A program made the position numbers and the translations under genes. Shown here piece after piece: positions 1 to 64,000 of a stretch of 64,000 bases of DNA (position 1 is its first letter; each line of letters opens with the position of its first letter). Below the pieces are notes generated by a model, which saw only the letters and a list, made by a program, of their open reading frames with translations, did no database searches and was not told where the DNA came from. The stretch lies in the NCBI GenBank assembly GCA_024679065.1, contig JAGIQG010000019.1, positions 16,058,001-16,122,000 of the forward strand. Direction: 5' to 3'. The DNA comes from Sphyrna mokarran. Taxonomy: Eukaryota.

Positions 1-68
1 AGAATATTTATGGGTCATGTTTGATCCTTACTGAGGTGCAAGCAATATCAAATGTCTGTGCTGTTTAG

Positions 69-125
69 GGTCAACAAGAACTGCAGGAACTGAAGGACCA
101 ACCACTTCAGAGACCACCATCAGTG
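69..125 (+). CDS. Exon type A (57 nt)
   Basis: tttag|..|gtgag; GSTRTAGTEGPTTSETTIS. Confidence 0.8.
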
Positions 126-3100
126 GTGAGTTTCTGTTTTATCAAACTCACCACCTGAAATTAATTTGTGTGCTTTATGGACTCATCTTGTTTCATAGTA
201 TCTCTGTTCCCTGGGCCCAATGGGAATGACTGTGACAGGTACACTTCCTGTTTCTAAGAGCAGTGTTACTGGTGAACTGGGCTTCTTCTGTTAGTGTTGT
301 ATTATTTGTGATTTTTAATCCTACCCGAGGCCTACAGTTATATTGGATCTGCAGCAGATAGCAGAACAGTCACGCGGATAGTTTCTGAACCTGTGATTTA
401 AGGACGATTGAATGTATTCTCGGTGTCATACAATGTTTGCGATGCCAAGGTGTCCCAGCTAAGGAATATGTTGTTAGTGTGTCATTGCAGTTCACTCTAT
501 TTTTAGTCCATTCAGATGGAAGGCTTTGAATGTATATCAGTTGAGATGTTCCATACTGCTTTTCGTGAGCATCTTCTTCATTGTTTATGTATTGGCTTGT
601 GTTGAAATTGTCAACAGATAGAAATTAATGATTGGTTTATTTGTACACATTTGCTTCTCAGTGTAGAAACTGTAAAGACATGCATGTTGGTGTTTCACTT
701 GTCTGTTAATTGATGCATATTCATGTTGACACTGAAGGTGCTCTTCAGTGAGTGGAAATTGGAATAATAAATGCTACCTGATAGAGTAGATGTCTTGTAT
801 TTCAATTATAATGTTTGAAAGTGGGCAGTGTTATTGAATGTGATTATTGATCATAATGTACGTTGTGTCCATGATGTTTATGAATTGAAACGGTAAGTAA
901 GGCAGACTGTCCAAACTTTAATGAGCACTGGAAGATCCTGGTTTTGACATTCTGCATTGCATTTTGGAAGCATATATTGAAATTTAAAATTTAACATTTT
1001 CATTTGTATTTTGAAGACTTGGTGTTTGGTGCTATTGATTTTAGATTGCTAAATGCATTTATTCACATGAACGATGATTGGTAAGGCATTTGGTGATTTG
1101 AGATGTACAGTAATGCATGGTTTATCAGTGATCTGCTGGAAAGCTCCTCATTTGTAGCCTAGCCGAAGGACAGCATGTTTAATTTTGATTCGGCAGTATG
1201 ATAGACCTGATGAAATTTATGTGCAGGCATAATTATTCCTTCCAACAGAATAAATTCAAAGCAGTAAATTTCAATATTGTAATGAATTCCTGATCAGAAA
1301 TGCCATTTGTTCAGTGGGATTTTTGAAAGACAAACTTTATTCTTTGGAAAACAACTGATTTAATCAGCTTTGAAATTTCACTTTTACTGGCAAATAACAT
1401 CCAAATCATTTTGGGAAAATTTAATGCTATGTTTGCTGACTCCATGTTGAATTTTTTTGTAATTACCTGAAAAGTTAGCTGGTTTTTGAACACATTTTGG
1501 TCGACTAACTGTTCTGAATGATAAGAGCTGCGTTATTGGAAGAGAATGATTAACTGTGTAGTTTGTGAATGGAGATTTTCCTCTTTTCCTTCCCAATGTG
1601 GAGCCATTTACCACTTGAGGCTTTGATTGATGTAATGATGCTAAGATGAATAAGAAATCTCGGAAAACAATTGCAGCGGTAATGAGTAAATATTCTGTAC
1701 AAATTCTGCTTCTCTTTAGGGCCAACACCATTCAGCGGAACAGGAAGACCTACAACTTCAGAGACTACTATCAGTGGTGAGTATTATCTTTAGCATCTTC
1801 GTCATCTGAAATTAATTGATTTGTTTGGTAGATTAATATTGTTGCAAATTTGCCTCACTATATAGGGCCAATAGCAATGACTTCATCAGGTGTACCAACT
1901 GTTCCTGAAACAGCAATTACTGGTGAGTAGATCTCCTTAAACATTACAACGTGCTATTAATTTAGAGCTTTTTGTAATTTAATACTCTGCAGCACTTTTT
2001 CTCTTATTTTGGGCCAGCATCAATTAGGATGATAGTAAATCCCATCGTTTCTGAAACGAAGAGTAATGATGTATGTATTCATTCACGTTGTCACAATATT
2101 TCAAAACCTTGAATAATTGGCTTTGACAAACAAACATCATTTGAAACTTGTGAAATTTAGTATTGTGTTGCTGACAGCAGGTCAATGATATTGTTGTTCT
2201 TCAGGCATCACGACTGAGGAACTGTTCTGAAGTGAAATCTCAGAATTTGAGTGAGAGAATTATTGCTGATCTGCGAGATAATTTTTGGGACATATTTAAC
2301 CTTACTGAGGTGCAAGCAATACTGATTAAGAATTTGACTAAGATAATATTTGCTTATAACCAAACATTTCCTTGGAAATGAATTGCAGTCGTAGTGAATA
2401 AATACTCTGTCCAAAATCTGTGCTGTTTAGGACCAACAAGAACTGCAGGAACTGGAGGACCAACCACTTCAGAGACCACCGTCAGTGGTGAGTTTTGGTT
2501 TTATTGTAACTGTCACATTAAATCAATTTGTGTGCTTCATGGACTAATGTTGTTTCATCTTATCCCTGCTCCCTAGTGCCAATGGCAATGACTGCAACTG
2601 GTACACTCCCTGTTTCTGAGAGCAGAGTTACTGGTGAGCAGAGCTTCTTTCATGTTATAAGCTGCTATTAGTTTTGTGCTATTTTTGATTTTTTTTTAAC
2701 CCTACCCTACCTAGGTCTATAGTTATGTTTGACCTGAATGAGGTAGCATGGCAATCAGTCAGTCAGTTTCCAAAAATGTGACTAACAATGATTGAATGTA
2801 TTCTTAGTGTCATACGATGTTTGCGATGCCAAGATGTCCCTAGCAAGGGACATGTTGTTGGTATGCCATTGCAATTCCTATATTTTCAGTCCATTCAGGT
2901 GGTTTGAATGTGTGCCAGTTGAATTGTTCCATATTGCTTTTGGTCAGCATATTTTTGTTTGAATATGCTTGTTTTTGTCCTGATGGTAAAATAGCTAACT
3001 AATTCCTATCTGTTATTCCTCTATTTCAGTTTTTCTACACATTTGCTTCTCGATGCAGAAGCTGTAAAGACATGCACTTTGGTGTTTTACTTGTCTCACT

Positions 3101-6100
3101 GTTATACGATGTATAGCCATGTTGAGATGAAAGGGCTTTTCATTGAAGGAAAATTGGCGTATTAAGTGCTACCTGACACAGTATTATCAATTATAATATT
3201 CAGAAGAGGGTAGTGTTATTGAATATGATTATTAATGGTAATGCAAATTGTGTGGCATGCTCCAAAGTCAACTTGAGACCATGAATTGCAGTATCTGTGA
3301 ATTTCAAAAATAAGGAAGACTTTTCAAACATTAATGAGCACTGTGATATCTGGTCTTGACACTCTGCATTTCTGTTTTAGAAGCGTATATTGAAATTTAA
3401 AATTTGATATATTTACATTTGCATTTTGAAGAGTTGGATTTTGGTGCTATTGACTTTAGATGGCTAAATCCATTTATTTGGATCAGTGATGATTAGAAAG
3501 GGATGAGGAAATTTGAGATGTACAATAATGCATGGTTTGTTTGTGACCAAAAGGTTGAATGGAAAGCATTTGTAGATTTGCAGAATGACAGAGTCTTTTG
3601 TTTTGGTTCAGCAGTGTGACAAACCTTGGTGCTGAAATTTATATGCAGACAGATATCATAATTATTCCTTCCAACAGAATAAATTCAAAGCCGTAAATTT
3701 CAATATCATAATGAATTCTTGATCAGAAATGCCATTTTTTCCGTGTGATTTTTGAAAGACAAACTTTATTCTTTGGAAAACAAATGATTTAGTCAGCTTT
3801 AAAATTTCATTTTCACTGGCAAATAATATCCAAATATTTTTGAGAAAATTCGTGCCACATTTGCTGTCCCCATGTTGAATTTTTTTGTAATTGCCTGAAA
3901 AGTAGCTATTTACCATTCAGAACAGTTCCAATGAAAATTGGAATGGATTATTTATGTATTACTACTGCAATTCATTTCCAAGGAAATGTTTAGTTATAAG
4001 TTTCATTATCTGAGTCAAATTCTTAACCAGGAATTGCTGGCACCTCAGTAAGGATCAAACATGATCCATAAACTATCTCGCATATCAGCAATAATTCCCT
4101 CACTCAAATGCTAGGTTTCCCTTCAGAACAGTTTTTCAGTCATGTTGCCTGAGGGAATAACAATATTATTGACCTGCTCTCAGTAACACAACATTAAATT
4201 TCATAAGTTTCTAATGTTGTTTGCTTGTGAAAGCTAATTATTTAAGGCTCTGAGATATTATTGTAACAATGAGAAGTTACATCCATCTTTCTTTCAGAAA
4301 CTATGGGATTTACTATCATCCTAGTTGGTCGAGGAACTATTCCAAATGGTAAGCGCAGCATGTGTGGAAGGGAATGATTAATTTTATAGCTTGCTCATGG
4401 ACATCTTTCTTTTTCCTTCACAATGTGGAATGATTTGCCACTAGAGGCTTTGACTGACATAAAAATGCTAAGATGAATAAAAAATCTTGGGGAACAATTG
4501 CAGCAATAATGAATAAATATTCTGTACAAATTCTGCTTCTCTTTAGGAACGACACCATTCACAGGAACTGGAAGACCTACAACTTTAAGGACTGCTGTTA
4601 GTGGTGAGTCTTGTTTTTGGCACCCTCATCCCCTGCAATTAATTTACTTGATGGGTAGATCAATATTACATAGGGTGAACAGCAATGACTCCATCAGGTG
4701 TGCCAACTATTTCCGTGACAGCAATTACTGGTGAGTAGATCTCTTTATACATTATAACCCGATATTCATGTTGGGGAATTTATAATTTAATACTCTGCAG
4801 CTTTTTTTCTGATACCTTGGACCAGCACCAACTAGGATGATAGTAAATCCCATAGTTTCTGAAAGAAAGATGGATGTAACTTCTCATTGTTACAATAATA
4901 TCTCAGAATTGAAAAAAAAGGCAGTTGTCCAAACTTGAATGAGCAATCAGAGATCCTGATTTTGACATTCTGCATTGCTGTTTTGGAAGCGTATATTGAC
5001 ATTTAAAATTTAATATATTTACATTTGCATTTTGAAGAGCTAGTATTTTGGTGCTATTGACTTCAGATCATTAAATCCATTTATTCACATGAATGATCAT
5101 CAATCAATGCACCCTACAGTGCAGAAAGAGGCCCTTCTGCTCATTGAGTCTGCACCGAACTCACTCCCACCCAGACCCTACCCCCGTATCCTTACATGAA
5201 TCCTTCTAACCTACACATCCCTGGCCATTAAGAACTATTTCTTAGCATGGTCAATCAACCTAACCCGCACATCTTTGATCTGTGGGAGGAAACCGGAGCA
5301 CCCAGAGGAAACCCATGAATTGATAAGGTATCAGGAGGTTTGAAATGTGCAATAATGCATGGTTTGTCTGTGACCAAATGGCTGAGTTGGAAGCACCTCT
5401 TTGTAGACTTGCAAAATGACAGACTGTTTTTATTTTAGTTTGGCAGTATGGATAAACTTTGCTGTTGAAATGTATGTGCTGATAGACAAATAATTATTCC
5501 CTCCAACAGAATAAATTCAAAGCAGTAAATTTTAATATCGTAATGAATTCGTGATCGGAAACGCCAGTGAGATTTTTGAAAGACATACTTATTCTTTAGA
5601 AAATAAATATTTAGCCACTGTTAAAATTTCGTTTTTACTAGCAAATATTCTCTAAATAATTTTGGGAAAATTTAGTGCCATATTTGCTGACCCCATGTTG
5701 AGTTTTTGTAGTTGCCTGAAAAGAATGTGCTTTTTGGAGGCAACTTGGTTGAGGACCTGTTCTGAATGTTAAGTGTTGCTTTTGTGGAGGAGAATGATTA
5801 GTTTGCCGACTGATATTTTCCTTTTTCCTTTGCAACGTGGAAGCATTTGTCACTTGAGGCTTTGACTGACATAATGATGCTAAGATGAATTAAAAATCTT
5901 GGCAAGCAATTTCACTGTTAATGAATAAATATTTTGTACAAATTCTGCTTCTCTTTAGGGCCAACACCATTCACAGGAACTGGAAGACCTACAACTTCAG
6001 AGACTACCGTCAGTGGTGAGGATTGTTTTTAGCATCCTCATCATTTGAAATTAATTGATTTGATTGGTGGATTAATATTGTTTCAAATTTGCTTGATTAC

Positions 6101-9100
6101 ATAGGGCCAACAGCAATGGCTCCATCAGGTGTACCAAGTATTCCCAAGACAACAATTACTGGTGAATAGATTTCCTTACACATTAGAATCTGATGATAAT
6201 TTTGAGCAATTTATAATTTAATAACCTCCAGCATTTTTTCTGTTAACTTGGACCAGTAATAACTCGGATGATAGTAACTACCATTGTTTATGACACTGGG
6301 TGTAATGATGAGTTTATTAGTTCACATTGTCACAATAATCTTTCCAAATCTTGAATAATTAGCTTTCACAAGCAAACAACATTTGAAACTCGTGACATTT
6401 AACATTGTGTTGCTGAGAGCAGGTCAATGATATTGTTATTCCTTCAGTCAATCTACTTGAGGAACTGTTCTGAATTGCAGCAGTATTGAATAAGTATTCT
6501 GTTCAAATTCCGTTTTTAGGGCCGACACCATTCATAGGAACTGGAAGACCTACAACTTCAGAGACAACCGTCAGTGGTGAGTGTTGTTTTTGACATTCTC
6601 ATCAACTGAAATTAATTCTTTGATGGATAAATTAATATTGTTTCAAATTTGCTCAATAATATAGGTCCAACAGCAATGACTCCATCAGGTGTACCAACTG
6701 TTCCCAAGACAGGAATTACTGGTGAGTAGATCTCCTTGCACATTAAAACCTTAATTTTGAGCTTTTTGTATTTAATACTCTGCAGCACTTTTTCTGTTAA
6801 CTTGGACCAGCAGCATCTCAGATGATAACAACACCATTGTTTCTGACACTGAGATAATGATGGATATATTAATTGACATTGTCACAATAATGTTTCAGAA
6901 TCTTGAATAATTAACTTTGACGAGCAAACACCATTTAAAACTTGTGAAATTTAACGTTGTGTTGCTGAGAGCAGATCAATGATATTGTTATTCCTTCAGT
7001 CAACATACCTGAGGAACTATTCTGAAGGGAAACCCCAGAATTTGGGTGAGGGAATTATTGCTGATCTCGAAAGTTTATGGGTCACGTTTGATCTTTGCTG
7101 AGATGCAAGCAACACCTGGTTAAGAATTTACTAAGATAATGATGCTTATAATTCAACATTTCCTTGGAAATGAATAGCAGTAGTAGTGAATAAATATTCT
7201 GTCCAAATGTTTGTGCTGTTTAGGGCCAACACGAGCTGGAGGACCAACCACTTCAGAGACCACCATCAGTGGTGAGTTTCAGTTTATTGTACTCACTACA
7301 CGAAATTAATTTGTGTGCTTCATGGGCTCATCTTGTTTCCTATTATCTGCTCCCTAGGCCCAATGGGAATGACTGTGACAGGTACACTTCCCGTTTCTGA
7401 GAGCAGAATTACTGGTGAGCAAAACTTCTTTCATGTTAAAAAATGCTGTTAGTTTTGTGCTAGTTGTGCTTTTTAACTCTACCACAGGTCTATAGTTACA
7501 TTGGACGCACCAGGGAACAGGACAGTCACTCAGATAACTTCTGAACCTGTGATTAACAATGATTGAATGTATTCTCAGTGCCATGCAATGTTTGCGATGC
7601 CATAGTGTCTCAGGCAAGGGATATGTTATTGGTGTGCCATTACAGTTCACTGTATTTTCAGTCCATTCAGATGGAAGGTTTTGAATGTGTACCTGTTGAG
7701 TTATTTCATATTGCATTTGATGAGCATCTTCTTGTTTGAAAGTGCTTGTTTTTGCTTTGTGCTGAATGTAAAATGTTCAACAGATAAGAATTAGTGATTG
7801 CTTTATTTCAGTTTTTGTACACATTTGCTTCTCAGTGCAGAAACTGTAAAGACATGCATGTTGGTGTTTCACTTGCCTGCTAATAGATGCATCTTCATGT
7901 TGATACTGAAGGAGCTTTCCACTGAATGGAAATTGGAATAATAAATGCTACCTAATAGAGTAGATGACTTGCATTATCAATTATGATGTTTGAAAGAGAG
8001 CAGTGTATTTGAATAAGACAATTGATCACAATGTAAATTGTGTCTATAAAGTCTGCTTGAGACAATGAATGGCAGCATTTATGAATTTAAAAAGATAGTA
8101 AGAAATAAGGTATACTGTCCAAACTTTAGTGAGCAGTGGAAGATTGTGGTTTTGACTTTATGCATTGCTCTTCTGGAAGCATATATTGAAGTATGAAATT
8201 TAACATATTTTCATTTCCGTTTTGAAGAGCTAGGATTTTGGTGCTATTGATTTATAGTCGCTAAATACATTTATTCACATGAACGATGGTTGGTAAGACA
8301 TCCGGAGATTTGAGATGTACAATAATGCATGGTTTATCAGTGACAGAAAAGTCTACTGGAAAGCCCTTATTTGTAGCCTTGCAGAACGACAGGATCTTTT
8401 ATTTAATTTGGCCGTATGCTTGTGAAATTTATATGCAGATAGACAGACGCAATTATTCCTTCCAGCAGAATAAATTTCAAGCAGTAAATTTCAATATCAT
8501 AATGAATTCTTGATCAGAAATGCCACTTGTTTAGTGGGATATTTGAAAGATACACTTTATTCTTTGGAAAACAAATGATTTAGTCAACTTCGGAATTTCA
8601 CTTTTAATAGCAAATAACATCCAAATCATTTTGAGCAAATTTAATGCTATATTTGCTGAGTTCATGTTGATTTTTTTTGTAATTATTTGAAAAGTAGCTG
8701 GTTTTTGAAAGCAACTTGGTCGAGTAACTGTTCTGAATTGTAAGCGCTGCATTTGTGGAAGGGAATGATTAACTTTGTAGTTAGTGGGAAGGAGGAAAGG
8801 AAAATATCCATTCAATGTGGAGCCATTTGCCACTTGAGGTTTTGAATGACAGAATGATGCTCAGATGAATAAAAAGTCTTGGGTAAAGTTGCAGCAGTAA
8901 TGAATAAATATTGTGTACAAATTCTTCTGCTTCTCCTTAGGGCCGACACCATTCAGACGAATTGGAAGACCTACAACTTCAGAGACTACAGTCACTGGTG
9001 AGTATTTTTTTTGGCATCTTCGTTACCAGAAATTAATATATTTGGTGGGTAGATTAATATTTTTTCGAATTTGCTCCACTCCTTAGGGCCAACAGCAAAG

Positions 9101-12100
9101 ACTTCATCAGGTGCCCCAATTGTTCCTGAGACAGCAATTACTGGTGAGTAGATCTTCTTACACATTAGAAACTCATTAATTTTGAGCTATTTGTAACTTA
9201 ATGCTTTTCAGCAGTTTTTCTCTTACCTTGGACCAGCATTAAATACAATGATAGTAAATCCTGTTGTTTCTGAAACGAAGAGTAATGATGTATGTATTCA
9301 TTCACATTGTCACAATAATATTTCAAAACCTTGAATAATTTAGCTTTCACAAGCAAACAACATTTGGAACTTGTGAAATTTAATATTGTGTTGCTGAGAG
9401 CAAGTCAATTATATTGTTATTCCTTCAGGTAACATGCCTGAGAAATTGTTTTAAGGGAAACCTCAGAATTTGAGTGAGAGTATTATTGCTGAACTGCGCG
9501 ATAGTTTATGGGTCAGGTTTGATATTTACTGAGGCACAAGCAATACCTGGTTAAGAATTTGTGTCAGATTCGAAATGAATTGCAGTAGTAGTGAATAAAT
9601 ACTCTGTCCAAATGTCTGTGTTGTTTAGGGCCAACAAGAATTGCAGGAAGTGAAGGACCAATCACTTCAGAGACCACCGTCATGGGTGAGTTTCGGTTTT
9701 ATCGTGCGTGCCACATCCAATTAAATTGTGTGCTTTGTGGACTAATGTTGTTTCATCTTATCCTTGCTCCCTAGGGCCCGTGGCAATGACTGTGACAGGT
9801 ACGCTTCCCATTTCTGAGAGCAGAATTACTGGTGAGCGGAGCTGCTTTCATGTTACAAGCTGCTGTTAGTTTTGTGCTATTTGTGAATTTTAATGCTACC
9901 GTAGGTGTATAGTTTCATTGGACCTGCATCCGGTCCACTCAGTGGACAGTCACTCAGTTTCTGAAGATGTAGCTAACAATGATTGAATGTATTCTCAGTG
10001 TCGTACGATGTTTGCAATGCCAAAGTGTCCCAGGCAAGGGACGTGTTGTTGGTGCGCTGTTGCGGTTCACTGTATTTTCAGTCCATTCAGTGGAAGGGTT
10101 TGAATGTGTACCAGTTGAGTTGTTCTATACTGCTTTCAGTAAGCATCTTTTTGTTTCAATGTGCTTGTTTTTGCTTTGTCCTGACGGTAAAATGGTTAAC
10201 AGATAGGAATTAGTGATTTTTGTACTTCACGTTTGCTTCTCAGTGCAGAAGCTGTAAAGACATGCATTTTGGTGGTTCACATGCTGCATTTCTAAATGAC
10301 GTATATTCATGTGGAGACAAAAGAGGTTTTCATTGAATGGAAATTGGAACAGTAAATGCTACATGCCACAGTAGATGTGTTGCATTATCAATTATAACAT
10401 TCAGAAGAGGATGTTGTTATTGAATATGCTTATTAATGATAATGCAGGATTTGCAGCATGCCTTTGAAGTCAACTTGAAACCATGAGTTGCAACATTTGT
10501 GAATTTGAAAAGATAGTACAAAGAAAGATTTTCCAAATATTAATGAGCACTGGTAGATCCTGGTTTTGACATTCTGCATTGCTGTTTTAGAGCCTTGTAT
10601 TGAAATTTAAAATTTGATGTATTTATATTTGCATTTTGAAGAGCACCAACTTGAATGATAGTAACTCCCATTGTTTCTGAAATGAAAATGGGTGTATTTT
10701 TTCATTGTCACAATAATATTTCAGAGCCTGAAAGAATTAGCTTTCACAAGGAAACAACATTGGAAACTTGTGAAATTTAATGCTGTGTTGCTAACAGCAG
10801 GTCAATGATATTGTTGCCTGGTTGAAGGATTGTTGTGAAGGGAAACCTCAGAATTGGAGTGAGGGAATTATTGCTAATATGCGAGATAATTTATGGATCG
10901 TGTTTGAGTCTGACTGAGGTGCCAGCAATTCCTGGTTAAGTATTTGACTAAGGTATTGGTGCTATTAACTTTAGATCGCCAAATCCATTTCCTCACGAGT
11001 GATGATTGGTAAGGGATCAAGAGATTTGAAATGTACAATAATGCATGGTTTGTTTGTGACAGAAAGGCTGAATGGAAAACACCTCATTTGTCGATTTGCA
11101 CAATGACATAGTCTTTTATTTTGGTTTGGCAGTGTGATAGGTCTTGCTGGTGAAATTTATATGCAGACATACAGACATAATTTTTCTCTCCAACAAAATA
11201 AATTCAAGGCTGTAAATTTTAATATCATAATGAATTCTTGATCGGAAATGCCACTCGTTCAGTGGGGTTTTTGAATGATACACTTTATTCTTTGGAAAAC
11301 AAATGATTTACTCAGGTGTAAAATTTAATTTTTACTGGCAAATAACATCCAAATCATTTTGAGAAAATTTATTGCTACATTTGCTGACTCCGTGTTGAAT
11401 TTTGTGTAATTACCTAAAAAGTAACTGGTTTTTGAAGGCAACTTGGTTGAGGATCTGTTCTGAATGACAAGTGCTGCATTTATGGATGGGGATGATTTAA
11501 TTTTCTAATTTGCCTGTGGATATTTTCCTTTTTCCTTTGCAATGTGGAACCATTTGTCCCTCAAGGCTTTGACTGACATAATGATGTGAAGAAGAACAAA
11601 AAGGCTTGGGAAACAATTGCAGCAGTATTGAATAAATATTCTGTACAAATTCCATTTTTCATTAGGGCCGTTCATAGGAACTAAAAGACCTACAACTTCA
11701 GAGACCACCATCAGTGGTGAGTATTTTCTTTGTCATTTACATGAGCTGAAATTAATATTTGATGGATAGATTAATATTGTCTCAAATTTGCTCCTCTACT
11801 TAGGGCCAACAGCAATGATTCCGTCAGGTGTACCAACTGTTCCCGAGACAGCAATTACTGGTGAGTAGATCTCCTTGCACATCAAAACCTGATATTAATT
11901 TTGAGCAATTTGTAATTTAATACTCTGCAGCATTTCTTCTGTTAACTTGGACTACCAACAACTCGGATGATAGTAACTCGCATTGATTCTGCCACTGGGA
12001 GTAACGATGGGTGTATTTAATATTTTAGAATCTTGAATAACTAGTTTTCACAAGCAAACATCATTTGAAGCTTGTGAAATTCATCATTGTGTTGCTGAGG

Positions 12101-15100
12101 GCAGGTCAATTATATTGTCATTCCTACAGACAACATGCCTGAGGTTCTGAAGGGAAACCTCAGAATCTGAGTGAGAGAATTATTGCTGAACTGCGTGATA
12201 GTTTGTGGGTCAGGTTTGATCTTTACTGAGGCGCAAGCAATTCCTGGTTAAGACTTTGGCTAAGGTAATGATGCTTATAATTAAACGTTTCCTTGGAAAT
12301 GAATTGCACTAGTAGTGAATAAATACTCTGTCCAAATGTCTGTGTTGTTTAGGGCCAACAAGAACTGCAGGAACTAGAGGAGCAACCACTTCAGAGACCA
12401 CCGTCATTGGTGAGTTTCGGTTTTATCGTGCATGCCACATTAAATCAATTTTTGTGCCTTGTGGACTAATGTTATTTCATCTTTTCTCTGCTTTCTAGGC
12501 CCAATGGCAATAACTGCGGCAGGTACACTTCCTGTTTCTGCGTGTAGAATTACTGATGAGCAGGGCTTCTTTCATGTTAGAAGCTGCTGTAGTTTTATGC
12601 TATTTGTGATTTTTAACACTACCGTACGCCTACAGTTACATAGAACATAGAACATTACAGCGCATTACAGGCCCTTCGGCCCTCGATGTTGCGCCGGCCA
12701 GTGGACCCTCTAACCTAAGCTATTCCAATATCATCCGTATGCCTATCCACCGACCATTTGAATGCCCCCAAAGTAGGCGAGTCCACAACTGCTGCAGGCA
12801 GGGCATTCCACGCCCTCACCACCCTCTGTGTAAAGAACCTGCCTCTGACATCCGTCCTATAACTACCACCTCTTAATTTAAAGTTATGTCCCCTCGTGTT
12901 GGTCATCACCATCCGAGGAAAAAGGCTCTCACTATCCACCCTATCCAGTCCTTTGATCATCTTATACGCCTCAATTAGGTCACCGCGTAACCTTCTCTCT
13001 AATGAAAATAACCTCAGGTCCCTCAGCCTTTCCTCATAAGGCCTTCCCACCATACCAGGCAACATCCTGGTAAACCTCCTCTGCACACTTTCCAATGCTT
13101 CCACATCTTTCTTATAATGCGGCGACCAGAACTGTACGCAATACTCCAAGTGCGGCCGCACCAGAGTTTTGTACAGTTGTAACATAACCTCACGGCTCCT
13201 AAATTCAATCCCTCTACCAATAAAAGCTAACACACCGTACGCCTTCTTAACAACTTTATCAACCTGGGTGCCAACTTTCAAAGAGCTATGTACTTGTACC
13301 CAAGATCCCTCTGCTCGACAACACTATTAAGGGTCCTTCCATTAGCCCTATATTTCATATGCCTGTTATTCCTACCAAAGTGAATCACCTCACACTTATC
13401 CGTATTGTATTCCATTTGCCTTGTTACATTGGACCTGCACCAGGTAGCAGGGCAGTTACTCAGTTTCTGAATATGTAACTGACAATGATTGAATGTATCC
13501 TCAGTGTCATACAAAGTTTGCGATGCTCAGGTATCCCAGGCAAGGGGAATGTTGTTGGTGCATCATTGTATTTTTAGTCCATTCGGATGGAAGGGTTTGA
13601 ATGTGTACCAGTTGCGTTGTTCCATGTTGTTATTGGAAAGCATCTTCTTCTTTGCATATGCTTGTTTTTCCTTTGTGCTGATAGAATGATCAACAGATAG
13701 GAATTATGATTGCTTCATTTCAGTTTTTGTATACATTTGCTTCTCAGTGCAGAAATTGTAAAAACATACATGTTGGTATTTCTCTTGTCTTATTACTAAT
13801 TGATACATGTTGACACTGACAGAACTTTTCATTGAAGGAAAATTGGAATATTAAGTGCTACCTGAAGAAGTAGATGTCTTGCATTATCAATTATAACAAT
13901 CAGAAGTGGACAGTGATATTGAATATGATTAGTAATGATGATGCAGATTGTGTGGCATGCCCCTGAAGTCAACTTGAGACCATGAATTACAGCATTTGTG
14001 CATTTGAAAAGATAATAATAAGAAAGACTTTCCAAACATTAATGAGCACTGGTAGAAGCTGGTTTTGACATTCTGCATTGCTGTTTTAGAAATGTATGTT
14101 GAAATTTAAAATTTGATATATTTTCATTTGTGTTTTGAAGAGCTAGGATTTTGGTGGTATTGACTTTAGATTGTTAAATCTATTTATTCACATCAGTGAT
14201 GATTGGTAAGGGATCAGGAGATTTGAGACGTACAATAATGCAGTTTGTCTGTGACCGAAAGGCCATATGGAAAACATTTGTAGATTTGCAGAATGACAGT
14301 CTTTTGGTTCAGCAGTGTGATAGACCTTTGTTGGTGAAATTTATATGGAGACATACAGATATAATTATTCCTTTCAACAAAATAAATTTGAAGCAGTAAA
14401 TTTCAATTTCATAATAAATTCCTGATCTGGAATTTTTTGAAAGTCATACTTTATTCTGTGGAAAATAAATGATTTAGTCACTGTTAAAATTTCACTTTCA
14501 CTGGCAAATAATATCAAGAAAATTTAGTGTCACATTTGCTGACCCCATGTTGAATATTTTGTAATTGCCTGAAAAGAGCTGGTTTATGAAGGCTACTTTG
14601 TCGAGGACCTATTCTGAATAGTAAGCATTGCATTTGTGGAGGGGAATGATTAATTTTGTAGTTAGTGAATAGATATTTTCCTTTCTCCTTCGCAATGTGG
14701 AACCAGTTGAAGCTTTGATTGACATAATGATGCTAAGATGAATAAAAAGTCTTGGGAAACAATTGCAACATGAATGAATAAATATTTTGTACAAATTCTG
14801 CTTCTCTTTAGGGCCAACACCTTTCACAGGAACTGGAAAACCTACAACTGCAGAGACTACTGTCAGTGGTGAGTCTTGTCTTTAGCATCCTCGTCATCTG
14901 AAATTAATTGATTTGATCGGTAGGTTAATGTTGTTTCAAATTTGCTCGATTACATAGGGCCAACAGCAATGACTCCATCAGGTGTACCAACTGTTCCTGT
15001 GACAGCAATTACTGGTGAGTAGATCTCCTTACATATTATAACTTGATGTTAATGTTAAGCAATTTGTAATTTAATACTCCGCAGCATTTTTCCTGTTAAC

Positions 15101-18100
15101 TTGAACCAGCACCGACTCAGATGTTGTAACTTCCATTGTTTCTGAAACGAAAGGCCTGATTTTACCATTTTCATTCTTAAGTGCTGATTCTGGGCATACA
15201 GATCCAACTTTGAAATTCGCTTTCAGGCGCCCCCATATGTTCTCAGCCACCTCCAGTCCGATTGCATTGTGGTCTGGGCTTATTGCTGTTGGAACGATAG
15301 GAGCTCTTAACCGTGCATGTGCAGTTAGAAAAAAATTGGAATTGCTCCTGCGCTGCAGAAAGCAGAGAAATGGGCCTGGGAGTGAAAAGCGGAAGCTTGT
15401 ATCTCTGGGTGGGGTGGGGGAGGAGGAGGTGGTAAGATGTATGTGGAGGGGGGCAATGAAGTGTGTGGGTGCTGGGGGGGATGGATAAGAGGACATACAC
15501 ACATCACTGCCCTCCTTATCCACCTCCCACTATCCAGACCGATCACCACTCCTGCCCTGCCCTCCCCCCAGCCCCCCACTCCGATTTGCCCGCGGAGTGG
15601 CAGAGGACCCTCCCAGCTCACCCACCAGAAATCCATCTTTCCTGCTTCCCTCCTCACTCCTTCCACCAGCCAAGACACCGATCTGGCCTCACACCCCACC
15701 CTCCCTCCCTTCCAACAAACTTGACTGACACCCCCATCGCCCCCCCCGCCCACCACCACCACCACCATCAAACAGCGACCTCCCTCCCTCCCCACTACCA
15801 GACAATGATCAGCTCTCCCTCCTCACCCCCACCACAGGACAATGGTCAAACTCCCCTTACTCCCATGGACAGAGCTACATCTGACCCACATCACCACCCC
15901 TCCCGCCCCAAACAGACATTGATCTGACCTCATTCTCCTCCTCCCCTTCCAACCAAGAGAATGATCTTACATGCCTCCACCCTCACTTCCATCACCTGAG
16001 TCAGAGATGCAAAGAAATCCCACAACACCAGTTTAAAGTCCAAACAGGTTTATTTGTAGCAAAAGCCTGAAGCTTTCGGAACAAGTGGCTGGGAGTTCTG
16101 GTCATAAAAATGACACAAACTCAATTTACATGCATAATGATTGGAATGTGAGACTTTACAGCTAATCAATTCTTCAAGGTACAGACAATGTGAGTGGAAA
16201 GAAATTTAAGAGCAGGTTAAAGAAATGTGTATTGTTTCCAGACAGGAAAGTTAGTGAGATTTTGCAAGTCCAGGCAAGTTGTGGGGGTTACAGATAATGT
16301 GACATGAACATAAGATCCCGATTGAGGCCATTCTCTTTTACCTCAGTACAACGCTGGCTTCTCCACATCCTGAGTCAGAGAGCCATTGCAATCACTGAAC
16401 ACACTCTTCAGAGGCTGGAGCATCTGACTCAGACTTTTATTCAGCAGGTCCGTAAAAGTGCGGTTCCAGATTGGTAAACGCAGTGGTAAAGGGGGAAATG
16501 CTGATAGAGTTTGGTGGGCAGTTCATTAATTCAATTTAAATGCATGCAAATTGCAACCGATCTGGGCGCAGAATAGATCTCTGCCATTCGTGGGTCTTGG
16601 TAAAATGGTGATCTGTGTGAACTCGAGTGCAAATTGCAATAAAGGCCTCACACCCGAATTTACCACAATTTTGTGGACAAAAATGGGTGCAAATTGTTGG
16701 TAAAATCGGGCTCAAGAGTTATCATGGATGTATTTACTTATTGTTCCAGTAATATTTGAGAGCCTTGAATGATTAGCTTTCTCAAGTGAGGAAGATTTGA
16801 AACTTGTGAAATTTCACGTTGTGTTTGCTGAGAGCAGGTCCGTCATATTGCTATTCCTTAAGGCAACATGGCTGTTCTGAAGGGAAACCTCAGAATTTGA
16901 GTTAGAGAATTATTGTTGATCTGCGAAATAGTTTATGCATCATGTTTGATACTTGCTGACTGTAAGCAATTCCTGGTTAAGAATTTGGCTAAGATAATGA
17001 TGCTTATAACTAAACATTTCTGTGGAAATGAATTGCAGTAGTAGTGAATAAATAATCTGTCCAAATGTATGTGCTGTTTAGGGCCAACAACAACTGCAAG
17101 AACTGGAGGACCAATCACTTTGGAGACCACCATCAGTGGTGAGTTTTGGTGCAATTGTACCTGCAGCATGAAATTAATCTGTGTGCTTCATGGATTAATG
17201 TTGTTTCAACTTATTTCTGCTCCCTGGCGCCTGTACCAATGACTGTGACAGGTATGTTTCCTGTTTCTGCGAGCAGAATCACTGGTAAGCAGAGCTATTT
17301 CATGCTATAAGCTGCTGTTAGTGTTGTGCTATTTGTGACTTTTAACTCTTCCATGTGTCTGCAGTTAAACTGGAACCACTTCGGAAAGCAGGAGAGTCAC
17401 TTCATTTCTGAAACTGTGATTAACAATGATTGAATGTATTCTCAGTGTCATATGATGTTTGTGCTGCCAAGGTGTCCCAGGCAAGGGACATGTTGTTGGT
17501 GCATCATTGCAGTTCACTGTATTTTCAGTCATTCAGGTGGAAAGGTTTGATTGTGTACCAGTTGAGTAGTTCAATATTGCTTTTGATAAGTATCTTCTTG
17601 TTTAAATGTGTTTGTTTTTGCTTTGTCCTGATGGTAAAACAGTCAACAGATAGGAATGAGTGATTGTTTTATTTCAGTTTTTGTACACGTTTGCTTCTTA
17701 GTGCGGAAACTGTAAACACATGCATGTTGGTGTTTTACTTGCCTCACTGCTAATTGATATATATTCATGTTGACACAGACTGAGCTTTTCATTGAACAGA
17801 AATTGGAATATTAAGTGCTACCTGATACAGTAGATGTCTGACATTATCAATTATAATGTTTGGAAGAGGACAGTGTTATTGAATAAGATTATTGATCATA
17901 ATGCAGGTTGTGTGACGTATCTCTGAAGTCAGCTTGAGAACATGATTGTCAGCATTTATGAATTTAAGAAGATAGTAATAAGGAACAGTGTCCAAACTTT
18001 AATGAGAAGTGGAAGGTCCTGATTTTGAACATTCTGCATTGCTATTTTGGAAGCATATATTGAAATTTAGAACTTGATATATTTACATTTGCATTTTGAA

Positions 18101-21100
18101 GAGTTTGCATCTTGGTGCTATTGATTTTAGATCGCGAAATCCATTTATTTGCATGAATGATGATAGGTAAGGCAACAGGAGATTTCAGATATACAATAAT
18201 GCATAGTCTGTCTGTGACCAAAAGGCCAAATGGAAAGCATCTCATTTGCCGAGTTGCAGAATGAATGATGGGTAGATTAATATTGTTTCAAATTTGCTCC
18301 ACTCCTTGGGGCCAATAACAATGACTCCATCAGGTGAACCAATCGTTCCAAAAACAACAATTACTGGTGAGTAGATGTTCTTGCATATCAAAACCTGATA
18401 TTAACGTTGAGCTATTTGTAATTTAATACTCTACTGCATTTTTTCTGTTAACTTGGACCAGCAACAACTCAGATGATAGTAACTCCCATTGTTTCTCACA
18501 CTGGGAATAACGGTGGGTGTATTAATTCACATTGGCACAATATTTTAGAATCTTGAATAATTATCTTTCACAAGCAAACAACATTTGAAACTTGTGACAT
18601 TTAACATTGTGTTGCTGAGAGCAGGTCAATGATATTGTTATTCCTTCAATCATTCTACTTGAGGAACTGTTCTGAATTGCAGCAGTATTGAATAAGTATT
18701 CTGTACAAATTCCGTTTTTAGGGCCGACACCATTCATAGGAACTGGAAGACCTACAACTTCAGAGACAACCGTCAGTGGTGAGTGTTGTTTTTGACATTC
18801 TCATCAACTGAAATTAATTTATTTGATGGATAGATTAATATTGTTTCAAATTTGCTCAATAATATAGGGCCAACAGCAATGACTCCATCAGGTGTACCAA
18901 CTGTTCCCAAGACAGGAATTACTGGTGAGTAGATCTCCTTGCACATTAAAACCTTAATTTTGAGCTTTTTATATTTAATACTCTGCAGCATTTTTTCTGT
19001 TAACTTGGACCAGCAGCAACTCAGATGATAACAACACGCATTGTTTCTGACACTGAGATAATGATGGATATATTAATTGACATTGTCACAATAATGTTTC
19101 AGAATCTTGAATAATTAACTTTCACAAGCAAACAGCATTTAAAACTTGTGAAATTTAATGTTGAGTTGCTGAGAGCAGATCAGCGATCAGTCAACATACC
19201 TGAGGAACTGTTCCGAAGGGAAACCCCAGAATTTGGGTGAGGGAATTATTGCTGATCTCGAACGTTTATGGGTCATGGTTGATCTTTGCTGAGATGCAAG
19301 CAATACCTGGTTAAGAATTTACTAAGATAATGATGCTTATAATTCAACATTTCCTTGAAAATAAATAGCAGTAGTAATGAATAAATACTCTGTCCAAATG
19401 TCTGTACTGTTTAGGGCCAACAGGAACTGGAGGACCAACCACTTCAGAGACCACCATCAGTGGTGAGTTTCCGTTTATCGTATTCACCACATAAAATTAA
19501 TTTGTGTGCTTCATGGACTCATCTTGTTTCCTATTATCTCTGCTCCCCAGGCCCAATGGGAATGACTGTGACAGGTACACTTCCCGTTTCTGAGAGCAGA
19601 ATTACTGGTGAGCAGAGCTTCTTTCATGTTATAAGCTGCTGTTAGTTTTTTTGCTATTTGTGTTTTTTAACTGTACCATAGGTCTGCAGTTATGTTGGAC
19701 CTGCACCAAGTAGCAGGGTAGTCACTCAGTTTCTGAAACAATTCTGATTGACAATGATTGAATGTATTCTCAGTGCCATACGGTGTTTGCAATGCCAAAG
19801 TGTTCCAGGGAAGAGAGATGTTGTTGGTGCGTCATTGCAGTATTTTCAGTGCATTCAGATGGAAGATTTTGAATGTCTATCACTTGAATTGTTCCGTATT
19901 GCTTTTGGTCAGCATCTTCTTGTTTGAACGTGCTTGTTTTTGCTTTGTGCTGCAAGTGAAATGTTCAACAGATAGGAATTAGTGATGGGTTTATTTCAAT
20001 TTTTGTACACATTTGCTTCTCAGTGCAGAAACTGTAAAGACATGCATGTTGGTGTTTCACTTGCCTGCTAATAGATGCATATTCATGCTGAAACTGAAGG
20101 AGCTTTTCATGAATAGAAATTGGAATAATAAATGCCACCTGATAGAAAAGATGTCTTGCATTATCAATTGTAATGTTTAAAAGTGGGCAGTGTTACTGAA
20201 AATGATTATTGATTATAATGTAGGTTGTGCCTGTGATATCCATGAATGGCAGCATTTATGAATTTAAAAAGATAATGAGGCAGACTGTCCAAACTTTAAT
20301 GAGCACCGGAAGATCCTGGTTTTGACATTCTACATTGCTATTTTGGGAGCATATACTGAAATTTAATATTAAACACATTTTCATTTGCATTTTGAAGAGC
20401 TAGGATTTTGGTGCTATTGATTTTAGATCGCTAAATGCATTTACTTCTATGAGTGATGATTGTTAAGGCATCTGGAGATTTGAGATGTACAATAATGCAT
20501 GGTTTGTCTGTGACCAAAAAGCCTACTGGAAAGTTCCTCATTTATAGCCTTGCAGAATGACAGAACCTTTTGATTCGGCAGTATGATAGACCTTGCTGGC
20601 GAAATTTATGTGCAGATGGACAGACATAATTATTCCTTCCAACAGAATAAATTCACAGCAATAAATTTTAATATTGTAATGAATTCCTGATCAGAAATGT
20701 CATTTGTTCAGTCGGATTTTTGAAAGACAAACATTATTCTTTGGAAAACGAGTGATTTAGTCAGCTTTTTCACTTTTTACTGGCAAATAACATCCAAATC
20801 ATTTTGTGAAATTTAATGCTCCATTTGCTGACTCCATGTTGAAATTTTTGTAATTACCTGAAAAGTAGCTGGTTTTTGTCGACAAGTTGGTCGAGGAGCT
20901 GTTCTGAATGATAAGTGCTGCATTTGTGGAAAGGAATGATTAATTTTCTAGTTTGCCTATGGATATTTTCCTTTTTCCTTCATGAAGTGAAACCATTTGT
21001 CCCTCAAGGCTTTGACTGACATAATGATGTGAAGATGAACAAAAAATCTTGGGAAATTGTGAAGGAATCATTGATGATCTGTGAGATAGTTTTTGGGTCA

Positions 21101-24100
21101 TGTTTGATCCTGACTGAAGTGCAAGCAATTCCTGGTTAAGAATTTGACTATGATAGTGATTTTATTGGAAATGAATTGCAGTAGCAGTGAATAAATGCTC
21201 TCTCCAAATGTCTGTGCTGTTTAGGGCCAAGAAGAACTGCAAGAACTGGAGGACCAACCACTTCAGAGACCACCATCAGTGGTGAGTTTTAGTTTATTGT
21301 ACTCACTACATGAAATTAATTTGTGTGCTTCACGGACTCATCTTGTTTCATCTTATCTCTGCTCCCCAGGCCCAATGGGAATGACTGTGACGGGTACACT
21401 TCCCGTTTCTGAGAGCAGAATTACTGGTGAGTAGAGCTTCTTTCATGTTAAAAAATGCTGTTAGTTTTGTGCTATTTGTGTTTTTTAACTCTACCATAGG
21501 TCTATAGTTACATTGGAGCTGCACCAGGGAACAGGACAGTCACTCAGATAATTTCTGAACCTGTGATTAACAATGATTGAATGTATTCTCAGTGCCATGT
21601 AATGTTTGCGATGCCATAGTGTCCCCGGCAAGGGATATGTTATTGGTGTGCCATTACAGTTCACTGTATTTTCAGTCCATTCAGATGGAAGGTTTTGTAT
21701 GTGTACCTGTTGAGTTATTTCATATTGGATTTGATGAGCATCTTCTTGTTTGAATGTGCTTGTGTTTGCTTTGTGCTGAATGTAAAATGTTTAACAGATA
21801 AGAATTAGTGATTGCTTTATTTCAGTTTTTGTACACATTTGCTCCTCAGTGCAGAAACTGTAAAGACATGCATGTTGGCGTTTCACTTGCCTGCTAATAG
21901 ATGCATATTCATGTTGACACTAAGGAGCTTTCCACTGAATGGAAATTGGAATAACAAATGCTACCTGATAGAGTAGATGACTTGCATTATCAATTATGAT
22001 GTTTGAAAGAGAGCAGTGTATTTGAATAAGATAATTGATCACAATGTAAATTGTGTCCATAAAGTCTGCTTGAGACAATGAATGGCAGCATTTATGAGTT
22101 TAAAAAGATAGTAAGTAATAAGTCATACCGTCCAAATTTAATGAGCAGTGGAAGATTGTGGTTTTGACTTTATGCCTTGCTGTTTTGGAAGCATATATCA
22201 AAGTATGAAATTTAACATATTTTCATTTCCATTTTGAAGAGCTAGGATTTTGTTGCTATTGATTTTAGATCGCTAAATGCATTTATTGACGTGAACGATG
22301 GTTGGTAAGACATCCGGAGATTTTGAGATGTACAATAATGCATGTTTTATCAGTGACTGAAAAGTCTACTGGAAAGCCCTTACTTGTAGCCTTGCAGAAT
22401 GACAGGATGTTTTATTTAATTTGGCAGTATGCTTGTGAAATTTATATGCAGATAGACAGACACAACTATTCCTTCCAGCAGAATAAATTTAAAGCAGTAA
22501 ATTTCAATATCATAATGAATTCTTGATCAGAAATGCCACTTGTTTAGTGGGATTTTGGAAAGATGCACTTTATTCTTTGGAAAACAAATGATTTAGTCAA
22601 CTTTGGGATTTCACCTTTAATGGCAAATAGCATCCAAATCATTTTGGGCAAATTTAATGCTATATTTGCTGAGTTCATGTTGATTTATTTTGTAATTACT
22701 TGAAAAGTAGCTGGTTTTTGAAAGCAACTTGGTCGAGTAACTGTTCTGAATTGTAAGCGCTGCATTTGTGGAAGGGAATGATTAACTTTGTAGTTAGTGA
22801 ACGGATATTTTCCTTTTTTCCTTCCCAATGTGGAGCCATTTGCCACTTGAGGTTTTGAACGACAGAATGATGCTGAGATGAATAAAAAGTCTTGGGTAAA
22901 GTTGCAGCAGTAATGAATAAATATTGTGTACAAATTCTGCTTCTCTTTAGGGCCGACACCATTCAGAGGAATTGGAAGACCTACAACTTCAGAGACTACT
23001 GTCACTGGTGAGTATTTTTTTGGCATCTTTGTCACGAGAAATTAATATATTTGATGGGTAGATTAATACTTTTTTCGAATTTGCTCCACTCCTTAGGGCC
23101 AACAGCAAAGACTTCATCAGGTGCCCCAATTGTTCCTGAGACAGCAATTACTGGTGAGTAGATCTTCTTACACATTAGAAACTCATTAATTTTGAGCTAT
23201 TTGTAACTTAATGCTCTGCAGCATTTTTTCTCTTACCTTGGACCAGCATTAAATACAATGATAGTAAATCCTGTTGTTTCTGAAACGAAGAGTAATGATG
23301 TATGTATTCATTCACATGTCACAATAATAATTCACAACTTGAATAATTAGCTTTCACAAGCAAACAACATTTGGAACTTGTGAAATTTAATATTGTGTTG
23401 CCTGAGGAACGCAGGTCAATTATAATTGTTATTCTTCAGGAAAACAGCCTGAGAATTGTTGTAAGGGAAAACCTCAGAATTTGGAGGGAGAGTAATTATT
23501 GCTGAATTCTGCGCGATAGTTTATGGGTCAGTTTGATATTACTGAGGCGGCAAGCCATACCTGGGGTAAGAATTTGTGTCAGATATAATGCTTGGAAAGA
23601 ATTGCAGTAGCTAGTGACTAAATACTCTGTCTAAATGTCTGTTTTGTTTAGGGCCAACAAGGAACTGCAGACTGAAGGACCAAATCACTCAGAGACACAC
23701 GTCATGGGTGAGTTTCGTTTTTATCGTGCGTGCCACATCCAATTAATTTGTGTGCTTTGTGGACTAATGTTGTTTCATCTTATCCTTGCTCCCTAGGGCC
23801 AGTGGCAATGACTGTGACAGGTACGCTTCCCGTTTCTGTGAGCAAAATTACTGGTGAGCAGAGCTTCTTTCATGTTATAAGCTGCTGTTTGTTTTGTGGT
23901 ATTTGTGAATTTTAATGCTACCGTAGGTGTATAGTTTCATTGGACCTGCACCTGGTCCACTCAGTGGACAGTCACTCAGTTTTTGAAAATGTAAGTAACA
24001 ATGATTGAATGTATTCTCAGTTTCATACGATGTTTGCAATGCCAAAGTGTCCCAGGCAAGGGACTTGTTGTTGGTGCGCTGTTGCAGTTCGCAATATTTT

Positions 24101-27100
24101 CAGTCCATTCAGTGGAAGGGTTTGAATGTGTACCAGTTGAGTTGTTTTATACTGCTTTCAGTAAGCATCTTTTTGTTTCAATGTGCTCGTTTTTGCTTTA
24201 TCCCGATGGTAAAATGGTTAACAGATAGGAATTAGTGATATTTGTACTTCACGTTTGCTTCTCAATGCAGAAGCTGTAAAGACATGCATTTTGTTGGTTC
24301 ACATGCTGCATTTCTAAATGATGTATATTCATGTTGAGACAAAAAAGGTTTTCATTGAATGGAAATTGGAACAGTAAATGCTACATGCCACAGTAGATAT
24401 GTTGCATTATCAATTATAACATTCAGAAGAGGATGTTGTTATTGAATATGCTTATTAATGATAATGCAGGATTTGCAGCATGCCCTTGAAGTCAACTTGA
24501 AACCATGAGTTGCAGCATTTGTGAATTTGAAAAGATAGTACAAAGGAAGATTTTCCAAACATTAATGAGCACTGGTAGATCCTGGTTTTGACATTCTGCA
24601 TTGCTGTTTTAGAGCCTTGCATTGAAATTTAAAATTTGATGTATTTATATTTGCATTTTGAAGAGCACTAACTTGGATGATAGTAACTCCCATTGTTTCT
24701 GAAATGAAAATGGGTGTATTTTTGCATTGTCACAATAATATTTCAGAGCCTGAAAGAATTAGCTTTCACAAGGAAACAACATTGGAAACTTGTGAAATTT
24801 AATGCTGTGTTGCTAACTGCAGGTCAATGATATTGTTGCCTGGTTGAAGGATTGTTGTGAAGGGAAACCTCAGAATTGGAGTGAGGGAATTATTGCTAAT
24901 ATGCGAGATAATTTATGGATCGTGTTTGAGTCTGACTGAGGTGCCAGCAATTCCTGGTTAAGAATTTGACCAAGGTATTGGTGCTATTAACTTTAGATCG
25001 CCAAATCCATTTCTTCACGAGTGATGATTGGTCAGGGATCAAGAGATTTGAAATGTACAATAATGCATGGTTTGTTTGTGACCGAAACGCTGAATGGAAA
25101 ACACCTCATTTGTCAATTTGCACAATGACATAGTCTTTTATTTTGGTTTGGCAGTGTGATAGGTCTTGCTGGTGAAATTTGTATGCAGACATACAGACAT
25201 AATTTTTCTTTCCAACAAAATAAATTCAAGGCTGAAAATTTTAATATCATAATGAATTCCTGATCAGGATTGTCACCTGTGGGATTTTTGAAAGACATAC
25301 ATTGTTCTTTGGTAAATAAATGATTTAGTCCATGTTAAAATTTCACTTTCGGTAGCAAATAATATCCAAATAATTTTGAGAAAATTTAGTGCCACATTTG
25401 TTGACCCATGTTGATTTTTTTTTTGTAATTATCTGAAAAGTAGCTGGTTTTTCAAGGCAACTTGGTCAAGGCAACTGGTTCTGAATGGTGAGCACTGCAT
25501 TTGTCAAAGGGAATGATTAATTTTGTAGTTTGCGAACCAATGTTTTCCTTTTTCCTTTGCAATGTGGAACCATTTGCCACTTGAAGCTTTGACTGACATA
25601 ATGATGTTAAGATGAATAAAATATCTTGGGAAATAATTTCAATGGTAATGAATAGATATTCTGTACAAGTTCTGCTTCTCTTTAGGGCCGACCCCATTCA
25701 CAGGAACTGGAAGACCTACAACTTCAGCAACTACGGTCAGTGGTGAGTATTGTTTTTAGCATCCTCATCATCTGAAATTGATTTATTTGATGGGTAAATT
25801 CATGTTGTTTCAAATTTGCTCGACTACATAGGGCCAACAGCAATGACTCCATCAGGTGTACCAACTGTTTCTGAGATAGCAATTACTGGTGAGTAGATCT
25901 GCTTACACATTATAACCTGATACTCATGTTGGGGAATTTGTAATTTAATACTCGGCAGCATTTTTCTGATACCTTAGCCCAGTACCGACTCGATGATGAT
26001 AAGTCCCATTGTTTCTGAAACGAAAATGGATGCATTTTCTTAATGTCACAATAATATTTCAGAGCCTGAAAGAATTAGCTTTCACAAGGAAACAACATTA
26101 GAAACTTGTAAAACTGCTGACAGCAAGTCAATGATATTGCTGCCAGGCTGAGGAACTGTTCTGGAGGGAAACCTCTGAATTGGAGTAAGGGAACTATTGC
26201 TGATATGGGAAATAATTTATGGATTATGTTTGAGTCTTACTGAGGTGCCAGCAATGCCTGGTTAAGAATTTGACTAAGATATTGATGCGTATAATTAAAC
26301 ATTGCCTTGGAAATGAATCATAGTATAATATATAAATAATCCGTATCAATTTTCATCCTGTTTAGGGCCAACAATAACTGTAGGAACTGGAGGACCAACA
26401 ACTTCAGAGACCACCGTCAGTGGTGAGTTTTGGTTTATTGCACTCACCAGATGAAATCAATTTGTGTGCTTCATGGACACATGTTGTTCTTCATGTTGTT
26501 TCATCTTATCTCTGCTCCCTAGGCCCAATGGGAATGACTGTGACAGGTACACTTCCTGTTTCTGAGAGCAGAATTACTGGTGAGCAGAGCTTCTTTCATG
26601 TTATAAGCTGCTGTTAGTTTTGTGTTATTTGTGTTTTTTAACTGCGGACCTATGCTAGAGTTATGTTGGACCTGCACCAAGTAGCAGGGCAGACACTCAG
26701 TTTCTGAAACAATTCTGATTGACAATGATTGAATGTATTCTCAGTGCCATACGGTGTTTGCAATGCCAAAGTGTTCCAGGGAAGAGAGATGTTGTTGATG
26801 CATCATTGCAGTATTTTCAGTGCATTCAGATGGAAGATTTTGAATGTGTATCATTTGAATTGTTCCGTATTGCTTTTGGTCAGCATCTTCTTGTTTGAAC
26901 GTGCTTGTTTTTGCTTTGTGCTGCAAGTGAAATGTTCAACAGATAGGAATTAGTGATGGGTTTATTTCAATTTTTGTACACATTTGCTTCTCAGTGCAGA
27001 AACTGTAAAGACATGCATGTTGGTGTTTCACTTGCCTGCTAATTAATGTATATTCATGCTGAAACTGAAGGAGCTTTTCATGAATAGAAATTGGAATAAT

Positions 27101-30100
27101 AAATGCCACCTGATAGAAAAGATGTCTTGCATTATGGATTATAATGTTTAAAAGTGGGCAGTGTTATTGAATATGATTATTGATTATAATGTAGGTTGTG
27201 CCCGAGATATCCATGAATGGCAGCATTTATGAATTTTCAAAAGATAATGAAGCAGACTGTCCAAACTTTAATGAGCACCGGAAGATCCTGGTTTTGACAT
27301 TCTACATTGCTATTTTGGGAGCATATATTGAAATTTAATATTAAACACATTTTCATTTGCATTTTGAAGAGCCAGGATTTTGGTGCTATTGATTTTAGAT
27401 CGCTAAATGCATTTATTTCTATGAACGATGATTGTTAAGGGATCTGGAGATTTGAGATGTACAATAATGCATGGTTTGTCTGTGACCAAAAAGCCTACTG
27501 GAAAGTTCCTCATTTATAGCCTTGCAGAATGACAGAACCTTTTGATTCGGCAGTATGATAGACCTTGCTGGCGAAATTTATGTGCGGATGGACAGACATA
27601 ATTATTCCTTCCAACAGAATAAATTCAAAGCAATAAATTTTAATAGTGTAATGAATTCCTGATCAGAAATGTCATTTGTTCAGTTGGATTTTTGAAAGAC
27701 AAACATTATTCTTTGGAAAACGAGCGATTTAGTCAGCTTTAAGATTTCACTTTTACTGGCAAATAACATCCAAATCATTTTGTGAAATTTAATGCTCCAT
27801 TTGCTGACTCCATGTTGAAATTGTTGTAATTACCTGACAAGTAGCTGGTTTTTGTAGACAAGTTGGTCGAGGAGCTGTTCTGAATGATAAGTGCTGCATT
27901 TGTGGAAAGGAATGATTAATTTTCTGGTTTGCCTATGGATATTTTCCTTTTTCCTTCATGAAGTGGAACCATTTGTCTCTCAATGCTTTGACTGACATAA
28001 CGATGTGAAGATGAACAAAAAATCTTGGGAAATTGTGAAGGAATCATTGATGATCTGTGAGATAATTTATGGGTCATGTATGATCCTGACTGAAGTGTAA
28101 GCAATTCCTGGTTAAGAATTTGGCTAAGATAATGATGCTTATAACTAAACATTTCCTTGGAAATGAATTGCAGTAGTAGTGAATAAATATTCTGTCCAAT
28201 TGTATGTGCTGTTTAGGGCCAACAACAACTGCAAGAACTGGAGGACCAATCACTTTGGAGACCACCATCAGTGGTGAGTTTTGGTGCAATTGTGCCTGCA
28301 GCATGAAATTAATCTGTGTGCTTCATGGATTAATGTTGTTTCAATTTATTTCTGCTCCCTAGCGCCAGTACCAATGACTATGACAGGTATGTTTCCTGTT
28401 TCTGCGAGCAGAATCACTGGTAAGCAGAGCTACTTCATGCTATAAGCTGCTGTTAGTGTTGTGCTATTTGTGACTTTTAACTCTTCCATGTGTCTGCAGT
28501 TAAACTGGAACCACTTCGGAAAGCAGGAGAGTCACTTCATTTCTGAAACTGTGATTAACAATGATTGAATGTATTCTCAGTGTCATATGATGTTTGTGCT
28601 GCCAAGGTGTCCCAGGCAAGGGACATGTTGTTGGTGCATCATTGCAGTTCACTGTATTTTCAGTCATTCAGGTGGAAAGGTTTGATTGTGTGCCAGTTGA
28701 GTAGTTCAGTATTGCTTTTGATAAGCATCTTCTTGTTTGAATGTGTTTGTTTTTGCTTTGTCCTGATGGTAAAACAGTCAACAGATAGGAATGAGTGATT
28801 GTTTTATTTCAGTTTTTGTACACGTTTGCTTCTTAGTGCGGAAACTGTAAACACATGCATGTTGGTGTTTTACTTGCCTCACTGCTATTTGATATATATT
28901 CATGTTGACACAGACTGAGCTTTTCATTGAACAGAAATTGGAATATTAAGTGCTACCTGATACAGTAGATGTCTGACATTATCAATTATAATGTTTGGAA
29001 GAGGACAGTGTTATTGAATAAGATTATTGATCATAATGCAGGTTGTGTGACGTATCTCTGAAGTCAGCTTGAGAACATGATTGTCAGCATTTATGAATTT
29101 AAGAAGATAGTAATAAGGAACAGTGTCCAAACTTTAATGAGTAGTGGAAGGTCCTGATTTTGAACATTCTGCATTGCTATTTTGGAAGCATATATTGAAA
29201 TTTAGAACTTGATATATTTACATTTGCATTTTGAAGAGTTTGCATCTTGGTGCTATTGATTTTAGATCGCTAAATCCATTTATTTGCATGAATGATGATA
29301 GGTAAGGCGACAGGAGATTTCAGATATACAATAATGCATAGTCTGTCTGTGACCAAAAGGCCAAATGGAAAGCATCTCATTTGCCGAGTTGCAGAATGAA
29401 TGATGGGTAGATTAATATTGTTTCAAATTTGCTCCACTCCTTGGGGCCAATAACAATGACTCCATCAGGTGAACCAATCGTTCCAAAAACAACAATTACT
29501 GGTGAGTAGATGTTCTTGCATATCAAAACCTGATATTAACGTTGAGCTATTTGTAATTTAATACTCTATTGCATTTTGTCTGTTAACTTGGACCAGCAAC
29601 AACTCAGATGATAGTAATTCCTATTGTTTCTCACACTGGGAATAACGGTGGGTGTATTAATTCACATTGGCACAATGTTTTAGAATCTTGAATAATTATC
29701 TTTCACAAGCAAACAACATTTGAAACTTGTGACATTTCACATTGTGTTGCTGAGAGCAGGTCAATGATATTGTTATTCCTTCAGTCATTCTACTTGAGGA
29801 ACTGTTCTGAATTGCAGCAGTATTGAATAAGTATTCTGTACAAATTCCGTTTTTAGGGCCGACACCATTCATAGGAACTGGAAGACCTACAACTTCAGAG
29901 ACAACCGTCAGTGGTGAGTGTTGTTTTTGACATTCTCATCAACTGAAATTAATTTATTTGATGGATAGATTAATATTGTTTCAAATTTGCTCAATAATAT
30001 AGGGCCAACAGCAATGACTCCATCAGGTGTACCAACTGTTCCCAAGACAGGAATTACTGGTGAGTAGATCTCCTTGCACATTAAAACCTTAATTTTGAGC

Positions 30101-33100
30101 TTTTTATATTTAATACTCTGCAGCATTTTTTCTGTTAACTTGGACCAGCAGCAACTCAGATGATAACAACACGCATTGTTTCTGACACTGAGATAATGAT
30201 GGATATATTAATTGACATTGTCACAATAATGTTTCAGAATCTTGAATAATTAACTTTCACAAGCAAACACCATTTAAAACTTGTGAAATTTAATGTTGTG
30301 TTGCTGAGAGCAGATCAATGATATTGTTATTCCTTCAGTCAACATACCTGAGGAACTGTTCCGAATGGAAACGCCAGAATTTGAGTGAGGGAATTATTGC
30401 TGATCTCGAACGTTTATGGGTCATGTTTGATCTTTGCTGAGATGCAAGCAATACCTGGTTAAGAATTTACTAAGATAATGATGCTTATAATTCAACATTT
30501 GCTTGGAAATGAATAGCAGTAGTAATCAATAAATACTCTGTCCAAATGTCTGTGCTGTTTAGGGCCAACAGGAACTGGAGGACCAACCACTTCAGAGACC
30601 ACCATCAGTGGTGAGTTTCCGTTTATCGTATTCACCACATAAAATTAATTTGTGTGCTTCATGGACTCATCTTGTTTCCTATTATCCCTGCTCCCTAGGC
30701 CCAATGGGAATGACTGTGACAGGTACACTTCCCGTTTCTGAGAGCAGAATTACTGGTGAGCAGAGCTTCTTTCATGTTATAAGCTGCTGTTAGTTTTTGT
30801 GCTATTTGTGTTTTTTAACTGTACCATAGGTCTGCAGTTATGTTGGACCTGCACCAAGTAGCAGGGCAGTCACTCAGTTTCTGAAACAATTCTGATTGAC
30901 AATGATTGAATGTATTCTCAGTGCCATACGGTGTTTGCAATGCCAAAGTGTTCCAGGGAAGAGAGATGTTGTTGGTGCATCATTGCAGTATTTTCAGTGC
31001 ATTCAGATGGAAGATTTTGAATGTGTATCACTTGAATTGTTCCGTATTGCTTTTGGTCAGCATCTTCTTGTTTGAACGTGCTTGTTTTTGCTTTGTGCTG
31101 CAAGTGAAATGTTCAACAGATAGGAATTAGTGATGGGTTTATTTCAATTTTTGTACACATTTGCTTCTCAGTGCAGAAACTGTAAAGACATGCACGTTGG
31201 TGTTTCACTTGCCTGCTAATAGATGCATATTCATGCTGAAACTGAAGGAGCTTTTCATGAATAGAATTTGGAATAATAAATGCCACCTGATAGAAAAGAT
31301 GTCTTGCATTATGGAGTATAATGTTTAAAAGTGGGCAGTGTTATTGAATATGATTATTGATTATAATGTAGGTTGTGCCTGTGATATCCATGAATGGCAG
31401 CATTTATGAATTTAAAAAGATAATGAGGCAGACTGTCCAAACTTTAATGAGCACCGGAAGATCCTGGTTTTGACATTCTACATTGCTATTTTGGGAGCAT
31501 ATACTGAAATTTAATATTAAACACATTTTCATTTGCATTTTGAAGAGCTAGGATTTTGGTGCTATTGATTTTAGATCGCTAAATGCATTTACTTCTATGA
31601 ACGATGATTGGTAAGGCATCTGGAGATTTGAGATGTACAATAATGCATGGTTTGTCTGTGACCAAAAAGCCTACTGGAAAGTTCCTCATTTATAGCCTTG
31701 CAGAATGACAGAACCTTCTGATTCGGCAGTATGATAGACCTTGCTGGCGAAATTTATGTGCAGATGGACAGACATAATTATTCCTTCCAACAGAATAAAT
31801 TCACAGCAATAAATTTCAATATTGTAATGAATTCCTGATCAGAAATGTCATTTGTTCAGTTGGATTTTTGAAAGACAAACTGTATTCTTTGGAAACGAGT
31901 GATTTAGTCAGCTTTTTCACTTTTTACTGGCAAATAACTTCCAAATCATTTTCTGAAATTTAATGCTCCATTTGCTGACTCCATGTTGAAATTTTTGTAA
32001 TTACCTGAAAAGTAGCTGATTTTTGTCGACATGTTGGTTGAGGAGCTGTTCTGAATGATAAGTGCTGTATTTGTGGAACGGAATGATTAATTTTCTAGTT
32101 TGCCTATGGATATTTTCCTTTTTCCTTCATGAAGTGGAACCATTTGTCCCTCAAGGCTTTGACTGACATAATGATGTGAAGATGAACAAAAAATCTTGGG
32201 AAATTGTGAAGGAATCATTGATGATCTGTGAGATAGTTTATGGGTCATGTTTGATCCTGATTGAAGTGCAAGCAATTCCTGGTTAAGAATTTGACTATGA
32301 TAGTGATTTTATTGGAAATGAATTGCAGTAGCAGTGAATAAATGCTCTCTCCAAATGTCTGTGCTGTTTAGGGCCAAGAAGAACTGCAAGAACTGGAGGA
32401 CCAACCACTTCAGAGACCACCATCAGTGGTGAGTTTTAGTTTATTGTACTCACTACATGAAATTAATTTGTGTGCTTCACGGACTCATCTTGTTTCATTT
32501 TATCTCTGCTCCCCAGGCCCAATGGGAATGACTGTGACGGGTACACTTCCCGTTTCTGAGAGCAGAATTACTGGTGAGTAGAGCTTCTTTCATGTTAAAA
32601 AATGCTGTTAGTTTTGTGCTATTTGTGTTTTTTAACTCTACCATAGGTCTATAGTTACATTGGAGCTGCACCAGGGAACAGGACAGTCACTCAGATAATT
32701 TCTGAACCTGTGATTAACAATGATTGAATGTATTCTCAGTGCCATGTAATGTTTGCGATGCCATAGTGTCCCCGGCAAGGGATATGTTATTGGTGTGCCA
32801 TTACAGTTCACTGTATTTTCAGTCCATTCAGATGGAAGGTTTTGTATGTGTACCTGTTGAGTTATTTCATATTGGATTTGATGAGCATCTTCTTGTTTGA
32901 ATGTGCTTGTGTTTGCTTTGTGCTGAATGTAAAATGTTCAACAGATAAGAATTAGTGATTGCTTTATTTCAGTTTTTGTACACATTTGCTCCTCAGTGCA
33001 GAAACTGTAAAGACATGCATGTTGGTGTTTCACTTGCCTGCTAATAGATGCATATTCATGTTGACACTAAGGAGCTTTCCACTGAATGGAAATTGGAATA

Positions 33101-36100
33101 ACAAATGCTACCTGATAGAGTAGATGACTTGCATTATCAATTATGATGTTTGAAAGAGAGCAGTGTATTTGAATAAGATAATTGATCACAATGTAAATAG
33201 TGTCCATAAGGTCTGCTTGAGACAATGAATGGCAGCATTTATGAATTTAAAAAGATAGTAAGTAATAAGTCATACCGTCCAAATTTAATGAGCAGTGGAA
33301 GATTGTGGTTTTGACTTTATGCCTTGCTGTTTTGGAAGCATATATCAAAGTATGAAATTTAACATATTTTCATTTCCATTTTGAAGAGCTAGGATTTTGT
33401 TGCTATTGATTTTAGATCGCTAAATGCATTTATTGACGTGAACGATGGTTGGTAAGACATCCGGAGATTTTGAGATGTACAATAATGCATGTTTTATCAG
33501 TGACTGAAAAGTCTACTGGAAAGCCCTTACTTGTAGCCTTGCAGAATGACAGGATGTTTTATTTAATTTGGCAGTATGCTTGTGAAATTTATATGCAGAT
33601 AGACAGACACAACTATTCCTTCCAGCAGAATAAATTTAAAGCAGTAAATTTCAATATCATAATGAATTCTTGATCAGAAATGCCACTTGTTTAGTGGGAT
33701 TTTGGAAAGATGCACTTTATTCTTTGGAAAACAAATGATTTAGTCAACTTTGGGATTTCACCTTTAATGGCAAATAGCATCCAAATCATTTTGGGCAAAT
33801 TTAATGCTATATTTGCTGAGTTCATGTTGATTTATTTTGTAATTACTTGAAAAGTAGCTGGTTTTTGAAAGCAACTTGGTCGAGTAACTGTTCTGAATTG
33901 TAAGCGCTGCATTTGTGGAAGGGAATGATTAACTTTGTAGTTAGTGAACGGATATTTTCCTTTTTTCCTTCCCAATGTGGAGCCATTTGCCACTTGAGGT
34001 TTTGAACGACAGAATGATGCTGAGATGAATAAAAAGTCTTGGGTAAAGTTGCAGCAGTAATGAATAAATATTGTGTACAAATTCTGCTTCTCTTTAGGGC
34101 CGACACCATTCAGAGGAATTGGAAGACCTACAACTTCAGAGACTACTGTCACTGGTGAGTATTTTTTTGGCATCTTTGTCACGAGAAATTAATATATTTG
34201 ATGGGTAGATTAATACTTTTTTCAAATTTGCTCCACTCCTTAGGGCCAACAGCAAAGACTTCATCAGGTGCCCCAATTGTTCCTGAGACAGCAATTACTG
34301 GTGAGTAGATCTTCTTACACATTAGAAACTCATTAATTTTGAGCTATTTGTAACTTAATGCTCTGCAGCATTTTTTCTCTTACCTTGGACCAGCATTAAA
34401 TACAATGATAGTAAATCCTGTTGTTTCTGAAACGAAGAGTAATGATGTATGTATTCATTCACATTGTCACAGAAATATTTCAAAACCTTGAATAATTTAG
34501 CTTTCACAAGCAAACAACATTTGGAACTTGTGAAATTTAATATTGTGTTGCTGAGAGCAGGTCAATTATATTGTTATTCCTTCAGGTAACATGCCTGAGA
34601 AATTGTTTTAAGGGAAACCTCAGAATTTGAGTGAGAGTATTATTGCTGAACTGCGCGATAGTTTATGGGTCAGGTTTGATATTTACTGAGGCGCAAGCAA
34701 TACCTGGTTAAGAATTTGTGTCAGATATTTAATGCTTGGAAATGAATTGCAGTAGTAGTGAATAAATACTCTGTCCAAATGTCTGTGTTGTTTAGCGCCA
34801 ACAAGAACTGCAGGAACTGAAGGACCAATCACTTCAGAGACCACCGTCATGGGTGAGTTTCGGTTTTATCGTGCGTGCCACATCCAATTAATTTGTGTGC
34901 TTTGTGGACTAATGTTGTTTCATCTTATCCTTGCTCCCTAGGGCCAGTGGCAATGACTGTGACAGGTACGCTTCCCGTTTCTGTGAGCAAAATTACTGGT
35001 GAGCAGAGCTTCTTTCATGTTATAAGCTGCTGTTTGTTTTGTGGTATTTGTGAATTTTAATGCTACCGTAGGTGTATAGTTTCATTGGACCTGCACCTGG
35101 TCCACTCAGTGGACAGTCACTCAGTTTTTGAAAATGTAAGTAACAATGATTGAATGTATTCTCAGTTTCATACGATGTTTGCAATGCCAAAGTGTCCCAG
35201 GCAAGGGACTTGTTGTTGGTGCGCTGTTGCAGTTCGCAATATTTTCAGTCCATTCAGTGGAAGGGTTTGAATGTGTACCAGTTGAGTTGTTTTATACTGC
35301 TTTCAGTAAGCATCTTTTTGTTTCAATGTGCTCGTTTTTGCTTTATCCCGATGGTAAAATGGTTAACAGATAGGAATTAGTGATATTTGTACTTCATGTT
35401 TGCTTCTCAATGCAGAAGCTGTAAAGACATGCATTTTGGTGGTTCACATGCTGCATTTCTAAATGATGTATATTCATGTTGAGACAAAAAAGGTTTTCAT
35501 TGAATGGAAATTGGAACAGTAAATGCTACATGCCACAGTAGATATGTTGCATTATCAATTATAACATTCAGAAGAGGATGTTGTTATTGAATATGCTTAT
35601 TAATGATAATGCAGGATTTGCAGCATGCCCTTGAAGTCAACTTGAAACCATGAGTTGCAGCATTTGTGAATTTGAAAAGATAGTACAAAGGAAGATTTTC
35701 CAAACATTAATGAGCACTGGTAGATCCTGGTTTTGACATTCTGCATTGCTGTTTTAGAGCCTTGCATTGAAATTTAAAATTTGATGTATTTATATTTGCA
35801 TTTTGAAGAGCACTAACTTGGATGATAGTAACTCCCATTGTTTCTGAAATGAAAATGGGTGTATTTTTGCATTGTCACAATAATATTTCAGAGCCTGAAA
35901 GAATTAGCTTTCACAAGGAAACAACATTGGAAACTTGTGAAATTTAATGCTGTGTTGCTAACTGCAGGTCAATGATATTGTTGCCTGGTTGAAGGATTGT
36001 TGTGAAGGGAAACCTCAGAATTGGAGTGAGGGAATTATTGCTAATATGCGAGATAATTTATGGATCGTGTTTGAGTCTGACTGAGGTGCCAGCAATTCCT

Positions 36101-39100
36101 GGTTAAGAATTTGACCAAGGTATTGGTGCTATTAACTTTAGATCGCCAAATCCATTTCTTCACGAGTGATGATTGGTCAGGGATCAAGAGATTTGAAATG
36201 TACAATAATGCATGGTTTGTTTGTGACCGAAAGGCTGAATGGAAAACACCTCATTTGTCAATTTGCACAATGACATAGTCTTTTATTTTGGTTTGGCAGT
36301 GTGATAGGTCTTGCTGGTGAAATTTGTATGCAGACATACAGACATAATTTTTCTTTCCAACAAAATAAATTCAAGGCTGAAAATTTTAATATCATAATGA
36401 ATTCCTGATCAGGATTGTCACCTGTGGGATTTTTGAAAGACATACATTGTTCTTTGGTAAATAAATGATTTAGTCCATGTTAAAATTTCACTTTCGGTAG
36501 CAAATAATATCCAAATAATTTTGAGAAAATTTAGTGCCACATTTGTTGACCCATGTTGATTTTTTTTTTGTAATTATCTGAAAAGTAGCTGGTTTTTCAA
36601 GGCAACTTGGTCAAGGCAACTGGTTCTGAATGGTGAGCACTGCATTTGTCAAAGGGAATGATTAATTTTGTAGTTTGCGAACCAATGTTTTCCTTTTTCC
36701 TTTGCAATGTGGAACCATTTGCCACTTGAAGCTTTGACTGACATAATGATGTTAAGATGAATAAAATATCTTGGGAAATAATTTCAATGGTAATGAATAG
36801 ATATTCTGTACAAGTTCTGCTTCTCTTTAGGGCCGACCCCATTCACAGGAACTGGAAGACCTACAACTTCAGCAACTACGGTCAGTGGTGAGTATTGTTT
36901 TTAGCATCCTCATCATCTGAAATTGATTTATTTGATGGGTAAATTCATGTTGTTTCAAATTTGCTCGACTACATAGGGCCAACAGCAATGACTCCATCAG
37001 GTGTACCAACTGTTTCTGAGATAGCAATTACTGGTGAGTAGATCTGCTTACACATTATAACCTGATACTCATGTTGGGGAATTTGTAATTTAATACTCGG
37101 CAGCATTTTTCTGATACCTTAGCCCAGTACCGACTCGATGATGATAAGTCCCATTGTTTCTGAAACGAAAATGGATGCATTTTCTTAATGTCACAATAAT
37201 ATTTCAGAGCCTGAAAGAATTAGCTTTCACAAGGAAACAACATTAGAAACTTGTAAAACTGCTGACAGCAAGTCAATGATATTGCTGCCAGGCTGAGGAA
37301 CTGTTCTGGAGGGAAACCTCTGAATTGGAGTAAGGGAACTATTGCTGATATGGGAAATAATTTATGGATTATGTTTGAGTCTTACTGAGGTGCCAGCAAT
37401 GCCTGGTTAAGAATTTGACTAAGATATTGATGCGTATAATTAAACATTGCCTTGGAAATGAATCATAGTATAATATATAAATAATCCGTATCAATTTTCA
37501 TCCTGTTTAGGGCCAACAATAACTGTAGGAACTGGAGGACCAACAACTTCAGAGACCACCATCAGTGGTGAGTTTTGGTTTATTGCACTCACCAGATGAA
37601 ATCAATTTGTGTGCTTCATGGACACATGTTGTTCTTCATGTTGTTTCATCTTATCTCTGCTCCCTAGGCCCAATGGGAATGACTGTGACAGGTACACTTC
37701 CTGTTTCTGAGAGCAGAATTACTGGTGAGCAGAGCTTCTTTCATGTTATAAGCTGCTGTTAGTTTTGTGTTATTTGTGTTTTTTAACTGCGGACCTATGC
37801 TAGAGTTATGTTGGACCTGCACCAAGTAGCAGGGCAGACACTCAGTTTCTGAAACAATTCTGATTGACAATGATTGAATGTATTCTCAGTGCCATACGGT
37901 GTTTGCAATGCCAAAGTGTTCCAGGGAAGAGAGATGTTGTTGATGCATCATTGCAGTATTTTCAGTGCATTCAGATGGAAGATTTTGAATGTGTATCATT
38001 TGAATTGTTCCGTATTGCTTTTGGTCAGCATCTTCTTGTTTGAAAGTGCTTGTTTTTGCTTTGTGCTGCAAGTGAAATGTTCAACAGATAGGAATTAGTG
38101 ATGGGTTTATTTCAATTTTTGTACACATTTGCTTCTCAGTGCAGAAACTGTAAAGACATGCATGTTGGTGTTTCACTTGCCTGCTAATTAATGCATATTC
38201 TTGTTGTCACTGAAGGAGCTTTTCATGAATTAGAAATTGGAATAATAAATGCCACCTGATAGAAAAGATGTCTTGCATTATGGATTATAATGTTTAAAAG
38301 TGGGCAGTGTTATTGAAAATGATTATTGATTATAATGTAGGTTGTGCCCGAGATATCCATGAATGGCAGCATTTATGAATTTAAAAAGATAATGAAGCAG
38401 ACTGTCCAAACTTTAATGAGCACCGGAAGATCCTGGTTTTGACATTCTACATTGCTATTTTGGGAGCATATATTGAAATTTAATATTAAACACATTTTCA
38501 TTTGCATTTTGAAGAGCCAGGATTTTGGTGCTATTGATTTTAGATCGCTAAATGCATTTATTTCTATGAACGATGATTGTTAAGGGATCTGGAGATTTGA
38601 GATGTACAATAATGCATGGTTTGTCTGTGACCAAAAAGCCTACTGGAAAGTTCCTCATTTATAGCCTTGCAGAATGACAGAACCTTTTGATTCGGCAGTA
38701 TGATAGACCTTGCTGGCGAAATTTATGTGCGGATGGACAGACATAATTATTCCTTCCAACAGAATAAATTCAAAGCAATAAATTTTAATATTGTAATGAA
38801 TTCCTGATCAGAAATGTCATTTGTTCAGTTGGATTTTTGAAAGACAAACTGTATTCTTTGGAAAACGAGCGATTTAGTCAGCTTTAAGATTTCACTTTTA
38901 CTGGCAAATAACATCCAAATGATTTTGTGAAATTTAATGCTCCATTTGCTGACTCCATGTTGAAATTGTTGTAATTACCTGACAAGTAGCTGGTTTTTGT
39001 AGACAAGTTGGTCGAGGAGCTGTTCTGAATGATAAGTGCTGCATTTGTGGAAAGGAATGATTAATTTTCTGGTTTGCCTATGGATATTTTCCTTTTTCCT

Positions 39101-42100
39101 TCATGAAGTGGAACCATTTGTCTCTCAAGGCTTTGACTGACATAACGATGTGAAGATGAACAAAAAATCTTGGGAAATTGTGAAGGAATCATTGATGATC
39201 TGTGAGATAATTTATGGGTCATGTATGATCCTGACTGTGTAAGCAATTCCTGGTTAAGAATTTGGCTAAGATAATGATGCTTATAACTAAACATTTCCTT
39301 GGAAATGAATTGCAGTAGTAGTGAATAAATATTCTGTCCAATTGTATGTGCTGTTTAGGGCCAACAACAACTGCAAGAACTGGAGGACCAATCACTTCGG
39401 AGACCACCATCAGTGGTGAGTTTTGGTGCAATTGTGCCTGCAGCATGAAATTAATCTGTGTGCTTCATGGATTAATGTTGTTTCAATTTATTTCTGCTCC
39501 CTAGCGCCAGTACCAATGACTATGACAGGTATGTTTCCTGTTTCTGCGAGCAGAATCACTGGTAAGCAGAGCTACTTCATGCTATAAGCTGCTGTTAGTG
39601 TTGTGCTATTTGTGACTTTTAACTCTTCCATGTGTCTGCAGTTAAACCGGATCCACTTCGTATAGCGGGAGAGTCACTTCATTTCTGAAACTGTGATTAA
39701 CAATGATTGAATGTATTCTCAGTGTCATATGATGTTTGTGCTGCCAAGGTGTCCCAGGCAAGGGACGTGTTGTTGGTGCATCATTGCAGTTCACTGTATT
39801 TTCAGTCATTCAGGTGGAAAGGTTTGATTGTGTACCAGTTGAGTAGTTCAGTATTGCTTTTGATAAGCATCTTCTTGTTTGAATGTGTTTGTTTTTGCTT
39901 TGTCCTGATGGTAAAACAGTCAACAGATAGGAATGAGTGATTGTTTTATTTCAGTTTTTGTACACGTTTGCTTCTTAGTGCGGAAACTGTAAACACATGC
40001 ATGTTGGTGTTTTACTTGCCTCACTGCTATTTGATATATATTCATGTTGACACAGACTGAGCTTTTCATTGAACAGAAATTGGAATATTAAGTGCTACCT
40101 GATACAGTAGATGTCTGACATTATCAATTATAATGTTTGGAAGAGGACAGTGTTATTGAATAAGATTATTGATCATAATGCAGGTTGTGTGACGTATCTC
40201 TGAAGTCAGCTTGAGAACATGATTGTCAGCATTTATGAATTTAAGAAGATAGTAATAAGGAACAGTGTCCAAACTTTAATGAGTAGTGGAAGGTCCTGAT
40301 TTTGAACATTCTGCATTGCTATTTTGGAAGCATATATTGAAATTTAGAACTTGATATATTTATATTTGCATTTTGAAGAGTTTGCATCTTGGTGCTATTG
40401 ATTTTAGATCGCTAAATCCATTTATTTGCATGAACGATGATAGGTAAGGCGACAGGAGATTTCAGATATACAATAATGCATAGTCTGTCTGTGACCAAAA
40501 GGCCAAATGGAAAGCATCTCATTTGCCGAGTTGCAGAATGAATGATGGGTAGATTAATATTGTTTCAAATTTGCTCCACTCCTTGGGGCCAATAACAATG
40601 ACTCCATCAGGTGAACCAATCGTTCCAAAAACAACAATTACTGGTGAGTAGATGTTCTTGCATATCAAAACCTGATATTAACGTTGAGCTATTTGTAATT
40701 TAATACTCTATTGCATTTTGTCTGTTAACTTGGACCAGCAACAACTCAGATGATAGTAACTCCTATTGTTTCTCACACTGGGAATAACGGTGGGTGTATT
40801 AATTCACATTGGCACAATGTTTTAGAATCTTGAATAATTATCTTTCACAAGCAAACAACATTTGAAACTTGTGACATTTCACATTGTGTTGCTGAGAGCA
40901 GGTCAATGATATTGTTATTCCTTCAGTCATTCTACTTGAGGAACTGTTCTGAATTGCAGCAGTATTGAATAAGTATTCTGTACAAATTCCGTTTTTAGGG
41001 CCGACACCATTCATAGGAACTGGAAGACCTACAACTTCAGAGACAACCGTCAGTGGTGAGTGTTGTTTTTGACATTCTCATCAACTGAAATTAATTTATT
41101 TGATGGATAGATTAATATTGTTTCAAATTTGCTCAATAATATAGGGCCAACAGCAATGACTCCATCAGGTGTACCAACTGTTCCCAAGACAGGAATTACT
41201 GGTGAGTAGATCTCCTTGCACATTAAAACCTTAATTTTGAGCTTTTTATATTTAATACTCTGCAGCATTTTTTCTGTTAACTTGGACCAGCAGCAACTCA
41301 GATGATAACAACACGCATTGTTTCTGACACTGAGATAATGATGGATATATTAATTGACATTGTCACAATAATGTTTCAGAATCTTGAATAATTAACTTTC
41401 ACAAGCAAACACCATTTAAAACTTGTGAAATTTAATGTTGTGTTGCTGAGAGCAGATCAATGATATTGTTATTCCTTCAGTCAACATACCTGAGGAACTG
41501 TTCCGAAGGGAAACGCCAGAATTTGAGTGAGGGAATTATTGCTGATCTCGAACGTTTATGGGTCATGTTTGATCTTTGCTGAGATGCAAGCAATACCTGG
41601 TTAAGAATTTACTAAGATAATGATGCTTATAATTCAACATTTGCTTGGAAATGAATAGCAGTAGTAATCAATAAATACTCTGTCCAAATGTCTGTGCTGT
41701 TTAGGGCCAACAGGAACTGGAGGACCAACCACTTCAGAGACCACCATCAGTGGTGAGTTTCCGTTTATCGTATTCACCACATAAAATTAATTTGTGTGCT
41801 TCATGGACTCATCTTGTTTCCTATTATCCCTGCTCCCTAGGCCCAATGGGAATGACTGTGACAGGTACACTTCCCGTTTCTGAGAGCAGAATTACTGGTG
41901 AGCAGAGCTTCTTTCATGTTATAAGCTGCTGTTAGTTTTTGTGCTATTTGTGTTTTTTAACTGTACCATAGGTCTGCAGTTATGTTGGACCTGCACCAAG
42001 TAGCAGGGCAGTCACTCAGTTTCTGAAACAATTCTGATTGACAATGATTGAATGTATTCTCAGTGCCATACGGTGTTTGCAATGCCAAAGTGTTCCAGGG

Positions 42101-45100
42101 AAGAGAGATGTTGTTGGTGCATCATTGCAGTATTTTCAGTGCATTCAGATGGAAGATTTTGAATGTGTATCACTTGAATTGTTCCGTATTGCTTTTGGTC
42201 AGCATCTTCTTGTTTGAACGTGCTTGTTTTTGCTTTGTGCTGCAAGTGAAATGTTCAACAGATAGGAATTAGTGATGGGTTTATTTCAATTTTTGTACAC
42301 ATTTGCTTCTCAGTGCAGAAACTGTAAAGACATGCACGTTGGTGTTTCACTTGCCTGCTAATAGATGCATATTCATGCTGAAACTGAAGGAGCTTTTCAT
42401 GAATAGAATTTGGAATAATAAATGCCACCTGATAGAAAAGATGTCTTGCATTATGGAGTATAATGTTTAAAAGTGGGCAGTGTTATTGAATATGATTATT
42501 GATTATAATGTAGGTTGTGCCTGTGATATCCATGAATGGCAGCATTTATGAATTTAAAAAGATAATGAGGCAGACTGTCCAAACTTTAATGAGCACCGGA
42601 AGATCCTGGTTTTGACATTCTACATTGCTATTTTGGGAGCATATACTGAAATTTAATATTAAACACATTTTCATTTGCATTTTGAAGAGCTAGGATTTTG
42701 GTGCTGTTGATTTTAGATCGCTAAATGCATTTACTTCTATGAACGATGATTGTTAAGGCATCTGGAGATTTGAGATGTACAATAATGCATGGTTTGTCTG
42801 TGACCAAAAAGCCTACTGGAAAGTTCCTCATTTATAGCCTTGCAGAATGACAGAACCTTCTGATTCGGCAGTATGATAGACCTTGCTGGCGAAATTTATG
42901 TGCAGATGGACAGACATAATTATTCCTTCCAACAGAATAAATTCACAGCAATAAATTTCAATATTGTAATGAATTCCTGATCAGAAATGTCATTTGTTCA
43001 GTTGGATTTTTGAAAGACAAACTGTATTCTTTGGAAACGAGTGATTTAGTCAGCTTTTTCACTTTTTACTGGCAAATAACTTCCAAATCATTTTCTGAAA
43101 TTTAATGCTCCATTTGCTGACTCCATGTTGAAATTTTTGTAATTACCTGAAAAGTAGCTGATTTTTGTCGACATGTTGGTTGAGGAGCTGTTCTGAATGA
43201 TAAGTGCTGTATTTGTGGAACGGAATGATTAATTTTCTAGTTTGCCTATGGATATTTTCCTTTTTCCTTCATGAAGTGAAACCATTTGTCCCTCAAGGCT
43301 TTGACTGACATAATGATGTGAAGATGAACAAAAAATCTTGGGAAATTGTGAAGGAATCATTGATGATCTCTGAGATAGTTTATGGGTCATGTTTGATCCT
43401 GATTGAAGTGCAAGGAATTCCTGGTTAAGAATTTGACTGTGATAGTGATTTTATTGGAAATGAATTGCAGTAGCAGTGAATAAATGCTCTCTCCAAATGT
43501 CTGTGCTGTTTAGGGCCAGCGAGAACTGCAGGAACTGGAGGACCAACCACTTCAGAGACCACCATCAGTGGTGAGTTTTAGTTTATTGTACTCACTACAT
43601 GAAATTAATTTGTGTGCTTCACGGACTCATCTTGTTTCATCTTATCTCTGCTCCCCAGGCCCAATGGGAATGACTGTGACGGGTACACTTCCCGTTTCTG
43701 AGAGCAGAATTACTGGTGAGTAGAGCTTCTTTCATGTTAAAAAATGCTGTTAGTTTTGTGCTATTTGTGTTTTTTAACTCTACGATAGGTCTATAGTTAC
43801 ATTGGAGCTGCACCAGGGAACAGGACAGTCACTCAGATAATTTCTGAACTTGTGATTAACAATGATTGAATGTATTCTCAGAGCCATGCAATGTTTGCAA
43901 TGCAAACAGGCAAGGGATACGTTATTGGTGTGCCATTACAGTTCACTGTATTTTCAGTCCATTCAGATGGAAGGTTTTGAATGTGTACCTGTTGAGTTAT
44001 TTCATATTGCATTTGATGAGCATCTTCTTGTTTGAAAGTGCTTGTTTTTGCTTTGTGCTGAATGTGAAATGTTCAACAGATAAGAATTAGTGGTTGCTTT
44101 ATTTCAGTTTTTGTACACATTTGCTCCTCAGTGCAGAAACTGTAAAGACATGCATGTTGGTGTTTCACTTGCCTGCTAATAGATGCATATTCATGTTGAC
44201 ACTAAGGAGCTTTCCACTGAATGGAAATTGGAATAACAAATGCTACCTGATAGAGTAGATGACTTGCATTATCAATTATGATGTTTGAAAGAGAGCAGTG
44301 TATTTGAATAAGATAATTGATCACAATGTAAATTGTGTCTGTAAAGTCTGCTTGAGACAATGAATGGCAGCATTTATGAATTTAAAAAGATAGTAAGTAA
44401 TAAGTCATACTGTCCAAACTTTAATGAGCAGTGGAAGATTGTGGCTTTGACTTTATGCCTTGCTGTTTTGGAAGCATATATTGAAGTATGAAATTTAACA
44501 TATTTTCATTTCCATTTTGAAGAGCTAGGATTTTGTTGCTATTGATTTTAGATCGCTAAATGCATTTATTCACATGAACGATGGTTGGTAAGACATCTGG
44601 AGATTTGAGATGCACAATAATGCATGGTTTATCAGTGACTGAAAAGTCTACTGGAAAGCCCTTATTTGTAGCCTTGCAGAAGGACAGGATCTTTTATTTA
44701 ATTTGGCAGTATGCTTGTGAAATTTATATGCAGATAGACAGACACAACTATTCCTTCCAGCAGAATAAATTTAAAGCAGTGAATTTGAATATCATAATGA
44801 ATTCCTGATCAGAAATGCCACTTGTTTAGTGGGATTTTGGAAAGATGCACTTTATTCTTTGGAAAACAAATGATTTAGTCAACTTTGGAATTTCACCTTT
44901 AATGGCAAATAACATCCAAATCATTTTGGGCAAATTTAATGCTATATTTGCTGAGTTCATGTTGATTTATTTTGTAATTATAATTTGTAATTTTGAAAAG
45001 TAGCTGGTTTTTGAAAGCAACTTGGTCGAGTAACTGTTCTGAATTGTTAGCGCTGCATTTGTGGAAGGGAATGATTAACTTTGTAGTTAGTGAACGGATA

Positions 45101-48100
45101 TTTTCCTTTTTTCCTTCCCAATGTGGAGCCATTTGCCACTTGAGGTTTTGAACGACAGAATGATGCTGAGATGAATAAAAAGTCTTGGGTAAAGTTGCAG
45201 CAGTAATGAATAAATATTGTGTACAAATTCTGCTTCTCTTTAGGGCCGACACCATTCAGAGGAATTGGAAGACCTACAACTTCAGAGACTACTGTCACTG
45301 GTGAGTATTTTTTTGGCATCTTTGTCACGAGAAATTAATATATTTGATGGGTAGATTAATACTTTTTTCGAATTTGCTCCACTCCTTAGGGCCAACAGCA
45401 AAGACTTCATCAGGTGCCCCAATTGTTCCTGAGACAGCAATTACTGGTGAGTAGATCTTCTTACACATTAGAAACTCATTAATTTTGAGCTATTTGTAAA
45501 TTAATGCTCTGCAGCATTTTTTCTCTTACCTTAGACCAGCATTAAATACAATGATAGTAAATCCTGTTGTTTCTGAAACGAAGAGTAATGATGTATGTAT
45601 TCATTCACATTGTCACAATAATATTTCAAAACCTTGAATAATTTAGCTTTCACAAGCAAACAACATTTGGAACTTGTGAAATTTAATATTGTGTTGCTGA
45701 GAGCAAGTCAATTATATTGTTATTCCTTCAGGTAACATGCCTGAGAAATTGTTTTAAGGGAAACCTCAGAATTTGAGTGAGAGTATTATTGCTGAACTGC
45801 GCGATAGTTTATGGGTCAGGTTTGATATTTACTGAGGCGCAAGCAATACCTGGTTAAGAATTTGTGTCAGATATTTAATGCTTGGAAATGAATTGCAGTA
45901 GTAGTGAATAAATACTCTGTCCAAATGTCTGTGTTGTTTAGGGCCAACAAGAACTGCAGGAACTGAAGGACCAATCACTTCAGAGACCACCGTCATGGGT
46001 GAGTTTCGGTTTTATCGTGCGTGCCACATCCAATTAATTTGTGTGCTTTGTGGACTAATGTTGTTTCATCTTATCCCTGCCTCCATCAAGGCCAATGGCA
46101 CGAATGACATGTGACAGCGTACGCTTTACCTGTTTCTGTGTCGAAGCAAAATTTATTGGTGGAGCGGAGCTTCTTCATGTTATAAGCTGCTTGTTCGTTT
46201 TGTGCTACTGTGGATTTTAACTTACACCCTAAAGGGCTATCAGGTACATGGACCTGTCAGCGAGAGGCAGTAAAATGCAGATTACAATTCGAGTTTCGGA
46301 AAACTAACAAGGAGTGAATGTAAATTTCCTGTGTCCCCATAGATAGTTTGCACTGCCAAGATGTACCAGGCAAGGGTGTTGTTGCAGTCCACTGTATTTT
46401 CAGTCCTTTCACAAGGAATGGGGTGGACGTACTCAGTTGAGATTGTTCCAATATGGCTTATCTGATAAGACATCGTAGGTTGAATGTGCTTAGTTATCTG
46501 CTTTTTTTTGATTTATAGTTTTCTGATGGGAAATTATGACGGGCAAACAGATCAGAAAGTAGTGCCTACCTGATAAAGAGTAGAGGTCTTGCATTTTACA
46601 ATTCTGATGTTTGCCAGAAGAGGACAGTAGTATTGGAATTGATTATGATTTATAAATGAGATTATGTCTCGTGAAGTCTGCATGAAATCATTAATGGTAG
46701 CATTTATGAATTTAAAAAGAATGTAATAAAGCAGACTGTCCATCTTTAATGAGCTCTGGAAGATGTTTTTGAAATTCTGCATTGCTGTTTTGAAAGCGTA
46801 TATTGAAATTTAAATTTGCAATTTGAAGAACTAAGATTTTGGTGCTGCTGATTTTAGATTGCTAAATCCATTTATTTGCATGAATGATAATTGGTAAGGC
46901 ATCCAGAGATTGGAGATGTACAGTAATGCCTGGTCTGTCTGTGATTGAAAAACTTACTGAAAAGCACTTCATTTGTAAACTTGTAGAATGACAGAGTCTT
47001 TTATACTGATTCAGCAGTATGATAGATCTTGCAATTGTATGCAATTTATATGCAGACACACAGACATAATTATTCCTTCCAACAGAATAAATTCAAAGCA
47101 GTAAATTTCTATATTATAATGAATTCCTGATCGGAAATGGCACTTGTTCCGTGAGATTTTTGAATGACACCCTTTATGGGAAATAAATGATTTAATCACC
47201 TTTAAAATTTAACTTTTACTGACAAACGATGTCCAAATAATTTTGAGAAAATCTAAAGCCACATTTGCTGACACCACATTGAATTTTTTGTAATTGCCTG
47301 AAAAGTAGCTGATTTTTGAAAGCAACTTTGTCAAGCAACAGTTCCAACTGGTAAGTGCTGCATTTGTGGTAGGGAGTGATTTAATTTTGTAGTTTGCATA
47401 TGGATGTCTTCCTTTTTCCTTCGCAATGTGGAATCATTTGAGGCTTTGACTGACAGAATGATAATGTCTAAAACACGTCTTGGGAAACAATTGCAGTATA
47501 ATTAATAAATATTCTGTACAAATTCCTCTTCTTTTTAGGACCGACACTAATGGCAGGAACTGGAAGACCTACAATTACAGAGACTACCGTTAGTGGTGAG
47601 TATTGCTTCTAGTTGCCTGAAATTAATTTATTTGCTTAGTTGATATTGTTTCAAATTTGCTCCACTACATAGGACCAACAGCAATGACTGCATCAGGTGT
47701 CCCAACTGTTCCCAAGACAGCAATTACTGGTGAGTAGTTCTCCTTGCACATCAAAACATGGTATTCATGTTGAGCAATATGTGATTTAATAGTCTGCAGC
47801 ATTTTTTTCTGTTACCTTAGACCAGCACCAACTCGGATGATAGTAACTGCCATTGTTTCTGAAATGAAAAGTCAAGATGGGTGTATTTATTTGCACAGTT
47901 GCATGTAATTTGTTCTATATTAGTGTACTGGTCAACGATCTTTTTGTTGGCCTGATTGAACTTGACAATGTTTTCAGTCCATTGACATGGAAGTATCCAA
48001 ATGAGTCTCACTTGTGTTGTATAACTTTGCTTTAGCAAGTATTTTCTTGGCTAAATGTGATTTTTTTTGTCCTGTTGTGTTGATAATGCTCTCTGATAGG

Positions 48101-51100
48101 AACTTGCTCAACTGATAGCAATTAGTAAATGCTTGTTTTCTCCTCTTTACCATATAATTGCCTATATAGAAAACATTAAGCACAACCTTGTTGGTGTTTG
48201 AAATATTTTACTGTACATTGATGAAACTTTATGTTGAAATTGATAGAGCTTTTAATTGAAGTAGTATTTGGAAAGTGAACATTAGCTGAAATAGGACAAG
48301 TCTGGCCTATTGAACAATTGAACATGCAGGTGAAAATAGTGCTAGTGAATAAATTTATTGATTACAATGTAAACCACTTCAAGTACCACTGTCTCCTGTT
48401 TTGACAGAATTGTTGGCAAAATCTTAACATTAAAGGAAAATGCTGATAGGAAAGGCTGTCCTAAGCTTATTGAGCAATAGAGAATCCGGGATTTAAATGT
48501 CTGTGTCTGCTTTGGAAGGACATACTGAAATTGAAAGTCTGTTTATTTGAATCATGCAATTTGTTTGCATTTTGGACACCTAGGAAATTCCTGCCATTCT
48601 TTTCAGAATTCATATCCATTTATTTGCATGAATGATGATAGATAAAGCACATTGAGGAATACGACAATGCTTCTTTCTTCTGAAAATAAAGGATCAGGAT
48701 CGAACGTATCTAAGTTTTAGAATGCCAAAATCAATATAGGGCTCGATTTTACCAATGCATTGTATCCATTTTCGGGTATGAATATTTGGTAAAGTTGGGT
48801 GTGAAGTGAGTAGTGCAATCCCACCTCCATGACGGTTCTCCCTTTACCAAGGCCTGAACATGGTTGCGATCAGGATCGTGCCCAAAAGAGACACAATTGC
48901 TATTTAAATGCATTTGCATGCATTTAGATTGAATTAATGGGCTGCATACCTAACTTTACCAGTAGTTCCCCCTTTTACCGCAGCGTTCACTCATCCGGAA
49001 TTTGTGTGAAACAGACATGCTCCATTTAAGTCTGATTTGAGCACTTCAGCATTGAGGGTTAGTGAGGAGTAAGTGCCTAGTGTCCAACGATTCTTTGCTT
49101 GATATCAGTGAATCCACTATGTTTGCGAAAAGTGGAGGTAAATTGGGGTCTGCTGCCATTCTGCCCGAGATCAGCGATGGGGCAGGGGAGAAAAAGGGGT
49201 GGTGTTGTCAGGGAGAGGCCGGTGATTGATCTGGATAGCAAAGTGGGTGAGAGGGTTAAGAGCATCAATAACGTTGAGGGTGGGGCAATATCTGTGGAGA
49301 TGGCGGAGGCATTATCTGGCCTAGGAGCGATGTGGCAGTGGAGCAGCATTCTTTCACATTTTTTCTAAGCATGCGCACTTGGAGGCACTGAACCAAGCTG
49401 CAGGATTTTAATCGCATCATACACCGCCCACAGGCTTCTGCACCGCAATTTGAACTTGCTGATACTTTTGCAGGAAGTGTGTGTATGGGGGTGCCTCAGA
49501 ACGGATCTAAAAGTTGGATCTGAAATACTCTCAGTTTCAAGTCCCCCCAGCACTTAGAATCAAAATGATAAAATAGGGCGCATAGCCTTTTTTTGATTCT
49601 GGAATATTACGGCTCTTAAATATGAAATTTATAGAAAAATATACAACATAATTGCTTCAAAGGGAATGAAAGCAAAGTGCAGATAATGCGACTTTTTGAG
49701 TGAGAATTTGAATACACATTTTACTGTTTCAATGATGAATCATTTTTGGAACCTTTAAAAATTAGCTTTCAACAGCAAACCACATCTCAAACTTGTTGAA
49801 ATTTAATGTTGTCTATGATATTGTTTTTCCTTTTGATGACATGGCTGAGGAACTGTTCTGAAGGGAAACCTCAGAATTCGAGTGAGGGAATTATTGCTGA
49901 TATTCTAGATTGATTAAGGATCCTTTTTGTTCTTACTATTGTGCAAGCAATTCCTTGTTCAGAATTTGATTATGGAGCTTATAAATAAACATTTCCTTGG
50001 AAATGAATTGCAGTAGTAGTGAATAAATACTTTGTCCAAATTTCTGTGCTGTTTAGGGCCAGCAAGAACTGCAGGAACTGGAGGACTAACAACTTCAGAG
50101 ACCACCGTCAGTGGTGAGTTTTGGTTTTATTGTATTCACCAGATGAAATTAGTTTGTATTCTTCACTAACTCGTATATGGTTTGATATTATCTTTGCTTC
50201 CTAGGACCAACAGCAATGACTGTCACAGGTACACTTCCTGTTTCTGAGAGCAGAATCACTGGTGAGCAGAACTACTTCATGCTATAAGCTGCTGTTAGTG
50301 TTGTGCTATTTGTGACTTTTAACTCTTCCATGTGTCTGCAGTTAAACCAGGTCCACACCGGATAGCAGTACAGTTATTCAGTTTCTGAAACTGTGATTAA
50401 CAACGATTGAATGTATTCTCAGTGCCATATGATGTTTGTGCTGCCAAGGTGTCCCAGACAAGGGACATGTTGGTGTATCATTGCAGTTCACTGTATTTTC
50501 AGTGCATTCAGATGGAAGGGTATAAATGTGAGGTATTTATTGTTGAACAATGTGATTGTTCCATATTGCTTTTGGGAAGTGTCTTCTTGTGCTTCTTTCT
50601 ACTTTGTACTGGTAATATTTTTTGATGGGAAAAGTTTCAACAGATAGGATTGACACTCAATCCGTAATTTAAGCATTTAAGTCTTATATCTCAATTTAGA
50701 AACTGTAAGCTCTGGCATGTTGTTGATTTACTTGTATAACTGCTATTTGATGCATGTTTATGTTGAGACTGAAAGAACTATTCAGAAAACAGGAGCTGGA
50801 ATATTAACTGTTGTTTGATTTAGTAGATGTCTGACGTTATCAGTTAAAACATTTAAAGAGGACAGTGTTTTGAATAAGATTATTGATTATAATGCTGGCT
50901 GCCCGACATGTTCCTGTTGGCAGCTTGAAAATATGAATGGAAGCATACTTGTTTTTAAAAATATAGTAACAAACAAAACTGTCCAACCTGTAATGAGCAA
51001 TGGAAAATCCTGCATTTATTTTTTTGTAGCCTACATTGATATTTGAATTCTATTTATTTGTATCTTGTGTTTGAATTCTGAGATCTAGGAAATTGCTGCC

Positions 51101-54100
51101 ATTCATTTTAGAAGTTATATCCATTTATTTGCACGAATTATGATGGGTGAGAAGACTGGCATTTTGATGAGTATAAGAATAGAACATAGAACAATACAGC
51201 AAAAACAGGCCCTTTGGCCCACGAGTTGCTCCGATCACATCTACCAATCCACAGACCTATCTATAACCCCCTATCCTAGTCGTTTCCATGTACTCATCCA
51301 GAAGTCTTTTAAAAGACCCCAGCAAGTTTGCCTCAACAACCTCCGACAGCAGCCGATTCCATTCACAATGTCTGTTAATTCTGAGAGTGAAAGGTCAGCC
51401 TTTAAAGTACCTAATTTGTACAGTGCAGAAATCAAATATAGTCTTTTCTTTTGATTCTGGTATATTATGGTCCTGAAATCTGAAATGTCTTCATGGAAAA
51501 ACATATGAAATATTCCCTTCAAAAGAGGTGAATGCAAAGTGCAGGCTATCAAGAAATTAATACATAAAATGTGACTTTTTCAGGGAGAAATTTGAGAGTA
51601 CATTTTATTGATTTGAAGATTAATCATTTTGAGGAAACTTTAAAATGAGCTTTCACAAGCAAACAACATCTGTAACTTGCTGAGAAATTTATCATTCAGT
51701 TTGCTGACAGTAGTTCAATTCTGCTGCAAATTTGGCTAACACAATGATGCTTAAAACTGAACATTTCCTTGGGAATGAATTGCAGTCGTGGTGAATAAAT
51801 GTCCTGTACCAATTTCTGTGCTGTTTAGGGCCAACAACACCTGCAGGAACTGGCGGACCAACAACTTCAGAGACCACCATCAGTGGTAAGTATTGGTTTT
51901 ATCGTACTTGCCACATCAAACTAATGTGTGTACTTCGTGGCCTAATATTGATTGATGTTATCTCTGCTCCCTAGGACCGACAGCAATGACTGTGACAGGT
52001 ACTCTTTCTATTTCAGAGAGCAGAATTACTGGTGAGCAGAGCTTCTTACACATTAAAAGCTGCTGTAAATTTTGTGCTCTTCATGATTTTTAACTCTACC
52101 ATTTGTCTGCGGTTGCCTTGTGTTTTGGAGCAGAAAGGCATAGGACTGGACTGGGCATAGCAAAATGTCTCACGACACCTGGTTAAAGTCCATAAGGTTT
52201 ATTTGCTATCACGAGCTTTTGGAGCACTGTTCCTTCACCTCAAAATAAAGAGTCCTTTATATTGATTCAGCAGCATGATAGACCTTGGTGATGAAATTTA
52301 TATGCAGACAGACAGACATAATTATTCTCCCCAGCAAAATAAGTTCAAAACTGTAACTTTCAATATCATAATGAATTCCTGATAGGAAATTCAGTGGAAT
52401 TTTTGAATGGCACACGGTACTCTTCAGAAATAAATTATTTAGTCATCTTTAAAATTTAACTTTTACTGGCAAATAACATCAAAATCATTTTGAGAAAGGT
52501 TAATGCCACATTTGTTGACAGCATGGGCCTGATTTTACCATCAAGTTGGGCCCATTTTCAAGCGCAAAAACTTAGTAAAGTCGGACCTGATAATCCATGA
52601 CCGCCTCCGCATCTATCCCCCCTTTAGCAATGGCCTAAAATGGCCGCCGTTGGCACCATGCCTGAAACGGGTGTGATATCAGTTTGAATGCATTTGCATG
52701 TATTTAAATTGACATAATGGACTGGACGCCAAACTTAATAGCATTTCCCTCTTTACCACCACATTTACCCGTCCAGATTTGGCCCAAAACAAACATTGGT
52801 CTGCAAAGGTCCAATTCCGGCACATCAGCTTCTGAGGAGGTTAGTTCAGCGCTTCTGGCAGATCTTTAACTCAGATAGTGGTGGAGGTGGAAGGGAAGGG
52901 GATGGAGGTGGGTTGGCTCCCTGGTAAGTTGGGGGGGGTGGGTGAGAAATGGAAGTGGGTCAGATCGCCTTCTGGTGGGGGGGAGGGAGAAGGGAGGCAG
53001 GTCAGATGGGTCTCTGATGATGGGTGAGGGCAGGGGGTGTCCATTGCCACTCTGCGTGGGATTGGTGGGGAGAAGGGGATTCGCTGCCATTCTGCATGCT
53101 ATTGGTGGGAGGGAAAATGTAAAGGGGGTGGATCTGTTGCCATTCTGCGTGTGATCCGTGGGAGGCAGGAGGAGGGCAGGTGGCCATGATCAGCCTGAGT
53201 AGCGGGAGCAGGGCTAGGGGTTTAAGGGTGTGGGACAATGTCTATGAGTGCTAGGGGAGACATTATTGGGCTGAGGAGTGATGTGGTAGGGGAGCGCTTT
53301 TCTTTTTTCTTTACTGTATATGTGCCGTTGAAAGCTCTGTTCAGAGCAGCAGTGTTTCAGGCATGTTAAGCCTATCCACATGCTTCTGCAGCACAATTCA
53401 GAATCGCTGTTTTTTTTTTCAGGCAGAGTGCATATTTGTGCGCCAGACAATGGTCGAAAAGTCAGATCTGAAACACTCCCAGATTCACCACTTAGAATCA
53501 AAAAGATAAAATCAGGTCCCATGTTGAAAATTTTGTAACTACCTGAAAAGTAGCTGGATCGAGGAGCTGTTCTGAATGGCAAGCACTGATTTGTGGAAGG
53601 GAATGATTAACTTTGTACTTGGCGTATGAATATTTTCCTTTTTCCTTACAATGTAAAATCTTTTGCCACATGAGGCTTTGACTGACATAACGATACTAAG
53701 ATGAACAAAAAATCTTGGGAAATAATTGCAGCAGTAATGAATAAATATTCGTACAAATTCTGCTTCTCTTCAGGGCCAACACCATTCACAGGAACTGGAA
53801 GACCTACAACTTCAGAGACTACTGTCACTGGTGAGTATTGTTTTTGGCATCCTCATCACCTGAAATTAATTTATTTGATTGGTAGATTAATATTGTTTCA
53901 AATTTGCTTGATTACATAGGGCCGACGGTAATGACTCCATCAGGTGTACCAGCTATTCCCGAGACAGCAATTACTGGTGTGTAGATCTCCTTACACATTA
54001 TAACCTGACGTTCATGTTGAGCAATTTGTGATTTAATACTCTGAAGCATTTTTTCTGTTGCCATGGACCAGCACCAACTTGGATGATTAGTAATTTCTAC

Positions 54101-57100
54101 TGTTTCTGAAACGTGGATTTTTTTGGATGCATTTATTCACATTTTATCATGTAATTTGTTCTGCCACGGTGTCCCAGGCAATTTTTATTTTTCACACGAT
54201 TGAGATTGATTATATTTTCAGTACACTGACATGGAAGTGACCAAAAGAGTCCCACTTACGTTGTATGACTTCGCTTTAGCTTTCTTGGTTGAACATTGTT
54301 CTTTCTCCTTTTGCGCTGATAATGCTTTCGAATAGGAGATTGTACAACTGATAGCAATTATTGAATGCTTGTTGCCTCTTGTTTACAATTTCAGTCGCCT
54401 AGATTGAAAACTTTGAGCACAACCTTGTTGGTGTTTGAAATGTCTCACTGCGCATTGATGAATCTTCATTTTGAGATTTATAAAGCTTTTCATTGAAGTA
54501 TTTGAAAAGTGAACATTAGCTGCGATAGAAGAAGTCTGGTGTTATCAGTTGAACTTTCAGGTGAAGATGGTGCTGTTGAATAATTTTTGTTGATTATAAT
54601 GGACATTATCTCATATGCCACTATTTTCTGCTTTGACATATTGTTGGCAAAATCTTAAAGCTAAAGGAAGATGATGACAGGAAAGGCAGCTTAAACATAT
54701 TAAACAATGGAGAATTAAATGTCTGTGTAGCTGTTTTGGAAGCAGATATTGAAATTTAATATCTGTTTATTGGAATCATGCTTTTGCATTTTGAAGACCA
54801 AGGAAATTGCTGTCATTCATTTTAGAATTTATATCCATTTGTTTGCATGAATGATGGTAGATAAGACAACTGATGTTTTGAGAAGTATGATAATGCTTCT
54901 TACTTCTGAAAGTGAAGGGTGAGGATTAACGCATCTAATTTGTCGAATGCAGAAATGAGTGTAGTCTTCTGATTCTGAAATATTATGGTCCTGAAATATG
55001 GAAGACCTTTACTAGAATAAAGAAAACATTATTCCTTCAAAATAAAGTGCAGGTTATCAAATAATTGATATATTATTGTTTTGAAATGCAACTTTTTGAA
55101 TGAGAATTTGAATATACATTTTATAGTTTTGAAGATTGATCCTTTTTAGGAATCTTTAAAATTAGCTTTCAACAGCAAACAACATCTCAAACTCGGTGAA
55201 ATTTAACATTGTGTTTGCTGACGGCATTTCAATTATATTGTTATTCCTTCAGGCAACATGACTGAGGAACTTTTCTGAAGAGAAACCTCAGAATTTGAAT
55301 GAGGGAATTATTGCTGATATTCTAGATGAATTAGGGATGCATTTTGTTCTTACTAATGAGCAAGCAGTTCCTCGTTCGGAATTTGACCAAGATTATGATG
55401 CTTATAAACATCTCCTTAAAAATGAATTGCAATAGCAGTGAATAAATACTTCGTCCAAATTTCTGAGTTTTTAGGGCCAACAAGAACTGCAGGGACTGGA
55501 GGACCAACAACTTCAGAGACCACCATCAGTGGTGAGTTTTAGTTTTATTGTACTCACCGTATCAAATTAGTTTGTATTGTTCATTGACTTATATGGTTTG
55601 ATATTATCTTTGCTTCCTAGGACCAACAGCAATGACTGTGACAGGTACACTTCCTGTTTCTGAGAGCAGAATTACTGGTGAGCAGAGCTGTTTCATGCTA
55701 TAAGCTGCTGTTACTGTTGTGTTAGTTGTGACTTTTAACTCTTCCATGTGTCTGCAGTTAAACCAGATCCACACCGGATAACAGGACAGTTACTCAGTTT
55801 CTGAAACTGTGATTAACAACGATTGAATGTATTTTCAGCATCATATGATGTTTGTGCTGCCAAGGTGTCCCAGTCAAGGAACATGTTGGTGTATCATTGC
55901 AGTTCACTGTATTATTAGTCCATTCAGATGGAAGGGTTTTACTGTGTACCAGCTGAGTTGTTCCATACTTCTTTTAGGATGCTTTTTCTTGTGCTTCATT
56001 CTGCTTTGAACTGATAATGTTTTCTGATGGGAAAGGGTCTACAGATATGTTTCAGTTAATACTTAATTTAAGTTTTTGTATATTTCTACATTTCAGTTCA
56101 GAAACTGTGAGCACCAGCATGTTGTTGATTTACTATAATTGCTATTCGATGCATGTTTATGTTGAGACTGAAAGAGCTTTTCAGAGAACTGGAGTTGGAA
56201 TATTAAAGATTACTTGATTTAGTAAATCTCTGACATTATCAGTTCTAACTTTTTAAAAGAGGACAATATTATTGGATAAGATTATTGATTATAATGCTGA
56301 CTGTCGGACATGCCCCTGTTGCCATCTTGAAAGTATGAATGGGAATATATTTGAATTTTAAAAGATATTAATAAGCAAAATTACCCAAACTGTAATGAGT
56401 TATGGAAAACCTTGGATTAGAAATTCCACATTTGTTTTGTTTTTTGTAATTTATATTCATATTTGAAGTCTGTTTATTTGAATCATTCATTTGCATTTGA
56501 GACCTAAGAAATCACTGCCATTCACTTCAGAAGCTGTATCCATTTATTTGCATGAATGATGATGGGTGAGGCAACTGGTGCTTTGAGGAGTAAAAAAGTG
56601 TCTGTTAATTCTGAGAGTGAAGGGTCTGTACTGAAAGTACCTAATTTGTACAGTGCAGAAATGTACACCTTTGTTTTGATTTTGATGAATTGTGACCCTG
56701 AAATATGAAATTTCTTCATGGAAAAACAAACAAAACATTCCCTTAAAGAGATGAATGTGAAGTGCAGGTTATCAAGAAATTAATGTTTCGCAGATTAATC
56801 AATTTTAGGAAACTTTAAAAATGAGCTTACACAAGCAAACAAAATCTTAAACTTGTTGAGAAATTTATTGTTCAATTTGCTGATATTAGGTCAATTCTAT
56901 TGAGAGTTTGTCTAGATAATGATGCTGACATTAAAATTTCCTTGGAAGTGAATTGCAGTTGTGAATAAATACTCTATCAATTTCTCTGCTGTTTAGGGCC
57001 AACAATAACTGCAGGAACTGGAGGACCAACAACTTCAGAGACCACCATCAGTGGTGAGTTTTGGTTTTATTATATTTGCCATAACAAATTATTTTGTGTT

Positions 57101-60100
57101 CTTTGTGAACAAATCTTGTTTCATATTATCTTTGCTTCCTAGGGCCAATGGCAATGACTGTGACAGGTAAGCTTCCTGTTTCTTGACAGCAGAATTACTA
57201 GTGAGCAGAGCTTCCATCATATTAATAGATACTGTTAATTTCGTGCTATTTGTGATTTTTAACTCTTGGATTTGTCTGTAGTTAGGTTATAGTTTAGAAG
57301 ACTTGGTTGAAATTTGAAATTTAAAATTTGACATATTTGCAATTGCAATTTGAAGAGCTAGGATTTTAGTGCTATTGATTTTAGATCACTAATTCCATTT
57401 ATTCACATGAATGATGATAGATAAGGCATCAGGAGATTTGACATGAACAGTAATGCATGGTTTGTCTGTGACCGAAAGGTCTGCAGGGAAGCACCTCATT
57501 TGTAGGTTTGCAGAATGACAGGTCTTTTATTTTGATTCTGCAGTATGATAGACCTTGCTGGTGAAACTTATATGCAGACAGACAGTCAAAATTATTTCTC
57601 CCAACAGAATGAATTCAAAGCAGTAACTTCCAATATCATAATGAATTCCTGTTTGGAAATGCTACTTGTTTGGTGGGATTTTTGAAATTCACGCTATATC
57701 CTTTGGAAAACAAATAATTTCGTCAGCTTTAAAATTTAACTTTCACTAGCAGATAATATCCAAATCACTTTGAGAAAGGTTAATACCACATTTGCTGGCC
57801 CATATTGAATTCTTTGTAATTGCCTGAAAAATAGCTGGATTTTTGCAGGCAGGTTGGTTAAGGAACTGTTCTGAATGGCAAGCACTTCATTTGTGGAAGG
57901 CAATGATTAACTTTATAGTTTGCATATGGATATTTTCCTTTTCTCCTCATAATGTGGAACCATTTGCCACTTGAAGCTTTGACTGACATAATGATGCTAA
58001 GATGAACAAAAAGTCTTCGGAATTGCAGCAGTCATGAATAAATATTCTATATAAATTCCGCTTTTCTTTAGGGCTGACACCAATCACAGGAATTGGAAGA
58101 CCTACGACTTCAAAGACTACTGTCACTGGTGAGTATTATTTTTAGCCATCCTCGTCACTTGAAATTAATTTATTTGATTGGTAGATTAATATTGTTTCAA
58201 ATATGCTTTATTGCATAGGGCCAAGAGCAATGACTCCATCAGGAGTACCAACAGTTCCTGAGATAGCAATTAGTGATGTACACAGCTTCTTACACATTAT
58301 AACCTGATATTCATGTCGAGCAATTTGTGACTTAATGCTCTGCAGAATTTTTTCTGTTACCTTGGACCAGCAACAACTCGGATGCTGGTGGCAAAATCTT
58401 AAAATTAAAGGAAGACGCAGATATTAGAACATTAGAAGCAGACATTGGAATTTAAGTCTTTTTTTTAATCATGCATTTGCATTTTGTAGACCTAGGAAAT
58501 TGCTGCCATTTATTTTAGAATTTATGTCCATTTATTTGCACAAATGATGATAGGTAAGGCAACCGGTGCTTTTAGTAGTATGATAATGCTTCTTAATTCT
58601 GAAAGTGAAGGGTCAGGATCGAACTTATCTAATTTGTAGAATGCTGAAATGGGTGTATTCAGGGATGTTCCATAGTTTTCTCTGTGCAGTATGATGAGGG
58701 ACTTTACTGAATACTAATGGGGTTGCTGTTTCTAGGCCCAGAGATGTTCCATTGTTCTGATTATGGGTGAGGTGAGGGATTTTATTGAAGTGTTGGAGTT
58801 TTAACTCGGCAGGGGAAGGGCACCATATGCTGCTTCCAGGCTCATCAAGTCAGGCAACTGGTGCTTCAATCTGCCCTGCTCCAAGTGCCTTACGTGCAAT
58901 ATATACCTGGAAGGGAATGCTATAATGGCACCCATGGCAACGGCTCATGGTGTGCAATGGCCACATCCTCGCACCTACCTGTATGCTCTCCCTACATGCC
59001 GTGGCCACAAAACCAATGGCAGGCAACCTAATCAGGTGATATATGGCACTCCAAATTGTATTGTGTTGCCAGCGTCCACAAGTGATACACTAGCCCAAGT
59101 GAGGGAGTGGAGGTTGCCTAGATAGTAAAAACCAAAGACATGTATCTATCTATCTCTCTGTTTCTGTCTGTCTGTCTGTGTGTCTCTCTCTTTCTCTGTA
59201 ATTTCCACCGCGCAGATTGATTTTTGGACTGATAAGTCTGAAGCTGACCATCATGCTAGCAGCTGTTGAGGAGAAGCTCAGGAGATGAAGAGAGTCATCT
59301 GACCACTGCAAGACCAGCCAATAGTAGAACCTACAGAAGGAGGACAGGGGGCTGCCAGTGAGGTCCAAGAAGTGACATCACAGCTTCCCGCGGGGTGAGG
59401 GTAGGGGAAGCAAGATTGGAGACAGAGGCTGTACAGCATAGCAGAGTGTGCAACACCTGTATCAGGCCCTTGCAGACCTGGCACCTCGGGAGGGGAGGGT
59501 ACTCACTCCCAGTGAAAGTGAAGGTGATGGGGGCACTAAATTTTGATATTACTGGATATTTCCAGGCACTCAGTGGGGACATCTGGCATATCTGTGCACA
59601 GATGTGTGCACTAGGTTATGAATGTGTTGTAACATAGAAACATAGAAATAAAAATGTTAGAAGCAGGAGGAAGCCATTTGGCTCTTCGAGCCTGCTCCGC
59701 CATTCATTATGATTACGACTAATCATGAAACTCAATAGCCTAATCCTGCTTTTTCTCTATAGCCTTTGATCCCATTTGCCACAAGTGCTATATCTTGCAG
59801 TCTCTTGAATACATTCAATGTTTTGAGATCAACTACATCCATTCTTTAGGTGAAGGAATGCCTCCCCACCTCTGTCCTAAATGGTCAAGCCTGAATCTTT
59901 AGACTGTGCCCCTAGTTCTGGACTCCCCTCTGCAATGGGAATATCCTCTCTGAATCTACTCTATCTAGTCCTATTAGAATTTTATAAGTCTCTATGAGAT
60001 CTCCTCCTTCATTTCAATTCCAGTGAAAACAATCCTAACCTAGTCAATCTCTCCTCGTACATCATTCCCGCCATCCCCAGATGCAGCTGGTAAACCATTG

Positions 60101-62595
60101 CAGCACCTCCTCAAGAGCAAGAACATCCTTCCTCAGAAAAGGAGACCAAAACTGCACACAGTATTCTAGGAATGGCTTCACCAAGGCCTGTATAATTGCA
60201 ACAACACATCCCTGCTCTTGTACTCAAAATTCGTCTTCCTTGTATGGCCTGCCAGGCCAGTAAATCAACGTTGATTTTGGCCAGATTTAGTAAGAGGCTG
60301 GGCTGTGAGCTTAGCCATCATTGCTGACATGTCCATGTGCAAAGGGCAGAGGATGGGATACACATCACTCTGTGGTGCCTGCAGTGTGAGGGACAAATGT
60401 TTGTAAACAAGAAGGGCTTCCATTCACTAAACATGCAGTTAATATGTGACTACAGACTAATCATTGTGCAGGTGTGTGCATGGCAGCCAGCAAGTGTCTA
60501 TGACAGTCATGCTCTGAGTTGTTTGCAAGAAGTCTCACAACACCAGGTTAAAGCCCAACAAGTTTATTTGATAGCACAAACCACTAGCTTTCAGAGCGCT
60601 GTCCCTTCATTAGATGAGGGGGAGTTCTTTTCTCAAACAGGCCATATAAAGACACAAACTCAATTTACAAAATAGTGGTTGGAATGCGAGTCTTTATAGG
60701 TAATCAAGGACGGTCACCTCAGCACTTGATTGTATGCAAGCCCATGGATAACCTCACAATGCTCCACTTCTTCAGCTTCCATGCTAAACATGTTAAAGAA
60801 GCCATCGTCTATGGACAAGCTCTCTGTATGTACAGGATCTGCTAAGATGAGGAGGATTGCAACAGAACATAAGAACATGGAGCAGGTCATTCAGCCCCTC
60901 GAGCCTGCCCCGCCATTCAAGAAAATCATGGCTTATCTGCAGTGGTTCAATAACCCTTCCCCGTTTTCTCCCTATAACCCTTAATTCCCTTATCAATCAA
61001 AAACCTATCCACTCTTGACTTAAATATATTCAGCATCTCCAGATGTGGAAAGATGCCTTCATAAGATCGGGATATGACACACGACCAACAGTTCCAATGC
61101 GCCATAGCAAAAATCCGCACTGACCTCCTCAGAAGACGAACATGATACACAGCAGACAGAGTACCTTTTGTCATCCATTACTTCCCCGGAGTGGAGAAGG
61201 TATGACATATTCTCCAGAGCATTCAACATGTCATTGATGAAGGCGAACATCTTGCCAACTTCATCCCCACAGCCCTATTTCTTGCCTTCAAACAACTGCA
61301 CAACCTCAAACAGTCCATCGTCCGCAGCAAATTACCCAGCCTTCAGGAGAACAGTGATCACGACACTACACAACCCTGCCACAGCAACCTTTGAAGGATC
61401 ATTAACATGGATGCCATCATCTCACGTGAGAACACCATCCACCAGGTATACAGTCCATACACTTGCAACTCAGCCAATGTTGTTTACCTGATACGCTGCA
61501 GGGAAAGATGTCCTGAGACATGGTAAATTGGGGAGATCACGCAGACGTTATGACAATGGCTGAATGAACGCCGCTCAACAATCATCAGGGAGGAATGTTC
61601 TCTTCCTGTTGGGGAACATTTCACTGGTCACGGGCACTCAGCCTCTGACCTTCGGGTAAGTGTTCGCTGAGGCGGCCTTCATGACACGTGACAATGCAGA
61701 ATCGCTGAGCAGAAACTGATAACCAAGTTCTGCACACGTGAAGATGGCCTCAATTGGCATCTTGCATTTATGTCATGCTATCTGTAACCCTCACGACTTG
61801 CCTGGGCAACCAAGAGCACAGTGTGAAAGGCATCAGAGAGACCAATGCACTCTGTGTGAAAGGCAGCACTGAGGCCAGTGCTCTGTGTGAAAGACAGCAG
61901 TGAGAGTATGAGATGACAATAACTTCAATGCTGGGAGAAAATAACTCCTTAAAACAGATAAAAGCTAAGTGCATGTTATGGAGAAATTGATGTAATACTA
62001 TTCCGAAATGCAACTTTTTCAGGGGGAAATTTGAAAACACAGTTTATTGTTTGACGATTAATTATTTTTAGGAACCTTTAATAATTAACTTTTACAAACA
62101 AACAACATTTCAAACTTGTTGAAATTTATCGTTGTATTTACTGAGACCAGGTCAATGATATTGTTATTCCTTCAGGTAACATACTTGAGGAACTGTTCAG
62201 AAGAGAAACCTCAGAATTGGAGTGAGGGAATTATTGCTGATCTGCGAGATAGTTTATGGATCATGTTTGATCCTCACTGACGTGTACCCAATTCCTAGTT
62301 AAAAATTTGACTAAGATATTTACAATTTAAACATTTTCTTGGAAATGAATTGCAGTAGTAGTGAATAAATACTCTGTCCAAATTTCTTTGCTGTTTAGGG
62401 CCAACAATAACTGCAAGAACTGGAAGGCCAACGACTTCAGAGACCACCATCAGTGGTGAGTGCTGGTTTTATCGTACTCACCATTCAATTCATTTGTATT
62501 CTTCACTGATATTGTTTGATATTATCTTTGCTCGCTAGGGCCAATGGCAATGTCTGTGACAGGTGTACTTCCTGTTTCTGAGAGCAGAATTACTG
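69..62595 (+). CDS. Internal portion of a giant mucin-like (PTS-rich) gene encoded by ~76 intact symmetric microexons; both ends lie outside the window or were not recognised
   Basis: 87 copies of 57-nt blocks (four of 48 nt, one of 51 nt), most flanked by pyrimidine-rich AG and GTGAG/GTAAG, all phase 1-1 (G|GN). They are open in one frame, translate to Thr/Pro/Ser/Gly-rich 19-mers, and are visibly more conserved than the spacers. Confidence 0.88.
215..271 (+). pseudogene. Type B exon with broken acceptor
   Basis: ccctgg| instead of ccctag|. Confidence 0.7.
1720..1922 (+). CDS. Exon pair C 1720-1776 + D 1866-1922
   Basis: AG/GT intact, 89-nt intron; GPTPFSGTGRPTTSETTIS / GPIAMTSSGVPTVPETAIT. 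Confidence 0.8.
2012..2068 (+). pseudogene. Representative type E pseudo-exon (recurs after most D exons)
   Basis: 89 nt after D, 57 nt, reads GPASIRMIVNPIVSETKSN but is flanked by TG| and |AT. Confidence 0.65.
2431..2633 (+). CDS. Exon pair A 2431-2487 + B 2577-2633
   Basis: AG/GT intact; GPTRTAGTGGPTTSETTVS / VPMAMTATGTLPVSESRVT. Confidence 0.8.
3911..4329 (-). repeat. Inverted copy of array intron sequence (E pseudo-exon plus pre-A intron)
   Basis: Reverse complement of the normal D-to-A spacer; 4249-4329 is an exact reverse complement of 4827-4907. Confidence 0.9.
4547..4603 (+). CDS. Exon type C
   Basis: AG/GT intact; GTTPFTGTGRPTTLRTAVS. Confidence 0.6.
4674..4730 (+). pseudogene. 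Type D exon with in-frame TGA
   Basis: ag|GG TGA ACA; upstream intron shortened to 70 nt with loss of the pyrimidine tract. Confidence 0.7.
5099..5315 (-). mobile_element. 5'-truncated HE1/V-SINE-like SINE
   Basis: Minus strand reads tgggtttcctctgggtgctccggtttcctcccaca..aaagatgtgcgggttagg (V-domain-like core) with a CR1-type tail; interrupts the array intron. Confidence 0.8.
5959..6161 (+). CDS. Exon pair C 5959-6015 + D 6105-6161
   Basis: AG/GT intact; GPTPFTGTGRPTTSETTVS / GPTAMAPSGVPSIPKTTIT. Confidence 0.8.
6520..6721 (+). CDS. Exon pair C 6520-6576 + D 6665-6721
   Basis: AG/GT intact; GPTPFIGTGRPTTSETTVS / GPTAMTPSGVPTVPKTGIT. Confidence 0.8.
7224..7414 (+). CDS. Exon pair A (48 nt) 7224-7271 + B 7358-7414
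   Basis: In-frame 9-nt deletion in A; GPTRAGGPTTSETTIS / GPMGMTVTGTLPVSESRIT. Confidence 0.8.
8941..9143 (+). CDS. Exon pair C 8941-8997 + D 9087-9143
   Basis: GPTPFRRIGRPTTSETTVT / GPTAKTSSGAPIVPETAIT. Confidence 0.8.
9629..9831 (+). CDS. Exon pair A 9629-9685 + B 9775-9831
   Basis: GPTRIAGSEGPITSETTVM / GPVAMTVTGTLPISESRIT. Confidence 0.8.
11666..11860 (+). CDS. Exon pair C (51 nt) 11666-11716 + D 11804-11860
   Basis: In-frame 6-nt deletion in C; GPFIGTKRPTTSETTIS / GPTAMIPSGVPTVPETAIT. Confidence 0.78.
12353..12409 (+). CDS. Exon type A
   Basis: AG/GT intact; GPTRTAGTRGATTSETTVI. Confidence 0.75.
12499..12555 (+). pseudogene. Type B exon with broken donor
   Basis: |atgag instead of |gtgag. 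Confidence 0.7.
12642..13422 (-). mobile_element. 5'-truncated CR1-clade LINE (ORF2 C-terminus and 3' tail)
   Basis: ORF 12715-13281 has LYKTLVRPHLEYCVQFWSP..LERRLRGDLIEAYK..FFTQRVVRAWNALP; (ttctatg)n tail; 7-bp target-site duplication gttacat at 12635-12641 and 13423-13429. Confidence 0.95.
14812..15014 (+). CDS. Exon pair C 14812-14868 + D 14958-15014
   Basis: GPTPFTGTGKPTTAETTVS / GPTAMTPSGVPTVPVTAIT. Confidence 0.8.
15152..16713. mobile_element. Non-autonomous TIR DNA transposon (probably PIF/Harbinger), inserted in an E pseudo-exon
   Basis: Ends aggcctgattttacca ... tggtaaaatcgggctc; C-rich interior; related to and opposite in orientation to the copies at 48739 and 52525; target-site duplication unclear. 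Confidence 0.75.
16008..16332 (-). mobile_element. Penelope-like 3' fragment nested in the TIR element
   Basis: cacaacaccagtttaaagtccaaacaggtttatttg matches the Penelope-like terminus at 60527; boundaries approximate. Confidence 0.6.
17082..17138 (+). CDS. Exon type A
   Basis: GPTTTARTGGPITLETTIS. Confidence 0.75.
17228..17284 (+). pseudogene. Type B exon with broken acceptor
   Basis: ccctgg|cgcc, whereas the paralogues at 28363 and 39505 have ccctag|. Confidence 0.65.
18310..18366 (+). pseudogene. Orphan type D exon with broken acceptor
   Basis: ccttgg|; partner C exon deleted. Confidence 0.7.
18722..18924 (+). CDS. Exon pair C 18722-18778 + D 18868-18924
   Basis: AG/GT intact, open. Confidence 0.8.
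19415..19607 (+). CDS. Exon pair A (48 nt) 19415-19462 + B 19551-19607
   Basis: GPTGTGGPTTSETTIS / GPMGMTVTGTLPVSESRIT. Confidence 0.8.
21225..21426 (+). CDS. Exon pair A 21225-21281 + B 21370-21426
   Basis: GPRRTARTGGPTTSETTIS / GPMGMTVTGTLPVSESRIT. Confidence 0.8.
21516..21572 (+). pseudogene. Representative type F pseudo-exon (recurs after most B exons)
   Basis: 89 nt after B, 57 nt, reads GAAPGNRTVTQIISEPVIN, flanked by TG| and |AT. Confidence 0.6.
22951..23153 (+). CDS. Exon pair C 22951-23007 + D 23097-23153
   Basis: GPTPFRGIGRPTTSETTVT / GPTAKTSSGAPIVPETAIT. Confidence 0.8.
23652..23853 (+). CDS. Exon pair A 23652-23707 (indel-ridden, probably sequencing error) + B 23797-23853
   Basis: A is 56 nt with scattered 1-nt indels relative to 34796/45942; B is intact, GPVAMTVTGTLPVSVSKIT. 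Confidence 0.6.
25686..25888 (+). CDS. Exon pair C 25686-25742 + D 25832-25888
   Basis: GPTPFTGTGRPTTSATTVS / GPTAMTPSGVPTVSEIAIT. Confidence 0.8.
26366..26579 (+). CDS. Exon pair A 26366-26422 + B 26523-26579
   Basis: GPTITVGTGGPTTSETTVS / GPMGMTVTGTLPVSESRIT. Confidence 0.8.
28217..28419 (+). CDS. Exon pair A 28217-28273 + B 28363-28419
   Basis: GPTTTARTGGPITLETTIS / APVPMTMTGMFPVSASRIT. Confidence 0.78.
29445..29501 (+). pseudogene. Orphan type D exon with broken acceptor
   Basis: ccttgg|; copy of 18310. Confidence 0.7.
29857..30059 (+). CDS. Exon pair C 29857-29913 + D 30003-30059
   Basis: AG/GT intact, open. Confidence 0.8.
30563..30755 (+). CDS. Exon pair A (48 nt) 30563-30610 + B 30699-30755
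   Basis: AG/GT intact, open. Confidence 0.8.
32372..32573 (+). CDS. Exon pair A 32372-32428 + B 32517-32573
   Basis: AG/GT intact, open. Confidence 0.8.
34098..34300 (+). CDS. Exon pair C 34098-34154 + D 34244-34300
   Basis: AG/GT intact, open. Confidence 0.8.
34796..34998 (+). CDS. Exon pair A 34796-34852 + B 34942-34998
   Basis: APTRTAGTEGPITSETTVM / GPVAMTVTGTLPVSVSKIT. Confidence 0.8.
36831..37033 (+). CDS. Exon pair C 36831-36887 + D 36977-37033
   Basis: AG/GT intact, open. Confidence 0.8.
37511..37724 (+). CDS. Exon pair A 37511-37567 + B 37668-37724
   Basis: AG/GT intact, open. Confidence 0.8.
39359..39561 (+). CDS. Exon pair A 39359-39415 + B 39505-39561
   Basis: GPTTTARTGGPITSETTIS / APVPMTMTGMFPVSASRIT. 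Confidence 0.78.
40587..40643 (+). pseudogene. Orphan type D exon with broken acceptor
   Basis: ccttgg|; copy of 18310. Confidence 0.7.
40999..41201 (+). CDS. Exon pair C 40999-41055 + D 41145-41201
   Basis: AG/GT intact, open. Confidence 0.8.
41705..41897 (+). CDS. Exon pair A (48 nt) 41705-41752 + B 41841-41897
   Basis: AG/GT intact, open. Confidence 0.8.
43514..43715 (+). CDS. Exon pair A 43514-43570 + B 43659-43715
   Basis: GPARTAGTGGPTTSETTIS / GPMGMTVTGTLPVSESRIT. Confidence 0.8.
45244..45446 (+). CDS. Exon pair C 45244-45300 + D 45390-45446
   Basis: AG/GT intact, open. Confidence 0.8.
45942..45998 (+). CDS. Exon type A (partner B at ~46091-46158 is garbled)
   Basis: GPTRTAGTEGPITSETTVM. 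Confidence 0.78.
47539..47729 (+). CDS. Exon pair C 47539-47595 + D 47673-47729
   Basis: GPTLMAGTGRPTITETTVS / GPTAMTASGVPTVPKTAIT. Confidence 0.78.
48739..49581. mobile_element. Non-autonomous PIF/Harbinger-like TIR element
   Basis: gggctcgattttacca ... tgataaaatagggcgc; 3-bp target-site duplication ata. Confidence 0.8.
50057..50261 (+). CDS. Exon pair A 50057-50113 + B 50205-50261
   Basis: GPARTAGTGGLTTSETTVS / GPTAMTVTGTLPVSESRIT. Confidence 0.8.
51176..51366 (-). mobile_element. Short CR1-type LINE/SINE 3' end
   Basis: agaacatagaacaatacagc..caggccctttggccc resembles the tail at 12642. Confidence 0.7.
51829..52031 (+). CDS. Exon pair A 51829-51885 + B 51975-52031
   Basis: GPTTPAGTGGPTTSETTIS / GPTAMTVTGTLSISESRIT. 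Confidence 0.8.
52160..52240 (-). mobile_element. Penelope-like terminal fragment
   Basis: tctcacgacacctggttaaagtccataaggtttatttg, same motif as at 16008 and 60527. Confidence 0.55.
52525..53519. mobile_element. Non-autonomous PIF/Harbinger-like TIR element
   Basis: gggcctgattttacca ... gataaaatcaggtcc; 3-bp target-site duplication cat; G-rich interior. Confidence 0.8.
53774..53976 (+). CDS. Exon pair C 53774-53830 + D 53920-53976
   Basis: GPTPFTGTGRPTTSETTVT / GPTVMTPSGVPAIPETAIT (D donor gtgtgt). Confidence 0.78.
55475..55677 (+). CDS. Exon pair A 55475-55531 + B 55621-55677
   Basis: GPTRTAGTGGPTTSETTIS / GPTAMTVTGTLPVSESRIT. Confidence 0.8.
56997..57053 (+). CDS. Exon type A
   Basis: GPTITAGTGGPTTSETTIS. 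Confidence 0.78.
57143..57200 (+). pseudogene. Frameshifted type B exon (58 nt, TGA); possible 24-nt in-frame form 57143-57166
   Basis: 1-nt insertion gives tct TGA; an internal CAG|GTAAGC donor lies upstream of the lesion. Confidence 0.6.
58072..58128 (+). CDS. Exon type C
   Basis: GLTPITGIGRPTTSKTTVT. Confidence 0.7.
58219..58275 (+). pseudogene. Type D exon with broken donor
   Basis: |atgtac in place of |gtgag. Confidence 0.7.
59145..59197. repeat. Compound microsatellite (tcta/tctg/tc)
   Basis: tatctatctatctctctgtttctgtctgtctgtctgtgtgtctctctc. Confidence 0.8.
59395..60525 (+). mobile_element. Decayed Harbinger/HARBI1-like DDE transposase, split by a CR1 insertion
   Basis: SLPVKVKVMGALNFDITGYFQALSGD (ORF 59395) and DGIHITL..FVNKKGFHSLNMQLICD..PASVYDSHAL (ORF 60337) match DDE_Tnp_4 motifs (DGTHI, NRKGFHSLN.Q, PGS.HDS). 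Confidence 0.8.
59631..60228 (-). mobile_element. CR1-clade LINE 3' fragment
   Basis: catagaaacatagaaa tail; minus strand reads LEYCVQFWSP (ggagaccaaaactgcacacagtattctag). Confidence 0.85.
60527..61810 (+). mobile_element. Decayed Penelope-like element (RT C-terminus and GIY-YIG) with an inverted terminal piece at 60527-60710
   Basis: From ~61440 reads HQVYSPYTCNSANVVYLIRCRERCPETW*IGEITQTL, a GIY-YIG-type signature; contains stops and frameshifts. Confidence 0.8.
60864..61046 (-). mobile_element. CR1-type 3' tail nested in the Penelope-like element
   Basis: agaacataagaacatggagcaggtcattcagcccctcgagcctgccccgccattc; minus ORF reads FKSRVDRFLIDKGIKGY. Confidence 0.75.
62399..62595 (+). CDS. Exon pair A 62399-62455 + B 62539-62595
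   Basis: GPTITARTGRPTTSETTIS / GPMAMSVTGVLPVSESRIT. Confidence 0.8.
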
Positions 62596-64000
62596 GTGAG
62601 CAGAGCTTCTCTCATGTTATAAGCTGTTGTTAGTGTTGTGCTATTTGTGATTTTTAACTCTTCAGTTTATCTGTGGTTATATTGGATTACACCAGCTGCA
62701 GGACATTCGCTCAGATTGTTAATCACAGTTTCAGAAACGTTGATTGAATGTATTCTCAGTGTCATACGATTTTTTTGTGCTGCCAAGCTGATCCTGCTAA
62801 GGGATATCTTGTTGGTGCATCATTGCAGTTCACTGTATTTCAGTTCATTCAGATTGAAGGTACTGTATTTCAGTCTATTCGGATGGAAGGGTATCAATGT
62901 GTACCAGTTGAGTTGTTCCATAATGCTTTAAGTAATCATCTTTTTGGTTGAATGTGTTATTTCTCCTTTGTATTGATAATGTTTTCTGTTGGGAAAATGG
63001 TCAAGGGATGAAGTTAGTGAATGTTTTGTTTAAGCATTTGTACACTTTTACTTCTCAGTTCAGGAACTGTGAGTCCAAGAATGATGGCGTCTTACTTGCC
63101 TCACTGCTAATTGATGCAAATTTTGTTGAGACTGAAAAGCTTTTCACTGAACAGAAATTGGAATAGTAAATACTACCTGAAATAGCAGATGTCTGATATT
63201 AACAATTGTAAATTTTAGAAGAGTTTGATGTAATTGCATAAGATTATTGATTATGTCAGCTGCCCGTCTTGTCCCTATTGTTACATTGAGAGGATGAATA
63301 GCAACATATTTGAATTTAGAAATAAGGTAATAAAGAAGACTGTCCAACCTGTAATGGGCAATGGAAAATCCTGGTTTTGACAAGCTGTATTTTTGTTTTG
63401 GAAGCGTGTGTTAAAATTTAAAATTTGATGTGTATTTGTATTTCTATTGGGAAATTGGGCTACTGATAGTAATTAGCAAATCTATTATTTCCATTTGTTT
63501 ACAATTTTAGTTCCCAACATTGAAAACTTTGAGCGTAACCTTGTTGGTGTTTGAATTGCCTTCATTGCGCATTGATGCATATTTATGGTGAGATTGATAG
63601 AACTTCTCATTGAAGAGATATTTGAAAAGTGAACATTAGCTGAGAAAGAATATGTCTGGCATTTTCAATTGAATGTCCAGGTGAAGGTGGTGGTATTGAA
63701 TAAATTTGCTGTTTATAATGCACCCTACCTCATGTGTCACTTTGCCTGTTTTGAGTGAAATATTAGCAAAATCTTTAAATTAAAGTCAGATGCTGATAGG
63801 AAAGTCAATCCTAAACCTATTGAGTGATGGAGATTGGAGTTGAATGTATATAAGTTTTGGTAACATATATTGAAGTTTAAAGTCTGTTTATTTGAATCTT
63901 GCCTTTGCATTTTCAAGACTTAAGAAATTGCTGCTATTCATTTTAGAAGCTATATCCCTTTATTTGCATGAATGATGGGTAAGACAACTGGTTATTTAAG

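Follow-up and report, generated by a model that had tools for sequence, protein, structure and literature searches.

Mucin genes with one repeat per exon, and the idea that splicing acts on such repeats, have already been published; what is new here is an unusually large shark case. The repeats of the Xenopus laevis mucin FIM-B.1 are reportedly spliced as cassettes. RefSeq holds about 50 isoforms of X. laevis mucin-19 that differ by short repeat pieces, and we take this gene to be FIM-B.1, which fits its sushi-like module and a cited paper title. The shark gene resembles the cassette mucins of the FIM-B.1 and FIM-C.1 type in having one repeat per symmetric exon. However, FIM-B.1 carries 11-residue acidic repeats and a sushi module, whereas the shark gene has 19-residue units of four types, a CysD domain and a much larger array. 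FIM-B.1 is also alike in being a VWD-type mucin, found in skin (PMC7177656). One repeat per exon is likewise described for chicken Muc13, where length control by alternative splicing has been proposed (PMC1552070), and Otogl/MucXS of Xenopus tropicalis has a multiexonic mucin domain (PMC5789918). Both belong to other gene families, with at least 12 repeats in Muc13 and 34 PTS repeats in Otogl versus 216 here. The comparison with schistosomes, also drawn from the sequence at first sight, would be one of analogy only.

The clade to which we assign the gene comprises mammalian MUC19, fish spiggin/muc19 and X. laevis mucin-19. Like these, it lies behind LRRK2, and its D1-D3 region falls on the same side of a tree. 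Mammalian MUC19 shares three VWD units, a PTS region, a VWC-like module, a cystine knot and the lack of a fourth VWD (PMC4948705). In contrast to mammalian MUC19, the shark gene has a CysD domain, which that paper gives as characteristic of MUC2/MUC5, and it is one of several tandem paralogues. The longest isoform of human MUC19 has an uninterrupted central exon (as cited in PMC13345508), whereas the PTS domain is spread over 216 small exons here. A sequence-only reading of this DNA had named MUC19 as an analogue; the relationship goes beyond analogy to clade membership, but human MUC19 is at best a partial precedent for repeat-per-exon design. A literature search, with subscription journals outside its coverage, turned up no paper that treats this gene or the exon structure of Muc19 in sharks.

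The stretch of Sphyrna mokarran DNA that we analysed (the window) is 64,000 nucleotides long. Its repeat blocks very probably form the middle of the PTS domain of a secreted gel-forming mucin gene of the MUC19 clade, which appears to be intact.

Repeat exons in the window and beyond

An iterated position-weight (PWM) scan seeded with five blocks retrieved 84 blocks on the plus strand. Full-length blocks scored 66-111, while nothing on the reverse strand exceeded -26 and nothing in five shuffled sequences exceeded -42. The count rose to 85 with a length-tolerant model built on the 3' half, and BLAST added one block at 57,143. The resulting 86 blocks fall one short of the 87 in the sequence-only reading. 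Both AG and GT were present in 78 of the 85 classified blocks, and 76 of those were without stop or frameshift, exactly the number of intact blocks claimed. All 76 are symmetric, in phase 1-1 and divisible by three in length, as had been stated, but they are not all 57 nt long: 71 measure 57 nt, four 48 nt and one 51 nt. Under stricter definitions, exons of 48-57 nt are small exons, not microexons. Together they encode 1,430 amino acids, in keeping with the >1,400 proposed, with 37.8% T+S and 51% P+T+S; C is absent, as claimed, and so are N, D, Q, H, Y and W. Instead of the single 19-residue unit design that had been assumed, there are four unit types, paired as A-B and C-D with an intron of about 89 nt between partners, and the higher-order repeat of the array is the A-B-C-D unit (Table 1). 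Types B and D contain an internal in-frame CAG/GT at exon position +24, a possible cryptic donor or acceptor.

The blocks had been said to look like satellite DNA. Yet Tandem Repeats Finder, run on the window, did not see them and returned three unrelated short matches only. In two genome-wide DNA searches, the best 40 of 116 and the best 40 of 115 candidates were all located in the array locus. A satellite or dispersed repeat was rejected on these locus-confined matches and on the coding-type constraint described below. One array intron holds a 202-residue stop-free stretch on the minus strand (12,715-13,323), which presumably corresponds to the C-terminal part of a CR1/L2-type LINE ORF2. Insertions of higher GC content occur in the window at about 15-16 kb, 52-53.6 kb and 58.3-62.3 kb.

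Whereas the array was first described for positions 69 to 62,595, it extends past both window ends. Coordinates outside 1-64,000 are given as the position on contig C760 minus 16,058,000. Within 464 kb around the window, which are free of Ns, the scan found 236 blocks; this is a lower bound, as the block that it missed at 57,143 shows. Outside the window, 148 blocks lie upstream and three downstream. AG and GT were present in 219 blocks, and 216 of them are open. Joined in order, the 216 intact exons give 4,071 stop-free residues with 51% P+T+S and no Cys, and they occupy 6.8% of the array span. The last nucleotide is G in 208 of the 216 intact exons and T in two, and 30 exons start with GA. 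Since only joins of the two T-ending with the 30 GA-starting exons can give TGA, almost any subset could be skipped in frame, though not literally any subset, as had been proposed.

Several blocks are individually damaged (Table 1). After a 19-nt deletion in the intron, the pyrimidine tract of block 4,674 is the weakest among the 219 AG/GT blocks, and this block is probably a dead exon. Block 23,652 carries several small indels that are absent from its sister copies at 34,796 and 45,942, by decay or assembly error. In block 57,143, the internal CAG/GTACAC is changed to CAG/GTAAGC, which gives a possible in-frame 24-nt exon (57,143-57,166); this strong new donor may represent a frame rescue. 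The scan counted a block at -87,709 as acceptor-less, where one AG would make the exon 58 nt long and another, 7 nt beyond it, 51 nt. Frameshifts occur in two AG/GT blocks, at 23,652 and at -87,694 (the latter with an in-frame AG 7 nt downstream), which counts against the coding reading.

Table 1. Repeat array, unit types, single blocks and predicted neighbouring exons, in window coordinates
Feature	Position	Strand	Remarks
LRRK2 beta-propeller exons	-225,358 to -212,037	+	context, outside the gene; same strand
5' part of gene	-195,400 to -124,655	+	modelled exons, upstream of window
Full array	-112,402 to +66,793	+	179 kb; whole window (1..64000) inside
PTS repeat-exon array, part in window	69..62595	+	86 blocks, 76 intact symmetric phase-1 exons
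Type A unit			PTPFTGTGRPTTSETTVS
Type B unit			PTAMTPSGVPTVPETAIT
Type C unit			PTxTAGTGGPTTSETTxS
Type D unit			PMAMTVTGTLPVSESRIT
Seven blocks with AG or GT lost	215, 12,499, 17,228, 18,310, 29,445, 40,587, 58,219 (range 215..58275)	+	
Type-B block with in-frame TGA	4674..4730	+	AG/GT kept
Recent tandem expansion	16907..46220	+	11.1-kb exon-plus-intron unit, about 2.6 copies
Type-C block with frameshift	23652..23707	+	56 nt, AG/GT kept
Type-D block with +1 frameshift in 3' half	57143..57200	+	found by BLAST
3' part of gene	68,163 to 77,215	+	downstream of window
Linker exons	68,163-68,210; 69,702-69,757	+	
VWC-like exons	70,319-70,420; 71,825-71,876	+	
Cystine-knot exons	73,886-73,994; 77,053-77,215	+	11 Cys; stop codon at 77,215
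AATAAA	near 77,450	+	beyond the stop

The surrounding gene and its family

As predicted from sequence and homology, the gene spans roughly 272 kb and has at least 254 exons, which encode about 5,600 amino acids without internal stop. The order of domains in the model is signal peptide, D1-D2-D'-D3, CysD, array, VWC-like module and cystine knot, with no D4. A signal-peptide exon at -195,400, called by eye from its hydrophobic N-terminus, and two short exons are followed by 29 modelled exons with GT or GC donors and AG acceptors. These 29 comprise D1-D2-D'-D3, two short Thr-rich PTS exons and the CysD exon. The 5' model amounts to 1,302 stop-free residues, and the CysD exon ends in phase 1 at about -124,655, matching the phase of the array. 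Pfam detected TIL on one exon here and VWD, C8 and TIL on the 83%-identical Mustelus orthologue, and the CysD exon matched Mucin2_WxxW with 54.7 bits. One D2 exon has a GC donor at -165,348 in the best model.

On the 3' side, the exons chain in phase. The two knot exons scored 13.9 and 19.1 bits for Pfam Cys_knot, each under the 24-bit whole-domain cut-off, and BLAST identity to mucin C-termini was 29-40%. A tblastn search with three D4-bearing paralogues gave no match to a fourth VWD from +60,000 to +179,000. The reading as a membrane mucin was rejected: the 3' chain closes with a knot and a stop codon and needs no SEA or transmembrane exon. The proposal of a chondrichthyan mucin domain with one repeat per symmetric phase-1 exon is supported, and flanking domains of the kind named in the sequence-only reading were found, with signal-peptide and VWD/C8/TIL exons upstream and cystine-knot exons downstream of the array.

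For the D1-D3 tree (FastTree, midpoint root, no VWF or otogelin outgroup) we used 57 rows, namely the gene and 56 sequences chosen from 282 fetched. The gene fell within a group of 25 chondrichthyan rows, and tetrapod and ray-finned Muc19/spiggin lay on that side of the tree too. This MUC19 side was split from MUC2, MUC5, MUC6, ovomucin and lamprey mucin with an SH-like support of 100. The nearest rows, again with support 100, were the Mustelus 'mucin-19-like' protein (83% over D1-D3) and the whale-shark 'mucin-2-like' protein (63%). Among non-shark sequences, the best BLAST scores were 932-951 bits for MUC19-type proteins versus at most 849 for MUC5/2/6. Membership in MUC2/5/6 was rejected, as there is no D4 and no grouping with MUC2/MUC5 in the tree. 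CysD, a MUC2/MUC5 trait, is present here, but it is not diagnostic of MUC2/MUC5 because many shark and reedfish rows of the Muc19 clade have it as well. In the shark Muc19-clade C-termini that we inspected, D4 is mostly kept.

The gene starts 16.6 kb downstream of the LRRK2 propeller exons on the same strand, and the human order is SLC2A13-LRRK2-MUC19-CNTN1 (PMC7019335). Of the other synteny probes, COR-A matched on other contigs, COR-B gave no match, alpha-adaptin was uninformative, and CUE matched on contig C1437, where a different VWD cluster lies about 2 Mb away. VWD exons occur on both strands at 15.87-17.01 Mb of the contig (a span of about 1.1 Mb behind LRRK2), in a genome-wide scan that scored 150 of 200 candidates and missed the exons of the present gene. 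Since the matches continue to 17.0 Mb on both strands, the present gene would be the first of a cluster, which suggests several Muc19-clade mucins behind LRRK2. Further VWD clusters lie at C1437:63.8-65.1 Mb (large) and C1437:86.2-86.35 Mb.

The next paralogue (+179,700 to +240,750) has D1-D3, kilobase-long Thr/Ser-rich open stretches, CysD and D4. With its kilobase-long PTS stretches, it places large-exon and repeat-exon designs side by side. Its PTS frame at 218,500-222,300 shifts several times (assembly error or decay). Three Muc19 paralogues are given for the ghost shark in PMC4948705. Overall, Muc19 seems to have multiplied into a cluster in sharks, with CysD and, in most cases, D4.

The likely orthologues are Mustelus asterias 'mucin-19-like' XP_078090731.1 and Rhincodon typus 'mucin-2-like' XP_048466531.1. 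Neither model includes the cystine knot; both break off at about 1,420-1,490 amino acids, where the array begins or shortly after. The tail of XP_078090731.1, GKYAIDI, equals the CysD exon read into the intron here, and XP_048466531.1 ends in an A/C-like unit plus GEYC, matching read-through of a type-A donor. When this whale-shark tail was compared with types A and C, 3 and 1 of 500 shuffles scored as high; with types B and D there was no match above shuffles (352 and 119 of 500 as high). Among 282 homologues of 143-5,000 residues, the repeat motif was found in the whale-shark model only. The suspected misannotation is borne out for these relatives, whose two closest public models end at the array start with intron read-through as tails. 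XP_048466531.1 has three CysD domains before the repeats versus one here and in the Mustelus model. In XP_078090731.1 the first TIL exon is absent and apparent intron pieces occur near residues 969-1030; the DNA here that matches these residues carries a stop.

Coding signals, splicing and length variation

We compared exons and introns of the array for traces of coding constraint. After collapse of near-identical copies, 12 of 15 distinct indels in exons were multiples of three versus 4 of 48 in short introns (Fisher P 2.5e-7), although the exons' own 3-nt periodicity can favour 3n slippage. Stops were carried by 2 of the 184 de-duplicated exons versus 8.6 expected in simulations (P about 0.007). 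Both P values are optimistic because the copies share history. AG and GT each differed at 2.2% of positions, while fourfold exon sites differed at 8.4% and intron cores at 11-16%. Strong consensus splice sites, with near-consensus GTGAG donors, flank most of the intact exons. One of the two stop-carrying AG/GT blocks has the weakest donor and the other the weakest pyrimidine tract (each 1 of 219), ranks that were picked post hoc and with donor sites forming part of the detection model. Zero-fold sites varied by 7.5% versus 8.4% at fourfold sites, which indicates little constraint at the amino-acid level. Judged by these patterns, the array is with high probability coding, and its exons would presumably be spliced.

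Among the sequencing runs listed as containing matches, none is recorded as RNA, which tells neither for nor against expression. Transcripts were checked over 62,301-72,300 at 80% likeness. Three contig sets, from two studies of related organisms, were guessed to be RNA and mostly reached a likeness of 90-95% or less; an unlabelled run, which behaved as DNA, was compared with them. The guessed-RNA contigs touched four array exons, at positions 62,416, 62,425, 62,565, 62,566, 64,766 and 64,900. One contig of 644 nt contained a piece at 70,317-70,418 that equals the VWC exon within 2 nt, flanked by 501 and 41 other letters. The bin depths of run X3 would fit one depth-5 contig on the 102-nt and 52-nt VWC-like exons. 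Among the matches listed, all 15 joints (there are 378 more) lay in intronic repeats and none at exon ends. At listed positions in short introns that the DNA-like run covers, the guessed-RNA runs showed zero depth; this is at best a faint hint.

It is extremely improbable that the exon-like array is in truth a segmental repeat that is non-coding or in decay, whether satellite-like or pseudogenised. Such a repeat would suit the 20 broken blocks among 236, the similar zero-fold and fourfold divergence and the finding of no array junction among the joints listed from related-organism contigs. It conflicts with the in-frame indel bias, the stop depletion and the conservation of splice sites, with the stop-free flanking exons in matching phase and the homologous unit in the whale-shark model, and with the confinement of the best 40 matches to the array locus in both genome-wide DNA searches. 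Partial inflation of the array by a false expansion of the 11.1-kb unit during assembly is very unlikely. The tandem copies are near-identical (98.4% over 18.2 kb at a shift of 11,134 and 96.6% at a shift of 22,279), and the cluster of small indels in copy 23,652 resembles consensus error. However, divergence between the copies is 1.6-3.4%, the 464 kb contain no N gaps, and 184 of the 215 57-nt blocks stay distinct after de-duplication, so that an artefact could affect at most a small part of the array.

How the exons would be used is a separate matter, on which related genes bear. RefSeq isoforms of Muc19-clade genes, which are automatic models, differ by whole repeat units. In Scyliorhinus torazame the steps measure 19 amino acids (19-95), in Mustelus mostly 20-42, in reedfish 16 (16-80) and in sawfish 37 (37 and 74). 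Xenopus mucin-19 isoforms differ by pieces of 3, 8, 11 and 14 amino acids (3-19) and by one module of 65. Most sampled isoforms are without only one to five units, under 4% of length, and isoforms of one catshark gene are up to about 500 amino acids shorter. The isoform clusters had 49, 37, 35, 52, 42 and 42 members, with at most 15 listed per cluster and 5-14 aligned, and the isoforms may reflect short reads mis-mapped among near-identical exons. If the RefSeq ladders were such mapping artefacts, there might be one constitutive isoform, with intact exons always in, dead blocks skipped and length varying only between alleles by unequal crossing-over. This reading is possible but doubtful. The 11.1-kb expansion is a copy-number change in the genome and the splice signals are conserved, yet unit-step ladders recur in the automatic clade models of five species, and it would be surprising on general grounds if all 216 short exons, spread across 179 kb, were included without fail. 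A regulated combinatorial splicing, by which tissues or cells pick subsets of the four unit types and set mucin length and glycan-site pattern, is unlikely. The intact exons are all symmetric with nearly any junction stop-free, and related genes have many whole-unit isoforms (35-52 cluster members). High polymorphism by alternative splicing is reported for Xenopus FIM-C.1 (PMC7177656), and the same idea was proposed for chicken Muc13 (PMC1552070). But the small losses in the sampled isoforms speak against regulated choice, and so do the near-consensus GTGAG donors of the intact exons and units that are alike in their Thr/Ser load.

We favour some stochastic skipping of intact units, which, by analogy with the related genes, probably produces a length ladder. 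The array may have grown by unequal crossing-over of exon-plus-intron units (A-B-C-D, lately the 11.1-kb unit). As all exons are in phase 1-1 and a multiple of three long, a unit could be duplicated, deleted or silenced by splicing with the frame kept. About 20 dead blocks would be skipped, a necessity if the knot is to be made, and inclusion is probably the rule for most intact exons. Since the units are alike in Thr/Ser content, skipping would mainly change length. The protein would dimerise via its cystine knot (PMC5789918 for the knot); from family knowledge, we expect multimers via D3, dense O-glycosylation of the Thr/Ser stalk and secretion into mucus. The domains are of known kinds, and the repeat array should be disordered.

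A predicted repeat-exon mucin beside a large-exon relative

Where the nearest public models break off after a quarter of the shark mucin, the analysis provides a model of full length, which is relevant to elasmobranch mucus proteomics. It also gives sequence-level evidence for a symmetric repeat-exon array that is kept in frame, with dead exons silenced singly. With 216 intact exons, and 184 of the 57-nt blocks distinct, the proposal of 2006 that alternative splicing sets PTS length (PMC1552070) becomes testable by long reads.

There is a small chance that the gene encodes a splicing-tuned mucin, for which tissues choose among more than 200 exons and the array turns over by exon birth and silent death. 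If so, the shark cluster, where a D4-less repeat-exon gene neighbours a large-exon gene that has D4, would offer a natural test of why mucin repeats occupy one exon in some genes and many in others. The ancestral Muc19 would then have had CysD and D4, and D4 would have been lost separately here and in tetrapods.
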